Shown piece by piece: positions 1-64,000 of a stretch of 64,000 bases of DNA (its first letter is position 1; every line of letters starts with the position of its first letter). The stretch is taken from contig JAZQET010000002.1 in NCBI GenBank assembly GCA_045539135.1, positions 593-64,592 of the forward strand. Reading direction: 5' to 3'. A program made the translations under genes and the position numbers. The stretch is from Eubacteriales bacterium (GTDB taxonomy: Bacteria; Bacillota; Clostridia; Oscillospirales; QAKW01). The notes beneath the pieces were generated by a model. It did not search any database, was not told the origin of the DNA, and saw only the letters and a list, made by a program, of their open reading frames with translations.

Positions 1-2
1 TA

Positions 3-107
3 CAGCTGATGGCGGGAACGTATTATGATATTGAAATTATGCTTGATTATGCCACGGGGCGCACGATCAAGCTGGGCGCATTAACTCCTGAATGGTGGAT
101 CAAATAG
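3..107 (+). CDS. C-terminal fragment of a CDS that begins upstream of the window; product unknown
   Basis: Frame 3 is open from the window edge (...QLMAGTYYDIEIMLDYATGRTIKLGALTPEWWIK) to TAG at 105-107. No motif recognised. Confidence 0.3.
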   Translation, partial: QLMAGTYYDIEIMLDYATGRTIKLGALTPEWWIK

Positions 108-195
108 ATCCCCACTTCTCCCCTTTTTATTGAAAAGTACAACGTATTATGGTATACTTGGAATAGTATGTTTTAGAACAACGGAGGGCTTCATT

Positions 196-933
196 ATGGA
201 TTTTCAAGGAAAAGTCGCGATGATCACCGGTGCTTCGGTGGGGATCGGCAGAGCGGTTGCTCTGCAAATGGGCAAAGAAGGTGCCGATCTGATCTTAATG
301 GATATGAACGGAGAAACGCTCCGCTCTCTTTGTAAGGAACTGGAGCCTTTCGGTTGCAAGGTCAAGGCCTATGAATGCGATGTGAGCAATGAAGAGTGCG
401 TGAAAAGCACGGTAGCAGATGCCCTGCAAACTTTTGGAAAGATCCATATTCTGGTAAACAACGCCGCCATTTGGCGGGATATGGTGGAGTTTACCGACGC
501 CTCTGCCACCCTTTGGAAACAGTATTTTGACATCAACGTGATGGGTGTATTCTACTGCACCCAAGCGGTGATCGGCTCCATGCTGGAGGCGGGCTACGGG
601 CGGATCATCAATGTGGCATCGGTAGCAGGGGTTTACGGCAATGCCAAAATGGTTCATTACTCCGCCACCAAGGGCGCGCTGATTGCCATGACCAAGGCGC
701 TTGCCAAAGAGGTTTCCCATAAAGGAGTGCTGGTCAACTGCGTTTCTCCCGGAAGCGTTTCTTCCTCCAAGCAAGCGGACATTGACGCCTTCACCCCGTC
801 CGAAATGAGCTTTATGGGGCGCACAGGCACCACGCGGGAAAACGCAGACCTGATCTGCTTTTTGGCAAGCGACCGCGCCTCTTATATTGCAGGGCAAAAC
901 ATTCAGATCGACGGTTGCCGCAAGAAAATGTAA
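196..933 (+). CDS. SDR-family NAD(P)-dependent oxidoreductase (3-oxoacyl-ACP reductase-like)
   Basis: ATG 196 follows a GGAGGG RBS. Has the TGASVGIG Rossmann motif, NNAA and catalytic YSATK. Track ORF 130-933 trimmed to the internal Met. Confidence 0.85.
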   Translation: MDFQGKVAMITGASVGIGRAVALQMGKEGADLILMDMNGETLRSLCKELEPFGCKVKAYECDVSNEECVKSTVADALQTFGKIHILVNNAAIWRDMVEFTDASATLWKQYFDINVMGVFYCTQAVIGSMLEAGYGRIINVASVAGVYGNAKMVHYSATKGALIAMTKALAKEVSHKGVLVNCVSPGSVSSSKQADIDAFTPSEMSFMGRTGTTRENADLICFLASDRASYIAGQNIQIDGCRKKM

Positions 934-936
934 CTT

Positions 937-972
937 AAAAAATCCAAAGCCAAAAGGCTTTGGATTTTTTTC
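937..972 (+). terminator. Intrinsic terminator after the SDR gene
   Basis: Stem atccaaagcc/ggctttggat with a 4-nt loop, followed by a T-run. Confidence 0.7.
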
Positions 973-1038
973 CATCCTCTTGCCTTTTGAACCGTTCGGT
1001 GGTATACTGAAAAAAATCTCACTCAAAGGGGAAGCAAA

Positions 1039-1560
1039 ATGTTTGGAGAAATCGGAATGATCATTGGGCAAGGGTTAAGCCTTGTGGCTGTTGTGACGGG
1101 TTTTATCTCCTATCAGATGAAATCGGCCAAAGGAATTCTGCTCTTTCAGATCATTACTGCTTTAATATTTTCCGCCCATTATCTTTTGATCGGTGCCATG
1201 ACCGCCATGGCGCTGAATTTGGTGGCGGCCGTTAAATGCGTCTGCTATTACATTCGCAATCAGCGGCAAAGCAAGGGGCTCTTTGTGCCCATCTTCTTTT
1301 TCGTGCTTGTTTTGATCACCAGCATTCTCACTTGGGACGGCTGGTATTCCGCCTTAATTATGGTGGGTCTTTTGGTCAATGCCATCGGTCTTTCCCTTTC
1401 CAATCCCCAGACCATCCGCAAGCTGACCTTGATCAAGTCGCCCCTTTGCCTGATCTATGGCATCTGCATATTTTCCATCGGGGGTATCATCTTTGAATCC
1501 TTTAGTCTGATTTCGGCGATCATCGGAATTTTCAAAAATCGAAAGGTTGAAATAAAATGA
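1039..1560 (+). CDS. YgjV-like inner membrane protein
   Basis: 173-aa polytopic hydrophobic protein. The N-terminus (GQGLSLVAVVTGFISYQMKS...LFQI) resembles the YgjV family. An RBS (aaagggga) lies upstream. Confidence 0.6.
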   Translation: MFGEIGMIIGQGLSLVAVVTGFISYQMKSAKGILLFQIITALIFSAHYLLIGAMTAMALNLVAAVKCVCYYIRNQRQSKGLFVPIFFFVLVLITSILTWDGWYSALIMVGLLVNAIGLSLSNPQTIRKLTLIKSPLCLIYGICIFSIGGIIFESFSLISAIIGIFKNRKVEIK

Positions 1561-2369
1561 AAAAATTTGAAGGAATGCTCTTTTGCACCGATTTGGACGG
1601 CACCCTTTATTCCGACGATAAAACCGTCTCTAAAGAAAACCTCGACGCCATTGAATATTTCAAATCCGAGGGCGGTCTTTTTACCTTTATCACCGGACGG
1701 GTGCCCAAAACCGCAACGGAGATCTACCGCACCATCAAGCCCAATGCCCCCTACGGATGCTTCAATGGTGGAGGGATCTATGACCCTGTTCAAGAGCGCT
1801 ATCTTTGGAATATAACTCTCTCCCAAGAATCCTTGGAACTGGTGCGAACCGTTGATCGGGAATTACCGGAGATCGGCATTCAATTCAACACCGCCGATCA
1901 GGTGCTCTTTAATAAAGACAACCATGCCTTGGAATTATTTCGCACCATTACGGGAATGCCTTTGATCCCCTGCTCCTATGAAGAACTGAAGGATCCCCTC
2001 TTAAAGGTGGTTTTTGCCCATGATGATCCCCAGCAGATCATAGCAATCGAGCAGCTGCTGAGTGCTCATCCCAAGGCGATGAATTATGATTTCATCCGCT
2101 CGGAAAACAGGCTCTTTGAGCTTCTTCCCAAGGGTGTGAGCAAGGGTGGCGCCCTTTGCAAGCTGGCAGAACTGCTGAACATTGAGATGGGCAACACCGT
2201 TGCGGTGGGCGACTATCACAACGACGTTTCCATGCTCCGAGCGGCAGGAATGGGCTATGCGGTTGCCAATGCGGTGGAGGAAGCAAAAGCCGTTGCCGAC
2301 CGTATCACGGTGAGCAACAATGAGCACGCCATCGCCCGTATCATCGAAGAGCTGGATCGTACCTGTTAG
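1557..2369 (+). CDS. Cof-type HAD-IIB family hydrolase (sugar-phosphate phosphatase-like)
   Basis: HAD motif I FCTDLDGTL, motif IV VGDYHNDVSM, and a Cof-like cap region. Its start overlaps the previous stop by 4 nt. Confidence 0.85.
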   Translation: MKKFEGMLFCTDLDGTLYSDDKTVSKENLDAIEYFKSEGGLFTFITGRVPKTATEIYRTIKPNAPYGCFNGGGIYDPVQERYLWNITLSQESLELVRTVDRELPEIGIQFNTADQVLFNKDNHALELFRTITGMPLIPCSYEELKDPLLKVVFAHDDPQQIIAIEQLLSAHPKAMNYDFIRSENRLFELLPKGVSKGGALCKLAELLNIEMGNTVAVGDYHNDVSMLRAAGMGYAVANAVEEAKAVADRITVSNNEHAIARIIEELDRTC

Positions 2370-2508
2370 AAAACGGCTCTTTTGAAAAGATAAACACTTT
2401 CGTTTTTTAATTCTTTACTCCAACACAGAATAAAAAGTTAAAAAGTGCAACATTTTCCTCTCTTGAATCGTATTCCTTATGAAAAGACCCGAAAAGGAGG
2501 GACACCTT

Positions 2509-3108
2509 ATGACCGGAAAAGAAAAATGTACTTTATTAAAAAGCATTCGTTGCATGATTGCTCAAAAGAACGGCATCGCCTATGCTCCCCCTGAATGTAC
2601 CTTCCAAGGGGAATGCAAAGGCACCTGCCCCAAATGCGAAGCGGAACTGCGGGCACTTTCCGCAGAATTGGCAAAACTCCGTACCTCGGGCAAACGGGTG
2701 GCTGTGGCAGGGATCGCCGCAGCGATGGTAGCCACCTCTGCTTCCGCCTGTGCACCCACGCCTCCGGAGAAACAGTGGGAAGCAGGGACGGACGGATTTG
2801 TGGAAGTAATCGAAGGGGATGTCGGCGTCGACTACCCCTATAAGCCGTCACCTGATTCTTCCGATTATGAACTGGAGGGAGACACCGTAGCGGTTCCCCA
2901 TCTTTCAACCGTCCTTCAGATGAACCAAGAGGAGCTCCTCACAGAGCTTTCCTATTACACCCGCACCATGCTTCAAGCCTCTTGGAGCACCCACTGGACA
3001 GAGCAACGGGATGATGCCGACGTTTATGTTTTGGACGGCAAAACCCTTGCCATCACCTTTAACGAGAGCGGGAAGGTGCAATCCGCCATCCTTTCGGAGG
3101 ATGAATGA
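2509..3108 (+). CDS. Hypothetical single-pass membrane protein with a Cys-rich N-terminal region
   Basis: ATG 2509 follows GGAGGG. Cys cluster CTLLKSIRC...C-x5-C-x3-C-x2-C, then a basic patch, one hydrophobic helix (VAVAGIAAAMVATSASA) and an acidic external domain. No family recognised. Confidence 0.6.
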   Translation: MTGKEKCTLLKSIRCMIAQKNGIAYAPPECTFQGECKGTCPKCEAELRALSAELAKLRTSGKRVAVAGIAAAMVATSASACAPTPPEKQWEAGTDGFVEVIEGDVGVDYPYKPSPDSSDYELEGDTVAVPHLSTVLQMNQEELLTELSYYTRTMLQASWSTHWTEQRDDADVYVLDGKTLAITFNESGKVQSAILSEDE

Positions 3109-3730
3109 TCCGATGAACAAACCTATTCAAGCTCCGGTGATCGCAGTTTCGCGGCATCGGATCCAAACCGACGGGCAAGGAGTTACCACATTGGTCTGCT
3201 TTCACGGCTGTCCTCTGCGGTGCCGCTATTGCCTGAACCCCTTCTCCTTTGAAGAAGATACCGCTTATACACAGATGACTCCTTTGGAACTCTATCAGCA
3301 GGTGCAGGTGGATGAGCTTTATTTTCTTGCCACCGAAGGGGGCGTTACCTTCGGCGGCGGAGAGCCGCTGCTGCGGGCAGATTTTATCAAAGAATTCCGC
3401 CGCATCTGCGGAAAAGAATGGCGCCTTGCCATCGAAACCTCGCTGGCGGTTCCTATGGAAAAGGTTCGGCTTTTGGCAGGCTGCGCGGATGAATGGATCA
3501 TTGATATCAAAGATACCGATCCCGCCGTTTACCGCCGTTATACGGGGCAGGATAATGCCATTGTGATGGAAAACCTGCGCCTGCTTTCCGCGCTGGTTCC
3601 TGCGGAGCGGATCCGCCTGCGCCTGCCTTTGATTCCCCAATTCAACACCGAAGAGGGGCGTCAAAAAAGCAAGGAACGGCTTTCCGCCATGGGGTTTACG
3701 CAATTTGATTGCTTTACCTATAAAACTTAA
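3101..3730 (+). CDS. Radical SAM protein, glycyl-radical-enzyme-activase-like (YjjW-like)
   Basis: CPLRCRYCLNP (CxxxCxxC) cluster near the N-terminus, GGGEPLL SAM motif, about 210 aa. ATG 3101 overlaps the upstream stop (ATGAATGA). Confidence 0.75.
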   Translation: MNDPMNKPIQAPVIAVSRHRIQTDGQGVTTLVCFHGCPLRCRYCLNPFSFEEDTAYTQMTPLELYQQVQVDELYFLATEGGVTFGGGEPLLRADFIKEFRRICGKEWRLAIETSLAVPMEKVRLLAGCADEWIIDIKDTDPAVYRRYTGQDNAIVMENLRLLSALVPAERIRLRLPLIPQFNTEEGRQKSKERLSAMGFTQFDCFTYKT

Positions 3731-3765
3731 CACCTGTCGGGGCAGCCCCCGACGGGTGTTTTTTC
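3731..3765 (+). terminator. Intrinsic terminator
   Basis: Stem cacctgtcgggg/ccccgacgggtg followed by tttttt. Confidence 0.7.
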
Positions 3766-3829
3766 ATCTTGATTATTTCGCAAAAGAACAGTATAATGAA
3801 AGCAGAATATTGTTTTTTCGAGGTGCACT

Positions 3830-4609
3830 ATGGCTTATTTAGAGATGCATTATTTTTCCAAGGCACTGCAGGTGTATGTGACCCTGAATGTGATCCTGCC
3901 TGAAATTCACAAGAAAAAAGAGGGGGTCGGGCGACCGAACGGCAGCTACAAGACCTTATACCTTCTGCACGGTCTTTCGGGGGATCACACTGTTTGGATG
4001 CGGAGAACCTCCATCGAGCGTTACGCGGAGGACTACGGCATTGCGGTGGTGATGCCGGAGGTTGGAAGAAGCTGGTATGCGGACACCGCTTACGGTCTTC
4101 CCTATTTCACCTTTATCACCCAAGAACTGCCTGCTGTCTGCCGCGGGTACTTCAAAGAAATGTCCCCGAAACGGGAGGATAATTTCATTGCCGGTCTTTC
4201 TATGGGCGGTTACGGTGCCATGAAGGCCGCATTGACCTACCCCGAAAACTACGGCGGTTGTGCCTCCCTTTCCGGCGCGCTGGACATTACCCGCATCGGC
4301 CGTCCGTATCGGCTGGAGGAGTGGCAAGGGAACTTTGATTTTGCGTTAAAAAGCGCCGAGGAGCTGGAGGGCAGTGATCTGGATATCTATAGCCTGATCC
4401 GCCGCAACTGCCAAGAAGGCAAGCCCTTCCCCAAAATGTTCTTATGGTGCGGGACCGAGGATACCTTGCTCCCCCCCAATCGCATGTGTCATACACTCTT
4501 GGACGAACTTAATATTCCTCATTTCTATGGAGAATCGGAAGGGGATCACACTTGGCAATGGTGGGATCTGCATATTCAGGATGTTTTGCGGTATCTGCTT
4601 GAAGAATAA
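3830..4609 (+). CDS. Esterase-family alpha/beta hydrolase (esterase D / putative esterase PF00756-like)
   Basis: Nucleophile elbow GLSMGGYGA, a YLLHGL N-terminal block and a C-terminal GDHTW histidine block. Confidence 0.8.
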   Translation: MAYLEMHYFSKALQVYVTLNVILPEIHKKKEGVGRPNGSYKTLYLLHGLSGDHTVWMRRTSIERYAEDYGIAVVMPEVGRSWYADTAYGLPYFTFITQELPAVCRGYFKEMSPKREDNFIAGLSMGGYGAMKAALTYPENYGGCASLSGALDITRIGRPYRLEEWQGNFDFALKSAEELEGSDLDIYSLIRRNCQEGKPFPKMFLWCGTEDTLLPPNRMCHTLLDELNIPHFYGESEGDHTWQWWDLHIQDVLRYLLEE

Positions 4610-4613
4610 AACA

Positions 4614-4650
4614 AAAAAGTCGGTTATGATTTTCATAACCGACTTTTTTC
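4614..4650. terminator. Bidirectional hairpin terminator
   Basis: aaaaaagtcggttatga tttt cataaccgactttttt; A-run and T-run flank a 13-bp stem. Confidence 0.7.
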
Positions 4651-4730
4651 GAAAATGTTTCGTTGGGTGTTTTGTTGCTTTTTCTCCCTTTCCGTGATAA
4701 GATGATGTTAAAGAATAGGAGGGTCTCTTT

Positions 4731-6089
4731 ATGAATACTGTTCAAGTGAATTTTAATGATATCATCGGTAAGATCAAGCCCATGCACGCCATCGGTCAAC
4801 CGCCCTTTACCGGCGGGTTTATGGCCTTCAATTTTACCCCAATGGAATACATCCGCAAGGCAAATATCCCCTATTCCCGTCTCCACGATGTAAACGGCTC
4901 GTTCGGCGGCAACCGCTTTGTGGATATCCCCAATATCTTCCGGGATTTTGACGCCGATGAGACCGATCCCGCCAATTATGATTTTGCCTTTACCGATGTT
5001 TTGCTGACGGAAATGGCCAAATATGAGATCAAGCCGGTCTTTCGCTTGGGTGTGACCATTGAAAACCAATGCCACATCAAGGCCTATCGGATCCATCCCC
5101 CCAAGGATCCTGCCAAATGGGCGCGAATCTGCGAGCACATTATCCGCCACTATAACGAAGGCTGGGCAGACGGCTACCACTACGGCATCGAATATTGGGA
5201 GATCTGGAATGAGCCCGAAAACGGCCCTGCAGGCAAAAACCAGATGTGGACCGGCACACCGGAGCAGTTTTATGAACTGTATGATGTAACGGCCAAACAC
5301 CTAAAAAAATGCTTTGGAGATACCATTAAGGTAGGCGGCTACGGCGCCAGCGGCTTTTACGGCATCTTCTATCATCCCGAAAAATACGGCATCGACTATT
5401 CCCCTGCCGACACCCCCGACGATCGCTATCCCCGATCCATCCATCGAGTCAACTTCCTCTATGGATTTTTCGAGTATATCACTGCCCATCACTCTCCCAT
5501 CGACTTTTTCTCCTGGCACAGTTACTATGATACCAAGCGTACCGTAATACTGGCAAACTTTTTGGACTGCGTTTTGGAAAAATACGGCTTCAAAGGCTTG
5601 GAAACCCATTTGAACGAATGGAACAACGCCCACGAACGGCAGTGGCTGGGCACCTCTTATGCTTCGGCAGGGTTGGCAGCAATGATGTGCGCCATGCACG
5701 GCACAAGCACCAATATGTGCCATTATTATGATGCCCGTATCGGCGCTCCTTCCGTCTATTGCGGTATCTTTAATCCCATAACATTAGAGCCTTATTGCAC
5801 CTATTACTCCCTTTTTGCCTTCGGGCAACTTTATACCTTGGGCCAACAAGCGGAATGCATCTGTGAAGGCAAAAACCTTTACGCTCTCGCCGCCACCGAC
5901 GGTGCCAAAAAAGCACTTTTGGTGGTAAACGACAGCGAGGAAGAACAAACCATCGCCATTCCTGCAGCGGAAGGGTTCACCGTTTCACTGATCGATGAAG
6001 AGCATCTTTTGGAAAAGGTGGACTTGGAGCCCACCACCCTTTGCCTGAAAGGCTATCAAATCGCTCTGCTTCAAAAAGAGGAGGCATAA
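4731..6089 (+). CDS. Glycoside hydrolase, GH39-like (beta-xylosidase-like, clan GH-A)
   Basis: The block PPKDPAKW...YWEIWNEPE (acid/base Glu), VGGYG, FFSWHSY and LNEWN (nucleophile Glu) follows the GH39 XynB pattern I recall. A good RBS (aggaggg) lies upstream. Confidence 0.7.
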   Translation: MNTVQVNFNDIIGKIKPMHAIGQPPFTGGFMAFNFTPMEYIRKANIPYSRLHDVNGSFGGNRFVDIPNIFRDFDADETDPANYDFAFTDVLLTEMAKYEIKPVFRLGVTIENQCHIKAYRIHPPKDPAKWARICEHIIRHYNEGWADGYHYGIEYWEIWNEPENGPAGKNQMWTGTPEQFYELYDVTAKHLKKCFGDTIKVGGYGASGFYGIFYHPEKYGIDYSPADTPDDRYPRSIHRVNFLYGFFEYITAHHSPIDFFSWHSYYDTKRTVILANFLDCVLEKYGFKGLETHLNEWNNAHERQWLGTSYASAGLAAMMCAMHGTSTNMCHYYDARIGAPSVYCGIFNPITLEPYCTYYSLFAFGQLYTLGQQAECICEGKNLYALAATDGAKKALLVVNDSEEEQTIAIPAAEGFTVSLIDEEHLLEKVDLEPTTLCLKGYQIALLQKEEA

Positions 6090-6941
6090 ATGCGCTATCA
6101 ATTTTTACGGTTTCCCGACGGAAAACCAAAAGCAGTTACTTTAAGTTATGATGACGGTTGCGCCGCCGATGTGCGGTTTGCCGATACCGTCACCCGCTAC
6201 GGTTTAAAATGCACCTTTAATTTGAATTCCGCCACCCTTCGCGGGGAGCGTAGCCTATCCAAGGAAACGGTGGAGGAGCATTTCTTGAACCAAGGGCACG
6301 AGATCGCCGTCCACGGCGCATTTCACCGCGCCGAAGGGACTCTTCGCCCCATTGAAGGTATTCAGGATGTGCTCAACTGCCGCTTGGAATTGGAAGAGAC
6401 CTACGGCAGGATCATCCGCGGGATGGCTTATCCCGACAGCGGCATTACCCGTATGAGCAACGGAGCCTCCTATGAGACCGTCAAACAATATCTTACCGAA
6501 TTGGATATTGCCTATGCCCGTTCCTTGGGTGCCGATAACGACAGCTTTATGCTGCCCGCCGATTGGCACAACTGGATCCCCACCGCCCACCATACCAATC
6601 CCCGTTTGATGGAGTGGATCGAGAAGTTTGTGGAGCTGGATCTGTCTTCTCTTTATATTGCCGCCCAACACCCCCGCCTCTTTTATCTTTGGGGGCACGC
6701 TTACGAGTTTGATCGCAACGATAACTGGGCGCTTTTGGATGAGATCGGCGAAAAACTGGGCGGTAAAGAGGATATTTGGTATGCCACCAATATGGAGATC
6801 TATGCGTATGTGGAGGCCTATCAAGCGCTGATCTACAGTGCCGACGGTAAGCGGATCTACAACCCCACCCTCCATACCATTTGGTTTGAGCGGGATAAAC
6901 AGTTATACTCCATCAAGCCCGATGAAACCTTAATTTTTTAA
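6090..6941 (+). CDS. Polysaccharide deacetylase (NodB/CE4-like) family protein
   Basis: NodB motif TLSYDDG and the His motifs HEIAVHG / WGHAYEF. The ATG directly abuts the GH39 stop. Confidence 0.75.
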   Translation: MRYQFLRFPDGKPKAVTLSYDDGCAADVRFADTVTRYGLKCTFNLNSATLRGERSLSKETVEEHFLNQGHEIAVHGAFHRAEGTLRPIEGIQDVLNCRLELEETYGRIIRGMAYPDSGITRMSNGASYETVKQYLTELDIAYARSLGADNDSFMLPADWHNWIPTAHHTNPRLMEWIEKFVELDLSSLYIAAQHPRLFYLWGHAYEFDRNDNWALLDEIGEKLGGKEDIWYATNMEIYAYVEAYQALIYSADGKRIYNPTLHTIWFERDKQLYSIKPDETLIF

Positions 6942-6944
6942 AGA

Positions 6945-6980
6945 AAAAAGCGGTAAGTTGAACTTACCGCTTTTCTTTTT
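6945..6980 (+). terminator. Intrinsic terminator
   Basis: aaaaagcggtaagt tgaa cttaccgctttt followed by a T-rich tract. Confidence 0.7.
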
Positions 6981-7026
6981 CCTTAATTTATGTTATACTG
7001 ATCATAATAAGAATAAGGAGATCGTT

Positions 7027-7776
7027 ATGAAACTGATTTTACTGACCGCCCTCGGCGTGGGCGGCGCCACTATGTTCGGTGCGCTGATCGGATTTCTTTT
7101 CAAAAAAATGTCCCATAAATTTTCGGACATCATTCTTTCCTTTGCCGCAGGGGTGATGCTGGCGGCGGCGGTTTTGGGGTTGATCCTTCCCTCTTTGGAA
7201 TACGGCGGAAAATGGGGCTTGCTCATTACCGTTGCGGGAATCTTTGCGGGGGCGCTCTGCCTGAACCTGATCGATAAGCTGGTGCCCCATCTCCATCGGT
7301 TGGCAGGACCCGACACGGAAGCCCACAACCGCACCGGCTTAAATAAAGTGCTTTTATTTGTGATCGCCATTGCTATTCATAACCTGCCTGAGGGGATTGC
7401 GGCAGGGGTTGGCTTCGGTTCGGACAATACCGCGCAGGCGTTGGTGATCGCGGGAGGCATCGCCCTGCAGAACATCCCCGAGGGAATGGTGATCATCGGC
7501 CCGATGCTGGCGGCGGGTGTTTCCGCCAAGCGCACCTTTTTGATCGCCATGCTCACCGGAGTGGTGGAGGTCTTCGGCACCCTGATCGGCTATTTTGCGG
7601 TGAGCGTTTCTACCGTTCTGCTCCCCTTCTTCCTTGCCTTTGCAGGAGGTACCATGCTTTATATCATCAGCGATGAGATGATCCCCGAGACCCACCACGA
7701 TGATGCCCGCGGCGTTACCTATGCGCTTTTGGTGGGCTTTTGCGTGATGCTGATCACCGACACTTTATTGGGATAA
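7027..7776 (+). CDS. ZIP-family divalent metal transporter (ZupT-like)
   Basis: ATG 7027 follows AAGGAG. Signature IAIHNLPEGIA and a second QNIPEG motif, about 8 TM segments. Track ORF trimmed. Confidence 0.85.
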   Translation: MKLILLTALGVGGATMFGALIGFLFKKMSHKFSDIILSFAAGVMLAAAVLGLILPSLEYGGKWGLLITVAGIFAGALCLNLIDKLVPHLHRLAGPDTEAHNRTGLNKVLLFVIAIAIHNLPEGIAAGVGFGSDNTAQALVIAGGIALQNIPEGMVIIGPMLAAGVSAKRTFLIAMLTGVVEVFGTLIGYFAVSVSTVLLPFFLAFAGGTMLYIISDEMIPETHHDDARGVTYALLVGFCVMLITDTLLG

Positions 7777-7807
7777 AAAAACACCCCGCTCTGCGGGGTG
7801 TTTTTTT
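7775..7807. terminator. Bidirectional terminator between the convergent ZIP and TIR genes
   Basis: aaaaaaacaccccgc tct gcggggtgttttttt. Confidence 0.8.
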
Positions 7808-8756
7808 ATTCTACGATTACTTTATAGATTTGAGTGGAGCCTTGGAGAGAAACGACCACCACGTGGGTCTCGCCTTTTGCAATCCCCACCACCATTCCGT
7901 TTTCACCCACCGCAACGGCGGTATTCTCCGAATAGATGGCACTGCCCGCCCAGATGGAAGCCGCCATCGGGGTTGCTTTTCCGCCCACCGCCATCCGCAA
8001 GGTCATGGCATCCACAATCATGGATTGCTGATGATCAAAAGCCTCCAAGGATGCCTGAAGCTGAGCAGGGATTTGGTTTTCTCCCATCGGGGTATCCTGC
8101 GGGGCTTCTTCTTTTTCGGAAGGAGCGGGAGTCTCTTCCTTTTGGTCGGCAGAAGGTGTTTCGAGTTGCGAATCCGACCCCGCAGAGTGCTCGGGCTCCT
8201 GAGGCTTTTCCACTTCGGAGTTGCCCCAAAGAATTCCCAGCCAAACCACTGCACCCAACACCAAGACCGCCGCCACCGCGGCAATTCCAAAAGTAATACG
8301 GCGTCCCTTGCCCTTTGGCTTATAGGCTTCTGCCGCCAAACGTGTGCCCTCTTTATTCTGTTCCACAGGAAAGAGAATCTCATGAATTCGCTTGACCAAC
8401 TGCTTGGAAAAGACAGACGTTGAGGAATAAGAGAGAAAATGAGTAGCACTTAAGTAGTATTCAAACTCTTTGGAAAGCACCACCTCCCCCACCAAGACCG
8501 GCAGGATGGGCTTATGATGATTATCGGCATAATTGATCTCCCGCAATACATGCTCGGAAGTATTGGAATCCTTGGTCACAAAGAGAAGAACCATTTTGGC
8601 ATCGTCTAAATTGGAGATGATGCTGGAGGAATAATGATCTCCATAATCATCGTTTTCAAAGGCAACCCAATAAGAGATCCCGCTCTTTCGCAGCAAGGCG
8701 CAGGTCTCTTCTACCAAAGCGCGATCACGGCTGGAATAGGAAATAAAAACATCCAT
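7806..8756 (-). CDS. Transmembrane TIR-domain protein with a C-terminal extracellular Big_2-like Ig domain
   Basis: ATG 8756 follows a gagggg RBS. The N-terminus MDVFISYSSRD...SEHVLREINYA is a classic bacterial TIR block with a Glu in LREI. A KPKGKGRR patch precedes one TM (ITFGIAAVAAVLVLGAVVWLGILWG), then a P/E/S linker and a Big_2-like C-terminus (...AVGENGMVVGIAKGETHVVVVSLQGSTQIYKVIV). The upstream 125 codons of track ORF 7806-9131 overlap mscL and were dropped. Confidence 0.8.
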   Translation of the reverse strand: MDVFISYSSRDRALVEETCALLRKSGISYWVAFENDDYGDHYSSSIISNLDDAKMVLLFVTKDSNTSEHVLREINYADNHHKPILPVLVGEVVLSKEFEYYLSATHFLSYSSTSVFSKQLVKRIHEILFPVEQNKEGTRLAAEAYKPKGKGRRITFGIAAVAAVLVLGAVVWLGILWGNSEVEKPQEPEHSAGSDSQLETPSADQKEETPAPSEKEEAPQDTPMGENQIPAQLQASLEAFDHQQSMIVDAMTLRMAVGGKATPMAASIWAGSAIYSENTAVAVGENGMVVGIAKGETHVVVVSLQGSTQIYKVIVE

Positions 8757-8901
8757 TCTTAAAAACCCCTCTACTATTCTGACTTTCATTATAACCCATA
8801 TTCCAACCAAAGGCAACTGAATTCGACATTTATTTTCCGGACTTGATTTTTTAAAATATTGCGTTATAATAGACTTATAAACAAAAAAGGAGTATACATA
8901 T

Positions 8902-9321
8902 ATGGATATGAAAAAAGGCATTGAAAAGGTAACCAAGAATAAGACCTTAACTGAATTTAAGGAGTTTATCTCCAAGGGCAATATTTTGGATATGGCCATC
9001 GGTGTTGTTATGGGTACTGCTTTCAAGGACATCATCAACAGCGTGGTGGATATCATTATGAGTATGATCGGCTTGGTGATCGGCACCAACTTTGAAAACC
9101 TTACATTCACCATTAAAGATGCTACCATCAAATACGGTGCATTTATTCAGAACGTGATCGACTTTTTGGTGATCGCCGTTTGCTTGTTTATGGTCATCAA
9201 GATCATGGCCGCCTTCCATCGCAAGAAGGAAGAGGAAGTGAAGGAAGAGATCGCTGCAGAGCCTGAAAAGAGCGATGAAGTGAAGCTTCTGGAAGAGATC
9301 CGCGACCTGATGAAAAAGTAA
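8902..9321 (+). CDS. mscL: Large-conductance mechanosensitive channel
   Basis: FKEFISKGNILDMAIGVVMGTAF...INSVVDIIM matches the conserved MscL TM1 region. Length is typical for the family. Confidence 0.9.
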   Translation: MDMKKGIEKVTKNKTLTEFKEFISKGNILDMAIGVVMGTAFKDIINSVVDIIMSMIGLVIGTNFENLTFTIKDATIKYGAFIQNVIDFLVIAVCLFMVIKIMAAFHRKKEEEVKEEIAAEPEKSDEVKLLEEIRDLMKK

Positions 9322-9371
9322 AACAAAAAACGCTTGGCTTAAGGGTTGTACAGTTAAGGACAGTAAAGAAT

Positions 9372-9407
9372 AAATCATCCCCATCGAATAATCGATGGGG
9401 ATGATTT
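9372..9407. terminator. Bidirectional 16-bp perfect hairpin between mscL and the GIY-YIG gene
   Basis: aaatcatccccatcga ataa tcgatggggatgattt. Confidence 0.7.
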
Positions 9408-9418
9408 GTTTAAGTGTA

Positions 9419-10087
9419 TTATTTCCTATAAATATCAATTGGTTGTCCTTTTGCGTCTTTCCAAACAGTCCATCCATTGTTAGAATGACCCAACGCAATC
9501 CACCCCGCATTTGTAGGGGAGTTTGCATCTGTAGTCGCAAGAAGAACATTATCTTTAATCGGAGCATTTTTTCGCGCCTCAGGAACCCAACCTTCCTTAG
9601 TTGGAGCGCAAACACTACCTTTCTCAACAGAAAGTTTTCCATCCACTACAATCATTGTCGCAGTAACTTTTCCAAAGCCTTTCACATTTTGAGAGAGATA
9701 ATATTTGCCATCAGGGATAAGAGCCCAATCTTCTTTTATTTTGTGTTCTTCCGTAGCGGCAATAAAGACTTCTTCTTTTGTTAAAGTTTCTGGGAATATT
9801 TGCTTGCCCTCGAAAGAAGACAGTAATTGAACAACCAAATCTGCATCTAGTGAAAATAGTTCAGAACCCAGAACATTACTTTTGCCAAATATTTCATCAA
9901 GAAGTTTTTCTTTTTCGTCGTAATCTTCTACTTCTATCGCGAACTTTCTTTTAAGGCCAACCACATTAAAATATCCGTTCCGTTCCAATTGGTACATTCT
10001 ACTTTCAAAGTTATCTGTTCCAGTTTTGCCAATTTTAATAAGACCAGGTACGACGGTTGTCATTACATAAATAATTCCTTTAGCCAC
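9419..10087 (-). CDS. GIY-YIG/T5orf172 (MUG113-like) nuclease-family protein with a DUF4357-like C-terminal domain
   Basis: N-terminus GIIYVMTT..PGLIKIGKTG..FESRMYQL.. fits the T5orf172/GIY-YIG pattern. C-terminus ...SPTNAGWIALGHSNNGWTVWKDAKGQPI fits the DUF4357 pattern. The gene is visibly more AT-rich than its neighbours. Confidence 0.7.
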   Translation of the reverse strand: MAKGIIYVMTTVVPGLIKIGKTGTDNFESRMYQLERNGYFNVVGLKRKFAIEVEDYDEKEKLLDEIFGKSNVLGSELFSLDADLVVQLLSSFEGKQIFPETLTKEEVFIAATEEHKIKEDWALIPDGKYYLSQNVKGFGKVTATMIVVDGKLSVEKGSVCAPTKEGWVPEARKNAPIKDNVLLATTDANSPTNAGWIALGHSNNGWTVWKDAKGQPIDIYRK

Positions 10088-10271
10088 GACTTTTATTACC
10101 TCTGCTTTTGATTTGTTTATTTGATTATATCATATTTAACAAAAGTATTCAATAGCTTTTCTTTCTTCGTATATTAGTTGCTTTAGTAGATGGGTTTAAG
10201 GGTTTTAGGTTCTCCTAACAAGTGATATTTGGTGCCCAAATGTCCTGCTTGCCAAGGTATGAGACAAAATT

Positions 10272-10305
10272 AAAAGCTGTGTAGAAATTTTCTACACAGC
10301 TTTTT
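10272..10305. terminator. Hairpin terminator downstream of uppP
   Basis: aaaagctgtgtagaa att ttctacacagctttt. Confidence 0.7.
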
Positions 10306-10347
10306 CTAGCCTTTAGAGTACGCCCCATACAGCCAAGCGTTTTTTTA

Positions 10348-11172
10348 TTACATAAAGAGGATGAACACCGCCAAAACGATGATGCCGAGCACAATGCGGT
10401 ACCAGCCGAACAACTTGAAATCGTGCTTCTTCACATAGTTCATCAAGAAGCGGATAGAGAGCACAGAGACCGCAAAGGCAATCGCCATTCCCACCAGCAG
10501 CACCGCGATCTCGGTTCCGCTGAAATCCAGCCCGAACTTCACGATCTTCAGAGCGCTGGCACCCAGCATGGTGGGCAGAGCAAGGAAGAAGGTGAATTCC
10601 GAAGCCGCCACACGGGATACACCCAAAAGCAGAGCACCGATGATGGTGGCACCGGAACGGGAGGTGCCGGGGATCATGGAGAGCACCTGAAAACATCCGA
10701 TCAGGATGGCGGTTTTATAGTTGATGTCCATAATATCGTTGATTTTGGGCTCTCTCTTGCGGTTTTCGATCAAAATAAAGATCACACCGTAAAGGATCAG
10801 CATAATGGCGATGGTCACCGCATTGCCGAAATGAGCCTCCAAAAAGTCATCAAACAAAAGACCCAGCACCGCCGAAGGCAATACCCCTGCGATCACGCGG
10901 AACCACATTCCGAAGATCTCCTTGCGGATCACCGGCTTGGTCTTATCCTTGAACTGGAAGGGGAACATTTTATTCCAAAACAGCACCAGCACCGCCAAAA
11001 TGGCACCCAACTGAATCACCACAAAGAACATTTCTTTGAACTCTTCGCTCATCTGCAAGGGCAAGAATTCATCCACCAAAAGCATATGACCGGTACTGCT
11101 GATGGGCAACCATTCGGTGATGCCTTCCACAATACCGATAAGAACAACCTTAAACCATTCAAAAAAATTCAT
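10348..11172 (-). CDS. uppP: Undecaprenyl-diphosphate phosphatase
   Basis: N-terminal signature GIVEGITEWLPISSTGHMLL plus PGTSRSG; polytopic, 274 aa. Confidence 0.95.
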   Translation of the reverse strand: MNFFEWFKVVLIGIVEGITEWLPISSTGHMLLVDEFLPLQMSEEFKEMFFVVIQLGAILAVLVLFWNKMFPFQFKDKTKPVIRKEIFGMWFRVIAGVLPSAVLGLLFDDFLEAHFGNAVTIAIMLILYGVIFILIENRKREPKINDIMDINYKTAILIGCFQVLSMIPGTSRSGATIIGALLLGVSRVAASEFTFFLALPTMLGASALKIVKFGLDFSGTEIAVLLVGMAIAFAVSVLSIRFLMNYVKKHDFKLFGWYRIVLGIIVLAVFILFM

Positions 11173-11261
11173 GAGACAGACCTCCTATTCCCCACTATTA
11201 TATAATAATGAGCATAAAAAGGCAAGTATGAAAAAACACTCCATTTTCCTTCTCCCTTAAA

Positions 11262-11300
11262 ACCGCTCAAAAGAGATGCAGGGATGACATACGCCGATGA
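11262..11300 (+). repeat. Partial copy of the dispersed structured repeat (see 11352-11434 and 39568-39651)
   Basis: accgctcaaaagagatgcagg... matches the 5' part of the 39568 copy (accgctcaaatcggatgcaga...). Confidence 0.5.
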
Positions 11301-11351
11301 AAAGGAAAAGGAGAGAGCAATGCTCTCTCCTTTTTTAACAGCCATCTCAAA

Positions 11352-11434
11352 AACGATCAAAAGGGATGGAGGTCGCCGTTTCTTTCGGCGAAGGCGTATG
11401 CCGATACGCCGAGAAGAAAAAACGGTGAGATACG
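11352..11434 (+). repeat. Dispersed roughly 80-nt structured repeat, copy B
   Basis: Aligns with 39568-39651 along its length. Inner hairpin ggcgtat gccg atacgcc (11393-11410). Closing pairing tcgccgttt (11373-11381) with aaacggtga (11420-11428). Confidence 0.6.
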
Positions 11435-11450
11435 CCCTTTTGTTCGTTTT

Positions 11451-12197
11451 TTATTCATAATCAACCACGTCTGCCCACTTCAGCAAGAATTCTCTTTCTT
11501 CAGGCTTACCCTTTACGGATTGGGATGCGGCTACAATGGGCAACCACTTCTGCACATACTGCTTGGCGGTATCGCTCTTTTTGCAGAAGAGATCCAAATA
11601 CTGCTTGGCAAGTTCTTCTTTTCCTTGGAGGGAGAAAAGAAGGTAGGTTCTTGCCACATCGGCAGAAGCGTTGCCCTGAGTAGCATGGGACCAGTCGATG
11701 ATATAGGCAGTGCCATCCTTGGCGATGATGATATTGGAGGGGTTGAAGTCGCCGTGGCAGACCTTGGTATGCTTTTTCATACCCTCCAAGCGGGTATGAA
11801 GCTCATAGCGGGTGGTGGCATCCAGATCGGCTTGGGAGATCTTCATATTCATCTTATCTTTCAGCTTATTGAGGTAGGGGGCTTTTTTGCTGTGCACCAG
11901 CAGTTGCAGATCCACAAACAGCTCCAAATATTCCTCGGTCTTTTCGGGGTTTTCCTGCATCAGCTGGGTGAGGGTCTTGCCTTCGATGTAATCGGAAACG
12001 ATGACCCATCTGCCGTCTTCCAAGGTGGTAACCTCCCGTACGCGGGGGATATTCAAGCCTGTTTCCTCCACTCTTGCCTGATTAAGGGCTTCATTGAGGA
12101 TATCGGCTTTGGAATAACCGAGGGCAAACACTTTATAAACACGGTCACCATCCCGATAGATGGTTTTATTGGTTCTTTCGGCAATTACAGTTTTCAT
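11451..12197 (-). CDS. Aminoglycoside/choline-kinase-type phosphotransferase family protein
   Basis: Catalytic loop VCHGDFNPSNIII and IIDWSHA (APH fold). ATG 12197 follows AAGGAGG. Track ORF trimmed by 12 codons. Confidence 0.8.
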   Translation of the reverse strand: MKTVIAERTNKTIYRDGDRVYKVFALGYSKADILNEALNQARVEETGLNIPRVREVTTLEDGRWVIVSDYIEGKTLTQLMQENPEKTEEYLELFVDLQLLVHSKKAPYLNKLKDKMNMKISQADLDATTRYELHTRLEGMKKHTKVCHGDFNPSNIIIAKDGTAYIIDWSHATQGNASADVARTYLLFSLQGKEELAKQYLDLFCKKSDTAKQYVQKWLPIVAASQSVKGKPEEREFLLKWADVVDYE

Positions 12198-12201
12198 TGA
12201 C

Positions 12202-14820
12202 TCAAACCTCCTTATGGGTGCCGTAATAGGCATTGAGATACATCTCTTTGATCTCGCTCATCAGCGGGTAACGGGGATTGGCAGCGGTGCACTGATCATC
12301 GAAGGCCTGCTCCACCATCTCATCCAAGCGAGAAAGGAAATCCTGCTCCTCCACACCGTAGTCCCGAATAGACTTCTTGATGCCCACGGTCTCTTTCAGA
12401 TCGTTGATGGCTTTGATCAGGTTCTCCAGTTTCTCTTCATCGGTCTTACCGCCCAGACCCAAGTAATCGGCCACTTCAGCGTAGCGGGCAAGGGTATGGG
12501 GATGGTCATATTGAGAGAAGGTACCCATCTTGGCGGGCACTTCGCTGGCATTGAAGCGCAGCACTTCCTCGATCATCAGGGCATTGGCAACACCGTGGGG
12601 CAGGTGATGGAAAGCACCCAGCTTATGGGCCATGGAGTGGCAAACACCCAAGAAGGCATTGGCAAAGGCCATACCTGCCATGGTGGCGGCATTTGCCATC
12701 TTTTCTCTTGCCTCCACATCGGTCAACCCGTTCTCATAAGCGCGGGGCAGGTAGGTAAAGATGGTCTTGAGAGCCTTCAGCGCCAGACCGTCGGTATAAT
12801 CGGTAGCCAGCATAGCGGCATAAGCCTCCAGCGCGTGGGTCACAGCGTCGATACCGGAAGCGGCGGTCAGACCCTTGGGTGCGCTCATATGCAGGTCGGT
12901 ATCAATGATCGCCATATTGGGCATCAGTTCATAATCGGCAAGGGGATATTTCACACCGGTGGTCTCATCGGTAATCACCGCAAAGGGTGTTACCTCGGAG
13001 CCGGTACCGGCGGAGGTGGGGACGGCAATGAAATAGGCCTTTTCGCCCATCTTGGGGAAGGTATAAACACGCTTGCGGATATCCACAAACCGCATTGCCA
13101 TATCCATAAAGTCTACATCGGGATGCTCATACAGCACCCACATAATCTTCGCGGCATCCATTGCAGAGCCGCCGCCCAAAGCGATGATGCAATCGGGCTT
13201 GAAGCTATTCATCTGCGCCGCACCCTCCTTGGCATTGGCAAGGGTGGGATCGGGTTGTACATTGGAGAAGGTGGCATAAGCAATGCTCATTTCCTCCAGC
13301 TTATCGGTGATGCACTTGGTATACCCGTTTTCAAACAAGAAGGTATCGGTCACAAGAAAGACCCGCTTTTTGCCCAATACATTTTTCAGTTCATCCAATG
13401 CTACCGGCAGGCAGCCTTTCTTCATATACACCTTTTGAGGTGCGCGGAACCACAGCATATTTTCCCTTCTTTCTGCAACGGTTTTAATATTGATCAGGTG
13501 CTTGACCCCCACATTCTCCGAAACAGAGTTGCCGCCCCAAGAGCCGCAACCCAAGGTCAAAGAAGGAGCAAGCTTGAAGTTATAAAGATCACCGATACCG
13601 CCCTGAGAGGAGGGGGTATTCACCAAGATACGGCAGGTCTTCATACGGGCGGCAAATTCTGCCAGTTTTTCCCGTTCGGCGACTTCGTTCAGGTAGATGG
13701 AGGAGGTGTGACCGTATCCGCCGTCGGCAACCAGATGCTCTGCCTTTTGAAGGGCATCTTCAAAATCCTCTGCCCGATACATTGCCAACACGGGAGACAG
13801 CTTTTCATGGGCAAATTCCTCTGCCAGCTCCACGCTTTCCACTTCTCCGATCAGCACCTTGGTGCTTTCGGGAACGGTAACACCCGCCAAAGCGGCGATG
13901 GTCACCGGCTTTTGACCAACGATCTTGGCATTCAAAGCGCCGTTCACGATAATGGTCTTGCGCACCTTTTCGGTCTCTTCTTCATTAAGGAAGTAGCAAC
14001 CTCTGGCGGCAAACTCTGCCTTCACTTCGTCATAGAGATCCTTAAGGATGATCACCGACTGCTCGGAGGCGCAGATCATACCGTTATCAAAGGTCTTGGA
14101 ATGGATGATGGAGCTGACTGCCAACTTCACATCGGCAGAAGAATCAATAATGGCAGGGGTATTACCCGCGCCCACACCCAATGCGGGGGTACCGCTGGAG
14201 TAAGCCGCCTTCACCATTCCGGGACCGCCGGTGGCAAGGATGATATCGGATTCCTTCATCACCGTGTTGGTCATCTCCAAGGAAGGAACATCGATCCAGC
14301 TGATGATGCCCTCGGGCGCGCCTGCCTTTACTGCCGCATCCAGCACGATCTTGGCGGCATGGATGGTACAGCCCTTGGCACGGGGATGGGGGCTGATGAT
14401 GATACCGTTGCGGGTCTTTAATGCCAAAAGGCACTTAAAGATGGCGGTAGAGGTGGGGTTGGTGGTGGGGATCACCGCCGCGATCACGCCGATAGGCTCG
14501 GCGATCTTCATGGTGCCGAATGCCTTATCCTCTTCGATCACACCGCAGGTCTTGGTATCCTTATAAGCATTATAAATGTATTCTGCGGCATAGTGGTTTT
14601 TGATCACCTTATCTTCCACCACGCCCATACCGGTCTCCGCCACAGCCTCTTTGGCAAGGGGGATCCGCATCTGATTGGCGGCAACTGCCGCCGCCTTAAA
14701 GATGGCATCTACCTGCTCTTGGGTGTAGGTGGCGAATTTCGCTTGCGCCGCCCGCACATTGGCAAGTTCTTTTTCCAGTTGCTCCACGCTATCTACGATC
14801 TCACGCGTGTACTTGTTCAT
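12202..14820 (-). CDS. adhE: Bifunctional acetaldehyde-CoA/alcohol dehydrogenase
   Basis: 872 aa with an N-terminal ALDH half and a C-terminal Fe-ADH half (GGGSAMDAAK, HSMAHKLG). Confidence 0.95.
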   Translation of the reverse strand: MNKYTREIVDSVEQLEKELANVRAAQAKFATYTQEQVDAIFKAAAVAANQMRIPLAKEAVAETGMGVVEDKVIKNHYAAEYIYNAYKDTKTCGVIEEDKAFGTMKIAEPIGVIAAVIPTTNPTSTAIFKCLLALKTRNGIIISPHPRAKGCTIHAAKIVLDAAVKAGAPEGIISWIDVPSLEMTNTVMKESDIILATGGPGMVKAAYSSGTPALGVGAGNTPAIIDSSADVKLAVSSIIHSKTFDNGMICASEQSVIILKDLYDEVKAEFAARGCYFLNEEETEKVRKTIIVNGALNAKIVGQKPVTIAALAGVTVPESTKVLIGEVESVELAEEFAHEKLSPVLAMYRAEDFEDALQKAEHLVADGGYGHTSSIYLNEVAEREKLAEFAARMKTCRILVNTPSSQGGIGDLYNFKLAPSLTLGCGSWGGNSVSENVGVKHLINIKTVAERRENMLWFRAPQKVYMKKGCLPVALDELKNVLGKKRVFLVTDTFLFENGYTKCITDKLEEMSIAYATFSNVQPDPTLANAKEGAAQMNSFKPDCIIALGGGSAMDAAKIMWVLYEHPDVDFMDMAMRFVDIRKRVYTFPKMGEKAYFIAVPTSAGTGSEVTPFAVITDETTGVKYPLADYELMPNMAIIDTDLHMSAPKGLTAASGIDAVTHALEAYAAMLATDYTDGLALKALKTIFTYLPRAYENGLTDVEAREKMANAATMAGMAFANAFLGVCHSMAHKLGAFHHLPHGVANALMIEEVLRFNASEVPAKMGTFSQYDHPHTLARYAEVADYLGLGGKTDEEKLENLIKAINDLKETVGIKKSIRDYGVEEQDFLSRLDEMVEQAFDDQCTAANPRYPLMSEIKEMYLNAYYGTHKEV

Positions 14821-14933
14821 TTTTTCTTCTCCTTTTCCAAAATCATCTATCTCGATCTCTTAATCTCCGAAAAATAGTATAGCAAAAGGCGAGAATTTTG
14901 TGAAATGCTGTTTTTGCATAGGGCTATGTCAAT

Positions 14934-14967
14934 AAAAACATAAGTCCCGCTTAAAGCGGGACTTATG
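14934..14967 (-). terminator. Intrinsic terminator ending the dehydrogenase operon
   Basis: Stem ataagtcccgc/gcgggacttat with a T-run on the minus strand. Confidence 0.7.
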
Positions 14968-14968
14968 T

Positions 14969-15952
14969 TTATTCCACGGTCAAAACGACCTTACCTACAT
15001 TTTCACCACGATACAGGATGTCCTGCGCGGCTTCCGCCCGGGTGATGGGCAACACTTTATAGATGGTGGGCTTCACTGCGCCTGCTTCCACCTTGGGCCA
15101 GACCTTCTCCACCAGCTCTGCCAAGATCTGCGCCTTCACGGCGGGGGTGCGGGAGCGCAGGGTACTGCCGATGATCCGCACATTCCGCACATAGATATTC
15201 TTCAGGTCGATCTCGGTCTTGGTGCCTGCCAAAGCAGCGATCATGATCCAGCGAGCGCCGTGCTTCAGGTAATGGATGGATCTGCCCATCATTTCCCCGC
15301 CCAAGCAGTCGATGGCCACATCCACAGGATGCCCCTCCTCTAACTGCTTCTTCAGCACCTCTGCAATATCTTCTTTCGAAGTATTGACCACCACATCCGC
15401 ATTCAGGTGACGGATGGACTCTGCGATCTCATCGGAGAGCACAGTGGTGATCACCCGCACCCCAAAGGCCTTTGCCATAGGAATGATCACGCTGGCAAGA
15501 CCCGATGCGCCTGCGTGCATCAGCAGGGTATCCCCCTCCTGAATATTGCCCTCCATAAACAGATTCAGGTAGGCGGTGGCAAAGGCTTCGGGCATTGCCG
15601 CCGCTTCCACCATGGTGCAGTTTTCGGGCACCGGCATCAGCATATCATACTTCACATTGGCATATTGGGCATAGCCGCCGCCCCCCAGCAGGGCGCAAAC
15701 TTTATCGCCCACCTTCCAACGGGATTTTTCAGCGGCTTCCGCACCCATCTCCACAATGGTGCCTGCAATTTCAAGACCCATCCATTCAGGGCAACCGGGA
15801 GGCGGGGGATAATCCCCTTCCCGCTGCATCAGATCGGCACGGTTCAATGCGGCGGCTTCGATCTTCACCAAGCAGTCCTCTGCGCCCACAATGGGGTCGG
15901 GCACATCCGCCCAGCGCAAGCTTTTATCGTCATTTACCAAAATCGCTTTCAT
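14969..15952 (-). CDS. NAD(P)H:quinone oxidoreductase (MDR family, PIG3/Qor type)
   Basis: LNRADLMQREGDYPPPPG...GLEIAG and the Rossmann motif HAGASGLAS. Confidence 0.8.
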   Translation of the reverse strand: MKAILVNDDKSLRWADVPDPIVGAEDCLVKIEAAALNRADLMQREGDYPPPPGCPEWMGLEIAGTIVEMGAEAAEKSRWKVGDKVCALLGGGGYAQYANVKYDMLMPVPENCTMVEAAAMPEAFATAYLNLFMEGNIQEGDTLLMHAGASGLASVIIPMAKAFGVRVITTVLSDEIAESIRHLNADVVVNTSKEDIAEVLKKQLEEGHPVDVAIDCLGGEMMGRSIHYLKHGARWIMIAALAGTKTEIDLKNIYVRNVRIIGSTLRSRTPAVKAQILAELVEKVWPKVEAGAVKPTIYKVLPITRAEAAQDILYRGENVGKVVLTVE

Positions 15953-16929
15953 TCTTTACTCTCCTCGCAACATTTTAATATCGTTTTATAGAGATTCAAC
16001 TCATCGTCATAGGAATTGGGGTTTTTCAGCTCCCCTGCCGCCATTTTGGCAAAGGTCGCCATCATTTCTTCATAGCGGTCAAAGGGGGCTGTCTCCGAGG
16101 AAATTCCCCGATCCCGCCAAGCCCGCTCCGTATACTCGGTTTTTGCCGTTGCCACGGTATCGCCCTCAAATCCGATCTCCAAGGGCTTCAGCTCCACCGT
16201 TTTTTCGGTGCCCACAACCACCAGTTGACGGCGGGCATAGCCCCCGATCTCATGGGCGGTGGTTTTGGCAAAGGAAACACCCTTTGAATACTCCAACAGC
16301 GCAAAGCCGAAATCAGCGCCCTTATTCATCGGGATGATTTTTTGCGGTACGCCTTGAATCTGCAAAATCAGATCGATCAGGTGGCACCCCAAAAAGAACA
16401 TCATTCCGCCGGAGTAGCCCTTCAGCCATTCTCGCACCTCTTGGGTGTGGATACAGTTCATCTGCGCCTCCACCGAAAGGATCTCCCCAAAAGCGCCCTC
16501 CTTGACCTCTTTCAGCAACTGACGGATGGCGGGATTATAGCGGTACATATAGCCCACATGGAAGACCTTTCCGCTTTTTTTCATTTCCCCGATCAGTTCC
16601 TCAAAGGCGGCAAGATCGGTGCCGCCCGGCTTTTCCATATGAATATGCTTTCCTGCCTTCGCCGCCAAGAGAGCATATTTGGTCAGGTATTTTTCTTCGG
16701 TTTCAACGGTCACTGCGTCAACGGTGGGATCGGATAAGATCTCTTCCACCGTAAGTTCTTGATAGCCCTCAAAGGCGGCCATCGCCTTGGGGAATTTTTT
16801 CCGCTCTCCTTCCGGCAACGCATAGCCTGCGATCTCAAAAAGATCGGTCTGCTTTGCCAAGGAGTGAAAGATCATCCGCCCGTGACTGTTTTTACTGGTG
16901 CCGATCTGCGCAATCCGAATTCTTTTCAT
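15949..16929 (-). CDS. Gfo/Idh/MocA family oxidoreductase
   Basis: N-terminal Rossmann IRIAQIGTSKNSHG and an EKP motif (HMEKPG). ATG 16929 overlaps the upstream stop (ATGA). Confidence 0.8.
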   Translation of the reverse strand: MKRIRIAQIGTSKNSHGRMIFHSLAKQTDLFEIAGYALPEGERKKFPKAMAAFEGYQELTVEEILSDPTVDAVTVETEEKYLTKYALLAAKAGKHIHMEKPGGTDLAAFEELIGEMKKSGKVFHVGYMYRYNPAIRQLLKEVKEGAFGEILSVEAQMNCIHTQEVREWLKGYSGGMMFFLGCHLIDLILQIQGVPQKIIPMNKGADFGFALLEYSKGVSFAKTTAHEIGGYARRQLVVVGTEKTVELKPLEIGFEGDTVATAKTEYTERAWRDRGISSETAPFDRYEEMMATFAKMAAGELKNPNSYDDELNLYKTILKCCEESKE

Positions 16930-17939
16930 TTCAAGCCCTCCCAATCGAACTGCACAATGGGGAATGCAGGCTCTTTTGCCAAGCGATCGTAAACACTTGA
17001 AGCCTCTTTGGGAGTGTGTACCTCATCCACCAATGCGGAGGGACGGATGCGCCCGCTTTCGGTCAGCCGCTTTAATGCCGCCATATCGTCCTTTTGCGTC
17101 CACCAGCCTGCGGAGGATTCTTCGTTGGGACGGGCGCGGGTATGGGCACCGATCAGCGTGATCCCCGGACCGTGCACCTTACGATAATAATCAATGGAAA
17201 AATCGCTGCTGCGGGTACAGCCCAATAGAGCTACCCGACCAAAGGGTGCCATACAATCCAAAATACCGTCCAACCCCTTGCCGATGCCGGTCACTTCGAT
17301 GCCCACCTTGGCACCGCCGTCGGTCAAGGTTTTCACCTGTTGGGCAAAGGTGGGATCATAGGGATCCAAGGCATAATCGGCTCCGCATTGCAAGGCTTTT
17401 TCACGCTTTTCAGGCATAGGATCCACCGCAATAATGGGTGTTGCACCTGCCGCACGCAACAGCTGCACTCCAAACAGTCCCAAAACACCCAAGCCCATCA
17501 CAATGGCACTCTCCCCCAACTCCAAGCGGCATTTCCGAATAGCCGCCAAGGGGAAGATCCCGATATGAAACAATGCCGCATCGGCAAAATCAATTTCATC
17601 AATGGGGCAAACGTTTTCGGCAGATATGGTCACATATTGGCGGTGCTTACTCCAAGAGAGCGCCACCCGATCCCCTGCCTTGAAATCGGTTACCCCTTCC
17701 CCTACCTGCACAACAGTGCCGGCAGAACTATAGCCGCCGTAGCGAGGGAATTTTGCAACTTTTTGATCTTCGGCGACACTGACCCGCAGATCACCCACCA
17801 AGTTTGCACGCTCAGTGCCGCTGCTGATCGTGGAAACCGACAGCCGCACCAACACCTCTCCCGCTTTGGGCAGGCGGACTTCATCTTCTAAAAGTTCCGC
17901 TTTATTTGCTTCAACAAATACAATATTGTTACTTTTCAC
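16926..17939 (-). CDS. MDR-family (zinc-type) alcohol dehydrogenase-like oxidoreductase
   Basis: GroES-like N-terminus (VSTISSGTE) and the Rossmann motif VMGLGVLGLFGVQLL. Confidence 0.75.
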   Translation of the reverse strand: MKSNNIVFVEANKAELLEDEVRLPKAGEVLVRLSVSTISSGTERANLVGDLRVSVAEDQKVAKFPRYGGYSSAGTVVQVGEGVTDFKAGDRVALSWSKHRQYVTISAENVCPIDEIDFADAALFHIGIFPLAAIRKCRLELGESAIVMGLGVLGLFGVQLLRAAGATPIIAVDPMPEKREKALQCGADYALDPYDPTFAQQVKTLTDGGAKVGIEVTGIGKGLDGILDCMAPFGRVALLGCTRSSDFSIDYYRKVHGPGITLIGAHTRARPNEESSAGWWTQKDDMAALKRLTESGRIRPSALVDEVHTPKEASSVYDRLAKEPAFPIVQFDWEGLK

Positions 17940-18685
17940 AGCAATAACCCCCGTATGGTCTTCACATCCTCCAAAAGAGGCTGTGCTTTGGTTGACAGTT
18001 CATTATGCTCATAAACACAAAGGTACATACAATCGCCGATCACAGGCGCCACACGGCGCAACAACCTGCACTCGCCACCCGCCAGAAAGAGGAAGGGGAT
18101 CTTCAGTTCCCGCTTCAAAAGATCAATGATCCGCAGGTTTTCGATCTGCTCCTCCATGGTTTCGGCACCGGTCACGATCTTGGCAATATCTGCACCGCGC
18201 CGCTGATGCTCCAATGCCATCTCCAGCACCCGCTCCGCAGGCGTGAAATGATAAATATGAGAGGACATCAGCACCTCTGCCCCCGCCTGATGGAGGGCAT
18301 CGATCAGTGCCCGTTGCTTTTCCACCGCGTCAGGGTCTATGGCAAGCTCATCGGGCTGACGGTCAAAAAGATCGCCCATCACATCGCAAAGGGTGGCACC
18401 GCTTTTGGCAAGGGTCAAAAGACCCTCCGCCAGTTCTTCATCGGACTTCTCTTTGTTAAAGCCCGAGCGGTAGTGGGTCACATAGCAAGGCTTCTCCCCC
18501 ATGGCGGCAAAGATCCGCTCATAGCTTTCGGGGCTTTGATCCTCCAAGCGGCAGGTCTGCAAGCCAAAGGCTTCCGCCCCTGCTTCCAATGCCTTTTTTG
18601 CAACGGTTTTGGCATACTCCTCTGCGGGAGTTTGGATCATCACCGTAAGCAACGGCTTATCATACGTTAAAAATGTTTTTTTCAT
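17936..18685 (-). CDS. Type I 3-dehydroquinate dehydratase-like protein
   Basis: The block SSHIYHFTP...GADIAKIVTGAE...PFLFLAGGE..RR parallels the AroD His and Schiff-base Lys (GADIxKI) arrangement. Confidence 0.55.
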   Translation of the reverse strand: MKKTFLTYDKPLLTVMIQTPAEEYAKTVAKKALEAGAEAFGLQTCRLEDQSPESYERIFAAMGEKPCYVTHYRSGFNKEKSDEELAEGLLTLAKSGATLCDVMGDLFDRQPDELAIDPDAVEKQRALIDALHQAGAEVLMSSHIYHFTPAERVLEMALEHQRRGADIAKIVTGAETMEEQIENLRIIDLLKRELKIPFLFLAGGECRLLRRVAPVIGDCMYLCVYEHNELSTKAQPLLEDVKTIRGLLL

Positions 18686-19443
18686 TGATCAAATCCTCTT
18701 TGAAGGGTATTCCGCCCGCCATCGATCAAAAGATCCACACCTGTGATAAAGGAGGCATCATCGGATGCCAGATACAGCACAGCCGAATTGATCTCTTTCA
18801 ATTCGGCAGCGCGCCCCAAGGCGGTGCGCATTTTCCCCATCGCTTCACGGGTCAACACGGGACCGGGAGAAACACAGTTGCAACGGATATTATATTTGGC
18901 GCCGTAGGCGGCGATGGATTTGGTCAGACCGTTCATTGCCGCGCTTTTGGAGGCGGCATAAGAAACATTATGCTTACAGCCTTCAACGCCTGTAATAGAG
19001 CCGATATTAATGATCACACCGCTCTTTTGCTCCCGCATCTGCTTCAGCACCGCGTGGGCAAAATAAAGCTGACCCTTCAAGTTCACATCGATGCCCCAAT
19101 CATACACCTCGATGGGCACATCGGGGAATTCCATTCCGGTGACACCCAGCATACGGGTCTCGGCACCGCCTGCAAAATTCACCAAAAGGTCAATGGAACC
19201 ATAGGTTTCCACCGCCCGATCCCGCACGGCGCAAACCTGCTCATAATCGCGCACATCGCAAACCACCCCAATGGCGCACCCTGCACGCATAAGATTCAAT
19301 TCTTCCGCCGCCTGATCCAGCGATGCCGCGGAAATATCACTCATCACCACATTGCCGCCCTCGGCTACCCAGCATTTACTGAAATGGAGACCCATTCCGG
19401 AAGCGGCGCCTGTAATGATGGCAGTTCTATTTTGAAATCGCAT
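18682..19443 (-). CDS. SDR-family oxidoreductase
   Basis: TGAASGMG Rossmann motif and the YAASKSA catalytic motif. Confidence 0.85.
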   Translation of the reverse strand: MRFQNRTAIITGAASGMGLHFSKCWVAEGGNVVMSDISAASLDQAAEELNLMRAGCAIGVVCDVRDYEQVCAVRDRAVETYGSIDLLVNFAGGAETRMLGVTGMEFPDVPIEVYDWGIDVNLKGQLYFAHAVLKQMREQKSGVIINIGSITGVEGCKHNVSYAASKSAAMNGLTKSIAAYGAKYNIRCNCVSPGPVLTREAMGKMRTALGRAAELKEINSAVLYLASDDASFITGVDLLIDGGRNTLQRGFDQ

Positions 19444-19577
19444 AAAATCAACCCCTTTTCTTCATTTTAATGAAAGGGAATGGGATTGGCAATAGTGAAA
19501 ACGATTATTTTTATCTTTTTCGATACTATTTTCAAAATAAACTTGAATTTTTTTAACAATTTTAGTATTATGAAGGT

Positions 19578-20330
19578 ATGAAAGACATTACTGTGACGAA
19601 AATCGAAGAAGTTTATACCGTGCTCTCCCCCAAGGGGCGGCTTTTTGAAATGATCGAGCGCCCCTGCTATGGGCTTTCCCTTTGCATAGACGGGCAGATC
19701 ACCTACAGCCATAAAGGCAAGACCTATCTTTCCGATCCCGATCACGCAGTGCTTTTGCCCAAAGGGCAAAGCTACACCCTCTACGGAGATAAGGCGGGAT
19801 CTTTCCCTGTGATCGATTTTCAATGCACCGATTTTGATTGCGACACCTTTTTGGTCTTTCCCTTGCCCAACCGCGAGGCGGTACTCCAAGAATTTGAACA
19901 GATCAAGGTCCTTTCCTTTCACCCCGAACAGCGGTTGAAGATGATGGCGCTTTTTTATGAACTATTAAGCAATTTGACCGCCCATCACTCTGTGGGAAAC
20001 CGTCGGCTGAATGCGGCGCATCTTTATTTGGAAGCCCATCTGCAGGAGCCGGACCTCAATAACACCCGCTTGGCTTGTGCCGCAGGGATCAGCGAGGTAT
20101 ATCTCCGCAAGCTCTTTTTACAGCAGCACGGTCTTTCCCCCAAGCAGTTTATTCTGGAGCGGCGGCTGACCAATGCCAAGCGCCTTTTGACCAACAGCCG
20201 CGCATCGGTAACCGCAGTTGCGGAGGAATGCGGCTTTTCGGGAGTTTACCATTTCTGCCGCATCTTCAAAGAAAAGGTAGGGCTCACCCCCACCGAATAC
20301 CGCAAGCAAAACAGCATCATCGGCATATAA
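19578..20330 (+). CDS. AraC-family transcriptional regulator
   Basis: Cupin-like N-terminus and a C-terminal dual HTH (AGISEVYLRKLF...GFSGVYHFCRIFK). Divergent from the dehydrogenase operon. Confidence 0.85.
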   Translation: MKDITVTKIEEVYTVLSPKGRLFEMIERPCYGLSLCIDGQITYSHKGKTYLSDPDHAVLLPKGQSYTLYGDKAGSFPVIDFQCTDFDCDTFLVFPLPNREAVLQEFEQIKVLSFHPEQRLKMMALFYELLSNLTAHHSVGNRRLNAAHLYLEAHLQEPDLNNTRLACAAGISEVYLRKLFLQQHGLSPKQFILERRLTNAKRLLTNSRASVTAVAEECGFSGVYHFCRIFKEKVGLTPTEYRKQNSIIGI

Positions 20331-20360
20331 AAAAGTTCGCATCTTTCGATGCGAACTTTA
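20330..20360. terminator. Bidirectional terminator between the araC-type and lysR-type genes
   Basis: aaaaagttcgcatc tttc gatgcgaacttt. Confidence 0.7.
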
Positions 20361-20361
20361 T

Positions 20362-21273
20362 TTATTGTGCTTGCTTTTTGACCGCTTCTATAAAAGCGCG
20401 GTCCAAGGGGGTAAGAGTATAATCGTGGCGATAGATCAGCACATCCTTATAAACCCGACTGTTGGATTTGGCGGGGCGCTGCACCAGATGATACTTTTGC
20501 AAAAGATCCTCCGACAGAGGCGAGACCCACATAAAAGCCTCGGGCATCTTTTCCAGCAGGCTGAATTGGCTTGCCCGCTCATAGATGTTGATTCGCTTAT
20601 CCACATACTCCGAAAGCTCCGCCTTCTTCACATCCAGTTGGGGAAGATTGGGCACATAGGGGTCTGCGTGGCAGATCTCAAAGTAAGGTGCCAACTCCTC
20701 GGGAGCAATCACCTCTTTTGCCGCCAAGGGATGGTTTTCATTCATCAGCAGGCAATAGGAGAATTCCGCGATGGTCTCACTCACCAGTTTTTTCTCTTCA
20801 AACTGGATCTTATAATACTGCTCGAAGCTTTCCTGATACCGCACGATCCCCAGATTAAACTCCTCTTTCACCACATTATTGAGGGTGCGCATGGAGTTGG
20901 TTTCCTTATAATAAATATCGGCGGGGGCCTCTGTGCTCAGATGGGCAGAAAATGCCGCAAACGCCTCGGAAATATAGGTGGCGCGGGGCACCGATACCGA
21001 AAAACGCTGACTGTTGCGATTGGTATGGTAAAACTCCTCCATCTTATCCACCTGCTTGATGATGCGGCGGGCATTATGAAGAAATTCCTCCCCCTCGGGA
21101 GTGATGGAGATGCCCTTGGGGGTACGGTTGAAAATAACGATCCCCAAGGATTCTTCCAACTCGCGAATGGCACGGCTCAAATTTGGCTGGCCCATATAGA
21201 AGTTTTCCGCCGCTTTACTGATGGATTTTGTGTTTGCGATCTCGACCGCATATTTTAAGTGAACAATATTCAT
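20362..21273 (-). CDS. LysR-family transcriptional regulator
   Basis: N-terminal wHTH LKYAVEIANTKSISKAAENFYMGQPNLSRAIRELE; 303 aa. Confidence 0.85.
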   Translation of the reverse strand: MNIVHLKYAVEIANTKSISKAAENFYMGQPNLSRAIRELEESLGIVIFNRTPKGISITPEGEEFLHNARRIIKQVDKMEEFYHTNRNSQRFSVSVPRATYISEAFAAFSAHLSTEAPADIYYKETNSMRTLNNVVKEEFNLGIVRYQESFEQYYKIQFEEKKLVSETIAEFSYCLLMNENHPLAAKEVIAPEELAPYFEICHADPYVPNLPQLDVKKAELSEYVDKRINIYERASQFSLLEKMPEAFMWVSPLSEDLLQKYHLVQRPAKSNSRVYKDVLIYRHDYTLTPLDRAFIEAVKKQAQ

Positions 21274-21276
21274 AGA

Positions 21277-21747
21277 TCAATAGCCGCTATAATCTCCGAA
21301 ATCGGCACCGGAGGTAAACTCTCCGTTTGCAAGTCCTGCCGAAATCAATGCCACCAGCAGAACGACCATCACAATGGCAAGCACAAGCCCGATCCCTAAA
21401 AAGATCAGTTGAACTCTTGCCCAGTTACGGAAGGTGGTATTGCGCTCGGTGCCGCCGAAGGCCCAAATACACATCATCACAACGTATACCAAATAGCCCA
21501 CGCCGGGGATCATGGGGATCAGGTGATATAAAAACCACTTTCCCATAGAGATGGGTTCTTCATCCCCGTTCTCCACCTTTTGATAGATGGGAGGAGCCTG
21601 ATAGACAGGCACCTTGGGTGCGGCAGGAGTTGCCGCAGGCTGCTCGGTCTCTTCCTTGGGCCTTGCTTCATAAAGCAACACCCCGCATTTGGCGCAAACG
21701 CGGCTGTCATCCAAATTTTCTGCGCCGCAATTCTGACAATACTTCAT
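21277..21747 (-). CDS. Zinc-ribbon membrane protein
   Basis: N-terminus MKYCQNCGAEN..CAKCG (CxxC..CxxC). The C-terminal two-TM module (GKWFLYHLIPMIPGVGY...TFRNWARV...) is paralogous to the tail of the upstream Alr. Confidence 0.7.
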   Translation of the reverse strand: MKYCQNCGAENLDDSRVCAKCGVLLYEARPKEETEQPAATPAAPKVPVYQAPPIYQKVENGDEEPISMGKWFLYHLIPMIPGVGYLVYVVMMCIWAFGGTERNTTFRNWARVQLIFLGIGLVLAIVMVVLLVALISAGLANGEFTSGADFGDYSGY

Positions 21748-21759
21748 CTTAAATCCCTC

Positions 21760-23151
21760 CTATGTTGCATATAAAAACTTATCACCTAAAAAAACAATTA
21801 AAACTACAGTTATAACAAGATACAGTGCCACAAAAATGCCACCAATAAGCAACGAAGATCGCGCCCAATTTCGGAAAGTTTTATTTCGCTCCTTTCCAAA
21901 GGACCATATTAATAACATCGCAATGTAAGCAGGGATACCAACCACGGGAATTAATGGAATCAACCAATACAAGAGCCATTTCCCAACCGAGATCTCCTCT
22001 GTCGAAGCCGTCGTTACCGTTTCTGTTGCACTATGTTCATAGATTTTTCCCTTATACACCCGCGGAACCCGTTTACTGATTCTGCAGATCAATTCATAAT
22101 GAATAGTGCCGGCAGTTTTTGCCACTTCATTGAAGTCTACCGCACCGCCCATCAGCACCGCCTCATCTCCCACCTTACAGGGGACATCGGTTACATCCAC
22201 CATCATCTGATCCATACAAACGCTGCCCAGCACCGGTGCCAAGCGACCGCCGATCCAAACCGTTCCCCGATTGGACAGGCAACGGGGATAGCCGTCGGCA
22301 TAGCCCACGCTTAAGGTGGCCACGCGGCAGGGCTTTTGGGTGGTATACCGCCGCCCGTAGCTGATATCTCTGCCTGCAGGCAGATCCTTGATATGGGAGA
22401 TCACCGTTTTGAAGGTCATTGCCGTTTGGAAGGGGTTTTCCCTGCCGCCCGGCTCATGGCCGTAAAGCACGATCCCTGCCCGCACCATATCCAACTGATA
22501 GCGGGGGTCGGAAAAGGCACCTGCACTGTTGGCAATATGGCAAAGGGGGCAGATCCCTTCTTCCTTCAGCAAAGCGCGCACCGCTTCAAAGCGGGCAAAC
22601 TGCTCTTGGGTATAGGCTTCTTCCCCATCGGTATCCGCCACCGAGAAGTGCGAGAACAAGCCCTCCACCTCCAGATAAGGCAATGCGGCAACGGTTTTGA
22701 TGGTCTCTGCCGCCTTTTGGGGGTCAAAGGCATCCAAGCCGATGCGCCCCATCCCTGTATCCAACGCGATATGGATCTTCACCCGCTCGCCCCGCTTTTC
22801 CGCCGCGGCATTCAGCCCCTTTGCGGTGGAAAGATCAAAGACGGTTTGGGTGATCTTCAACGCACAAACACGCTCATAAAATTCGGGAGCGGTATAACCC
22901 AAAATCAGGATGGGCTTTTGGATCCCCAGCGCCCGCAGTTCCTCTGCCTCTTGCAGGCAGGAAACACCGAAATAATCGGCGCCTTCCCTCTCTAAAAGAG
23001 CCGCAACCCGTTCCACGCCGTGCCCATAGGCATTGGCCTTCACCACCGCCATCACCCGCACATGGGGTGCCACTTGGTTACGCACGGTATGGAAATTTTC
23101 TTTGATGGCGGAAAGGTCGATCTCCGCCCAGCTTCTTCTAAAATGCTCCAT
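21760..23151 (-). CDS. alr: Alanine racemase with a C-terminal membrane-module extension
   Basis: PLP-Lys motif AVVKANAYGHG and an Alr C-terminal barrel ending ...RVPRVYK. About 90 extra residues follow, containing two TM helices. Confidence 0.85.
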   Translation of the reverse strand: MEHFRRSWAEIDLSAIKENFHTVRNQVAPHVRVMAVVKANAYGHGVERVAALLEREGADYFGVSCLQEAEELRALGIQKPILILGYTAPEFYERVCALKITQTVFDLSTAKGLNAAAEKRGERVKIHIALDTGMGRIGLDAFDPQKAAETIKTVAALPYLEVEGLFSHFSVADTDGEEAYTQEQFARFEAVRALLKEEGICPLCHIANSAGAFSDPRYQLDMVRAGIVLYGHEPGGRENPFQTAMTFKTVISHIKDLPAGRDISYGRRYTTQKPCRVATLSVGYADGYPRCLSNRGTVWIGGRLAPVLGSVCMDQMMVDVTDVPCKVGDEAVLMGGAVDFNEVAKTAGTIHYELICRISKRVPRVYKGKIYEHSATETVTTASTEEISVGKWLLYWLIPLIPVVGIPAYIAMLLIWSFGKERNKTFRNWARSSLLIGGIFVALYLVITVVLIVFLGDKFLYAT

Positions 23152-24553
23152 GGTTCAACTCCATCCAAGCAGTACTGATTTTTGCGGCAACCTCTTCCGG
23201 CTGCAGGGTAAAAACACTTTGCTCTTCCGCCGCAAGATGCGCCGCCCGATTATGCAGATAAACGCCCAATTTTGCGCTTTCAAAGGCATCGGTACCGCCG
23301 GCAAGAAGCCCTGCGATCAACCCTGCCAAAAGGTCGCCGCTTCCGCCCTTTGCCAACCCCGAACAGGGGGCGGACAAAAAGACGGTACATGCACCGTCGG
23401 TGATCACCGTTGCCGCATCCTTCAGCACCAAAACGCATTGGTAGCGGCGGGCAAACTCTTCCGCAAGTTGCAAGCGGTTTTCCCGCAGTTCCTCGGGGCG
23501 CACTCCTAAAAGGCGGGCAAACTCACCCATATGGGGAGTAAGTACCGTAACACCCTCGCGGGGAGCGAGAAAGGCTTGCAGATGCCAAAGACCGTCTCCA
23601 TCCACCACCAAGGGGCGGTGGGACAGCCAAAGCTTTTTCATTCTTCTTGCGGCGCTTCTTCCTCTGCCAAGACCGCTTCCGCCCAAATAGACATCCCACT
23701 TCAGGGGAAAGAGAGCGCGGGGGGAGCGCAAAACAGGACCGTAAAACTTCGCCGCAGCGGCTTTTCGCGCCCCTTGGGGCAGATAGCCAAAGACCAGCCC
23801 TGCGCCGCTTTTCAGTGCACCGCAAAGGGCAAGTGCCGCCGCTCCGCTATAAACCGAGGAGCCCACCAAAAGACCCACCGTTCCGTAGCGGTTTTTATGC
23901 CCCCATTCACTGCGAGGGGGCAGGTGCGGAACAAGGCTCTCCCGCCTGATCCCTTGGGCATACTTTTTGGGGATGCCGATCTCCTTCACCACCACCTTGC
24001 CGCAATCGGCAAGAAAGTGGCAGGGCTTGGGGTAGGCAAAGGTAACCGTTAATTCCGGCTTCAAGGTTCCTTGGGAGCAAACACCGCTTTCGCCGTTCAT
24101 TCCTGCGGGCAGGTCGATGGCGGCAACAGGTACGGTGATCTTCTCAAAGACCGCCTGCACCTCTTGGGGAAGCGTTCCCCGAAAGCCGGTGCCGAACACC
24201 CCTTCCACCACCAGCGGATAGCCCGCAGGCTCGGTCACAAAGGGAATGCCCAACGCCTTGCATTTTTCATAATAATAAGTACAGTCGGGGGAGCGCTCTT
24301 CGCCGCCCACCGCCATAAGGGCAGGCTGATAGCGGGGATACAAAAGGCAGGCAAGGGCATAGGCATCGCCGCCGTTATTACCTGCGCCTGCCAAGAGCAG
24401 GACCCGCTCCTCCCCTTTTTCTTCCAACCAACGGGTGATCTCTTCATAGAGGGCTTCCGCCGCCCGTTGCATCAACTGCAGAGAGGTGCAATAGCCCTCC
24501 TCCACCGTTTGCAGATCCATTGCCCGCATCTCTGCGGGGGTCACGATCTTCAT
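23138..24553 (-). CDS. nnr: Bifunctional NAD(P)H-hydrate repair enzyme (epimerase / ADP-dependent dehydratase)
   Basis: YjeF_N motif GAGNNGGD and the C-terminal kinase-fold motif GGSGDLLAG. Confidence 0.85.
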   Translation of the reverse strand: MKIVTPAEMRAMDLQTVEEGYCTSLQLMQRAAEALYEEITRWLEEKGEERVLLLAGAGNNGGDAYALACLLYPRYQPALMAVGGEERSPDCTYYYEKCKALGIPFVTEPAGYPLVVEGVFGTGFRGTLPQEVQAVFEKITVPVAAIDLPAGMNGESGVCSQGTLKPELTVTFAYPKPCHFLADCGKVVVKEIGIPKKYAQGIRRESLVPHLPPRSEWGHKNRYGTVGLLVGSSVYSGAAALALCGALKSGAGLVFGYLPQGARKAAAAKFYGPVLRSPRALFPLKWDVYLGGSGLGRGRSAARRMKKLWLSHRPLVVDGDGLWHLQAFLAPREGVTVLTPHMGEFARLLGVRPEELRENRLQLAEEFARRYQCVLVLKDAATVITDGACTVFLSAPCSGLAKGGSGDLLAGLIAGLLAGGTDAFESAKLGVYLHNRAAHLAAEEQSVFTLQPEEVAAKISTAWMELNHGAF

Positions 24554-25032
24554 CTTTCCTTCCCGCGGGCGCGCACGGCAAAAGCCTCCCGCAACCGCTC
24601 ATTGGGTTGGAAGAGGATGCAGACCTTCTCCCCGTTTTTCTTTCGGGTGATCCAGAAATACTCCGGCTCTTCTCCCTGATGGCTCAAAAAGGAACGAATA
24701 TTTTGGGTGCCTGCGGGAAGATGCTCGATAGGACCGTAGCACTCGGTTTTGGTGAGGTCCGCTTTCATCAGTTCCCGACGGCGCTCTTTATTAATGATCT
24801 TGGTAAAGGTGATCTCATCCTCAATAAAGGTATATTCCAATTCATAATTATAGGATGCCAGCACCCGATAGGACACATAGCAGCACCCTGCGCAAAGCAA
24901 GATCCCGATGGGTCCCAAAAACATAATCAAAAAGATCCCCAATGCAAAGGGCAGAAGGGTACATAACGCCCGTTTCACCTGATCCGCACCGGTCAGACGG
25001 TAGGGCAAGCAATACTCAATAAAGTTTTCCAT
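24550..25032 (-). CDS. Hypothetical membrane protein
   Basis: ATG 25032 follows aaaggtgg. Two hydrophobic helices near the N-terminus, a soluble C-terminus, and 4-nt overlap with nnr. No family recognised. Confidence 0.55.
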   Translation of the reverse strand: MENFIEYCLPYRLTGADQVKRALCTLLPFALGIFLIMFLGPIGILLCAGCCYVSYRVLASYNYELEYTFIEDEITFTKIINKERRRELMKADLTKTECYGPIEHLPAGTQNIRSFLSHQGEEPEYFWITRKKNGEKVCILFQPNERLREAFAVRARGKER

Positions 25033-25099
25033 AAGGATACCACCTTTCTTAATATAGTATTTTAACATATTATATTGATAAATTCAATAAAAAAAGTTA

Positions 25100-25128
25100 T
25101 TGCTTTTTTATTTTTACTATGGTAGAAT
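25100..25128 (+). promoter_or_regulatory. Sigma70-type promoter for the pheST leader
   Basis: TTGCTT (25100-25105), 17-nt spacer, then TGgTAGAAT with an extended -10 (25123-25128). Confidence 0.55.
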
Positions 25129-25134
25129 GAGAGA

Positions 25135-25385
25135 AACGCGATGAACGAGCGTATAAAGATTATGTAAACCGGCAGACAGAGAGAAAATGCCATAGGCTGA
25201 AAGCATTTTGAGGCAGCGGTGCATCATCCATCTTCAACTCGGGAGCGGTGCTTGTAAAAAAAGCAACGGAGGCCTTTTCCGTTATCAGGGCACAGAGTGC
25301 CGTGCAATCCGCACGGAATTTGGGTGGTAACTCGGGTTTATTTTTCATTCTCGTCCCTTTTCGGGGCGGGAATTTTTATTTTTTT
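25135..25385 (+). promoter_or_regulatory. T-box leader (Phe specifier) with a terminator/antiterminator
   Basis: T-box sequence aatttGGGTGGTAaCtCGGG at 25317-25336. Candidate UUC specifier at 25233-25235, followed by A. Terminator stem 25349-25371 plus a T-run. Sits directly upstream of pheS. Confidence 0.8.
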
Positions 25386-25399
25386 GGAGGTTTTTGGCT

Positions 25400-26419
25400 A
25401 TGAAAGATCAATTAGAAGCCATCCGCGCCGCGGCGCGGGAGGCCTTGGCGGATTGCTCCGCCAAAGCCGATTTAGAGGCGTTGCGGGTTCGCTTTTTGGG
25501 TAAAAAAGGCGAGCTGACCGCACTTTTGCGGGGCATGGGTGCTTTGGCACCGGAAGACCGCCCCAAAATGGGCGCGCTGGTCAATGAGGTGCGGAGCGAG
25601 CTGGAAGCGGCTATGGAAGAAAAGCTCAACGCGCTGGAGCAGGCAGAGCTGGAAAAGCGCCTGCAGGAGGAGCAGTTGGATGTAACCGTTGGCGGCATCA
25701 CCGCACCTTACGGCAAAAAGCATCCCCTAACCCAAGTATTGGATGAGATCAAAGACATCTTCTTGGGAATGGGTTTCCAAATTGCCACCGGTCCCGAGGT
25801 AGAATTGGATCACTATAACTTTGAGGCATTGAATATGCCCAAAAACCATCCTGCCAGAGATACGCAGGATACCTTCTACATCACCGAAAACATTCTTCTG
25901 CGTACTCAAACCTCTCCCATGCAGGTGCGGGTAATGGAAAAGCAGAAGCCCCCCATCAAGGTGATCGCCCCCGGTCGGGTATATCGCTCCGATGAGGTGG
26001 ATGCCACCCACTCCCCCCTGTTCCATCAGGTGGAAGGTCTGGTGGTGGATAAGGGTATTCGGATGAGCGACTTGAAAGGCACCTTGGAACTTTTTGCCAA
26101 GCGTCTTTACGGCGAAGAGGCCGTGGTTCGCTTCCGTCCCCATCACTTCTCCTTTACCGAGCCTTCCGCAGAGATGGATATCCGCTGCTTCTCTTGCGGC
26201 GGGAAGGGCTGCCGCCTGTGCAAGGGCGAAGGCTGGATCGAGATCTTGGGCGCCGGTATGGTGCACCCCAAGGTTTTGGAAGGCTGCGGCATTGACCCCG
26301 AGGTCTATAGCGGCTTTGCTTTCGGCTTGGGTCTTGAGCGTATTGTGATGCGCCGTTATAATATCGACGATCTGCGGTTGTTCTTCGAAAATGACCTGCG
26401 GTTCCTGCAGCAATTTTAA
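25400..26419 (+). CDS. pheS: Phenylalanine--tRNA ligase alpha subunit
   Basis: Class II motifs ([19 protein letters not shown]). ATG 25400 lies 9 nt after GGAGG and is preferred over the TTG at 25394. Confidence 0.95.
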
Positions 26420-26434
26420 GGGAGGTAAAATCAA

Positions 26435-28834
26435 ATGAATGTAACCAAAGGCTGGCTTGCCGATTTCACCGACCTGAAGGAATCGGCGGCAGAGATTGCA
26501 AAAGATATGACGATGAGCGGCTCCAAGGTGGAAACCTTCAGCTGCTGGAGCGATAACATTGAGCGGGTGGTGGTAGGCCATCTTCTGGAAGTGACCGACC
26601 ATCCCGACTCTGACCATTTGAAGGTCTGCCAAGTGGATGTGGGCGAAGGGGAACCCATCCAGATCATCACCGGTGCCCAAAACATCAAGGTGGGCGATTA
26701 TGTACCCGCCGCGCTGGACAATAGCCTTCTGCCCAACGGAATGAAGATCAAAAAAGGCAAACTGCGGGGTCTTCCCTCCAACGGTATGCTCTGCTCCTTG
26801 GGTGAGCTGAACCTGACGGTGGGTAATTTCCCCGAATGCATTGAAGACGGTATTATGATCCTCTCCGGCGAGCAGACCCCCGGCACCCCCATTGCGGAAG
26901 CGCTGGGGCTCAACGATCCCATGATCGAGTTTGAGATCACCCCCAACCGCCCCGATTGCCTTTCGGTAATCGGCTTGGCAAGAGAGGCGGCCGCCACCTA
27001 TCGCCGTCCCTTTAATAAGCATACCCCCGTCTTTACCGAAGACACTTCCGATAAAATTGAAAACTACCTGTCCGTGACGGTGGAAGAGCCTGTTGCCTGC
27101 CCCCGTTACAGCGCAAGAGTGGTGAAAAACATCAAGATCGGTCCCTCCCCCTTGTGGTTGCGGAACCGCTTGTATGCAGTGGGTGTTCGCCCCATTAATA
27201 ATGTGGTGGACATCACCAACTATGTGATGCTGGAATACGGTCAGCCCATGCACGCCTTTGATTACCGCCAGATCCGCGGGAAAGAGATCCATGTGAAGAT
27301 GGCGGGCGAGGGTGAAACGTTTGTGACCCTTGATAATCAGGAGCGCACCCTTTCCTCTTCGATGCTGACCATTGCCGATAAGGAAGGCACCATCGCAGTG
27401 GCAGGTGTGATGGGTGGTCTCAACAGTGAGATCGAAAACGATACCGCCACCATCGTCTTTGAATCGGCGAACTTCGACGGTGTGACCATCCGCAAGGCAT
27501 CCCGTGCCTTGGGTCTTCGTACCGACGCTTCCTCCCGCTATGAAAAGGGCTTGGATCCCGCTTTGGTGGAGGGCGCTCTGAACCGCGCCTGCGAATTGGC
27601 AGAGCAGCTGGCAGGCGGCACCGTGGTTGCAGGGGTTTTGGATGTAAACAACGATACCCGCGCCACCCGTGTGCTTCCCTTCCGCCCCGATCGGGTCAAT
27701 GCCTTCTTGGGCACCGAGATCGAAGCATCCTTTATGAAGGAATCTTTGGAGATGCTGGAGTTCTTGGTGGACGACAGTAAGGAGCCTTGGGCAGTAACCG
27801 TTCCCACCTTCCGCGATGATGTGGAGGGCGAGGCAGATCTGGCTGAAGAAGTGGTTCGTCTTTACGGATACGATAATATCCCCACCACCTTGGTGCATAT
27901 GGCAACCACCCAAGGAATGCTGACCCCCGCTCAAAGTATGCAAAAGACCCTCAATGATGCCCTGCTTGCCGCAGGTTATTATGAGATCTGCACCTATAGC
28001 TTTATCAGCCCCAAGATCTATGATAAACTGCTGCTCCCTGCAGACAGCGGATTCCGTCAGTCGGTGACCATCTCCAACCCCTTGGGTGAAGATACCAGCG
28101 TGATGCGTACCACCGCTCTGGGCAGTATGCTTGCCACTCTTGCCACCAACTATAACAACCGCAACCTGACCGCCCGCCTCTTTGAGCCTGCCACCACCTA
28201 TACCTACACCGGTCCCGATACCCTCCCCCATGAGCAGGTGGAATATGTGCTGGGTTGCTACGGCAAGGACGAAAGTTTCTACACCCTGAAGGGCGCGGTT
28301 CAGCAACTGCTGACCGCCGCAGGCATTCCCATGACCGAGGTGGAATTTGTGCCCAAAAAGGATTGTCCCTCTCTCCATCCCGGAAAGAGTGCCACCATCC
28401 TCTATAACGATCATATTTTGGGCTTTATGGGTGAAGTGCATCCCCTGCTGCCCGCTCAATTCGGTCTGCCGGAGCAGGTTTGGGTCGCCAACCTCTATTT
28501 TGAGGATATTCTTGCGGTTGAAAAGCCTGCCAAGGAATATCATCCTATGCCCAAATTCCCCGCCACCACCCGCGACCTTGCCTTTGTGTGTGAAAAGAGC
28601 CTGACCGTTGGCTCTATGGAAAAGGTGATGCGTGAGATGGGCGGCAATATCTTGGAGAGCGTTGCCCTCTTCGATATTTATGAAGGAAAGCAGATCGCCG
28701 AAGGAATGAAGAGCGTTGCCTTTAACCTGACCTTCCGCGCCGCAGACCGCACCTTGAGCGATGAAGAGATCGACCGCAAGATCAAAAAGATGATCACCGG
28801 CATCACCGCCTTGGGCGCCTCTTTGCGTTCCTAA
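26435..28834 (+). CDS. pheT: Phenylalanine--tRNA ligase beta subunit
   Basis: 799 aa with an N-terminal tRNA-binding domain plus B3/4, B5 and a FDX-ACB C-terminus. Follows pheS. Confidence 0.95.
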   Translation: MNVTKGWLADFTDLKESAAEIAKDMTMSGSKVETFSCWSDNIERVVVGHLLEVTDHPDSDHLKVCQVDVGEGEPIQIITGAQNIKVGDYVPAALDNSLLPNGMKIKKGKLRGLPSNGMLCSLGELNLTVGNFPECIEDGIMILSGEQTPGTPIAEALGLNDPMIEFEITPNRPDCLSVIGLAREAAATYRRPFNKHTPVFTEDTSDKIENYLSVTVEEPVACPRYSARVVKNIKIGPSPLWLRNRLYAVGVRPINNVVDITNYVMLEYGQPMHAFDYRQIRGKEIHVKMAGEGETFVTLDNQERTLSSSMLTIADKEGTIAVAGVMGGLNSEIENDTATIVFESANFDGVTIRKASRALGLRTDASSRYEKGLDPALVEGALNRACELAEQLAGGTVVAGVLDVNNDTRATRVLPFRPDRVNAFLGTEIEASFMKESLEMLEFLVDDSKEPWAVTVPTFRDDVEGEADLAEEVVRLYGYDNIPTTLVHMATTQGMLTPAQSMQKTLNDALLAAGYYEICTYSFISPKIYDKLLLPADSGFRQSVTISNPLGEDTSVMRTTALGSMLATLATNYNNRNLTARLFEPATTYTYTGPDTLPHEQVEYVLGCYGKDESFYTLKGAVQQLLTAAGIPMTEVEFVPKKDCPSLHPGKSATILYNDHILGFMGEVHPLLPAQFGLPEQVWVANLYFEDILAVEKPAKEYHPMPKFPATTRDLAFVCEKSLTVGSMEKVMREMGGNILESVALFDIYEGKQIAEGMKSVAFNLTFRAADRTLSDEEIDRKIKKMITGITALGASLRS

Positions 28835-28906
28835 TAAAAATAATACTTGTGTTCTTTTTGAAATTATTGTATACTAATAGTAACTTGATACAGGAGGTTC
28901 TTTAAA

Positions 28907-29152
28907 ATGATGGAACATACTCAACCTTTTAAAATCAAAAACGACGAGAAATTGGAAATGAAAGCCGTTCTCGCCACCGTTTATGATGCCTTAAAGGAAA
29001 AAGGCTATAACCCCCTGAATCAGATCGTGGGATACATCTTGAGCGAAGATCCCACCTACATCACCAACCACAATAACGCCCGCGTGCTGATCCGCAAGAT
29101 CGACCGCGATGAATTATTGGGCGAATTGGTGAAGTTCTATTTGGAGCATTAA
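28907..29152 (+). CDS. IreB-family (UPF0297) regulatory phosphoprotein
   Basis: [40 protein letters not shown] matches the UPF0297/IreB block. Promoter-like TTGTGT-17-TATACT upstream. Confidence 0.7.
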
Positions 29153-29163
29153 AAAGGGTACGC

Positions 29164-29202
29164 AAAACCCCCGCTGTTTGAAACAGCGGGGGTTCTTTTT
29201 TT
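29164..29202. terminator. Bidirectional terminator
   Basis: aaaacccccgctgtt tgaa acagcgggggtt followed by a T-run. Confidence 0.75.
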
Positions 29203-29208
29203 GATGGA

Positions 29209-30645
29209 TCACCGTTTTTGAATGAGGCGCAGATAGAATTCCACCGTTTTATGAATGGTGGGCAGCGGGATCCGCTCATCGTTGCCGTGGATGGTGCCCC
29301 GCTCCTCTTTGGAGAGAGCCATCGCAGAAAAGCGGTAAACATGATCGCTGATCCGACCATAGTGGCGGGAGTCACTGCACGCCAACATCAGGTAAGGAGA
29401 AACCAAGGTATTTTCCCAAGTGGCGGCAATGGCTTCCTGCAGGTGGGTCCATTGCTCGCAATCGGTCTCGGAGATGGCGGAAGGATCGCACCCTTCCATG
29501 CAAGAGACCTTCACCTGCGGATCATTGACGGTTTTGCGCACATACTCCAAGGTGCTCTCCACCGTTTCGCCGCTGATGATCCGCATATTGGCGGTCATCT
29601 TGGCATAGGGGGGCATTACATTCAGCCCCTTACTGCCCTGCATGGTGGTAAAGGCGCAGGTGGTGCGCATCAAGGCATTCAGCTCACCGCCGCTCTTTTT
29701 ACAGATCATATCCAACAAAGGCATAAAGCACCAAAGGTTGGCAAAGATCATCCGATAGAGGAAGGTGGAATGCCTGCCCAGCACATTGAACATCGCACCC
29801 ACCGGCTTGGTAAAGCGGCGGGGCGCGGGATTATTTTCCAATTTTACACAGGCGGCGGAAAGGTGCCCAACCGCGGTATGGCGGGGCGGAGAAGATGCGT
29901 GACCGCCGTTGCCGTCGAATTCAAAGGCCACATTCATCAAGCCCTTTTCCGCGGTACCTACCACCGCGCAGGCGCGCTTCACACCGGGGAACACATTTTC
30001 CACCACCGCGCCGCCTTCATCCACCACCATTTCGGGGCGGATACCTTGCTCTTCAAACCAACGGACGATGGCGGGAGCGCCGTTGCCGTTGATCTCCTCA
30101 TCCCCGCCAAAGGCGAGGTAGATATCCTTTTTGGGCACAAAGCCTTTGGCGATCAGGGTCTCCGCCGCCTGCAAAACACCGTTGAAGGTGCCCTTGGTAT
30201 CCAAGGTGCCGCGGCCCCAGAGCACACCGTCTTCGATAATGCCCTCAAAGGCAGGCTTTTGCCATTTATCCTCTTCCACCGAAACCACATCATAATGGGC
30301 CATCAGCACGGTGGGCGCCCCCTCTTCCTGCCCTTTCCAATGGAAGAGCAAGGCACGGGGGTCGGGACGATGAAGGGTACAGGTCTCATAAATATGAGGG
30401 AACATTTGAGGCAAAAGACCCATCAGCTTCTCAAATTCTTTTTCATCCTCATTGACGGGGTTTTTATCGGAAACGGTGCGGCAACGGATCATTGCCTGCA
30501 GATCACGCACCGCCTTTTCCCGATCAAACTCCATGGGAGCGGTATCAACTTTCGGCTCGGGCAAGGGGCGAAACAGTGCGGTGCGGATCAGCACCACCGC
30601 CAAAAACAGCCCCAAAAGACCGAGCAGGATCCATAAAATCATCAT
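29209..30645 (-). CDS. M20-family metallopeptidase (carboxypeptidase/dipeptidase-like) with an N-terminal signal anchor
   Basis: MAHYDVV, GRGTLDTKG and GGDEE metal/catalytic blocks. The N-terminal hydrophobic segment is MMILWILLGLLGLFLAVVLI. Confidence 0.8.
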   Translation of the reverse strand: MMILWILLGLLGLFLAVVLIRTALFRPLPEPKVDTAPMEFDREKAVRDLQAMIRCRTVSDKNPVNEDEKEFEKLMGLLPQMFPHIYETCTLHRPDPRALLFHWKGQEEGAPTVLMAHYDVVSVEEDKWQKPAFEGIIEDGVLWGRGTLDTKGTFNGVLQAAETLIAKGFVPKKDIYLAFGGDEEINGNGAPAIVRWFEEQGIRPEMVVDEGGAVVENVFPGVKRACAVVGTAEKGLMNVAFEFDGNGGHASSPPRHTAVGHLSAACVKLENNPAPRRFTKPVGAMFNVLGRHSTFLYRMIFANLWCFMPLLDMICKKSGGELNALMRTTCAFTTMQGSKGLNVMPPYAKMTANMRIISGETVESTLEYVRKTVNDPQVKVSCMEGCDPSAISETDCEQWTHLQEAIAATWENTLVSPYLMLACSDSRHYGRISDHVYRFSAMALSKEERGTIHGNDERIPLPTIHKTVEFYLRLIQKR

Positions 30646-31319
30646 TCCAATTTTCCTTTCTTATAAAGCACTCTTGCCACTGCAATGGCGATGAGGGCAC
30701 CGACGGGGACAAAGATGCCCACCAAACCGTCCAAGCCCTGCACACCCAGCATAGGCAGAATGATGTAGATGGCAAGCATCACCGAAACGGGGGCGATTGC
30801 CAGCTTCCAGTTGCGGGAGATATACACCACACCCAAAGCACCGAAGAGCGCAGGCAGGATATTATCAAAGGCGGGAGTCAGGGCAGGATCCTCCAGCACG
30901 GGAGTCAGAGGCACGATCATCAGCACGCCCAAGGCGATGATCAAAATGGTCACAATGGAGGAGGTTGCCACCGCGATGGTGGAGATGATCTCCCCTTCCT
31001 TCGAGCCGGGCTTCACCTCGGCATTTTCCATGGCATTCATGGCGCAAGGCGCCTTTAAGTTCGTGATATTTCCCGTTACAAAGGCAAGGTAGGAGCTCCC
31101 CGCACCCAGCATGGGAATATAGGTAAAGACTTCGATCAAGCCAACGGTCCAGAAAATGGGTGCCACACCGATCAAGCCTTTCAGCACAACGCCCCAATCG
31201 GGCTTCAACTGATAGAGGATGGCAACCAACACGGGAAACAGCACAATGGCAACCCCCGCAATGGCGCCCCATACACGGCCGTCGATATGAATTTGCTCTT
31301 CATAAGGTCTCTTTTTCAT
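30642..31319 (-). CDS. Hypothetical polytopic membrane protein
   Basis: ATG 31319. About 6 hydrophobic helices. 4-nt overlap with the M20 gene. No family recognised. Confidence 0.6.
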   Translation of the reverse strand: MKKRPYEEQIHIDGRVWGAIAGVAIVLFPVLVAILYQLKPDWGVVLKGLIGVAPIFWTVGLIEVFTYIPMLGAGSSYLAFVTGNITNLKAPCAMNAMENAEVKPGSKEGEIISTIAVATSSIVTILIIALGVLMIVPLTPVLEDPALTPAFDNILPALFGALGVVYISRNWKLAIAPVSVMLAIYIILPMLGVQGLDGLVGIFVPVGALIAIAVARVLYKKGKLE

Positions 31320-31324
31320 CTTAC

Positions 31325-32056
31325 TCAACCTCCGATCCAATTGGTAATGGGAATGGTTGCTACCATACCCACCAGCATACAAATGGGCAGGGCATAATCA
31401 TTGAGCCATTGCCATTTGGTCACCTTCATCAAAAGACCCATCAACGCCATACATACGGCGGAGACGAGCATCACAAACACCTTGATCCAGCCGGAAAGAC
31501 CGGTGCTGATATCGCAGAAGATCAGTCCCAAAAAGGCACTGATCATCCCCATAAAGAGGGCATTGGTCACGATCTCGCCCCATTTGGTGTCTTTTTTCTT
31601 CATATTATCCATTCCGCCCTGAATCTTTTTGCAAAGGATGGGCACCAGCACCAAGCCCACAATGATACCGATGGTCATCACAATGGAGATATTGAGGAAC
31701 TGCCCGCCGTCGATCACGGTGGTGGATTCCTCCAAAGAAGTGCCCGCCGCTTGGCAAGCCTGCTCGGCGGCAGTCAACTCATATGTAAGCGCGCCGATCA
31801 CCGAAAGGCGCAGCCAAGGAAGTGCCAAGCCCAATTTCTTGGACAGCACGATCACCCCCATCAGGATGGATACCGCAGGGGCGATGGTAAAGATTGCCGA
31901 AGAGATCACGGTCTTCCGCAGTTTGGTTTTGGCGATCCCCATCTCCACGCCCGCTTTCCAAGCGCGGATCAGAAAGAACACCGACTGGGCAGTGATCAGC
32001 AACAAAATGGCGCCGACAATGATAAACAAAATCGGACTGTTCAAACTGAATTCCAT
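31325..32056 (-). CDS. Hypothetical polytopic membrane protein
   Basis: 243 aa with multiple TM helices. Lies 5 nt upstream of the next membrane gene. No family recognised. Confidence 0.6.
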   Translation of the reverse strand: MEFSLNSPILFIIVGAILLLITAQSVFFLIRAWKAGVEMGIAKTKLRKTVISSAIFTIAPAVSILMGVIVLSKKLGLALPWLRLSVIGALTYELTAAEQACQAAGTSLEESTTVIDGGQFLNISIVMTIGIIVGLVLVPILCKKIQGGMDNMKKKDTKWGEIVTNALFMGMISAFLGLIFCDISTGLSGWIKVFVMLVSAVCMALMGLLMKVTKWQWLNDYALPICMLVGMVATIPITNWIGG

Positions 32057-32070
32057 AAATTCCTACTCCT

Positions 32071-33192
32071 TTATGCTTTGAAATATTGAAATACCTGACA
32101 TTCCAAGGTGCCGTTATACAGCTTGCGCCGCTTATCGGCAGGTCTGCCGAATAGTTTTTCAAACTCCTTATCGGGGGAGATCACAAAGTACCGCCACCCT
32201 TGCTTTTTGGGGAAGACCTTTCCCATCACTTTATAAAGCTTATGCGCCTGATCCAGATCCAAAAGACGCTCTCCATAGGGCGGGTTGGTCACTACCATTC
32301 CCCGCGGGGTATCGGGAGCAAAGTCTGCCACATCCGCCGCAGAAAAGTGAAGGCAATCCGCCACCCCTGCCCGCTTGGCATTATCCAGTGCCATCGCCGC
32401 CATTTTGGGATCCAGATCGGTTCCCACTCCGCGGAACGGGATCTCAGGGGTTGCCTTGGCGCGGGCGGCCTTCCGCCGCTCTCTCCAAAGCTCTTGGGGG
32501 AAGGCTTCCCAGTTTTCCGCTGCAAAGCCTCGACCTAAGCCTACCGCCATATTGCGGGCATACATCGCACCCTCGATCAAAAGGGTGCCGCTTCCGCAGA
32601 AGGGATCGTAAAGCACCGTATCGGGATAGGGGCGGGCAAGGGAAACCATTGCCGCCGCCAAGGTCTCCCGCAAGGGAGCGGGCTGCGCGGCAGGGCGATA
32701 GCCCCGCTTATGAAGGGCGTTGCCGGAGGTATCCAGCATCAAGACCGCCTGATCCTTGAAGATGGAAAAACGCACACTGTAAAGAGCGCCCTTTTCGGAA
32801 AAGACTGACCGATGATAGACTCCCTCTAACCGCCGCACAATGGCTTTTTTAATAATGGATTGGCAATCGGGAACACTGTGGAGCTTGGAGTTCAACGCGT
32901 GCCCCTTCACGGGGAACCGCCCGTCCACGGGGATCCACCGCTCCCAAGGAAGCTTACGCACCCCCTCAAACAGTTCTTCAAAACTGCGGGCGGGGAACCG
33001 CCCCAGCACGATCTCTACCCGTTGCCCCGTGCGCAGCCACAGGTTGGCATCCACCACCGTTTCGGCGGTGCCGCTGAAGAAAACTCTGCCGTTTTCTGCC
33101 TGCACTTCCTGCGCACCGATATTTTTCAGCTCATTGGCCACAAAGGATTCCAAGCCAAACAAGCAAGGAACGCAACATTGAATTTCCGTCAT
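32071..33192 (-). CDS. THUMP-domain class I SAM-dependent RNA methyltransferase (RlmL/YpsC-like)
   Basis: N-terminal THUMP-like region, SAM fold DPFCGSGT, and catalytic NPPYGERL. Confidence 0.8.
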   Translation of the reverse strand: MTEIQCCVPCLFGLESFVANELKNIGAQEVQAENGRVFFSGTAETVVDANLWLRTGQRVEIVLGRFPARSFEELFEGVRKLPWERWIPVDGRFPVKGHALNSKLHSVPDCQSIIKKAIVRRLEGVYHRSVFSEKGALYSVRFSIFKDQAVLMLDTSGNALHKRGYRPAAQPAPLRETLAAAMVSLARPYPDTVLYDPFCGSGTLLIEGAMYARNMAVGLGRGFAAENWEAFPQELWRERRKAARAKATPEIPFRGVGTDLDPKMAAMALDNAKRAGVADCLHFSAADVADFAPDTPRGMVVTNPPYGERLLDLDQAHKLYKVMGKVFPKKQGWRYFVISPDKEFEKLFGRPADKRRKLYNGTLECQVFQYFKA

Positions 33193-33282
33193 ATAAACAC
33201 CTCAATGGATATTCTACCATAGAATTATAAAAAATGGAACTTAAAACTTGAAGTTTTCCCATTAAATCTTTATAATGAGGGT

Positions 33283-34155
33283 ATGAAGATCTATACATTC
33301 AACGAACATTGCTTGGACACCTACGGGGAAAAGCTTTATAAACTCTCATTGGACGCAGGCTTCTCCTGCCCCAACCGCTTAAGCCGCCAAGAGGGCGGGT
33401 GTGCCTTCTGCGCGGGAGGAAGCGGATTTTTTAATCCCACGGGCACCTTGGAGCAGCAGATCGAAGCCGCTAAGGAGCAGGTAAAAGATAAATTCAAGGG
33501 CGGGCGGTACATTGCCTACTTCCAAAGCTACACCAACACCTATGCGCCTACCGAGCAGTTGCGCGCACTTTTCACTCCCATTGCCCTGCGGGAGGATATT
33601 GCCGCCCTTTCCATCGGCACCCGCCCCGATTGCCTGCCCGAAGAAACGGTTGCTTTTTTAGGCGAGCTTTCCCAAATCAAACCCCTCTATATCGAATTGG
33701 GTCTGCAAACGGCAAAGGACAGCACCGCGGAGCAATTCGGACGGAGCTACCCCACCTCCCGCTTTACGGAAGCGGTCAAAGTGCTGAAGCAATACCCCAA
33801 CATTCATATTGTTGCCCACCTGATGATCGGTCTGCCCAACGAGACCAAGGAAGACCTTTTGGAGACGGTGCGCACCGTCAATGAGGCGGGAATTCACGGT
33901 GTAAAACTACACTTATTGCATATTTTGGAAGGAACCCCCTATGCCGACCTCTATCGGGCAGGAACGATCAAGCCGCTCTCCCTGGAGGAATATGCCGACC
34001 TGCTGCTGGCGGCGCTGAAAGCCTTAAAGGAAGGCACGGTGATCCATCGCTTCACCGGCGACGGTCCCAAAGCCCTGCTTTTAGCCCCTCTTTGGAGCGG
34101 AGATAAGAAAAAAGTGTTGAATTATCTGAATAAACGCATAAAAGAAACGCCGTAA
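33283..34155 (+). CDS. TIGR01212-family radical SAM protein (YhcC-like)
   Basis: Unusual cluster FSCPNR...GGCAFCAGG and an Elp3-like core. Confidence 0.8.
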   Translation: MKIYTFNEHCLDTYGEKLYKLSLDAGFSCPNRLSRQEGGCAFCAGGSGFFNPTGTLEQQIEAAKEQVKDKFKGGRYIAYFQSYTNTYAPTEQLRALFTPIALREDIAALSIGTRPDCLPEETVAFLGELSQIKPLYIELGLQTAKDSTAEQFGRSYPTSRFTEAVKVLKQYPNIHIVAHLMIGLPNETKEDLLETVRTVNEAGIHGVKLHLLHILEGTPYADLYRAGTIKPLSLEEYADLLLAALKALKEGTVIHRFTGDGPKALLLAPLWSGDKKKVLNYLNKRIKETP

Positions 34156-34180
34156 AGTCCAAAGACTTTACGGCGTTTTA

Positions 34181-34399
34181 TTATTTGGTGCGGTTCTTGG
34201 CTTTTCGATGGAGGATCCATCCGATCAGCAAAGAGATCAAAGCGGGCAGTAAAAAGTAGATACTGTCCACAAGGATCCACAGGTAAAAGGGCGCAGAGTT
34301 CAGGGTGGAGTTATAGACCCCGTAATCGATCAGGACTTTGATGATAAATCCAAGGGTCAGCAAAAGGCTTGCCCCATAGAAAAAGAAATGCTTCTTCAT
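34181..34399 (-). CDS. Small hypothetical membrane protein
   Basis: ATG 34399 follows agaggg. 72 aa with two TM helices. Downstream of glpK. Confidence 0.45.
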   Translation of the reverse strand: MKKHFFFYGASLLLTLGFIIKVLIDYGVYNSTLNSAPFYLWILVDSIYFLLPALISLLIGWILHRKAKNRTK

Positions 34400-34418
34400 T
34401 TTATGTACCCTCTGCACT

Positions 34419-35903
34419 TCACTTAAACATACGCGTGGCGGCAACGGCGGTCTTCCACCGTGCCATCAGTTCCTCTGCTTTTTCTTTGGAGAGGATGGGT
34501 CCCCAACGGTTACTGATAATATTCTTGGTTTTCAGGTCTGCCTCTTCCCGCCAGAAGCCGGTGGCAAGACCTGCCAAAAAGGCGGCACCCAAGGCGGTGG
34601 ATTCGCTGATCATGGGGCGGCGCAATTCCGCTTGGAGCAGGTCTGCCTGAAATTGCATTAAAATGGGATTGGCGGTGGCTCCGCCGTCTACCTGCAAGAT
34701 CTTAATGGGTCTGCCCAAGGACTCTTCCATGGCTTTCAGCACATCGGCAGTTTGATAGGCAATCGCCTCCAAGCAAGCGCGGATCAGGTGGTTACGGTTG
34801 GTGCCGCGGGTCATTCCGAAGACCGCACCGCGGGCTTCGCTATCCCAATAGGGTGCGCCCAAGCCGGTGAAGGCGGGCACCACGATCACCCCGCCGCTAT
34901 CGGGCACTTTGGCGGCGAAATAAGCACTGTCTGCCGATTCATTGATCAGCTTCAGCTCATCCCGCAGCCATTGGACCACCGCTCCGCCGATAAAGACGCT
35001 GCCCTCCAGGCAATAGCAAGGCTCGCCGCTTGCGGTGGCACCCAAGGTGACCAAAAGACCGCTCTCTTTCACATCGGGCGGATTAAAGCCCATATTCATC
35101 AGCGCAAAGCAACCGGTGCCGTAAGTGGATTTCAGATCCCCCTCGGCAAAGCCGCAATGACCGTAAAGGGCGGCCTGCTGATCCCCCGCCACACCGGTGA
35201 TGGGCACCTCTGCACCCAGCACCTCGGCAACACCGAAATCGCCGGAGGAGGGGCGCACTTCAGGCAGCATACAAGCGGGGATGTTCAGCACCTCCAAAAG
35301 GTGGGCATCCCAGCAACGGTTATAAATATCATAAAGCATGGTGCGGGAAGCGTTGGTATAATCGGTGGCGTGCACCTTTCCGCCGGTGAGCTTCCAAATT
35401 AAATAAGTATCCACCGTACCGAAGAGCAGTTCTCCTGCTTCGGCGCGGGCGCGGGCACCTTCTATATGCTCCAAGATCCAATGGAGTTTCGTGGCTGAAA
35501 AATAGGGATCCACCACCAAGCCGGTGTGGGCACGGATATAGTCCCCTTCTTTTTCTTCCAATTCCTTGCAAAACTCTGCGGTGCGGCGGCACTGCCACAC
35601 AATGGCATTGCAGATGGGCTCGCCGGTGGCTTTATCCCAAACAATGGTGGTTTCACGCTGGTTGGTGATGCCGATCCCCGCGATCTCTTCGGGAGAGATC
35701 CCTGCCGAAAGGACCGCCTCGGTCAACACCCCGTATTGAGAGACCCAAATATCCAAGGGGCGCTGCTCCACCCAGCCGGGTTGAGGATAAAAGATCTGAA
35801 ATTCTTTTTGGGCAACTGCCATAATATTGAGCTCTTTATCGAAGATGATACACCGGGAGCTGGTGGTTCCTTGATCCAATGCCACAACATATTTTCGCTT
35901 CAT
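34419..35903 (-). CDS. glpK: Glycerol kinase
   Basis: [10 protein letters not shown] phosphate-1 motif and FGGY-family blocks. ATG 35903 follows GGAGGA. Confidence 0.95.
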
Positions 35904-35991
35904 TGCCTGATCCTCCACATTTTGTATTTATTTTTCGTGATATCCACTAAATACAGTATAACACATCAAAAAGATTTGTTCAATTCCTTTC

Positions 35992-36020
35992 TTGACTTTC
36001 TGCAAAAAATTTGTTACTAT
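35992..36020 (+). promoter_or_regulatory. Sigma70-type promoter for pflB
   Basis: TTGACT (35992-35997), 17-nt spacer, TACTAT (36015-36020). Implies a roughly 145-nt leader. Confidence 0.5.
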
Positions 36021-36166
36021 TAGGGTAACAACAAGAAGCCTTTGACGCTCTGACGGCATAAAGTGAGTCCACACTGTGAGTTCAAGGGTTATAACGCCGA
36101 CCGTCTGGGCAGGATACGCTTCTTCGAGTGTATGCTGTCCTTTTTTATTTTTCAGGAGGTATCCAA

Positions 36167-38395
36167 ATGTTTACGGAATGGAACGGATTTAAACAGGGAA
36201 AATGGCAGGACGAGATCAATGTGCGGGATTTCATCCAAAGCAACTATACTCCCTATGAGGGAGATGAAGATTTTCTTGCCGCCCCCACCCCGCGCACCGA
36301 GCAACTGCTCGCCAAGGTAGAAGCCCTTTTTGCCGAGGAGCAAAAGCGAGGCGGTGTGCTGGATATTGATACCGAGACCGTCAGTTCCTTAACCAGCTAT
36401 CCGGCAGGATATATTGAGAAAGAGTTAGAGCTGATCGTGGGTCTTCAGACCGATGCGCCCTTGAAGCGGGGAGTCAACCCCTTCGGCGGCATCAATATGA
36501 CCCGCAAGGCCTGCAAGGCATACGGCTATACCTTATCCCCCAAGGTGGAGGAAGAATTCCAATATCGCACCACCCATAACGACGGTGTTTTCCGTGTTTA
36601 CAATAAAGAGATCCGCGCCGCACGGCACAACGGCATCATCACCGGTCTGCCCGATGCCTACGGCAGAGGGCGCATCATCGGCGATTACCGTCGGGTGGCG
36701 CTTTACGGCATCGACCGCCTGATCGCCGCCAAGGAAGCGGATAAAGAGGCACTCTCCCACTTCGCCTTTGATGCGGAGACCATTCGCCGCTTGGAGGAGC
36801 TTTATCAGCAGATCGCCTTTTTGGGCAAGCTGAAGGAAATGGCAGCCCTTTACGGTTATGATATCTCCCGCCCTGCGGCAAATGCCAAAGAGGCGGTGCA
36901 ATGGCTCTATTTCGGCTATCTTGCCGCCAATAAGGAGCAAAACGGCGCCGCCATGAGTTTGGGCAGAACCGCTACCTTCTTGGATATCTATTTCACCCGC
37001 GATCTTGAAGCGGGAGTTCTTACCGAAGAGCAGGCGCAGGAGCTGATGGACGATTTTGTGATCAAACTGCGGTGCGCCCGCCATTTGAGAACACCGGAAT
37101 ATAACGAGCTGTTTGCAGGGGATCCCATGTGGATCACCGAAGCTTTGGGCGGTATGGGGGAAGACGGCAGAACCTTGGTGACCAAAAATACCTATCGGTT
37201 CCTGCATACCCTTTATAACCTAAAGCCCTCTGCCGAGCCCAACCTGACCGTGCTTTGGTCCCGCGACCTGCCCGCCGCCTTTAAGCGCTATTGCGCCAAG
37301 GTTTCGGAGGAGACCTGCTCCATTCAATATGAAAACGACGATCTGATGCGTCCCGTATACGGGGATGATTATGCCATCGCCTGCTGTGTTTCCGCCATGC
37401 GGGTGGGCAAAGATATGCAATTCTTCGGTGCACGCGCCAATCTGGCAAAACTGCTTCTGTACAGCCTCAACGGCGGCAGAGATGAAAAGACCGGCGACCA
37501 AGTGGCGCCCGCCTACCCCGCCTATGAGGGAGAGTATTTGGAGTATGATAAGGTAACGGCTTTATTGGATCAGTACCGTCCTTGGCTTGCCAAGACCTAT
37601 GTGAGCGCCATGAATATGATCCATTATATGCACGATAAATATGCCTATGAAAAGACTCAGATGGCACTCCACGATACCGAGGTTCATCGGTATATGGCCT
37701 TCGGTGCGGCAGGGCTTTCGGTGGTTGCCGACTCCCTTTCCGCCATCAAATATGCCAAGGTGCGCCCCATTCGGGATGAGCGGGGTCTGATCACCGATTT
37801 TGAGATCGAGGGCACCTTCCCCACCTACGGCAACAATGACGATCGGGTGGATGCCATCGCCACCCAACAGGTGCAGGCCTTCTATGAGGAACTGAAAAAG
37901 AACCCCACCTATCGGAATGCGGAGCATACTCTTTCCATTTTGACCATCACTTCCAATGTGGTATACGGTAAAAAGACCGGCGCCACCCCCGACGGCAGAA
38001 AGGCAGGCGAGCCCTTTGCCCCCGGTGCCAACCCCATGCACGGCAGAGAGAAAAACGGTGCCCTTGCCTCCTTAAACTCGGTAGCGAAAATTTCTTATAA
38101 TTATTGCAAAGACGGAATTTCCAACACCTTCTCGGTGATCCCCTCGGCATTGGGAAACACCCTCCCCGAACGGCAGGAAAACCTTTCCGCCATTTTGGAT
38201 GGTTATTTTGCTCAAAAGGCGCAGCATATCAATGTGAATGTGCTGAAGCGGGAGACCCTTTTGGATGCCAAAGCCCACCCCGAAAAGTATCCCAACCTGA
38301 CCATTCGGGTCAGCGGCTATGCGGTGAATTTCCATAAGCTCTCCCCTGCCCAGCAGGACGAGGTGATCGCCCGCACCTTCCACGAGGCGCTGTGA
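36167..38395 (+). CDS. pflB: Formate C-acetyltransferase (pyruvate formate-lyase)
   Basis: Glycyl-radical motif [11 protein letters not shown] near the C-terminus and active-site Cys pair (IACCVS). ATG 36167 follows AGGAGG. Confidence 0.95.
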
Positions 38396-39111
38396 TGCGC
38401 GGGCGCATCCATTCCTTTGAATCCATGGCCTGTGCCGACGGTCCGGGCGTTCGCTTCGCGGTGTTCTTTCAGGGATGCCCTCTGCGGTGCGCCTATTGCC
38501 ATAACCCCGATACATGGGAGGGCGCAGGCGGCAGCGACTACACCGTCGAAGAGATTCTGCAAAAAGCCTTGCCTTATCGCCCTTATTTCGGTAAAAAGGG
38601 CGGTATTACCGTAAGCGGAGGCGAGCCCCTGCTCCAAGGAGAATTCCTTGCAGAACTTATGAAACAGGCAAAAGAGGCCGATCTGCATACGGTTTTGGAC
38701 ACCTCCGCTTCGGCAGGAGAAGCCCATTGGGCAAAGGTGCTTGCTTATACCGACCTTGCCTTGGTGGATGTGAAGTTTACCACAGAGGAGCTTTATCGCG
38801 CCCATACGGGCGGCTCTCTTCAAAAGGTGCTCTCCTTTATGAAGGCGGCAGAAAACGCAGGCGTGCCCCTTTGGATCCGCCATGTGGTGGTTCCCAACCT
38901 CACCGATAAAGATCTTCCCCAACTGCTGGAACTTCTGGAACCTTTTTCCAATATTCAGCGGCTGGAGCTGCTCCCCTTCCGTAAGATCTGCTTGCAGAAA
39001 TATCGGCAGTTGAATCTGCCCTTTCCCGCAGAACAGTACCCCGAATGCTCCCAAGAGCTTCTTGCTTCTTTGCAAAAACAAATTCCCCAAAAATATCTTT
39101 ATATTTCTTGA
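38395..39111 (+). CDS. pflA: Pyruvate formate-lyase activating enzyme
   Basis: GCPLRCAYCHNPD radical SAM cluster and GGITVSGGEPLLQ. The ATG overlaps the pflB stop (GTGATG). Confidence 0.9.
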   Translation: MRGRIHSFESMACADGPGVRFAVFFQGCPLRCAYCHNPDTWEGAGGSDYTVEEILQKALPYRPYFGKKGGITVSGGEPLLQGEFLAELMKQAKEADLHTVLDTSASAGEAHWAKVLAYTDLALVDVKFTTEELYRAHTGGSLQKVLSFMKAAENAGVPLWIRHVVVPNLTDKDLPQLLELLEPFSNIQRLELLPFRKICLQKYRQLNLPFPAEQYPECSQELLASLQKQIPQKYLYIS

Positions 39112-39208
39112 AATTTATGGTATGATAAGGTTAAGATAACAAGAATAATTCGAACCTGTTTTGAAAAGGCGGATTATTCTTGTCACCTTAAGAAGGAGGT
39201 TGAACTCT

Positions 39209-39514
39209 ATGGCAGTGATCCATTTGAACCAAGAAAACTTTGAAGAGGTAACCCGCGAAGGGATCGTCCTCATTGATTTTTTTGCCACTTGGTGCGGCCC
39301 TTGCAAAATGCTTGCGCCCCTGATCGACCAACTGGCAGAGGAAAATCCCGATAAAAAGATCTGTAAGATCGATGTGGATAAAAATCCCGCTTTGGCAGAG
39401 CGCTTCGGTGTGATGAGCATCCCCACCCTGATTTTGATGAAAAACGGAACCCCCGTGGAAAAAGCGGTGGGCGCTCGCTCCAAAAAAGCCTTGGAAGAAT
39501 TCTTGAATCAGTAA
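39209..39514 (+). CDS. trxA: Thioredoxin
   Basis: WCGPC active site, 101 aa. ATG 39209 follows AAGGAGG. Confidence 0.95.
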   Translation: MAVIHLNQENFEEVTREGIVLIDFFATWCGPCKMLAPLIDQLAEENPDKKICKIDVDKNPALAERFGVMSIPTLILMKNGTPVEKAVGARSKKALEEFLNQ

Positions 39515-39520
39515 ACCGTA

Positions 39521-39563
39521 AAAAGGTCTGTGTCCGAGACACAGACCTTTTCGTTTGTTTTTT
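39521..39563 (+). terminator. Intrinsic terminator of trxA
   Basis: aaaggtctgtgtc cga gacacagaccttt followed by a T-rich run. Confidence 0.8.
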
Positions 39564-39567
39564 ACAA

Positions 39568-39651
39568 GACCGCTCAAATCGGATGCAGATCGCCGTTTCT
39601 TCAGGCGAAGATGTATGTCGATACATCGAGGCTGAAAAACGGCGAAGACAT
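39568..39651 (+). repeat. Dispersed roughly 80-nt structured repeat, copy A
   Basis: Inner hairpin gatgtat gtcg atacatc (39610-39627). Closing pairing tcgccgttt (39590-39598) with aaacggcga (39637-39645). Homologous to 11352-11434. Confidence 0.6.
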
Positions 39652-39653
39652 AA

Positions 39654-39684
39654 AAAAGCCTCCCCTTTTTTAGGGGAGGCTTTC
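39654..39684. terminator. Hairpin terminator (serves gdhA on the minus strand; also follows repeat copy A on the plus strand)
   Basis: aaagcctcccc tttttta ggggaggcttt, flanked by an A-run and a T-rich tract. Confidence 0.7.
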
Positions 39685-39720
39685 CTTCTGCTTGTCGGTC
39701 TGCGCCGATTTCAGCGGTCG

Positions 39721-41073
39721 TCACACTACGCCCTGGGCTTTCATTGCCTCGGCTACCTTCAGGAAGCCTGCAATGTTTGCACCGGCGATCAGATCGCCTT
39801 TCATACCGTATTTCTCGGCAGCCTCGGAAGAGGCTTTAAAGATGTTTGCCATGATCTGATAGAGCTTGGCATCCACTTCTTCGGCGGTCCAGCTGTAACG
39901 CATGGAGTTTTGGCTCATTTCCAGACCGGAAACAGCAACGCCGCCTGCGTTTACTGCCTTGGAGGGAGCGATGATGACACCGTTCTCTTTCAGATAGGAA
40001 ACCGCTTCTGCGGTGGTGGGCATATTGGATACTTCGATGTAATACTTCACACCGTTTGCAACGATGTTTTTAGCATCGGCGACATCCACTTCATTCTGGG
40101 TGGCGCAAGGCATCACGATATCCACCTTTTGCTCCCAAGGACGCTTGCCTGCATAGAAGGGCACCCCGAATTTATCGGCATAATCCTGCACCTTATTTCT
40201 GCCGGAAGCGCGCATTTCCAGAAGATAATTGACCTTTTCTTCGGTGGAAACACCGTCGGCATCGTAGACATAGCCATCGGGTCCGGAGATGGTAACCACC
40301 TTACCGCCCAACTCGTTGACTTTCTTTACGGTACCCCAAGCCACATTACCGAAGCCGGAAACGGCAAAGGTCTTGCCCTTCACTTCTTCGCCCAAAGACT
40401 TGAGCAGTTCAACCACATAATAAACAGCACCGAAGCCGGTTGCTTCGGGACGGATCAGGGAGCCGCCGAAGGGGATGCCCTTACCGGTGAGAACGCCGGT
40501 AAACTCATTGCGCAGTCTCTTATACTGACCGAACATATAACCAACCTCACGGGCACCTACGCCGATATCACCGGCGGGAACGTCGGTATCGGCGCCGATA
40601 TGGCGCTCAAGGTCGGTCATAAAACTCTGGCAGAAGCGCTTAATTTCCCCGTCGCTCTTGCCCGTCGGATCGAAATCGGCGCCGCCCTTGCCGCCGCCCA
40701 TGGGCAGGCTGGTAAGGCTGTTTTTAAAGGTCTGCTCAAAGCCGAGGAATTTCATAATAGACCAGTTTACAGTGGGATGGAAACGGATACCGCCCTTATA
40801 AGGACCGATGGCGGAATTAAACTGGATGCGGTAACCGCGGTTGACCTGCACCTTGCCGTTATCATCCACCCAAGGTACACGGAACCCGATCTGACGCTCC
40901 GGCTCCACCATCCGCTCGAACACACCCGCCTCAATGAGGTCAGGACGCTGCTCGGCGACAGGCTCCAAAGATTCAAGCACTTCGAAAACCGCCTGCAAAA
41001 ATTCCTTTTCGCCGGGGTTCCGCTGCTCAACGCGTGCATAAAGATCGTTCAGATAGGCATTTTTGATTGCCAT
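39721..41073 (-). CDS. gdhA: NADP-specific glutamate dehydrogenase
   Basis: GPYKGGIRFHP and PMGGGKGG catalytic Lys region, plus the GFGNV Rossmann motif. ATG 41073 follows AGGAG. Confidence 0.95.
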   Translation of the reverse strand: MAIKNAYLNDLYARVEQRNPGEKEFLQAVFEVLESLEPVAEQRPDLIEAGVFERMVEPERQIGFRVPWVDDNGKVQVNRGYRIQFNSAIGPYKGGIRFHPTVNWSIMKFLGFEQTFKNSLTSLPMGGGKGGADFDPTGKSDGEIKRFCQSFMTDLERHIGADTDVPAGDIGVGAREVGYMFGQYKRLRNEFTGVLTGKGIPFGGSLIRPEATGFGAVYYVVELLKSLGEEVKGKTFAVSGFGNVAWGTVKKVNELGGKVVTISGPDGYVYDADGVSTEEKVNYLLEMRASGRNKVQDYADKFGVPFYAGKRPWEQKVDIVMPCATQNEVDVADAKNIVANGVKYYIEVSNMPTTAEAVSYLKENGVIIAPSKAVNAGGVAVSGLEMSQNSMRYSWTAEEVDAKLYQIMANIFKASSEAAEKYGMKGDLIAGANIAGFLKVAEAMKAQGVV

Positions 41074-41189
41074 ATGTATCAACTCCTATAATAGAATAAA
41101 AAAATTATATCACTGCATTTTTTCCCCGTCAATAAAAAATTCGCCGATTTTCTCTTTAATTTTCCTCGATTTTATGTTAAAATCAACCT

Positions 41190-42197
41190 ATGAAAACGAA
41201 AGCACAAAAAAAGTCGATTGTGATCGGCATCATATCCACCGCTGTACTCCTTCTTCTTGCTGCGGGGATCGCCCTTTTTTGGCAAGGCTCCGAGAAAGAC
41301 TCCATCTCCCCCGCCGCCCTTTTGGAGACTGCCGCCACCCGCACCGAGAAAAACCTCTGCCGCTTGGCACTCTTGGAAGAAGAGCCTGCCAATGAAGCCG
41401 TGTGGGCAGACCTTTTGGCGGACTACAGTGTGCACGCAGATCCCATCACCTACCGCACCGCCTGCCAAAAGGCGAAAAGCGATTTAGGAGCGCGTCCCGT
41501 TTTCACGGAAGGAACTTCCGCTCCTCAAATCACCGCTCCTTTAGCGGAGGGCAGTACCCTTGCTCAAAAAGGATACACCATGACGGAATTCAAGGATGCA
41601 AGCGGCATCTGCGTTTCAAAAAACACGGTGTATTTTTGCACCGAGGAAGGTATTTTCGCCTCTTATCAAGGGCTGACCCGCAAAATCTCCCCTGCAATCG
41701 CCCAAGGGATGATCGCGGCAGAGGAAGGACTCTATTTTCTAAACCTCACCCAGCGTAAAGTACAATACCTTGCCGGAGACGGCAGCTTTACCGCCACCCT
41801 TTCCACGGTCAAAACCTCCGATTTCACCTATATTCAAGGAATTCTTTGGGTCTTGGGGACGGACGGAACTCTTTACCGCGACGGAACACCGTTGGAAACT
41901 CCGCGTTTTCGGGAGATCGCCGCAGTGGGAACCACCTTATACGCCAAGGGAACGGACGGGCTCTATCGAGTGGAGCAGGACGGCACCTCCTCCCTGCTTC
42001 TTTCCAAAGTCATCACCACCCTCACATCGGGGGAAGACGGGTTCCTTTATTTCTTAAATGAAGAAGGATATCCTTACCGCTTTGATCCTGCCACCGAAGA
42101 GGCGGCGATGATCAAGAATGTGTCCTCGGTTGCCGTTGGGCAGACCAACGATACAGTATATGTTTACACAGCTAAAGGTAAACTGCGAATATTATAA
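41190..42197 (+). CDS. Membrane-anchored hypothetical protein with a repeated beta-rich C-terminal region
   Basis: N-terminal anchor IVIGIISTAVLLLLAAGIALF. Recurring LY(F/R)..GT..LY motifs suggest a propeller-like repeat. No family assigned with confidence. Confidence 0.5.
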   Translation: MKTKAQKKSIVIGIISTAVLLLLAAGIALFWQGSEKDSISPAALLETAATRTEKNLCRLALLEEEPANEAVWADLLADYSVHADPITYRTACQKAKSDLGARPVFTEGTSAPQITAPLAEGSTLAQKGYTMTEFKDASGICVSKNTVYFCTEEGIFASYQGLTRKISPAIAQGMIAAEEGLYFLNLTQRKVQYLAGDGSFTATLSTVKTSDFTYIQGILWVLGTDGTLYRDGTPLETPRFREIAAVGTTLYAKGTDGLYRVEQDGTSSLLLSKVITTLTSGEDGFLYFLNEEGYPYRFDPATEEAAMIKNVSSVAVGQTNDTVYVYTAKGKLRIL

Positions 42198-42250
42198 TAA
42201 AAGAAAAATGCCGTAACGCGTAATGGGTTGTGTTCTTTATGGAGAATTTT

Positions 42251-42272
42251 AGAAAGCACCACTTTCTTTTTT
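42251..42272 (+). terminator. Small intrinsic terminator after 41190-42197
   Basis: agaaag cacca ctttct followed by ttttt. Confidence 0.45.
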
Positions 42273-42348
42273 CTGCTGAAAGGAACCGGCATCGCTTTTG
42301 TGTGCACAAATGCAGTTAAGCAGTCTGACCCCACTTGCAACATAAATA

Positions 42349-42390
42349 AGAGAAGGAACAACCGATCTGTTGTTCCTTCTCTTTCTTTTT
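42349..42390 (+). terminator. Strong plus-strand intrinsic terminator
   Basis: 14-bp perfect stem agagaaggaacaac/gttgttccttctct, loop cgatct, then ttcttttt. Confidence 0.7.
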
Positions 42391-42570
42391 AGTGAAATAT
42401 TTTGCTGACGCAAAATGTGAAATAATTCTCTTCAAGAATTGTGAAATATTTGGGACTGCGCCCGAATGTGAAATGAAATAAATCCCGATACGCCGCAGCG
42501 TATTTCACATTGCGAAGCAATATTTCACATCCGTAGGATATTTCACAAATCCCCTGAGGGATTTATTTCG
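42391..42570. repeat. Array of GTGAAAT(A) motifs (4 direct, 3 inverted) alternating with seven different small hairpins
   Basis: gtgaaat(a/g) at 42392, 42417, 42441 and 42468. tatttcac at 42501, 42521 and 42539. Every interval holds its own 4-7-bp stem-loop, for example attttgc tgac gcaaaat and aattct cttca agaatt. Confidence 0.8.
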
Positions 42571-42619
42571 TTGGGGTGATGTCCTAACGGACATCACCCC
42601 AAATGCGTTACGGCATTTT

Positions 42620-45600
42620 TTAGTTTACGATAAAGTAGAGATACTCTACCCGATCCGCAAAGGTATAGACCAAGCGATAGGTGCCCTCGGGGGCAGTATC
42701 ACTCAGGATCCAACTGTAAGGAACAGCGGCCCCGTCGGTCTGTGCCAATGCCTGATGCTCTTCGGTAAAGAGCGCGCCCAGATCCACCGATTCTGTGTAT
42801 GCGCCGTCTACCTTACGGTAGGCATCCACAGAAACAACGGCTTCATCATCGCCTGTCTGCTTGGTAGTGAGCGTAAACTGCAAGGCTTCGCTCTTATCCA
42901 ACAGCAGGTTGGTGGGACTGTTTTCGCAGTGAACCAGCAAATGATGTTCCTCTGCCACACCCAAGGTGAAGGAGGCTTCTCCAACCCTCGGCGTGAGAAT
43001 ACTGTTAAAGTATACCGGTTCAGGTGCCGAATAGACGGTCGCCTTCAGGGTCACCTTTCCGGTTACTCCCGTGATTCCGAAGAGATCGGTGTTCATGTTT
43101 ACGGTATGAGTACCGAAACCGTCCACACCCACCACAGCAAATTCATTGCTGCCATCGGGATAGTAGGTCACACCGTCGCACTCGAAGGTGATACCGTCGG
43201 GCAAATCCACAGGTGTTGCGCTATCATCCAGATACATCTGCAGTTTCAAAGCAAACTTACCTTCATAATAGCGGGTGTCGATTGCCACAATGCTCTCGGT
43301 AAGCACCACATCAAATTGAGAAGTACCCTTTGCGGGGAACACACCGGACTCACTTTCTGCATCATCTTCACCGTCTGCAGACTGGGTATCAAAGGTCATA
43401 GAGAATGCATCCAAGCCTTCCACCGTGGGATGGATGGCAAAGGTCAGTTCTTTTGCGGTAGACGCAATGTCATTCTCATCGGTATACTCCATGATTTCTT
43501 TACTGTTGTAAAGATGATTCACCTGCAGGGTTCCGTTATAAGGTGTTTCTGCATTATAACCGCTCCAAACAGATTCTGCCACCTGCTCAAAGTCACAAAC
43601 AAAGAGCAAACGTTCATTGACTACCTCGGATTCCTGCGCCTCATAAGCCTGCACAAAGGCGGGCTTTTCAGCCAACTGGGAAATAGGTTTCTCGGTACCC
43701 ATCTGCATAAAGTTCATAAGATCAACGGTCGCCTCGTTCCCCTTCTTAATGTAATAATAGAAGGTGGGAACGGTGCCGGTCAGATCTGCCATGGTGATCT
43801 TAGTGCCGATGGGCAAGGAAGAAATATTCAACGAAGTTACAAAGGTAGAGTCATTTATCTTGGGGAATGCACTGGGGATGTAGTTGGTCTGCACCTCCAC
43901 AGAGAAGGAGGAGTGCTCATTAATATGCAGCGCGGTCAGACCTGCAACACCCACATAATTCCGACGGTTTTCTGCAAAGATTGCCTGCTTGGGTACCATC
44001 CGACGAAGAGCCATTGTGGCGTTGATCACGTGGGTATGCGCCCCGTTTTCAATCGGTTGATAAACCTCTCCGTTGGTTGTCTGGAAGGCCTTCAGAGTGA
44101 GATTCACTTCCATTCCTTCGGTCCACTCGGTCACCGCATCGGAACGGTAAAGAATCACTTCCAAAACATTATTGGTGCCGTCGATCTTCTTGGTCAGAAG
44201 CGTATTGGTACTGATCTGGCTTGCGGCGCCGGCATCCTCTACCTGCACACCTTCCAGACCGGTTTTCACGGTGCCGTCCAACAGCGCCCACTTTTCACCG
44301 GACTTGGTAAGGAAACCGATACTCTCGCCCGACAGTTTGAACTCCACAGCGATGGCTTTGTTGGCCGTATTGGCCACTGCATCGGCAGAGGTCAGCAGAT
44401 CATAAGCATTTGCACCGGTCAACAGGGCCGCCAAAGTATCATTGACCGCCACCGACTCCAGCACATAATGCAGCGTTTGATCCGAAGTGGGATAAGCAAA
44501 AGCCACGCGGTCGGAATAATCCTGCTTATTGATGCCGATGTAACCGTCGATATTCAGGTCATACTGCACCTCATTACCGCTGATATACCAGTAATAATAG
44601 GAATAATCCGGCTCCCCTACCAATTTACCCACATTATCGATGACATCCATATAGCCATCGGCACTGCGGGCCATTGCGGAATAGGGAGTGGTACAGATGA
44701 AGTCACCGGTACTGCCTGTAATATCACCGTATACAAAGCCGCCGCCTTCACCGGGCACTGCGTTAAGCAGTTCCAAGGTATAAAGACCTGTTACAGGACC
44801 GTATACGCCGTTCTCATCGGCAACGGTCAGATATCTGCCGTTGGCGATACAAACGGTATTATAAGCAGTATGGTTATTTTTAAGTGTTACGTCATTATTG
44901 ATATACTCTGCGATTTCCGCATTAGACAGCTTCTCCACATTTTCCAACTGCCCTCCGTGACCGGTGTAGTTGTTATTCACATCGTTATAGCCTTTATCAA
45001 TAAAGGTGCGTTCCGGCTGATAATCGCTATGCAATGCGCCCAAGAACTTCACAAGGGAATCCAGCTTCACGGTGCTGCCCTCTTTCATATAGAGAGCGCC
45101 CACGCGGCTGATGGAATATTTTTCATAATCGCTGCTGTCCAGCGCGTCTTCCAAACCGATCAGCACCACATCGGAATTGATGAGGTTGACCGTATCGGCA
45201 CGCTGAATGGAATGGAGTGTTTTCAAGGTACTGCCGTCTGCACGGGGTTCTTCGCCGGTACCAAAGTTTTGGATATTAACCACACGGTTTCCTTCGGTAT
45301 TGCAAAGGTTGCCGTCGCCAAAGACGCCGCCTTGCTTAATGTAGATCTGCGTGGGAGTGGTGCGATTTTCCGCCGTGGTCTCACCGATGATGTTGACCTC
45401 TACATCGCCCACCGTGGTGGGAATGGAGGTATTCATGGTGTCGCCCTCACCGCGGTCGCCGCCGCCAAAGACCGAGCCATAAATGGCAATATCGGTATCG
45501 GCTACGGTAGCATCCACATTTACAGTAACGGCCTTTTGACCGACTTCTGCATACACACGGCTCTTTTCGCCGCCGCCGTACACACCGCCGACGCCGTTTT

Positions 45601-48600
45601 TACCTGCGATATAACCGCCGTAAATATTGGTTTCGGTGGAGCCGAACACCGCGCCCATTGAGGTTTGATAAGGCTCCGCCTGTGTGGGTTCACCGCGGCC
45701 GCCGCCGAAGACGGAGCCTGCGATGTAACCGTTTTTCACGGTCACCTTGGTCTTGCCCACTTCGGTGAGCTTGGCATTATTGGTACCAACGATCACCGTA
45801 CCGGCACCAACCGAACCGCGGTTGCCGCCGCCGTAGACACTTCCGCCCACAGAGCCGCCCTCACCATTGAGGGTGATCACCACATCGGTCTTACCGGAGG
45901 TGGGATCTACAGGATCATTTTCGTTTTCAGCAACGCTGAAGGAACGAGGCTGATCGATGGTTACATCGGTAGTACCGTGCACCAAAGATCGAACACCTTC
46001 ACCGCCGCCGTAGACACCGCCTTTGATCTGCGCATTTTCAGTGATCAACACTACCGTGTTTCCGACCTCTGCAACACGGGTATCCCCGCGGCCGCCGCCG
46101 TAAACGTTGGTATTGAGTTTGGAGTTTCCGCTGACCTTAATGGTGGAGGTACCGCCGACGTTGGCAATATCACCGCCTGCGTACGCAGATTTATTCAAGG
46201 AGCCGTTTTTAAACTCGATCAAGGTGTTGCCCTTTACATCGCCAAGAATACCGCCTCCGTAGAGGGTATGCTCCAAGGTGAATTTCTTGTTGCCAAACTC
46301 AGCAAGGTATTGATCTTGTGTATCGATCACAACATGGGTGTTTCCCACGGGTGCGGAAGCATAACGGCCGCCTGCATAGAGACACTCTTCAATATGAGAG
46401 TTATCCAAAACCTTTGAGGTTGCAGTGCCGTGAACAGCCGCATTTTCACCGCCGCCGAAGAAGGTACCGTTATAATTGGTGATCCCCTCCAAAACAAAGG
46501 AACTATCACCCAAGACCTCCGCCTTATAGCCGCCGCCGAATCCACGGCCGCCGTTTGGACGGTAATAACAGTTTCGAATCACAAAGTTGGTTGCACCGAC
46601 CGTTGCACCGGCAGCGCTTCCGCCGCCGAACATATAAACTGAACCGCCGGCAGAAGAAACACCGAAGCACCAATCTTCAAAAAGAAGGTTTGCGGTGCCG
46701 TTTACTTTACCGAGGTTACTGCCGCCATAGATGGCACGAGAGACTCCGCTCGAAACGCCAACAACAACATTGCGGTTTTCCCAATCATATGTTCTGCCGG
46801 AGGCATCGTGGACCACCACATTGGTATTCCCTTCCACCGTACCGCGATAGCCGCCGCCGAAAAGATACTTCAAGAGGACATCGGAAGGAATATAGTCCGT
46901 TTCCCCGATGGTCAAAACTTCCTCGGGATCGCCTTCAATGCGAACATTGGTATTTCCTTCCATTGCCTTGGTTTGAGGATTATCGATGATCGCACCGTCG
47001 TAACCGCCGCCGTAGACGGAGGACATCGTTCCGCCGATAACGGTCACGTTGGGCGAATAGACGTCTGAACCCTTTTGAAATCCGCCGCCGTAAATACTCT
47101 CGGTAAGAGCGGTGCCGATCTCATAAACCTCGGTGGTTCCTGTGGGTGCCAGATTTCCGCCGCCAAAAGCATCTAACAGGATCTTGCCGCCGAACAAATA
47201 CACCTTGGTATCCGACACGGCAGCTGTTTTTGCGTAACCGCCGCCAAATACACGGTTGTTCACCTGACCGCCGTTGATCGTTACCGTTGCAGTGGTTTGA
47301 ACAGGAGCTTCATTGCCGCCGCCGTAGACCGACTTAGCAACGGTTGCCTGCTCCACGGTGATAAAGGTTCTGTTTGCAACGGCTGCAGCATAGTAACCTC
47401 CGCCAAATGCATTTTCCTTAAGGGTTCCGTTATGAAGAACCACATTGGTATCTCCGCCTACGGTGCCGTATCTTCCGCCACCGTAGATATCCTTTTGAAA
47501 CGTACCGTTGTACAGATCCACATAGGTGTTTCCAACAACGCCGCCTTCATTTCCGGAGCCGTATACTTGGTTTTCGATGATCGGTGCAGTTTCGGCACTG
47601 CCGATGGTGATATAGGCATTGCCACCTACCGTGGCAGTATCATCGGAACCGCCGCCGTAAACCACCTCAACGGTCCCGTTCAGGATCTCCACATGGGTAT
47701 CCCCAAGGACATTTCCTTGGTGGCCGCCGCCGAAGGTATCACCAATAACGGAATGGACACCGTCGATCTTCAAATAGGTTGCATCCACCGTTGCAATCGG
47801 TGGACCTTTGAAACGACCGCCTGCCACCAAAAAGTCTCTTCCGGTGGTCACATTGTCCAAAACCTCTACATAAGTAGTTCCGTAAATACGATTAGAAGCA
47901 TTACCGCCGTATACGGTACGGAATTTACAAAGATTATCGGAATCTGTGCCCTGCAAGGTGAGGTAAACATCTCCGCGGATCACTGCATCGTTGCATCCGC
48001 CGTAAACATAGGTGCCGGCAATTGAACCGCCGCTATAGGTCTTTCTCATATCCAGATCGGTCAAGACCGTCTTAATATTTCCGTTCACAGGGGCAGAAGC
48101 ACCGCCTCCGAAAAGGTTTATACCGATGGTAAGACCGGAGACATCTAGTTCTTGCTCCGCCACCGTAACATAACCCATCTGACCGGTCAGGTTGTTGGTA
48201 ATGGCATCCTCGCCGGTACCGGTAACGACCGCGGTGCTTTCACTGCCGCCGCCGTGGAAGTTCTTCAAATAAGAAACCTTCGTTCCTTGGATGGTTCCGG
48301 TCAGATTGTTCACAATGTTTCCGTTCACAGCGCCACGGTAGCCGCCGCCGTAAAAAGTGATATCTCCGCCGATGGTGATCTTTCCTTCTGCATTGTAAAC
48401 ATCCCGAAGATTAAAGTTCGTTGCGTTATTGGTGATATTTCCGTTCACAATACCGTTGGATCCGCCGCCGTAGAAGTATTTAAATGTAATTCCGTCTAAG
48501 GTACTGGTTATATTGCCGTTGACCGTTGCTTTGGCAGAATGGCCGCCGCCATAGATGTTTTCGAAAGCATCCAAAGCATAGGCATCGGTGCCTTCCAAAA

Positions 48601-51600
48601 TATTCAGCACGATATTGCCGTGAACGATCGCATCAACAGGAGAATCATTTTCATCATCGGCATGGCCTTTACCGCCGCCGAAAACGGATTTCAGATCGCC
48701 GCCGGTGATATTAACGGTCACTGCGGTGTTGGCGTTATTCTCCGTACCGACCATAGCGGTAGAACAGCCGCCGTAGACACTGGCGTCAACTTTTCCTGCG
48801 TGAATATTCACTTCAGTGGTTTGGGTAACATCACCCTCAATACCGCCACCAAACAGATAATGGTTGATGATGGCATTGGGGTTATTAAGGGTCACAACGG
48901 TGCTGACATTGGTTGCGCCTTCCATACGGCCGCCGCCGTAAACGGAACGCTCGGTCTCTACCGCCGCACTGCCGTCGATCAAAACGGTGGAGCTTCCGGT
49001 AGCGCCGCTGTAGGCACCGCCGTAGATATTGCCGTCATTGGTATCATTGGCGGAAAAATCACCGTACCGACCGCTGCGAATATTCAAAACCGCTTCCTCG
49101 GTGGTAGATTGCATACCTGCGCCGTAGACCTCGCCGTAGACCTTAATATCGGCCCCGTCGATCACGGTCGTTGCCAAAGGAACCTTTGCGTCGTATTCAA
49201 AGGTCTGATTCTTATAAACATCATCACTATGGGTGTGAGAGCCTTTAATGCGGCCGCCGCCGTAAAGATCACGATGGAAAATACTGCTGCCGCCGATAGT
49301 ATTGGTAACGGTATCGCCGACTTTTCCGTAAAAGCCGCCGCCATAATAATGAGCATCAAAATCGCATTGACCCGCCACCGTTGTGGTAACATTTTCCGTT
49401 ACATCGGCAAAATAACCGCCGCCATAGAAACGGGATGCCAGATCATCTGCCACATCGGTATCTTTAATGGTAACATTGGTCAAGGACCAAATCACATTGC
49501 CAACAGTAGCAGAAGGATAAAATCCGCCGCCGTACACCGAAACAGGCTTACTTCCGTCACCGATCACGCAGTCGAGCAAGGTGATGTTTGCAGTTCCTGC
49601 CACCGCGCCGTAACGACCGCCGCCAAACAAAACATTGCGGCTACCCTCTTGCACGGTGCTTTCTCCGGTATAATGACCGATAGAAATCTTCTTGTCCCCG
49701 TTTGATACATCGCGGATGAAAATATTCGTATTTCCGCCGACATCGGCACCTTGACCGCTTCCGCCACCTCGAATGTTCAATACACTCATATCGGTAGCTT
49801 GCGGATCAAGAGCATCCATTTTAAGATTGGTATCTCCTGTAACTGCTCCGCCGCCGGGACCACCGCCGGCATAGAGGGTACCCACGAAGCCGCCGTAGAT
49901 CTGAACATCGGTTGCCGCAACAGAGCCGGAATAACCGCCACCGTAAACAGCATTATAAGAACCGCCGTAGATATTCACATCGGGGATGCCTGCATAATCC
50001 ACAGCACGGGATCCGCCGAAAAGTTGACTTGTCACAGAAGTACCGTCGTATCCGTTTACGGTAATTTTTCCCCCAATAGTACCGCCTGAATGGGAACCCC
50101 CGTAAACGGCTGCACTCTGAACCCCGTTCAGATTAAGGGTCACATTTCCCGTAATGGAACCGCCGGTATGATTACCGCCGCAAATATCGGTCCCCACAGA
50201 GCCACCGTTGACATTCACCAAAATATCGCCGCCCACATTGCCTGAAAAACAACCGCCAAACAATCGGACATCAATAGTATAGTTTGTTACATTTAATGTG
50301 ATGTCGCCGCCTACCGAGCCGGAATAACAGCCGCCCCGAAGCTCTTCGTCAATTTTAACGGTTTCACCTGTGGTATTATTCAGTGTCAAGTTCACCGAAC
50401 CGGTCACCGAACCGTCGTGACCGCCGCCGAAGACAGCGCCGTTATTGCTGCTGGAAAGGAGCACATTGGTATTCAGGATCGAAACATTGGTATTTCCGTT
50501 TACCGTAGCCGAAGCAGTACTTCCGCCGCCGTAAACTCCGTTTACAGTAGAGTTTTCAACGGAAACATCGGTACCGTTGACGGTTCCTGCATAGCATCCG
50601 CCGTAAACTACTCCCACCGTACTGTTGGAGATATTCAGATCGGGAATGCCGTTAAAGCTACCGGAATCACCGCCGCCGTAAACATTACCGACGGTGGAGT
50701 TCTCCGAAATATCCACGGTAATGGCTGTGCCGACCGTATAACCCGACTGATGGCATCCGCCGTACACATTACTTGTTTTGGATCCGCCATTGATGGTCAC
50801 CTGCGCACTGCCGGTTACGGAAGCGTAGTTACCGCCGCCGTATATACGCTCAGCGGTACTGCCGTTTGTAACCGTAACAGTAGCAGAGCCCCCAACGGTT
50901 GCGTCATAATTGGTTTTATCGATCAAGCCGCATCCACCGCCGTATACACGGTTTACCGTTGCGCCGTCGATGGTCACAGAGGTATTTCCGCCGACCGTGC
51001 CGCCATATCCGCCGCCGTAAGTACTACCGGTAACCTTGCCGCCGCTGACGGTGATCAGTGTATCATTGGTTACAGAGGCATTTCTTCCGCCGCCGTAAAG
51101 GGCTCCGACCGTGCCGCCGGAAACGGTCACAGAAGTAGCATTTACGGTTGCATCATATGTGGCAACAACATCCCCTGTTTGGGAAGCAAGGGTTGCGGTG
51201 GTTTTTCGCTGACCGCCGCCGCAAAGATTGGCAACGGAGCCGCTCAGCACTTTAATACTTGTATTCCCCGATACGGGCGCATCATAACCGCCGCCGTAAA
51301 GGGTGCCTGTGATGGTTGCGCCGTTCACGGTAATATCGGTACCCTGAACCGAAGCGGAATATGTAACGATCTTTTTATTCGCTTTATCACCGTCCTGATA
51401 CTGACCGTTATAGGTACCGCCGCCGTATACATTTTTCAAGGTGCCGCCGTTCAACACCAATTTCGGTGTTCCTGCATACGCAGAATAGCGAAGAGCTGCA
51501 TAAAGAGTGTCGTCAAGGGTTCCGCCGTTGATGGTTACCAAAATTGCGCCGGACGTTGTTCCGCTTGATCCACCGCCAAAAAAGACGCCGGTCACTTTGC

Positions 51601-53530
51601 CGCCGTTCATTGTGGTGGTGCTGTTTCCGCCGATAACGCGGCCGGCGGTCATATTTCCGCCGTAATATTGACGAAGAGTTCCGCCATTAATGGTGACGGT
51701 CACATTCCCGTCAACCCCGCCATAACTACGAGCACCGACATATACATCACGCAGGTTGGTTCGCGGACCGTCAATGGTCATTGTTACATTCTTTTGAACG
51801 GTGTTATTGCCCGCACCCCAAACGTTATTATTGTTGTCGATGGTGGGGTATCTGTATCTTGTGTTATAGAACTCAATGGAAACATCACCGTTTACCGTTC
51901 CGTTTCCGTCGCCTGCGCCGTAAAACTGTCTTGCATAGATGGCATTGCGCATCACTATGTTGATATCACCGGTAAAGGTCGTCTTTCCGGAAGGACCGCC
52001 GTAAACGTCCTCAAAATACGGAACCGCGGGGTCATAACCATAGGTGGTTTCGGTGTCGGTAAAGACATCCTCTACCAACGCTCCGGAGGTCAAAACATAA
52101 GAATTGGGAGTCTCAAAAGAGGTTGTAACATCTTTTTGCCCCAAAATGTAAACATTTCTGCTTCCGGTCACCGTGCCGCCGTAACCGCCGGAATACAAAT
52201 TGATGATGGTTCCGCCGGTGACATAGATGTCAAAGGTTCCGATGCGGGACACGGAGTTCACGCTTCCGCCATAGACGATTCCGTTTACATAGATGTTTCG
52301 GCCAAAGCGCCAAACCTGATTATGCTCTTCCGCCTCATTATCGGAGTGGCGGGCGGAAATTTCGGTATAAAGACCGCCGTTGACCACCGCATGATCGGTG
52401 GTGACCAACCGCAGGGTGCGGATCGCATGGGTGCGATACTTGGGCACACTTTGGTTCATCCGTGCGGTAAAATCGCAATAATAGGGGTTCTCGGTTACCG
52501 CATCCAAGGAATATGCATAACCGATGACTTCGCCGAATTGAGTTTCAGCGGTTGTGTCATAATTACTCTCGTTCACCTTATATTGCCAATTGGGATGGGT
52601 ATTTTCAAAGTGCAGGAAATTTACATTATCATAGCGGATGTTACCGAAAATAACGGAGGTACCCGTAGCTCCGGTATTGTTCGGCTTGAAGTTGAAATTA
52701 AATGCAGTATTCCCCAAGCTCTTGAAGGTGGCAGAGGTAAACACAGGAGAAGCCGGATCCGTTGTGCCACCGCTATAGCCGAAATACTTGGAAGAAACGT
52801 TGGTTTCTTTCACATAGTCAAGGTCGCCGGTGAGCATCACAACATAGGCATACGCATCGGAATGATCCTGATTATTATTGGCAGCACGAATCTTTTCAAA
52901 AACGGCATCCACAGAAGCCAAAGGCTCTGCCGCGATCAGACCGGTATAGGAATCGGATGCGCCGGTTTCACCGGTGCTGTTGGCGGTATCCACGGGGAAC
53001 CCGCTGTTATTGGTGTAATTATACACCATGGTGGTGTAAGGATTGCGAATAAAGTAACATTGACCCCAAAGAGCCTTTAGGGTCAGAGTATAGTTTCCAT
53101 CGCTTCCGCCGAGGAATGCTTCCAATACATCGAAGGTGATGGCGTCGCCCGGCTGGAAAACGGTCTCGCCGGGGATTTTTTCGGTAACATCATTATGAAC
53201 GATCTGCCAGCCGGTAAAGGAATAGGACTTTCCATCTACCGTGAAGGTCTCGGCATCGAGCCCGCCACTAACGGTAGGACGCAGATCGGGCAACACAATA
53301 CATTCGGAAGAGTTTACTGTTACCGATTGGGCATCGGAGGTGACGCTGACACCGGCAGTTCCCGCAGGCAGAGTGCCCACTGAATAGGTGATCTGAACGG
53401 TATCCCCCTCTTTGATATCAAGCGCGGCGCTGACACCGCCGATCATCATCAGGGCGCAAACAAGCAACACCAGTGCCGCCAAGGCGCCGATGCCGGTCCA
53501 TATTCGTTTTTTAGCCGTATATTTGCTCAT
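42620..53530 (-). CDS. Giant (3636 aa) secreted or surface protein built mainly of degenerate Y/F-GGG repeats, predicted to form a beta-helix
   Basis: Uninterrupted 10.9-kb ORF. ATG 53530 follows GGAGGAG. N-terminal signal/anchor KKRIWTGIGALAALVLLVCALMMIGGVSAAL. A Listeria-Bacteroides-repeat-like block (YSFTGWQI...LKALWG). By eye I count roughly 40 exact [YF]GGG motifs, plus YGG[CSNA]/YAGG variants, spaced about 20-25 aa apart between about nt 45450 and 51600. A non-repetitive tail of about 950 aa follows, with no LPXTG. Confidence 0.85.
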   Translation of the reverse strand: MSKYTAKKRIWTGIGALAALVLLVCALMMIGGVSAALDIKEGDTVQITYSVGTLPAGTAGVSVTSDAQSVTVNSSECIVLPDLRPTVSGGLDAETFTVDGKSYSFTGWQIVHNDVTEKIPGETVFQPGDAITFDVLEAFLGGSDGNYTLTLKALWGQCYFIRNPYTTMVYNYTNNSGFPVDTANSTGETGASDSYTGLIAAEPLASVDAVFEKIRAANNNQDHSDAYAYVVMLTGDLDYVKETNVSSKYFGYSGGTTDPASPVFTSATFKSLGNTAFNFNFKPNNTGATGTSVIFGNIRYDNVNFLHFENTHPNWQYKVNESNYDTTAETQFGEVIGYAYSLDAVTENPYYCDFTARMNQSVPKYRTHAIRTLRLVTTDHAVVNGGLYTEISARHSDNEAEEHNQVWRFGRNIYVNGIVYGGSVNSVSRIGTFDIYVTGGTIINLYSGGYGGTVTGSRNVYILGQKDVTTSFETPNSYVLTSGALVEDVFTDTETTYGYDPAVPYFEDVYGGPSGKTTFTGDINIVMRNAIYARQFYGAGDGNGTVNGDVSIEFYNTRYRYPTIDNNNNVWGAGNNTVQKNVTMTIDGPRTNLRDVYVGARSYGGVDGNVTVTINGGTLRQYYGGNMTAGRVIGGNSTTTMNGGKVTGVFFGGGSSGTTSGAILVTINGGTLDDTLYAALRYSAYAGTPKLVLNGGTLKNVYGGGTYNGQYQDGDKANKKIVTYSASVQGTDITVNGATITGTLYGGGYDAPVSGNTSIKVLSGSVANLCGGGQRKTTATLASQTGDVVATYDATVNATSVTVSGGTVGALYGGGRNASVTNDTLITVSGGKVTGSTYGGGYGGTVGGNTSVTIDGATVNRVYGGGCGLIDKTNYDATVGGSATVTVTNGSTAERIYGGGNYASVTGSAQVTINGGSKTSNVYGGCHQSGYTVGTAITVDISENSTVGNVYGGGDSGSFNGIPDLNISNSTVGVVYGGCYAGTVNGTDVSVENSTVNGVYGGGSTASATVNGNTNVSILNTNVLLSSSNNGAVFGGGHDGSVTGSVNLTLNNTTGETVKIDEELRGGCYSGSVGGDITLNVTNYTIDVRLFGGCFSGNVGGDILVNVNGGSVGTDICGGNHTGGSITGNVTLNLNGVQSAAVYGGSHSGGTIGGKITVNGYDGTSVTSQLFGGSRAVDYAGIPDVNIYGGSYNAVYGGGYSGSVAATDVQIYGGFVGTLYAGGGPGGGAVTGDTNLKMDALDPQATDMSVLNIRGGGSGQGADVGGNTNIFIRDVSNGDKKISIGHYTGESTVQEGSRNVLFGGGRYGAVAGTANITLLDCVIGDGSKPVSVYGGGFYPSATVGNVIWSLTNVTIKDTDVADDLASRFYGGGYFADVTENVTTTVAGQCDFDAHYYGGGFYGKVGDTVTNTIGGSSIFHRDLYGGGRIKGSHTHSDDVYKNQTFEYDAKVPLATTVIDGADIKVYGEVYGAGMQSTTEEAVLNIRSGRYGDFSANDTNDGNIYGGAYSGATGSSTVLIDGSAAVETERSVYGGGRMEGATNVSTVVTLNNPNAIINHYLFGGGIEGDVTQTTEVNIHAGKVDASVYGGCSTAMVGTENNANTAVTVNITGGDLKSVFGGGKGHADDENDSPVDAIVHGNIVLNILEGTDAYALDAFENIYGGGHSAKATVNGNITSTLDGITFKYFYGGGSNGIVNGNITNNATNFNLRDVYNAEGKITIGGDITFYGGGYRGAVNGNIVNNLTGTIQGTKVSYLKNFHGGGSESTAVVTGTGEDAITNNLTGQMGYVTVAEQELDVSGLTIGINLFGGGASAPVNGNIKTVLTDLDMRKTYSGGSIAGTYVYGGCNDAVIRGDVYLTLQGTDSDNLCKFRTVYGGNASNRIYGTTYVEVLDNVTTGRDFLVAGGRFKGPPIATVDATYLKIDGVHSVIGDTFGGGHQGNVLGDTHVEILNGTVEVVYGGGSDDTATVGGNAYITIGSAETAPIIENQVYGSGNEGGVVGNTYVDLYNGTFQKDIYGGGRYGTVGGDTNVVLHNGTLKENAFGGGYYAAAVANRTFITVEQATVAKSVYGGGNEAPVQTTATVTINGGQVNNRVFGGGYAKTAAVSDTKVYLFGGKILLDAFGGGNLAPTGTTEVYEIGTALTESIYGGGFQKGSDVYSPNVTVIGGTMSSVYGGGYDGAIIDNPQTKAMEGNTNVRIEGDPEEVLTIGETDYIPSDVLLKYLFGGGYRGTVEGNTNVVVHDASGRTYDWENRNVVVGVSSGVSRAIYGGSNLGKVNGTANLLFEDWCFGVSSAGGSVYMFGGGSAAGATVGATNFVIRNCYYRPNGGRGFGGGYKAEVLGDSSFVLEGITNYNGTFFGGGENAAVHGTATSKVLDNSHIEECLYAGGRYASAPVGNTHVVIDTQDQYLAEFGNKKFTLEHTLYGGGILGDVKGNTLIEFKNGSLNKSAYAGGDIANVGGTSTIKVSGNSKLNTNVYGGGRGDTRVAEVGNTVVLITENAQIKGGVYGGGEGVRSLVHGTTDVTIDQPRSFSVAENENDPVDPTSGKTDVVITLNGEGGSVGGSVYGGGNRGSVGAGTVIVGTNNAKLTEVGKTKVTVKNGYIAGSVFGGGRGEPTQAEPYQTSMGAVFGSTETNIYGGYIAGKNGVGGVYGGGEKSRVYAEVGQKAVTVNVDATVADTDIAIYGSVFGGGDRGEGDTMNTSIPTTVGDVEVNIIGETTAENRTTPTQIYIKQGGVFGDGNLCNTEGNRVVNIQNFGTGEEPRADGSTLKTLHSIQRADTVNLINSDVVLIGLEDALDSSDYEKYSISRVGALYMKEGSTVKLDSLVKFLGALHSDYQPERTFIDKGYNDVNNNYTGHGGQLENVEKLSNAEIAEYINNDVTLKNNHTAYNTVCIANGRYLTVADENGVYGPVTGLYTLELLNAVPGEGGGFVYGDITGSTGDFICTTPYSAMARSADGYMDVIDNVGKLVGEPDYSYYYWYISGNEVQYDLNIDGYIGINKQDYSDRVAFAYPTSDQTLHYVLESVAVNDTLAALLTGANAYDLLTSADAVANTANKAIAVEFKLSGESIGFLTKSGEKWALLDGTVKTGLEGVQVEDAGAASQISTNTLLTKKIDGTNNVLEVILYRSDAVTEWTEGMEVNLTLKAFQTTNGEVYQPIENGAHTHVINATMALRRMVPKQAIFAENRRNYVGVAGLTALHINEHSSFSVEVQTNYIPSAFPKINDSTFVTSLNISSLPIGTKITMADLTGTVPTFYYYIKKGNEATVDLMNFMQMGTEKPISQLAEKPAFVQAYEAQESEVVNERLLFVCDFEQVAESVWSGYNAETPYNGTLQVNHLYNSKEIMEYTDENDIASTAKELTFAIHPTVEGLDAFSMTFDTQSADGEDDAESESGVFPAKGTSQFDVVLTESIVAIDTRYYEGKFALKLQMYLDDSATPVDLPDGITFECDGVTYYPDGSNEFAVVGVDGFGTHTVNMNTDLFGITGVTGKVTLKATVYSAPEPVYFNSILTPRVGEASFTLGVAEEHHLLVHCENSPTNLLLDKSEALQFTLTTKQTGDDEAVVSVDAYRKVDGAYTESVDLGALFTEEHQALAQTDGAAVPYSWILSDTAPEGTYRLVYTFADRVEYLYFIVN

Positions 53531-53557
53531 GGAGCTCCTCCGTTTGGGGTAATTCCT

Positions 53558-54472
53558 TTAATAATTTGCGTGTTCCTTGATCGCAACGGTATAAACGCCG
53601 CCGCTCTCCTCTGCCACCAATTCGCCCACGGTGGAATAATCCTTGGTGGGATCGGCTTTGAAGAAATAGATCAAAATACTTTCATTTTCTTCCATAGGCT
53701 GGGTGGTGGTGGCTTGGTTCAAAAAGCCGCTGTTGGGATCATTGGTGGTGAGCACCAAGGAACCGTCTAAAATATGCTTACTGTTGGTATCCACCTGCAG
53801 CAGATTGCTTCCGCTGTTGACTGCAGACCAATCCAGTTTCAGATTTCCCGCATTGATGGTTTCCGATGCCATCACGATGAGGGTGGCATAGGTACCGCCC
53901 ACCTGATCTTCCACCCGATAGACCACAGGCTCAGGCTGACCGTGGAGCACAAAGTGAAGCTTCATTTCCTTTACATAGGGGTTGGTGGACTTCACGGTGG
54001 CGGTCACGGTGGTATTGCCTCTTAAGGCGGCATAGCCCACCGGCAGATTAACGGTATAGCCATTGATGGCTTTCGCACCTTTGGAAAGGGTATAAGAACC
54101 GGCGGAGCCTGCAGAAAAGCTATAGCCGCTGTAATCATTCCGATCGCAGGAAAGGGAAACGGTATAGCTCACATCCTTTTCATTGATCCGCAGGTCATCG
54201 AAGTAATTCTGCACCTGAAAAGAGAGGGATTTTGCCTCCCCGCCATAGAGATGGATCTCTTTGGAAAGATCTTTCTTCTCTTGGGTATCGCCCAAAAGAT
54301 CCACGGTGAAGTAAAAATCATCGGCAAGTACCTGACTCTGCACAGAAGCAAAATCTCTGATGTACTTTGCCCCCACCCCGATGATGGTGCCAAGCAACAC
54401 CACCGCAAGGCAGATGGCGACCAAAAGGATCACCTTGCGCCTATTCAATTTTGGCATCACAATTTCTTTCAT
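53558..54472 (-). CDS. Secreted protein with a TasA/camelysin-like (SipW-type) signal-peptide end; putative fibre or accessory subunit C
   Basis: N-terminus KLNRRKVILLVAICLAVVLLGTIIGVGAKYIRDFAS. Beta-rich body. 27 nt upstream of the giant gene. Start is uncertain: ATG 54472 or 54457, with TTG 54481 in the track. Confidence 0.6.
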   Translation of the reverse strand: MKEIVMPKLNRRKVILLVAICLAVVLLGTIIGVGAKYIRDFASVQSQVLADDFYFTVDLLGDTQEKKDLSKEIHLYGGEAKSLSFQVQNYFDDLRINEKDVSYTVSLSCDRNDYSGYSFSAGSAGSYTLSKGAKAINGYTVNLPVGYAALRGNTTVTATVKSTNPYVKEMKLHFVLHGQPEPVVYRVEDQVGGTYATLIVMASETINAGNLKLDWSAVNSGSNLLQVDTNSKHILDGSLVLTTNDPNSGFLNQATTTQPMEENESILIYFFKADPTKDYSTVGELVAEESGGVYTVAIKEHANY

Positions 54473-54473
54473 A

Positions 54474-55013
54474 TCAATCAATCTGCTCGCAACGAATCTT
54501 CAAAATAATGCCGTCTACCTGACGGTTATAAGTAAATGCACGGTTTTCCTCTTGGGAAACATCCCACTTCACAGTGAGATCAAAGGTCTTTGCGGTATCA
54601 TTGGGCGGAAGGGCAAAGGAAACGGTTTTATTGACATTGTCCACCTGAGCATCCAGCCCATCGCAAGCCCAAGAATAAAGCAAAGGCAAATTCTCGGTGG
54701 ATTCGGTGCTGAAGGTGCACCTTACTGCCACCTCGCTTTGGTTGGTCAGCACCACCGCGCCTTCTCTTTCCGCTACGGTAACGGCGGCATTCTCATTATC
54801 TACCTGAGGATCCAACCCGATGGCAAAGGCATGCTGAAAGTCCTGCCCCGATTCGGTGATGTCGAATTTTGCCACCCGCGCAGAGTCTCCTGCGCCTCCG
54901 TGGGTCACATAGCGGGCATAAAGACCGCCCATCAGGGTGCCGCTTACTAAGATCAAAAAGATCAGCACAACCAATGTAATATACAATGGATCTGCTCTTC
55001 TTTTGGTTTTCAT
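54474..55013 (-). CDS. Secreted protein with a TasA/camelysin-like signal-peptide end; putative fibre subunit B
   Basis: LVSGTLMGGLYARYVTHGGAGDSARVAKFDIT shares the motif G[TL][FY]A[KR]YVT..DSARVA[EK][WF] with 56781-57530. Both proteins end in QID. RBS is aaggggg. Confidence 0.65.
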   Translation of the reverse strand: MKTKRRADPLYITLVVLIFLILVSGTLMGGLYARYVTHGGAGDSARVAKFDITESGQDFQHAFAIGLDPQVDNENAAVTVAEREGAVVLTNQSEVAVRCTFSTESTENLPLLYSWACDGLDAQVDNVNKTVSFALPPNDTAKTFDLTVKWDVSQEENRAFTYNRQVDGIILKIRCEQID

Positions 55014-55029
55014 CGGCTGTGCCCCCTTT

Positions 55030-55683
55030 CTACTCTTTCATCTCGTTTTTATATTCCTGCTCCATCCGCTCCAGATCTTCCATAGTGACATCTAAATCGG
55101 TGTGAAGCCGGGTCTCCGCACGCAAGACGCGGATCTCTTCTTTGATCTTTTCCAGATCGGTATCGTCGCTCTTTTTCTCTTTCTGATAAGAGAATTCCAA
55201 AAACAGCAGGGCAAGCCCCAAAATGCAGATGACGCCGATGGGATTTTGCACCACACGGGTCACCGCGCCCACAAAGGGGATGGCAACCAGCAGCTTGCCT
55301 TTAATGGCGGTGAGGGGTACCGGATCATCGGGAGCATTATTGGCATCCCCTTGAGTAATGGCGGTTTCCCCCTCCAATTGAATGATTCGATGGATCACCA
55401 AGCTGCTGCCGCTTTGGTAAACCACCACATCTCCCTCTTGAAATTCTTCCGCTTCCCGAATGATCACCAGATCATCCACCGAAAGCTCCGGTTCCATACT
55501 GCCGGAGAGCACCACCGCCACGCCATAGCCGAAGGGCATAGGCAGGGCATTGCCCGCCACGCGGGCGGCGTTCCAAGAAAAGAGACCAACACCTGCAATG
55601 ACTGCCGCCACCGCTAAAAGGAGGATGCGGAAAATCGCCCGTCCGATCTTATTCTTCTTTGCTTTCTTCGGACTCTTCGCCAT
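55030..55683 (-). CDS. Signal peptidase I, ER/archaeal type (SipW-like), copy 2
   Basis: Catalytic Ser box VLSGSMEP, His box LVIHRI, and GDANNAPD. N-terminal and C-terminal TM helices plus a charged coiled tail. Confidence 0.85.
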   Translation of the reverse strand: MAKSPKKAKKNKIGRAIFRILLLAVAAVIAGVGLFSWNAARVAGNALPMPFGYGVAVVLSGSMEPELSVDDLVIIREAEEFQEGDVVVYQSGSSLVIHRIIQLEGETAITQGDANNAPDDPVPLTAIKGKLLVAIPFVGAVTRVVQNPIGVICILGLALLFLEFSYQKEKKSDDTDLEKIKEEIRVLRAETRLHTDLDVTMEDLERMEQEYKNEMKE

Positions 55684-56560
55684 CCGGCTCTTCTCCCTTC
55701 TTCTTGATGCGGGGTAAGATCAGCAGAACCACCAGCAATGCCAAAGCAATGGCGGCAACTGCGATCATCATGGTCAGGTTGGTATCGTCGCCGGTATCGG
55801 GACCCTCTGCGGGAATATCGGCTTCTGCGCGGGTACGGATGATCACCGTCATGGTGATATCCCGCTCCACCGCAAGATCGCCCAGCATCGTATCATAGAC
55901 ATCGGCTTCGGCACCGCCGCTTTCAAAGGGCCATTCCCATTCCAAGGAGTAGATGGCATTGGTATAGGCCGCCAAGGTGGCGGAATCGGAAACCGAATTC
56001 AAAACAGAAGCGTGCTCCATCTTCTCGGCATCGCCGCAAAGATAGCCGCCGTTATAATCCTTCATCCGTACATTGACCGGCAAGCGCAGATCGGGATCGG
56101 AAAAGACCACCTCGGTGCTCATGGTATAGTCCAAGGGGACATTTCCCGTGTTTTTCAAGGTAAAGGAATAGGTGTTGGCGGTACCGGGGGCGATCACCTT
56201 ATCGTCGCCACCGTCCACCGTTACCTGCTGTTCCCCGTTTTCATAAGAAATCTTGAAGATCTCCACAGGGGTCTCTGCCACCCAAATGCCTTTATCGTCT
56301 ACCACCTCAAAACCGGGGTTAAAGGTCTTGCGGTAAAAGGACTCATTGCCGGTGGGGGCACCTGCGGTGCTCTCTCCCCCATTGCTTGGATTCTCCTCTC
56401 CCGTTTCCTCAAAGGTGAGCACAATGGCGGGAAGATCCGGCTGTACCGACCGTGTGAGGCGGTAAAAGAGAATGGCAGAAGTCACAATAAAACAAAGAGA
56501 CAATACAAAGCAAAGGCCCTTTAACATCGAATGGATCTTCTTCAAAGAGGCTTTTTTCAC
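55649..56560 (-). CDS. Bitopic surface protein with a TasA-like core and a C-terminal sorting-signal-like anchor
   Basis: GTG start 56560 follows GGAAGGAG. N-terminal TM. IAPGTANTYSFTLKNTGNVPLDY block. The WEWPFE motif is shared with 56781-57530. The C-terminus is GPDTGDD plus a TM, then RIKKKGEE and an acidic tail ending SKEE. Confidence 0.65.
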   Translation of the reverse strand: MKKASLKKIHSMLKGLCFVLSLCFIVTSAILFYRLTRSVQPDLPAIVLTFEETGEENPSNGGESTAGAPTGNESFYRKTFNPGFEVVDDKGIWVAETPVEIFKISYENGEQQVTVDGGDDKVIAPGTANTYSFTLKNTGNVPLDYTMSTEVVFSDPDLRLPVNVRMKDYNGGYLCGDAEKMEHASVLNSVSDSATLAAYTNAIYSLEWEWPFESGGAEADVYDTMLGDLAVERDITMTVIIRTRAEADIPAEGPDTGDDTNLTMMIAVAAIALALLVVLLILPRIKKKGEEPDGEESEESKEE

Positions 56561-56692
56561 TTTATATCATCTCCTTCCTGCTTGGAACAAATAAAAAAAC
56601 GCATTTTTCTTGAATTTTATCTTTCTTTTATAAACACAAAAAACTTTTTTCAGAAAAACGCACCAATTCCAAGGAACTCACGCGCTTTGCTG

Positions 56693-56734
56693 AAAAAAGT
56701 ATAGCAGTCGGCCGGCCACGTTCGGCCGACTGCT
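56693..56734 (-). terminator. Intrinsic terminator immediately after putative major subunit A
   Basis: 12-bp GC-rich stem agcagtcggccg/cggccgactgct, followed on the minus strand by atactttttt. Confidence 0.75.
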
Positions 56735-56780
56735 TGTTCGTTATACTTTGACTTTTACTTATTAGATGGGTAAGTAAAAA

Positions 56781-57530
56781 TTAGTCGATCTGAGTGATGG
56801 TAGCGGTGATGGTCAGAGCAACGGTTGCAGCGCCACTATTGTCATCGGGATTAGCAGCAGCATTACCCAAAGCGGTATCCTTTGCGTCGTTAGCAGCGAT
56901 TTCGTCTGCATTTGCACCAACTTCAAAGGGCCATTCCCAAGAAACCTGAACGTCATTGTTTACAGCAGACAGGTCCTGATTGGTGTGATAACGAGCAGCC
57001 TTTGCAACGATAGCAGCCTCAACAGCCTCTTCAAACTCAGTTGCAGAAGCATAAGTCGCACCGTCGAAAACTTCAGCAGGAGTTGCACCCTCACCATCAT
57101 CAATAGTGATTACCAAGGGGCAATAGTATGCACCCTCAACAGTCCATTTTTGCAGATCCAGATCAGCAACATAGGTAACCTGAGTATCTACTTCAGGAGT
57201 ACCAGTAACATTCAAAGCGGCCAAAGAACCCTTGGTGCCGGGAGCAACGATGTTGGTATTATCAGCTTTAGCCTGAACAGTAATAGTATCTACATCTTCA
57301 TCAACAACATAAGCAGTAGCAGCGTTGCCGGATACCTTATCTTGATAAGAATCACCAAACATAACGCCGGTAGCTTCGATGGTAACACCCCATTCAGCAA
57401 CGCGAGCGCTGTCGGTAGCAGCAGGGCCTTTGGTCACATACTTAGCGAAAGTTCCGCTGATCATGCAGGTGGACAAAAGGGTCAGAACGAGAACAACACA
57501 AGCGGCTCTCATAATTACGTTTTTCTTCAT
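56781..57530 (-). CDS. Secreted protein with a TasA/camelysin-like signal-peptide end; putative major fibre subunit A
   Basis: N-terminus MKKNVIMRAACVVLVLTLLSTCMISGTFAKYVT..DSARVAEWGV (compare camelysin GGTFAYFSD). IVAPGTKGS block, WEWPFE, C-terminal QID. Strong AAGGAG RBS and its own terminator. Confidence 0.7.
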   Translation of the reverse strand: MKKNVIMRAACVVLVLTLLSTCMISGTFAKYVTKGPAATDSARVAEWGVTIEATGVMFGDSYQDKVSGNAATAYVVDEDVDTITVQAKADNTNIVAPGTKGSLAALNVTGTPEVDTQVTYVADLDLQKWTVEGAYYCPLVITIDDGEGATPAEVFDGATYASATEFEEAVEAAIVAKAARYHTNQDLSAVNNDVQVSWEWPFEVGANADEIAANDAKDTALGNAAANPDDNSGAATVALTITATITQID

Positions 57531-57723
57531 AGTGAAAAACTCCTTTCATTTTATGCGTGCATTTTGCCCTGCACGCGGGAGCAATTTTTTGCGCGAAATC
57601 ATCGCGCCCGATAAGATCCCATCACGGGGGAAAACTAAACCGGGCATCTCGCCCATCCGCGGAGACACCGCGGTTTATATTCATCCCCGGCGTGGCTCCG
57701 TGGGATCAATACCTTGATTTGTT

Positions 57724-57898
57724 GAGTAGAGCAAAAGCAATTTGAGCCTGTTTTGATCGGCACATTTCCGCTCGCTCTACGTTAAAATGCTTGTGAATAC
57801 ACAAAGTATTCACTGCGCTTTATGCCTTGATCGAGCAAAAATCTGCTCGATCAAAATCCACTTACAAGAGACAGGCACAAATTGCTCTTGCTCTACTC
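57724..57898. repeat. 28-bp imperfect inverted repeat bracketing a 119-bp segment in the sipW-to-subunit-A spacer
   Basis: gagtagagcaaaagcaatttgagcctgt (57724-57751) against acaggcacaaattgctcttgctctactc (57871-57898), 26 of 28 complementary. The interior holds the hairpins gtgaatac acaaa gtattcac and ttgatcgagca aaaat ctgctcgatcaa. Confidence 0.8.
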
Positions 57899-57937
57899 GG
57901 AGCGTGATTATTTATGCTCGCTCTACGATCATTGAGT

Positions 57938-58609
57938 TCACTCTTCTTTAGAGGACTCTGCGCCCACAGCGGCGGCTTCTTTTTCTGCCTGCGCGGCTTT
58001 CAGGGCTTCCAGCTCCGCCAGAAGAGCATCGGTATCTTGCTTGCTTGCCTTTTCAAAAGCCTTACGGCGGAGAATATCATAGCCAATCAACAGCAACAAG
58101 GGAACCACCACGCAAACGATCAAACCGTGGGTGGTTTGCATAAACATGGCAACGCTGCCCATTGCAGGGATCCGCATTTGATAAACGCCGATCAAATTCT
58201 CGGCAGGAACCGGCATTTCATCGGGAGCATTATTGGCATCACCTTGAGTGATGAATGCAAGCGCACCCTCCACCTCGGTGATCTCCATCACTCTATGGGT
58301 AACCACCGCATCGGTCTTACTGGCGGGGTCATAGAAGGTGATCACATCTTTAACTGCCACATCATCGGCATCTATGCTCTTGGTGATGATCAGGTCGCCG
58401 CTCTTGATCTGGGGATACATAGAATCGGTCAACACGATCATGGGCGCATAGCCGTTAATGGAAGGAACGCTGTCGGGATTTACATAGCTCTTCACAATAA
58501 GAGTTACATTCATCGCCAGCATAGGGATCAAAATCACACAAAGGATGATGCCCACAACGGTCCATACCTTATGCATGGCAGAGGTCTTTTTCTTTTGTTT
58601 TACATCCAT
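57938..58609 (-). CDS. Signal peptidase I, ER/archaeal type (SipW-like), copy 1
   Basis: ATG 58609 follows GGAGAG. Ser box VLTDSMYP, His box VVTHRV, and GDANNAPD. A C-terminal TM plus an Ala/Glu-rich tail ending SSKEE. Confidence 0.85.
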   Translation of the reverse strand: MDVKQKKKTSAMHKVWTVVGIILCVILIPMLAMNVTLIVKSYVNPDSVPSINGYAPMIVLTDSMYPQIKSGDLIITKSIDADDVAVKDVITFYDPASKTDAVVTHRVMEITEVEGALAFITQGDANNAPDEMPVPAENLIGVYQMRIPAMGSVAMFMQTTHGLIVCVVVPLLLLIGYDILRRKAFEKASKQDTDALLAELEALKAAQAEKEAAAVGAESSKEE

Positions 58610-58810
58610 CTTCTTCTCTCCTACGAAAACTTTTTTGCCGATAAAGGGAACATTCTCCTTATAAACTAAGGAGAATGAAAAAGGGTACCCTTTTTCGCGC
58701 AAAGACTTTAATACATAATAATGTTAACATATTGTTTTTATTTTTGCAAGGGGACTTGTGATATTTTCCAAAACATTTTGTAAGTGTTCACTAACATTTG
58801 ATAATTTTCA

Positions 58811-58854
58811 ACAAAAAGCAATTACCGAAAGGGGGAAAACCCTTTCGGTAATTG
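58811..58854 (-). terminator. Intrinsic terminator of the AGCS gene
   Basis: 15-bp stem caattaccgaaaggg/ccctttcggtaattg, then ctttttgt on the minus strand. Confidence 0.8.
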
Positions 58855-58878
58855 GTTATATTGCTGAAAGCAGGAATA

Positions 58879-60414
58879 TTAAAGGATCACGTCCTCATCG
58901 GCACTTGCCTCGGCCTGCGCCTGAATATCCTCAAAATAGGAATACATCGGCTTTACATCCTTCTTTTTCAGCTTGCGATCCACATAATTGCGGGTGATCT
59001 TAAAGACCAAGGGACTTAAGAGCACCACTGCGATCAGGTTGGGGATCATCATCAGACCGTTGAAGGTATCGGAGATATCCCAAGCCAGAGAAGAGGTCAT
59101 CAGCGCACCGCTGACGATAAGGCAAACAAAGAAGACCTTATAGAACTTCACTGCTTTTTCACCGAAAAGATATTCCACCGCCTTGGAACCGTATTGAGAC
59201 CAGCCCAGCACGGTGGTGAAGGCGAAGAGCAACATTGCAACAGCGATAAACCATTCGCCTGCCTGACCGAACACCTGACCGAAAGCTTTCCCGATAAGGG
59301 TAGCATCATTGGTACCTGCGGCAACTACACCCGTTTCCAGATCGATCACACCGGAGGTGAGAGCCACCAAGGCGGTCATGGTACAAACTACCATGGTATC
59401 GAAGAACACCTCGAAGATGCCCCACATACCCTGCTTCACAGGCTCCTTCACATTGGAAGAAGAATGGACCATCACCGAAGAACCAAGACCTGCCTCGTTG
59501 GAGAAAACACCACGCTTACAGCCCTGCACGATCACCAGCTTCAATGCCGCACCGGTCACACCGCCTGCCAGAGCTTTCACACCGAAAGCGTGCTTAAAGA
59601 TGGAAGCAAAAGCAGGAAGAATCATATCATAATGGAAGCCCACAACGACCAAGCCCAAAATAATATAAGCCACCGCCATAAAAGGAACGATCCGCTCAGC
59701 AACAGATGCAATTCTCTGCAGACCGCCGATGATGATCAGACCGCCCAAAACCAACAGCACCAAGCCGATGATCAGGTTGATCATATTCACGCTGCCTACC
59801 GTCCAATCCACATTGGAGAAGAAAGCGCTTTCCATATTCAAAACGATCTTATTGACCTGACCCATATTTCCGATACCGAAAGAGGCCAGAATGGCAAAGA
59901 TGGCAAAGAGCACAGCCAAAACGGCGGCAGGCCATTTCATACCCTTCATTTTGCCCACACCGTCTTTTAAGTAATACATCGCACCGCCGGACCATTCTCC
60001 GTCTTTATTCTTGCGGCGGAAGAAGATGCCCAACACATTTTCAGAGAAATTGGTCATCATTCCCAAGAATGCGGCGATCCACATCCACAGCACGGCGCCG
60101 GGGCCGCCGATACAGATCGCAGCGGCCACACCGGCGATGTTGCCGGTACCGACCGTTGCCGCCAAGGCAGTGCAAAGAGCCTGAAACTGGGAGATGGATT
60201 TCTTGTCGGTCTTTTTATTGGCAGTACTGCCCTTTTTGAACATACCGCCGATGGTAGCCTTCCACCAATGACCCAAATGGGTGAGCTGGAACACGCCGGT
60301 CACCAAGGTCATCACCACACCTGCCGCCAACAGCAGGTACAGACCGAAATCGGTCCAGACCCAAGTGTTGATCACACCGTTGATCTCTGTTACTTTTTCC
60401 AAAAATGCATTCAC
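58879..60414 (-). CDS. Alanine/glycine:cation symporter (AGCS family)
   Basis: 511 aa. GTGNIAGVA and GGPGAVLWMWIAAFLGM blocks typical of sodium:alanine symporters. A glycine riboswitch lies upstream. Confidence 0.9.
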   Translation of the reverse strand: MNAFLEKVTEINGVINTWVWTDFGLYLLLAAGVVMTLVTGVFQLTHLGHWWKATIGGMFKKGSTANKKTDKKSISQFQALCTALAATVGTGNIAGVAAAICIGGPGAVLWMWIAAFLGMMTNFSENVLGIFFRRKNKDGEWSGGAMYYLKDGVGKMKGMKWPAAVLAVLFAIFAILASFGIGNMGQVNKIVLNMESAFFSNVDWTVGSVNMINLIIGLVLLVLGGLIIIGGLQRIASVAERIVPFMAVAYIILGLVVVGFHYDMILPAFASIFKHAFGVKALAGGVTGAALKLVIVQGCKRGVFSNEAGLGSSVMVHSSSNVKEPVKQGMWGIFEVFFDTMVVCTMTALVALTSGVIDLETGVVAAGTNDATLIGKAFGQVFGQAGEWFIAVAMLLFAFTTVLGWSQYGSKAVEYLFGEKAVKFYKVFFVCLIVSGALMTSSLAWDISDTFNGLMMIPNLIAVVLLSPLVFKITRNYVDRKLKKKDVKPMYSYFEDIQAQAEASADEDVIL

Positions 60415-60442
60415 GATTTATATTCCTCCTAAAATAATATGC

Positions 60443-60476
60443 AAAAAACAGACCGCGGACAAATACCACGGTCTGT
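60443..60476 (-). terminator. Riboswitch expression-platform terminator
   Basis: On the minus strand: aacagaccgtgg tatttgt ccgcggtctgtt followed by tttttt. Confidence 0.75.
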
Positions 60477-60490
60477 TAATACCACTGATG

Positions 60491-60567
60491 CTTTGTCCTT
60501 TTGCCTGAGAGTTTCGCGCACCTTGCGCTTGCCCCTTCGGCACCCAATTAAATGGGATTCTCCAAAG
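60491..60567 (-). promoter_or_regulatory. Glycine riboswitch, single aptamer
   Basis: The minus-strand RNA reads ctttGGAGAAtccc...gggtGCCGAAGGGGCAAgcgc...gcgcgAAACTCTCAGGCAAAAGGACAaag. This matches the conserved GGAGA / CCGAAGGGGCAA / CUCUCAGGCAAAAGGAC core, with P1 ctttg/caaag. Confidence 0.8.
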
Positions 60568-60627
60568 TTCTATCCCCTCGCAGTCTTCCTGCAAGGTTCA
60601 CATAGATATTCTGTTTTAATAGACATC

Positions 60628-60656
60628 AGTTTAGCACACTAAAATGAAAAAGTCAA
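60628..60656 (-). promoter_or_regulatory. Sigma70-type promoter for the riboswitch-AGCS transcript
   Basis: On the minus strand: TTGACT, 17-nt spacer, TAAACT. Confidence 0.55.
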
Positions 60657-60696
60657 GCATATTTTTACATTATTATAAAATAGAAGAAAAAAGCAG

Positions 60697-60940
60697 GAAA
60701 TTGTCAAAAAAGATCCACGGTTTCTGTTGAAGCGAGAGATTTTTTCGCAAGGCTTCGTCTGTCGCACGCAGACATATACCGATATTTCAAGGGCGGTGGG
60801 TGAAGAAATTTGCAAAAAAGATCCGCAATGCTCTGTTGAAGCGAGAGATTTTTTCGCAAGGCTTTGCCTGTCGCACGCAGACATATACCGATATTTCAAG
60901 GGCGACAGGCAAAGAAATTGCGGAAAAAGATCCGCTTCAA
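60697..60940 (+). repeat. Tandem repeat with a 108-109-bp period, about 2.3 copies, each full unit holding a 13-bp stem
   Basis: Units start near 60697, 60805 and 60914 (the last is partial). Stems are 60753-60765/60793-60805 and 60862-60874/60902-60914. The 27-nt loops are identical. Confidence 0.8.
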
Positions 60941-61773
60941 CCTTTGACGGCGCCGGAGATGACACCTTTTATAATATGCTTTTGACCGATGACATAAAAG
61001 ATGATCACCGGCAGTACCGCCAAGACAAGGAGTGCCATAAAGGCGCCGTAGTCCACCGAGCCGTAGCTATCGGTCATGGCGGATTGGATGGCCATGGGGA
61101 TGGTATAATAGCCTTGGGTCTTATCCAGCACCAGGGTGGGGAGCAGGTAATCGTTCCAGATCCACATAGCTTGCAGGATGGCGACCGAGATATAGGTGGG
61201 CTTCATCATGGGGAGCACCACCCAAAAGAAGGTGGAGAGGGGGTTGCAGCCGTCGATCATCGCCGCCTCTTCCACCGAGATGGGGATGGATTTCACAAAG
61301 CCTGTGAACATAAAGACCGAAAGCCCCGCCCCGAAGCCCAGATAGACCAAGGGGATGGACCAAGGGGCGGTGAGCCCCAGCCGATCCGCCACAAAGGGCA
61401 GGGTAAACATCACCATCTGAAAGGGCACCACCATAGAAAAGACAAAGAGATAATAGATGCCGCGGCAGAGCCTGCCCCCTACCCGTGCAAGAAACCAAGC
61501 GCACATGGAGGTGCAAAGAAGGATCAACAGCACCGAGAGGACGGTCACCACAAAGCTATAGCCGATACTGCGAAAAAAGTCGATGGAGGTAATGCCCCGC
61601 AGATAATTGGCAAAGCCTGCAAAGGTCTCCTTGGTGGGGAGCCTGAACACTTGGGCGGTGATGGCTTGCTTTTCCTTAAAGGAATTGATCAGCAACACCG
61701 CCAAGGGAAAAAGATACGCCACCGAAACCACCGCAAAGAGGGCGGTCAGCCAATAATTTTTTTGCTTTCTCAA
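60937..61773 (-). CDS. Carbohydrate ABC transporter permease (MalG/CUT1-type)
   Basis: Six TM helices and an EAA-like loop (VEEAAMIDGCNPLSTF). The likely start is TTG 61773, after AGGAGG and overlapping the upstream stop. The track ORF starts at TTG 61803. Confidence 0.85.
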   Translation of the reverse strand: MRKQKNYWLTALFAVVSVAYLFPLAVLLINSFKEKQAITAQVFRLPTKETFAGFANYLRGITSIDFFRSIGYSFVVTVLSVLLILLCTSMCAWFLARVGGRLCRGIYYLFVFSMVVPFQMVMFTLPFVADRLGLTAPWSIPLVYLGFGAGLSVFMFTGFVKSIPISVEEAAMIDGCNPLSTFFWVVLPMMKPTYISVAILQAMWIWNDYLLPTLVLDKTQGYYTIPMAIQSAMTDSYGSVDYGAFMALLVLAVLPVIIFYVIGQKHIIKGVISGAVKG

Positions 61774-62621
61774 TGCTGAACCTCCTTTCGGTGGGTCGCC
61801 CAAAGCTGCAACAGAGCAATGGCCGCCACCAAAACAAAGAAGACCACCGCCATGGCTTGGGCGGTACCGTGGGTCACGGGCGAGGTGCCGTAGGTGTTTC
61901 GAATGGTCAGCGCCAGCATTTCGGTCATACGGAAGGGCTTGCCGTCGGTGAGTGCCAAATTCTGATCGAAAAGTTTAAAGGAATTGGTAAGGGTCAGGAA
62001 CGTACAGATGGTGACGGCGGGCATCACCATCGGCAGGGTGACATTCTTGAGGGTCTGCCACCGCCCTGCGCCGTCCATTTTGGCGGCCTCCACCAATTCC
62101 TCGGGCACCGCCTGCAAGCCTGAAATATAAATGATCATCATATACCCGATTTGTTGCCACGCCACCACCAAAACCAAGCCCCAAAAGCCATATTGGGTGC
62201 TATAGCTCAAGTCCTTCCCGAAGAGGGGGATCAGCACCCCATAGTTTAAGATCATCTTCCAGATATAGCCCAGCACGATCCCGCCGATCAGGTTGGGCAT
62301 AAAAAAGACGGTACGAAAGAAATTGGTGCCGCGGATCCCGCGGGTCAGTCCCAGCGCCACCGCAAAGGCGATAACATTGGTGAGCACCACCGAAACCACG
62401 GTAAAAAGCGCGGTGAAGCCAAAGGAATACCAAAAGTTGCTCTCGGCGGTAAAGACCCGCAGGTAATTTTCAAGACCCACAAATTCCGCATTGGCAATGG
62501 TTCCGTATCGGCAAAAGGAAAGATACAGACCCATCAAAAAGGGCACCACAAACCCGATGACAAAGGCGACCAAGGTGGGCAGTAAAAAGAGGGGGAACCA
62601 CCTTTTTAATGTGTTATTCAT
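61770..62621 (-). CDS. Carbohydrate ABC transporter permease (MalF/CUT1-type)
   Basis: EAA loop LVEAAKMDGAGRWQTLKNVTLP; six TM helices. Confidence 0.85.
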   Translation of the reverse strand: MNNTLKRWFPLFLLPTLVAFVIGFVVPFLMGLYLSFCRYGTIANAEFVGLENYLRVFTAESNFWYSFGFTALFTVVSVVLTNVIAFAVALGLTRGIRGTNFFRTVFFMPNLIGGIVLGYIWKMILNYGVLIPLFGKDLSYSTQYGFWGLVLVVAWQQIGYMMIIYISGLQAVPEELVEAAKMDGAGRWQTLKNVTLPMVMPAVTICTFLTLTNSFKLFDQNLALTDGKPFRMTEMLALTIRNTYGTSPVTHGTAQAMAVVFFVLVAAIALLQLWATHRKEVQH

Positions 62622-63940
62622 TTTCCGTTCACGGTGTTATAGAGCGACTTCCAGCCGTCCACAAACGCCTCTTTCATTTTTCCCCAAAGCTCATCGGTCA
62701 TTCCGCCCTGCGCATAAGCAAGCAGAACCGAGCCGACCCCATCCTTCCATTGATCGCCGGGGATGGTGGAAAAGCTCCAAGCCACAGGATCCTTTCCCGC
62801 CTCCAAATAGCTTTCTGCTTCCTTGATCAGGGGGTTGGTGGAATCTTGTGCCTTCTCGAAGGGGATCACAAAGCCCATATCCTCTGCCATCATTTTGGTG
62901 CCGGTCTCGGAGGTCACGATCCAATTCAAAAAGGCGAGGGTAGCCTGAATATCCTCTTCGCTTGCCTGCTTATTCACGCACCAATAGTTTTCACTGCCGG
63001 TGCAAAGACCCTGATCCTCCTCCCCTTCTGCGCCGATATAAATAGGAAGCATTCCCACATTCTCGGCGCCGATCTTCTCTTCCATAGTCTCGTCCCATGC
63101 CCAAGTGCCGTTTTGATAAAAGACCGCCTGCCCGTTCACAAACTCATTCTTGGCATCGTCCTGCGTTTTGGCGCCGATCTCGGCAGGGGCACAGGTGGCA
63201 TTATTCAAATAGAGATCCCAGACCTTGCGGTACTGATCCAGATAGGTTCCTTTGATCTCGGAGGCAGTGTCCACATCGTTGTCCATATATTCATAATAAA
63301 TAGGAAGATTTGCAAGGTGGGTCTTAAACCGCCAATCGGAAGAGGAGTCCATTCCCGAAGAGGTAAATGCGCCTGCAATGCCCAGCGTCTCTTTCTTGCT
63401 TTGAATGTCGGTCACCAGCGTGGAAAAGGAATCAAAGTTATTCACCTGCTGTAAAGAGGTGATCTTGGCATCGGGCAAGGCAAAATAACGATCCAAAATA
63501 GATTTGTTGTAAATGATTCCGTAGGTCTCCAATACATAGGCGATGCCATAGACCATATCGTCTTTTTTCAGGGCAAAATCTTCATCGGTCAACTGGCTGT
63601 AGACCGCCGATTGGGAAAGATCATAGCAATAGTCCTTCCAGCTTGCAAGACCCACAGGTCCGTTCACCTGAAATAAGGTGGGCGGGTTGCTTTTCACGAT
63701 CTCTGCCGCCAAGGTGTCTTCATAACTGCCCGATGCGGCGGTCACCACCGTGACGGGCACGCCCGTCTCCTCGGTATAAGCCTTGGCAAGTACCTTCCAT
63801 TGGGCATCCTGCTCCGGCTTGAAATTCAAAAAATAAACCGAGCCTACCCCGTCGTCTTTCATACGGTTACAGCCGCTCAAAAGTGTCCCGCAGCCCAAAA
63901 GCAACGCAATCAGGCATAGAATAGATACAATTCGTTTCAT
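62618..63940 (-). CDS. ABC transporter extracellular solute-binding lipoprotein (sugar, CUT1)
   Basis: ATG 63940 follows GGAGGA. Lipobox LLSGC. SBP family 1-like body. 4-nt overlap with the permease gene. Confidence 0.85.
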   Translation of the reverse strand: MKRIVSILCLIALLLGCGTLLSGCNRMKDDGVGSVYFLNFKPEQDAQWKVLAKAYTEETGVPVTVVTAASGSYEDTLAAEIVKSNPPTLFQVNGPVGLASWKDYCYDLSQSAVYSQLTDEDFALKKDDMVYGIAYVLETYGIIYNKSILDRYFALPDAKITSLQQVNNFDSFSTLVTDIQSKKETLGIAGAFTSSGMDSSSDWRFKTHLANLPIYYEYMDNDVDTASEIKGTYLDQYRKVWDLYLNNATCAPAEIGAKTQDDAKNEFVNGQAVFYQNGTWAWDETMEEKIGAENVGMLPIYIGAEGEEDQGLCTGSENYWCVNKQASEEDIQATLAFLNWIVTSETGTKMMAEDMGFVIPFEKAQDSTNPLIKEAESYLEAGKDPVAWSFSTIPGDQWKDGVGSVLLAYAQGGMTDELWGKMKEAFVDGWKSLYNTVNGK

Positions 63941-64000
63941 ATTGATTCCTCCAATTGTCATTTGCTTCTATTTTGGGTTCTTTTCAGGAAGAATATACAA

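Follow-up and report, generated by a model that had tools for sequence, protein, structure and literature searches.

A candidate SipW-dependent surface fibre cassette with two signal peptidases and a giant cargo protein in gut Clostridia

The TasA fibre system of Bacillus subtilis (tapA-sipW-tasA; PDB 8AUR) and the locus studied here both carry a dedicated ER-type signal peptidase beside the fibre subunit, and they share a signal peptide end of the form G-T-aromatic-A (SipW cuts TasA after GTWA), a wall-associated accessory paralog (TapA there, p303 here) and, presumably, N-terminal donor-strand assembly. The Clostridium perfringens operon sipW-bsaA-bsaB-bsaC is likewise Clostridial and combines SipW with two subunit paralogs and, downstream, a large secreted protein; donor-strand exchange has been proposed for the BsaA family (TIGR04090), and a BsaA preprint places family members often near LPXTG proteins, sortases and several paralogs. 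Haloarchaeal Tafi and bacterial AbpX loci have a like modular layout of dedicated SPase I, major pilin, minor pilin(s), variable tip protein and anchor; the anchor there combines a membrane segment with a jelly-roll domain, and the bacterial AbpX loci (TasA superfamily) also have LPXTG anchors and sortases. The proposed arrangement of shaft, base, adaptors and tip adhesin recalls both SpaA-type and Fim/Pap pili, Spa pili also in a base anchored by sortase, and Fim/Pap pili in donor-strand logic and matched adaptor-adhesin pairs.

There are, however, differences from each of these systems. Compared with TasA, the mature domains show no detectable PF12389 homology or significant Foldseek match, there are two peptidases rather than one, the anchor appears to be a covalent sortase substrate, and four paralogs are accompanied by a giant cargo protein. 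With respect to BsaA, a second peptidase, a putative PxTG anchor subunit and adaptor subunits are present and a vWA protein is absent. Tafi and AbpX differ in the sequence family of their subunits, in having a DUF5305 accessory protein where this locus has a second catalytic peptidase, and in cargo size, which here reaches 3636 aa; moreover, export of Tafi subunits goes through Tat whereas the system here is Sec-type, and the AbpX SPase has ten membrane helices whereas each of the two peptidases here has two. Unlike in Spa pili, the shaft subunit lacks an LPXTG or pilin motif and the cassette lacks a pilus-specific sortase; unlike in Fim/Pap, there is no chaperone or usher, and processing, in contrast to both, would be by ER-type signal peptidases. 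The features of the locus, in coordinates of the window (the whole 64-kb stretch of DNA that was analysed), are as follows.

57938-58702, minus strand: SP1, SipW-like archaeal/ER-type signal peptidase I
57531-57937, minus strand: structured spacer of 407 nt, 5' leader of the major-subunit gene p249
56781-57530, minus strand: p249, 249 aa, candidate major fibre subunit
56703-56734, minus strand: terminator-like hairpin and T-run after the p249 gene
55649-56560, minus strand: p303, 303 aa, subunit paralog with a putative sortase signal
55030-55683, minus strand: SP2, second SipW-like signal peptidase I
54474-55013, minus strand: p179, 179 aa, candidate minor subunit or adaptor
53558-54481, minus strand: p307, candidate larger adaptor-type subunit, 307-aa ORF
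42620-53530, minus strand: giant, 3636-aa secreted protein
42497-42573, minus strand: Gut-1 RNA motif, immediately downstream of the giant gene
42348-42383: bidirectional terminator hairpin that closes the locus

The initial annotation had counted eight co-directional minus-strand genes at 42620-58702; strand and direction are right, and the genes number seven, the spacer having been counted as an item. Its spacings are correct (407-nt spacer, 35-nt overlap of the SP2 and p303 genes, 16-nt and 27-nt gaps), the 1-nt gap before the 307-aa gene being obtained with the start at ATG 54472, from which p307 is 304 aa long, and the motifs that it listed (SGSMEP, TDSMYP, xHRx, GDANNAPD, GTFAKYVT, GLYARYVT, GAKYIRD and IGGVSAALD) were all found in the translations. 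The longest SP1 ORF has 254 aa from a TTG, and the likely start is ATG 58609, giving 223 aa, the length that gene callers assign on conspecific contigs. A gene-neighbourhood check also found the dual-peptidase cassette to be syntenic in relatives. There were at least 544 genome matches, and of the 80 related loci taken from them nearly all have their genes arranged as SP1, major subunit, anchor, SP2, minor subunit(s), large protein.

The families of p249, p303, p179 and p307 are mutually homologous (hhalign 92-99.8%), which agrees with the paralogy previously proposed for at least three subunits and brings their number to four. Three of the four small proteins have a common signal-peptide end, G-x-[FY]-A-[KR]-Y, which can be aligned with the TasA SipW site (GTWA/AF), and 84/89, 45/53 and 18/18 sequences of three families carry A[KR]Y; the conserved segment that follows is disordered in AlphaFold models. 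In p249 (predicted cleavage SGTFA/KYVT) an N-terminal extension, D-x-ARVA-[KE]-[WF]-GV, precedes a beta-sandwich with TQID at its C-terminal end, and the AF2 model (pLDDT 87) scores lowest at residues 21-40 (block means 55-71) and leaves residues 24-48 without secondary structure. Similarly, p179 (predicted cleavage GGLYA/RYVT, then DSARVAKF) has a minimal beta-sandwich ending in EQID, aligns with p249 over its full length (hhalign 99.8%) and gave a model of pLDDT 71 with residues 32-59 below 50. A low-pLDDT, structureless N-terminal extension plus a beta-sandwich core is thus common to two independent models, and such a conserved disordered extension in several paralogs is a signature of donor-strand assembly. 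In p307, an AKY-type signal end is followed by a FYFT..LL motif, and the matches to p179 (96%) and p249 (92.6%) cover the N-terminal part only. We infer that p249 is the candidate major fibre subunit, and p179 and p307 candidate low-copy adaptors; p249-type genes occur in tandem copies at some related loci, and the p249 family comprises more than 2718 clusters, none of them with a Pfam domain.

The initial annotation had also taken the mature domains to be TasA/CalY-like, and this was not detected by Pfam, hhalign or Foldseek. Both subunit models lacked a significant Foldseek match to TasA, AbpA, CanA or any pilin (best E-values 0.098 and 0.067; nearest known, AbpA at TM 0.31 and CanA at E 0.22), hhalign to the TasA family aligned the signal peptide and not the mature domain, and no window protein matched TIGR04088, PF12389 or TIGR04090, the last at E <= 0.1. 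A further paralog of related cassettes, "trail", which is absent from the window, matches TIGR04090 at E 3e-8 to 1.5e-7, below the curated cutoff, and the sole link to the TasA/BsaA superfamily would be this transitive, sub-threshold one.

The 303-aa protein had been described as bitopic. Its C-terminal helix is confirmed, and the plain bitopic reading gives way to that of a sortase sorting signal: G-PDTG-D at aa 253-258 is followed by a membrane helix and RIKKK, and aa 254-288 match TIGR01167 (LPXTG_anchor) exactly at cutoff. A PxTG motif lies within the last 75 residues of 50 of the 74 p303 orthologs, and most of the ortholog tails listed have, by eye and uncounted, a hydrophobic stretch plus basic residues. 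Although p303 is related to the p249 family (hhalign 99.6%), it lacks the AKY/ARVAKF N-terminal motif. No sortase gene is present within the 64-kb window, and one adjoins the cassette in two related loci (L042 and L072). p303 is a candidate for the cell-wall-anchored base of the fibre.

The giant begins with a signal peptide ending in an ordinary AXA-type site (IGGVSA/ALDIK) that any type I peptidase could cut. About 400 N-terminal aa without repeats are followed by roughly 55-85 repeats of 25-28 aa across aa 420-2690 (consensus x-V-Y-G-G-G-x-x-G-x-V-x-G-N-T-x-V-T-I-x-G-G) and then by a C-terminal region of about 940 aa, again without repeats, that ends in YLYFIVN. Neither whole nor as five segments did it match anything in Pfam, NCBIfam or PDB, and it has 189 representative homologs, mostly of 2400-5300 aa. 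Large proteins of other cassettes have C-termini that match this C-terminal region; as the region lacks similarity to the subunit families, an acceptor domain in it is unproven. In most related cassettes the large protein is a different one, with Listeria-Bacteroides repeat, DUF7601, SpaA or LRR domains. The giant contains no cell-wall or membrane anchor, nor does any of 41 complete large proteins from related loci, and in four loci the large protein begins with an AKY-type N-terminus. Adaptor type and large-protein C-terminal type co-vary perfectly (26/26 and 7/7): all seven p307-containing loci lack the "trail" gene and have a large protein without the type-A ending, its own ending resembling, by eye, that of the giant. 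This co-variation, together with the lack of an own anchor, supports a link between the fibre and the large protein. The coupling to a giant adhesin that had been suggested stands in that an anchorless large protein always follows the subunit genes, and fails in that the YGGG giant is not core; as judged from sequence, the large protein is an exchangeable cargo, of which the giant is a lineage-specific form.

We believe, at a probability of about 60%, that the locus encodes a SipW-dependent donor-strand surface fibre whose base is anchored by sortase and whose tip adhesin is modular. The subunits would leave the cell by Sec and be cut after G-x-[FY]-A by one or both peptidases, analogous to TasA, releasing an N-terminal extension (K/R-Y-V-T ... 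D-S-A-R-V-A-K-F) that has no structure in the monomer and would complete the neighbouring subunit's sandwich by inserting as donor strand, as in TasA, BsaA, Tafi and chaperone-usher pili. The abundant shaft subunit would be p249, with its own leader and terminator and hypervariable between strains; p303, without the donor motif and with the PxTG signal, would be the base, which a sortase encoded at another site would attach to peptidoglycan; and p179 and p307 would be low-copy adaptors, p307 binding the C-terminal domain and so joining the fibre to the giant, whose repeat region (about 2300 residues, probably a long beta-solenoid rod) would be the distal adhesin. Cleavage sites, division of labour between the peptidases and subunit order are inferred.

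An unlikely alternative is that the small proteins build a biofilm-matrix fibre of the TasA/BsaA type and that the large protein is only co-regulated, acting as an independent soluble or loosely bound adhesin or enzyme (compare BsaC). This would agree with the operon logic of sipW-bsaA-bsaB-bsaC, whose last gene encodes a large vWA protein, with the ordinary cleavage site of the giant, with the lack of homology between large-protein C-termini and subunits, and with the c-di-GMP-I riboswitch found upstream of SP1 in three loci, which fits a matrix operon. However, a covalent cell-wall anchor subunit is better suited to a pilus than to a shed matrix, and the perfect adaptor-cargo co-variation, the four fusions to an AKY-type N-terminus and the absence of self-anchored large proteins, even though many have cell-surface adhesin domains, argue against this reading.

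As first noted, the spacer has strong secondary structure (MFE -175 kcal/mol, z = -11.2) and the p249 gene has its own terminator (hairpin and T-run at 56734-56703). Within the spacer lies a 28-nt inverted repeat whose arms (57724-57751 and 57871-57898) enclose 119 nt. The arms are 93% complementary, and the repeat occurs nowhere else in the window; its orientation is shared by three conspecific contigs, and in a fourth a 116-nt deletion takes out one arm. Terminator-like sites occur in the gap between major-subunit and anchor genes (median 163 nt) in 33 of 68 related loci, and the genes downstream overlap or abut. The hairpin after p249 probably attenuates transcription and therefore probably sets subunit stoichiometry. 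The Gut-1 motif corresponds to Rfam RF01706 (72.1 bits, gathering score 50, E 5.5e-13). Between conspecific strains, only p249 (about 50% identity) and the giant N-terminus (72%) are hypervariable, the other cassette genes being 97-100% identical; p249 shows allelic replacement. This variation, the terminator after p249 and the c-di-GMP-I riboswitch of three related loci also speak for the wall-anchored surface fibre. It is rather improbable, more so than the matrix fibre, that the small proteins remain unpolymerised and form, with the peptidases, an export, maturation or wall-attachment apparatus for very large adhesins (a short wall-spanning stalk or chaperone set). While the constant tie of the cassette to one very large cargo protein, the adaptor-cargo co-variation and the lack of significant pilin matches for either subunit model are in line with such an apparatus, p249 looks like an abundant, exposed, structural protein (own leader and terminator, allelic replacement, tandem copies), and the conserved disordered extension of several paralogs is the donor-strand signature.

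Both peptidases were confirmed as SipW-like enzymes of the archaeal/ER type. SP1 (107.7 bits) and SP2 (85.4 bits) passed the TIGR02228 cutoff of 51.85, and at least 90% of 73 SP1 orthologs retain the Ser (DSM), His (HR) and GD.N..D boxes, the catalytic boxes of SP2 being conserved across 67 orthologs. SP1 has a membrane helix near each terminus and ends in a helical tail on the cytoplasmic side. The two are 32% identical (BLASTP 7e-20) and form separate orthologous groups; since these groups are fixed in a conserved cassette, with SP2 in a fixed position, the peptidases are dedicated rather than housekeeping, and they most likely share out substrates, for example AKY-type subunits versus anchor or cargo. 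That they are general type I peptidases adjoining surface-protein genes by chance is very improbable: other SPase I genes may lie beyond the 64 kb in view, but both score below the cutoff of 47 with the LepB-type model TIGR02227 (25.9 and 32.2 bits) and both keep their positions across Clostridia families as two groups.

Cassette hosts include Oscillospiraceae, Lachnospiraceae, Acutalibacteraceae, Ruminococcus and others. The initial annotation knew of no described system with this architecture; it is no one-off, being widespread and having parallels in the archaeal Tafi and bacterial AbpX/BsaA loci of the literature. The locus represents a conserved, apparently unstudied cassette present in hundreds of gut Clostridia species.

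The cassette comprises seven co-directional ORFs on the minus strand (42620-58702), which encode two SipW-like signal peptidases (SP1 and SP2), four small proteins named by their length in residues (p249, the candidate major subunit; p303, the candidate anchor; p179 and p307, the candidate adaptors) and a 3636-aa repeat protein (the giant). The initial annotation had listed eight genes, a slip that arose because the spacer was counted in that list; the gene spacings and motifs that it quoted were all correct when compared with the ORFs and their translations. The genes and their boundaries are as follows.

Genes and boundaries of the cassette
58879-60414, Na:alanine symporter gene
58819-58854, terminator of the Na:alanine symporter gene, upstream boundary
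57938-58702, minus strand, SP1 (likely start at ATG 58609, giving 223 aa, as in the gene calls on conspecific contigs)
56781-57530, minus strand, p249 ORF
55649-56560, minus strand, p303 ORF
55030-55683, minus strand, SP2 ORF
54474-55013, minus strand, p179 ORF
53558-54481, minus strand, p307 (304 aa if started at ATG 54472)
42620-53530, minus strand, giant, 3636 aa
42348-42383, bidirectional terminator hairpin, downstream boundary

Downstream, the locus is also bounded by a convergent DUF5050 gene. Long plus-strand ORFs (up to 968 aa) lie opposite the giant gene at 42755-53080, and we read them as shadow ORFs produced by the Gly/Thr/Val-rich composition of the repeats and not as genes.

A scan of species-representative genomes with a p249 profile yielded at least 544 confirmed relatives among at least 599 pattern matches, distributed over Oscillospiraceae, Acutalibacteraceae, Lachnospiraceae, Ruminococcus, Roseburia, Faecalimonas, Frisingicoccus, Mogibacterium and other taxa. 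The species-level genomes that carry the cassette number at least several hundred, and its small proteins are all unannotated. We found no description of this two-peptidase cassette of Clostridia in the literature searched. In 80 related loci the gene order SP1, p249, p303, SP2, p179, an optional second small protein and a large protein (from about 740 to more than 2300 aa) was almost invariant. Of the architecture first proposed, the dual-peptidase cassette proved to be syntenic in nearly all of these 80 loci; the giant with YGGG motifs was restricted to a few of them. Whereas the p303 and SP2 genes overlap and SP2 and p179 abut in the related loci, p249 and p303 are separated by a long gap (median 163 nt), in which a terminator-like site was found for 33 of 68 loci; in the window, the terminator already ascribed to the p249 gene was confirmed as a GC-rich hairpin plus T-run after it (56734-56703). 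In some loci (L007, 1667-4807; L001, 9179-10699), SP1 is followed by a tandem array of two to four p249 paralogs, which suggests variant shaft subunits. We consider the cassette well supported as a conserved system with a putative mechanism.

Both peptidases were classed from the outset as ER/archaeal-type signal peptidases I with their catalytic boxes, and this holds: SP1 and SP2 scored 107.7 and 85.4 bits, respectively, with TIGR02228 (curated cutoff 51.85), and displayed the boxes TDSMYP, THRV and GDANNAPD (SP1) and SGSMEP, IHRI and GDANNAPD (SP2). Among orthologs from the related loci (73 of SP1 and 67 of SP2), at least 90% retain the Ser, His and GD.N..D boxes, so both enzymes are probably active. 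They were under the cutoff of the LepB-type model and, with 102.6 and 63.6 bits, also under that of the Bacillus SipW equivalog NF046067 (190); by sequence comparison, they are SipW-like enzymes and not SipW orthologs. A housekeeping role for the pair was rejected because the synteny of the cassette is conserved. SP1 and SP2 are 32% identical to each other, and the simplest idea for the presence of two is a split of substrates between them. In the p303 family, a different conserved motif, S-R-[LI]-x-x-[FY], follows the N-terminal helix.

None of the four small proteins had a Pfam match at E <= 0.1, an NCBIfam domain or a PDB sequence match, and searches of PDB chain sequences with p249, the p249 profile and the giant found nothing. 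The p249 family comprises more than 2718 clusters at 90% identity; none of the 120 best listed clusters carried a Pfam domain, and the few named ones were hypothetical proteins. Using families built from the related loci, hhalign gave probabilities of 99.8% for p249-p179, 99.6% for p249-p303, 96% for p179-p307 and 92.6% for p249-p307, a comparison that, at the level of profiles, shows the four proteins to be paralogs. In p249, p179 and p307 the hydrophobic signal segment closes with G-x-[FY]-A-[KR]-Y (the AKY motif), followed in p249 and p179 by a near-invariant D-x-A-R-V-A-K-[FW]. The proteins of the p249 family, p249 included, terminate in TQ[IV]D and lack a sorting signal. AlphaFold2 predicted beta-sandwiches for p249 (pLDDT 87, pTM 0.76) and p179 (pLDDT 71), and in both models the invariant D-x-ARVA-x-[FW] segment had no secondary structure and low pLDDT; after the cleavage site, block means were 55-71 at residues 21-40 of p249, and values were below 50 at residues 32-59 of p179. 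A conserved N-terminal extension of this kind, predicted to be unstructured beside a sandwich, is what marks donor-strand subunits.

The small proteins had been called TasA-like, and the profile comparison bore this out only in part. The SipW-type end of the signal peptide does align, SGTFAKY of p249 pairing with GGTWAAF in a profile of 37 TasA sequences, but the mature domain does not: hhalign of each window subunit family with that profile aligned the signal peptide only (probability 26-53%), and there was no PF12389 match. For the window proteins, neither the short NCBIfam model TIGR04088 (no match reported) nor TIGR04090 (BsaA; no match at E <= 0.1) recognised any of them. Foldseek searches of the PDB with the p249 and p179 models returned nothing at E <= 0.001, TasA itself (5OF1, 8AUR) falling outside the top 50 and its relatives scoring non-significantly, at noise level (CanA, E 0.22; AbpA, TM 0.31). 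On the basis of an alignment confined to the signal peptide and of the lack of a significant Foldseek match, membership of the TasA/CalY family (PF12389) is not established. A link is provided by the trail protein, a subunit paralog of related cassettes that is absent from the window. It scored 31-33 bits with TIGR04090 (E 3e-8 to 1.5e-7, under the cutoff of 60), was the sole family to align with the TasA profile beyond the signal peptide (hhalign 81%, spanning the signal peptide and about 50 mature residues) and aligned with p179 at 95% probability. Given these matches, the window subunits are probably very distant members of a BsaA/TasA superfamily, on transitive and sub-threshold evidence. 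The layout of the cassette parallels those of tapA-sipW-tasA, of sipW-bsaA-bsaB-bsaC, of the haloarchaeal Tafi loci (signal peptidase, major and minor pilins, tip and anchor) and of the bacterial AbpX loci with LPXTG anchors and sortases. It differs from that of SpaA-type sortase-assembled pili in that p249 lacks an LPXTG sorting signal and the cassette contains no sortase.

The paralog p303 carries neither the AKY nor the ARVAKF motif and ends in G-PDTG-D, a hydrophobic helix and RIKKK. TIGR01167 (LPXTG_anchor) matched its residues 254-288 with 15.9 bits, exactly the cutoff, and a regular expression for [ASIVLP]-P-x-T-G-[DY] within the last 75 residues found the motif in 50 of 74 p303 orthologs; as seen by eye and not counted, most of the listed tails had a hydrophobic stretch and basic residues after it. 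Such a tail resembles the PxTG-type sortase sorting signal of Clostridia. The 64-kb window itself showed no sortase signature; in two related loci (L042 and L072) the gene immediately after the cassette encodes a PF04203 sortase.

The giant has a signal peptide ending in IGGVSA|ALDIK, about 55 strict YGGG-type motifs at residues 420-2688 with a modal spacing of 25-28 residues, which suggests a putative beta-solenoid of about 80 coils, and, at the C-terminal end, about 940 aa free of repeats. Pfam and NCBIfam searches with the whole protein and five segments disclosed no domain. Among 1.84 billion proteins, its last 1137 residues had 189 representative relatives, 72 of them at E <= 1e-30 and most 2400-5300 aa long. 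Among the related cassettes, homologs of the YGGG giant were present only in L005, L012, L015 and L064; the large proteins of others carried Listeria-Bacteroides repeats, DUF7601/DUF5979/SpaA or DUF285/LRR domains. The large protein is, then, exchangeable cargo, and three cassette types could be told apart by it. In type A (26/26) it ends in WSWRY...WLNGNS and is always followed by the trail gene (about 190 aa) and never preceded by p307. In type B (7/7) p307 always precedes it, trail never follows and the type-A ending is missing. In type C (four loci) the large protein itself bears an AKY-type N-terminus. We place the window cassette in type B, as a candidate member, because of GTYRL...YFIV-like ends seen by eye in several type-B large proteins and in the giant. 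No sorting signal or terminal membrane helix was found in 41 complete large proteins, and hmmsearch and hhalign detected no similarity to a subunit-like acceptor domain in the C-termini of the giant or of the other large proteins. The cargo would be physically coupled to the fibre via a matched adaptor, the main evidence being the co-variation of subunit genes and large-protein endings in types A and B and the fused form of type C.

The 407-nt spacer between SP1 and p249 is predicted to fold much more stably than shuffled versions of itself (z = -11.2). It contains a 28-nt inverted repeat (57724-57751 / 57871-57898), 93% complementary, with 119 nt between the arms and unique in the window. As an invertible switch it showed no sign of inversion: the junction patterns of both repeat orientations were absent from JGI metagenome contigs, three conspecific contigs had the orientation of the window and a fourth had a 116-nt deletion removing one arm. 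The closest other species all lack the element. A different short inverted repeat, TTATTTATCCCTC, with arms 92-106 nt apart, occurs in the corresponding spacers of L043, L045, L076 and L077 and may be a regulatory site. Rfam identified no riboswitch in the leader of the window. Of the 22 loci scanned, three, which form one cassette sub-lineage, have a c-di-GMP-I riboswitch (RF01051, 50-67 bits) immediately 5' of SP1, and none was found in the window or the other 19 loci; this ties at least one cassette lineage to adhesion/biofilm control. The RNA elements detected were:

RNA elements of the window and of related loci
42497-42573, minus strand, Gut-1 RNA (RF01706, 72.1 bits; gathering score 50), directly 3' of the giant stop codon
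42390-42479, plus strand, second, sub-threshold Gut-1 copy (46 bits), beside the hairpin at 42348-42383
8893-8985 of L021, c-di-GMP-I riboswitch (RF01051)
8882-8973 of L026, c-di-GMP-I riboswitch (RF01051)
8872-8964 of L041, c-di-GMP-I riboswitch (RF01051)

No Gut-1 RNA was present in the 22 related loci scanned. In L015, a glycine riboswitch (7173-7265) precedes a 520-aa gene just upstream of SP1 that, judged by position, looks like the counterpart of the Na:alanine symporter gene of the window, whose own leader lies beyond 60500.

Comparison of the window with four conspecific contigs (L081-L084) revealed allelic replacement limited to p249 and the giant. The other cassette genes were 92-100% identical (SP1, 92-99%; p303, 97-98%; SP2, 99-100%; p179, 97-99%; p307, 99%). 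Identity of p249 fell to about 50% in three contigs, its first 33 residues being identical, and that of the first ~830 residues of the giant (window 51000-53530) was 72% in two. This fits p249 and the giant being the exposed, abundant parts.

In the mechanism that we propose, the subunits would be exported by Sec and cleaved by SP1 and/or SP2 after G-x-[FY]-A, and the released N-terminal strand would complete the sandwich of the next subunit. The shaft would be built of p249 on a base of p303 fixed by sortase, with p179 and p307 as adaptors and the giant as the distal adhesin. Taken as a whole, the cassette could represent a class of Gram-positive pilus that is widespread in gut Clostridia but has gone unrecognised, a reading to which we give about one chance in three. 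Such a pilus would join the following features: a shaft built by donor strands from a subunit family outside recognisable TasA/CalY models; two specialised ER-type signal peptidases, each with its own set of substrates; a strand-accepting, non-donating paralog fixed to peptidoglycan by sortase; a tip with interchangeable very large adhesins, including YGGG beta-solenoids of 2400-5300 residues, attached through matched adaptors; and an invariant Lys (in AKY), an invariant Glu and a C-terminal Gln-x-Asp that might covalently lock the subunits, by analogy with the proposal for BsaA.

The colonisation by gut anaerobes of mucus, fibre particles and each other is decided by surface fibres and adhesins and, to our knowledge, these structures are almost undescribed for Oscillospiraceae, Acutalibacteraceae and many Lachnospiraceae. 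Because they vary so strongly between strains, p249, the candidate shaft subunit, and the N-terminus of the giant are likely to be targeted by host immunity or by phages. Should the model be right, these bacteria would possess a third Gram-positive pilus route, combining donor strands released by signal peptidases with a sortase anchor; there would be a testable reason for the two SipW-like enzymes, and the cassette would constitute a plug-in display system for giant adhesins.

Follow-up and report, generated by a model that had tools for sequence, protein, structure and literature searches.

The sipW-subunit A locus

Within the window analysed here, i.e., the whole stretch of 64 kb, a gene for a SipW-type signal peptidase I and a gene for a fibre subunit (subunit A) lie on the minus strand and are separated by a spacer of 407 nt (57531-57937). 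The peptidase ORF matches the profiles TIGR02228 (E value 4.9e-31) and NF046067 SipW (E value 1.9e-29), and its likely start is the ATG that gives MDVKQKK. Subunit A has 249 residues, a signal peptide and the C-terminal sequence TQID; there are 394 relatives in public genomes, while a look-up of the exact protein for other strains returned no record. Both flanking genes are thus as the initial annotation had described them. On the most probable reading, the spacer between them contains two unrelated things, a dispersed repeat and an RNA domain. The features are given below in the order in which the minus strand is read.

57938-58702, minus strand: SipW-type signal peptidase I gene
57910-57927, plus strand: 18-nt partial copy (16/18) of the repeat-internal positions 57764-57781, 12 nt outside the left arm and including the 12-nt direct repeat
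57724-57898, minus strand: MITE-like palindromic dispersed repeat, 175 bp from arm to arm
57871-57898, no strand assigned: terminal inverted repeat arm 2, 26/28 complementary to arm 1
57751-57856, minus strand: conserved core of the repeat family, 106 nt (nhmmer E value 8e-27, full length)
57827-57854, no strand assigned: perfect 11-bp hairpin of the repeat, arms TTGATCGAGCA and TGCTCGATCAA (57827-57837 and 57844-57854), containing the supposed promoter hexamers
57793-57813, no strand assigned: central 8-bp hairpin of the repeat, GTGAATAC-ACAAA-GTATTCAC, the stem of which covaries between family copies
57724-57751, no strand assigned: terminal inverted repeat arm 1, homologous to the right end of the repeat family
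57608-57716, minus strand: conserved structured leader RNA (four-way junction) of the subunit gene (covariance model R1, 36.2 bits, E value 6e-6, full length)
57705-57713, minus strand: 5' strand of the closing helix P1
57685-57704, minus strand: first leader hairpin, stem CCCACGG/CCGGGG, loop AGCCACG (57691-57697), loop hexamer at 57691-57696
57642-57673, minus strand: inner hairpins H1, CCGCGG-UGUCU-CCGCGG (57657-57673), and H2, GGGC-GAGAU-GCCC (57642-57654)
57610-57630, minus strand: fourth arm CCC...GGG (57618-57630) and 3' strand of P1 (57610-57617), helices 1 and 6
57555-57607, minus strand: two more hairpins from the motif to the ribosome-binding site, GCGCGA/UCGCGC (57591-57607) and GCGUGCA/UGCACGC (57555-57576)
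56781-57530, minus strand: subunit A gene
56693-56734, minus strand: terminator after subunit A, 12-bp stem (56723-56734 and 56703-56714), loop AACGUGGC (56715-56722), followed by a U-run

A dispersed repeat between sipW and the subunit leader

The inverted repeat reported in the initial annotation is present, with arms of 28 nt that are complementary at 26 of 28 positions (93%) and enclose 119 nt. Of the two arm mismatches, one reads A-C in the plus strand and becomes U-G in the minus-strand RNA, as had been noted, and the other is A-A on one strand and U-U on the other. A second copy of the 28-nt inverted repeat is absent from the 64-kb window (0/100 shuffles matched) and from the 1.79-Mb genome. 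The two perfect hairpins described inside the bracketed segment are likewise found (57827-57854 and 57793-57813), and the whole unit, folded as RNA, reaches -96 kcal/mol (z = -10.5 relative to shuffles). The hexamers TTGATC and TCAAAAT, previously read as a promoter pointing away from subunit A, do occur on the plus strand; they are, however, simply arms of one perfect hairpin and were passed over by a consensus scan of 57724-57898, which made no call on either strand, although a scan of this kind does not exclude a promoter. The first copy of the 12-nt direct repeat lies at 57770-57781 as given before, whereas the second is at 57916-57927, one base off the earlier 57917-57928, and both belong to a longer repeat of 18 nt with 16/18 identity.

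Comparison with other members of the genus indicates that the unit is an insertion. The 175 bp are missing from the sipW-subunit spacer in all four of those that have the locus (G010, G015, G016 and G022). The spacers of G010, G016 and G022 align with the present one on both sides and measure about 30 nt there versus about 220 nt here, and G015 also has its leader and subunit gene close to sipW. Deleting 57724-57898 gives ...GCTCC joined to AACAAATCAAGGTATT, which matches ...GCTCC joined to GAAATAAACCTTGGTATT in the relatives, i.e., a precise empty site. No target-site duplication was seen at the repeat, the flanks of which (...CGCTCC and AACAAA...) have no direct repeat in common.

Besides the present copy, the 106-nt core occurs 10 more times in the genome at E values of 3e-19 or lower (11 in total), with blastn identities of 74-82%. 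All 11 are intergenic and their orientation relative to the neighbouring genes is mixed, while the orientation of the core is constant relative to the asymmetric outer parts throughout the family; the terminal arms of the other copies in the genome are imperfect. More than 100 near-identical cores are found in MAGs of other Oscillospiraceae and of Ruminococcus, and an exact 26-mer of the core, from the region of the central hairpin, occurs in 115 stretches of other genomes, with dozens per genome in some Ruminococcus MAGs. The consensus of this high-copy subfamily is a unit of 176 nt with terminal inverted repeats of 22 nt. Copies are present in many relatives at the genus, family and order levels, frequently at contig ends, and across genera the core is 70-82% identical with covarying hairpin stems. 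Rfam gave nothing relevant for 10 copies of the repeat, a metagenome scan for the 28-nt arms gave 0 matches, and a literature search for the family returned only unrelated microbiome papers, with no published description among them.

On this comparative evidence, the most likely origin of the bracketed segment is the insertion, in this species alone, of a small mobile repeat, and the inverted repeat is best read as the terminal structure of that repeat and not as the recombination site of a phase switch. The insertion would have occurred between the sipW stop codon and the subunit leader, landing 8-11 nt upstream of P1 without disrupting the RNA domain, which would account for its being tolerated.

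Short non-coding palindromic repeats are well known from bacteria, among them the Correia elements of Neisseria, RUP and BOX of the pneumococcus, and REP/BIME. The present repeat resembles such MITEs in its length (about 175 bp), its lack of coding sequence, its terminal inverted repeats and long hairpin, its intergenic location, its many copies per genome, and its presence or absence between close relatives. It differs in that neither a target-site duplication nor a partner transposase was identified and in that its core is conserved across genera with covarying hairpin stems. A link to a Y1/RAYT transposase, suggested by the GTAG-containing ends of the repeat, was rejected: the search, which covered the Y1 family only, yielded a single IS200-like gene (contig C44) the ends of which are unrelated to the repeat. 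An arm-like 22-mer near that gene is a chance match that falls within a Fur-family gene.

The initial annotation had proposed an inverton, in which a recombinase would flip 57752-57870 between the 28-nt arms and thereby gate subunit A. Invertons are familiar from the polysaccharide promoters of Bacteroides fragilis and the flgB and cwpV switches of Clostridioides difficile, and the arm length and segment size at the present locus lie within their range, with inverted repeats of 20-30 bp around 100-200 bp upstream of a gene for a surface structure. Unlike those switches, the unit is not conserved at the orthologous locus, being absent in 4/4 cases, and belongs to an 11-copy intergenic family with a core of fixed orientation relative to its asymmetric outer parts. 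No convincing promoter was detected inside it by the consensus scan, and the subunit gene already has a conserved leader with transcription probably arriving from sipW. The search for an invertase gave no match to a serine recombinase or to the Resolvase family; the genome, which is 89% complete, encodes two tyrosine recombinases, for which the best models are XerD and XerC. A single Xer-type tyrosine recombinase flips several switches in C. difficile. These genes and the incompleteness of the genome count in favour of inversion; on balance we regard it as extremely unlikely. A different question is whether the copies are selfish at all, or instead act as structural elements in RNA or DNA (RNase III sites, transcript insulators or stabilisers), the present copy uncoupling sipW from subunit expression. 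The central hairpin and the inner inverted repeat covary across genera at the order level, many copies in relatives share one orientation and precede a ribosome-binding site by 10-30 nt, and the present copy would form, as RNA, a near-perfect hairpin of about 85 bp. These features are offset by the mixed orientation relative to neighbouring genes in this genome, by copies at contig ends, which suggest recent spread of identical copies, by the absence of a U-run after the hairpin, and by the four relatives that live without a copy at the locus. A structural role that uncouples the two genes here is unlikely in our judgement, although the covariation of the central hairpin across genera suggests that the family may itself be functional.

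The repeat also has a bearing on sequence-only inverton calls: searches for inverted repeats upstream of surface genes will catch elements like it, and comparison of the orthologous locus together with a copy count in the genome is a cheap way of telling the two apart.

A conserved structured RNA in the leader of subunit A

The remainder of the spacer contains all of the stems listed earlier for the leader (gcgtgca/tgcacgc, gcgcga/tcgcgc, ccgcgg/ccgcgg and gggc/gccc), and as RNA it folds better than shuffles (z = -3.7). Part of it is modelled as a domain in which the closing helix P1 surrounds four arms, namely a hairpin with a GCCACG loop, a pair of arms from a small inner three-way junction and a short fourth hairpin. 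A covariance model, R1, was built from this domain with a hand-annotated seed and finds more than 40 full-length sense-strand matches just upstream of homologous subunit genes. The motif precedes TasA/BsaA-like subunit genes in more than 40 species of gut Clostridia, always in the sense orientation; it occurs once per genome or locus, is confined to genomes that have the locus, and has a single match in this genome.

Covariation in the stems, which had been named as a check on a role as RNA, is present. In the alignment fitted to R1, which leans towards the structure for that reason, 24/30 pairs have changed on both sides, 91.9% of the cells pair, compared with 76.8% in shuffles and 46-60% when the partners are slid, and the covariation score is 0.381 versus 0.163; 0/500 shuffles attained the observed scores. 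From a plain MAFFT alignment RNAalifold recovered the structure only in part. Around the same loop of the first hairpin, 33 distinct stems are found in 46 species, and its contiguous stems amount to 277 bp when sense-strand G-U pairs are allowed, compared with 218 with antisense G-U and 181 with Watson-Crick pairs alone. Among the homologues GCCACG and an ATATA box are nearly invariant.

The structured-RNA half of the initial annotation is therefore borne out as far as a four-way-junction leader with covariation is concerned, but not in its suggestion of a cyclic-di-GMP riboswitch, nor does any other Rfam family fit: Rfam 15 returned nothing at E values up to 10 for 57531-57937, including c-di-GMP-I and c-di-GMP-II, and nothing at E values up to 1 for the leaders of ten typical family members. 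The c-di-GMP riboswitches (GEMM-I/II) share with this leader the position of a structured RNA before a clostridial gene for a surface fibre (pilus or adhesin), whereas the leader has no covariance match to them and is unlike them in architecture. No description of it was found among the papers retrieved. As judged from sequence comparison, the leader is a conserved cis-acting structured RNA specific to genes for SipW-dependent fibre subunits and is not in Rfam. It is a widespread and strongly covarying RNA structure associated with a single class of genes for extracellular fibres in gut Clostridia that are abundant but uncultured.

A metagenome scan for the leader core gave 2 contigs, both from one other organism, and an 18-mer scan of genome contigs gave mainly chance matches and one new species (L185). 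With a 21-mer and up to 2 mismatches, 401 order-level genomes yielded one further real homologue at 1 mismatch (L196), and matches at 2 mismatches were no commoner than in a reversed-pattern control. The notion that the leader itself might be an inverton was discarded, as the matches to the reverse-strand pattern were all due either to chance (L229, L248) or to the terminator loop.

Complementarity between the leader loop and the terminator loop

The GCCACG loop of the first leader hairpin is complementary to the CGUGGC loop in the hairpin of the subunit terminator, and this hairpin is the only one in the genome with a stem of at least 8 bp and a CGUGGC loop. Complementarity of at least 6 nt between the two loops was found in 50/76 loci, compared with 15/76 when the loops were reversed. 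Seven paired states occur, GCCACG:CGUGGC, GCCACA:UGUGGC, GCCACU:AGUGGC, GCCGCA:UGCGGC, GGCACA:UGUGCC, GACACA:UGUGUC and GGUAUA:UAUAUU, together with the G-U intermediates GCCACG:UGUGGC and GGCACA:UGUGUC. Several of the loop classes were assigned by eye, and a strictly automatic count gives fewer. Combinations requiring A-C were not seen in any of the species, one locus (L163) has a G-A mismatch, and about one third of 80 loci have no match between leader and terminator. The two hairpins have unrelated stems. The bases flanking the core hexamers show no significant covariation (p about 0.09 and 0.10), and an extension of the match past six nucleotides is thus not significant. We infer from these patterns that the loops pair between the 5' and 3' ends of the subunit mRNA.

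Taken jointly, the most probable reading of the spacer, to which we assign a probability of about 0.68, is that 57724-57898 is a MITE-type repeat and that 57608-57716 on the minus strand is an ancient and conserved intercistronic RNA with a GCCACG loop that pairs with the terminator loop. Two other explanations of the leader were considered. It might be a DNA element, comprising a promoter with a -10-like box (GATGAATATAAA) and an operator, the two hexamers then being inverted binding sites of one regulator. The near invariance of GCCACG and of the ATATA box would suit such an element, as would a palindrome, GCCACGTGGC, in L264, the flanking bases without significant covariation, and a terminator-like hairpin that abuts the motif in L271. 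The arms around GCCACG, however, vary and covary while the centre is fixed, which is the reverse of what a protein operator would show; the stems require sense-strand G-U pairs, the covarying helices span about 100 nt, and loop mismatches are of the G-U and never of the A-C type. In addition, the -35 position is not conserved, and comparison of the block by eye with sigma-A, H, D, 54 and ECF promoters yielded no consistent -35 element. Because the SipW stop codon abuts the motif, there is no space for a promoter upstream, an arrangement that fits an intercistronic RNA, and we consider a DNA element quite unlikely. The four-way junction could alternatively be a riboswitch or a protein-binding aptamer that controls the subunit, with the terminator-loop match being secondary. 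A multi-stem junction closed by P1 with invariant unpaired nucleotides (GCCACG and UGAAUAUAAA), alternative pairings among four mutually complementary segments, and a terminator-like hairpin with a U-run inside the window's own copy of the leader all point in that direction. Most members, on the other hand, have no recognisable expression platform after P1, where small GNRA-type hairpins are found with no U-run, the distribution is confined to one gene family, and there is no match to an Rfam aptamer. This leaves an aptamer as a very unlikely account.

Transcription across the locus and a possible role of the leader

In at least 21/42 loci a SipW ORF ends at a distance of -5 to +30 nt relative to the motif, and because its stop codon so often abuts the motif, the leader domain is probably intercistronic and lies within a sipW-subunit transcript. 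Read-through of transcription from sipW, which the initial annotation had listed among its refuting outcomes, is also probable on the basis of gene spacing and a precedent in Clostridium perfringens, and it is compatible with an RNA element. According to the excerpted text of Obana et al. (2020, PMC7395162), sipW and bsaA of C. perfringens share one mRNA, which starts at the sipW promoter and runs to a terminator behind bsaA, with read-through past that terminator into downstream genes. Both arrangements place the gene for the major matrix-fibre subunit after that for a SipW peptidase and before a terminator; a structured intercistronic element and loop complementarity, on the other hand, are not mentioned in the excerpt (PMC7395162). 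L271 has a terminator-like hairpin 3 nt before the motif, an arrangement that agrees better with a promoter within the motif than with read-through.

In the mechanism that we propose, transcription would enter from sipW and the leader domain would form the structured 5' end of the subunit message. Its GCCACG loop would pair with the CGUGGC loop of the terminator, tying together the ends of the major-subunit mRNA, and this contact would most likely protect the mRNA from ribonucleases or set the read-through into the minor-subunit genes. We suggest, tentatively and at somewhat less than even odds, that the SipW-dependent fibre genes of gut Clostridia have a dedicated and previously undescribed RNA system. 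In this system the loop of a four-way junction would kiss the loop of the subunit terminator, closing a nuclease-resistant message or tuning read-through, and would thereby set the ratio of the major subunit to the peptidase and the minor subunits. If confirmed, such pairing would explain how the major subunit can be made far in excess of the co-transcribed peptidase, and leader and terminator together would constitute a compact natural message-stabilising module for Gram-positive hosts.

A contact between the two ends of a message has been described for the hbs mRNA of Bacillus subtilis, in which, as excerpted from Braun, Durand and Condon (2017, PMC5737220), long-range pairing of the leader with the 3' UTR modulates cleavage by RNase Y in a structured 5' UTR. 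The likeness lies in the leader-3' UTR contact; the hbs message is monocistronic and expressed at a high level. In hbs the contact is a duplex of 14 bp, shown experimentally in one species (PMC5737220), whereas the putative contact at the present locus is a loop-loop match of 6 nt with the terminator hairpin itself that covaries over dozens of species. The match would offer a directly testable instance of communication between the two ends of a bacterial mRNA, one that is conserved over dozens of species and not restricted to one model gene. Between the motif and the ribosome-binding site, where the present leader has the two hairpins at 57555-57607, other species have different small hairpins.

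A structured leader upstream of the subunit gene

The leader occupies part of the spacer between a signal peptidase gene and a subunit gene, and the locus includes the following features:

57938–58702, minus strand: SipW-type signal peptidase ORF (TIGR02228; E value 5e-31)
57724–57898: repeat unit with inverted arms at 57724–57751 and 57871–57898
57608–57716, minus strand: structured leader motif
56781–57530, minus strand: ORF of a secreted subunit of 249 aa
56693–56734: terminator after the subunit gene, AGCAGUCGGCCG-AACGUGGC-CGGCCGACUGCU followed by a U-run

The MAG holding them has 1.79 Mb in 105 contigs and is 89% complete; its nearest public relatives are MAGs from gut samples labelled Eubacteriales or Acutalibacteraceae. 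Between species, the leader (57531–57720) is about 95% identical where the subunit proteins share only 44–50% identity, and by this comparison it is conserved far more than the coding sequence. An alignment of the subunit proteins of six species was used to find 394 related loci, 80 of which were retrieved. The same motif is present in about 45 of these 80, 50–200 nt upstream of the start codon, with the consensus TATTCTTCCCTCGG-AAGCCACG-TTCCGGGGATGATATA..GCCGCGGCATTCTCCGCG..GGGC(variable)GCCCGGYAA..TTTCCCC(loop)GGGGAAGAATA. It occurs once per genome, and is restricted to the five of 25 genus genomes which have the locus.

Every leader stem listed in the initial annotation is present. A covariance model was built from a hand-annotated four-way-junction seed, in which a closing helix (P1) is combined with a GCCACG-loop hairpin, the small three-way junction S0/H1/H2, and a fourth, short hairpin. 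The model search gave more than 40 full-length matches, all on the sense strand and upstream of subunit genes, including the window's copy (36.2 bits); one weak reverse-strand match overlaps a strong sense match. The alignment used for covariation was fitted to the model, so that its figures lean towards structure: 91.9% of cells are paired, vs. 76.8% in shuffles and 46–60% with the partners slid; both sides change in 24 of 30 pairs; compensatory cells number 158 vs. 45 ± 6 in shuffles; and the covariation score is 0.381 vs. 0.163, a value reached by none of 500 shuffles. Covarying pairs include 8/8 in P1 and 6/6 in the first hairpin. An independent check agrees, the same loop being found within 33 distinct stems in 46 species. 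The G-U demand of the stems is greater in sense (277 bp) than in antisense (218 bp). The structured RNA that the initial annotation had offered as an alternative is supported by a conserved, covarying structure, and the Infernal/Rfam scan it proposed returned no match, with nothing in Rfam resembling the motif.

In the window's leader, H2 (GGGC-GAGAU-GCCC) is followed by GGUUUAGUUUU (57631–57655, minus strand), a segment flagged as terminator-like by the scan. The U-rich tail after H2 is complementary to the conserved upstream UAUAAACC; other clades have GGYAA at this place.

Complementarity between the leader and terminator loops

The window's terminator has a loop complementary to GCCACG, the loop of the leader (57691–57696), and this terminator is the only hairpin in the genome with a stem of at least 8 bp and that loop. 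Complementarity of at least 6 nt between the loop of a leader hairpin and the terminator loop was found in 50 of 76 loci, vs. 15 of 76 with reversed loops, and about a third of loci are without a match. Leader and terminator hairpins have unrelated stems. Reverse-strand matches just 3' of subunit genes (L211, L240, L264 and L277), considered as inverted leader copies, proved to be terminator-hairpin loops.

Leader:terminator loop pairs, in which the two loops vary in concert. The sorting into classes was in several cases done by reading; a strict automatic count gives fewer.
GCCACG:CGUGGC, most loci
GCCACA:UGUGGC, seven loci in several clades
GCCACU:AGUGGC, L258
GCCGCA:UGCGGC, L251
GGCACA:UGUGCC, L221
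GACACA:UGUGUC, L229 and L248
GGUAUA:UAUAUU, L249
GCCACG:UGUGGC (G-U intermediate), six loci
GGCACA:UGUGUC (G-U intermediate), four loci

Because G-U combinations are present and A-C combinations are absent among the loci compared, the comparison favours pairing of sense-strand RNA over a shared double-stranded DNA site. A G-A mismatch occurs at one locus (L163), and the bases flanking the hexamers gave no significant covariation (p about 0.09 and 0.10). Eight loci (L229, L248, L218, L219, L223, L238, L221 and L249) form one clade with near-identical terminator stems (AUACGAGGGYG...), within which GGCACA:UGUGCC, GGCACA:UGUGUC and GACACA:UGUGUC make a stepwise compensatory path via a G-U intermediate.

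Position in the transcript and proposed mechanism

In at least 21 of the 42 loci, the distance between the end of a SipW ORF and the motif is −5 to +30 nt, so that there is no space for a promoter. In C. perfringens, sipW-bsaA is reported to be transcribed from the sipW promoter into one mRNA, which ends at a terminator after bsaA, with some read-through (PMC7395162). On both grounds, the motif is probably an intercistronic RNA domain. At locus L271, a terminator-like hairpin, AAAAATCCGCGAAGCGGATTTTTT (about 255–285), ends 3 nt upstream of the motif; it is compatible with a promoter inside the motif or with regulated read-through, and is the chief anomaly for a simple co-transcription model.

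We propose that sipW and the subunit gene are transcribed together, and that the junction domain would become the structured 5' end of the subunit message, possibly following processing just upstream of P1. Kissing between the GCCACG loop and the terminator loop might then protect the message, or tune terminator read-through into downstream subunit genes. For protection, a model is provided by the B. subtilis hbs mRNA, in which a 14-bp pairing of the 5'- and 3'-UTRs is reported to modulate RNase Y cleavage (PMC5737220), the counterpart here being the putative loop kissing. While 5'-3' communication in bacterial mRNA is already known, neither the leader nor the match between its loop and the terminator seems to have been described before; what is new in form is a predicted leader-hairpin/terminator-hairpin kissing conserved across a gene family.

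A repeat inserted upstream of the leader

Blastn analysis of 57400–58100 against 60 relatives gave matches at the sipW end as well as at the leader in three genus members (G010, G016 and G022; 86–89% identity), where about 30 nt separate the two matches vs. about 220 nt in the window. In the alignment, the extra DNA is exactly 57724–57898, arm to arm; with it deleted, the window reads ...GCTCC/AACAAATCAAGGTATT and aligns to ...GCTCC/GAAATAAACCTTGGTATT in the relatives. The sipW, leader and subunit sequences are also close together in a fourth genus member (G015) and in a further species (L185). Judged from these alignments, the unit is an insertion, 8–11 nt upstream of P1, which left the leader domain intact. 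No target-site duplication was seen around it.

The initial annotation correctly described the 28-nt inverted repeat (26/28 complementary), the 119 bp between its arms with two perfect hairpins, and the arm mismatch, one of two, that is U-G in the minus-strand RNA. The inverted repeat occurs once in the window and once in the whole genome. The 12-nt direct repeat also exists, with its second copy at 57916–57927 rather than 57917–57928, inside a longer 16/18 match between 57764–57781 and 57910–57927. The outer 18-nt segment, ATTTATGCTCGCTCTACG, lies 12 nt beyond the arm; the heptamer GTAGAGC occurs in it, in the internal match, and once in each arm. This segment could be what remains of a second copy; it could also reflect a preferred target, or be a binding motif.

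Such arms had suggested an inverton with an internal promoter. A promoter scan found none inside the unit, and the 89%-complete MAG contains no serine recombinase and only two tyrosine recombinases, whose best models are XerD and XerC. The sole Y1 transposase gene (IS200-like, 156 aa; contig C44:7204–7674, minus strand, adjoining a Fur-family regulator gene) was rejected as the repeat's partner, as its ends bear no relation to the repeat. The orientation of the core relative to the asymmetric outer parts is constant in all family copies. Since the unit is an insertion absent from the relatives' loci, belongs to a dispersed family, has a fixed core orientation, and no inversion system was found, we read it as a MITE-like palindromic repeat, and a true inverton seems highly improbable.

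The dispersed repeat family

The same blastn search matched the inner part of the unit at many other places, frequently more than once in a genome and frequently at the end of a contig. The window's genome has 11 solid copies of the 106-nt core (blastn and an nhmmer profile), the window's being full length (E value 8e-27) and the others at E ≤ 3e-19; all 11 are intergenic, in mixed orientation relative to their neighbours. In the collection of species-representative genomes, 115 stretches contain an exact 26-mer of the central hairpin. Two Ruminococcus MAGs have dozens of them each, and these copies delineate a unit of 176 nt whose terminal inverted repeats are 22 nt long. The central core is common to this unit and the window copy, while the arms differ. 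Across genera, compensatory changes keep the central hairpin paired, and likewise an inner inverted repeat, and the outer ends of family copies are imperfect inverted repeats positioned as the window's arms. Folded as RNA, the repeat unit forms a long, almost perfectly paired hairpin (−96 kcal/mol, z = −10.5) that is not followed by a U-run, and no Rfam family was matched by any copy. The repeat is an ordinary kind of element, and we did not find the family itself described in the literature.

Core matches of about 77 nt lie at the extreme contig ends in many relatives (G005, G017, G031, G034), which suggests that assembly breaks off at identical copies, at the word length of the assembler; draft MAGs may therefore show far fewer copies than the family has. 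One copy lies about 100 nt after a cobalamin riboswitch aptamer (contig C61:38727–38918, i.e., L044 28–219; 49.5 bits, E value 3e-10), between it and the downstream gene. A second small repeated hairpin, TTGCCT/TCGCCT-GCCACGC-AGGCGA, is found seven times in the genome (C2:211, C12:3693, C36:1723, C39:9859, C39:9963, C57:10740 and C101:8644), in one case with a MITE-like repeat copy about 150 nt away.
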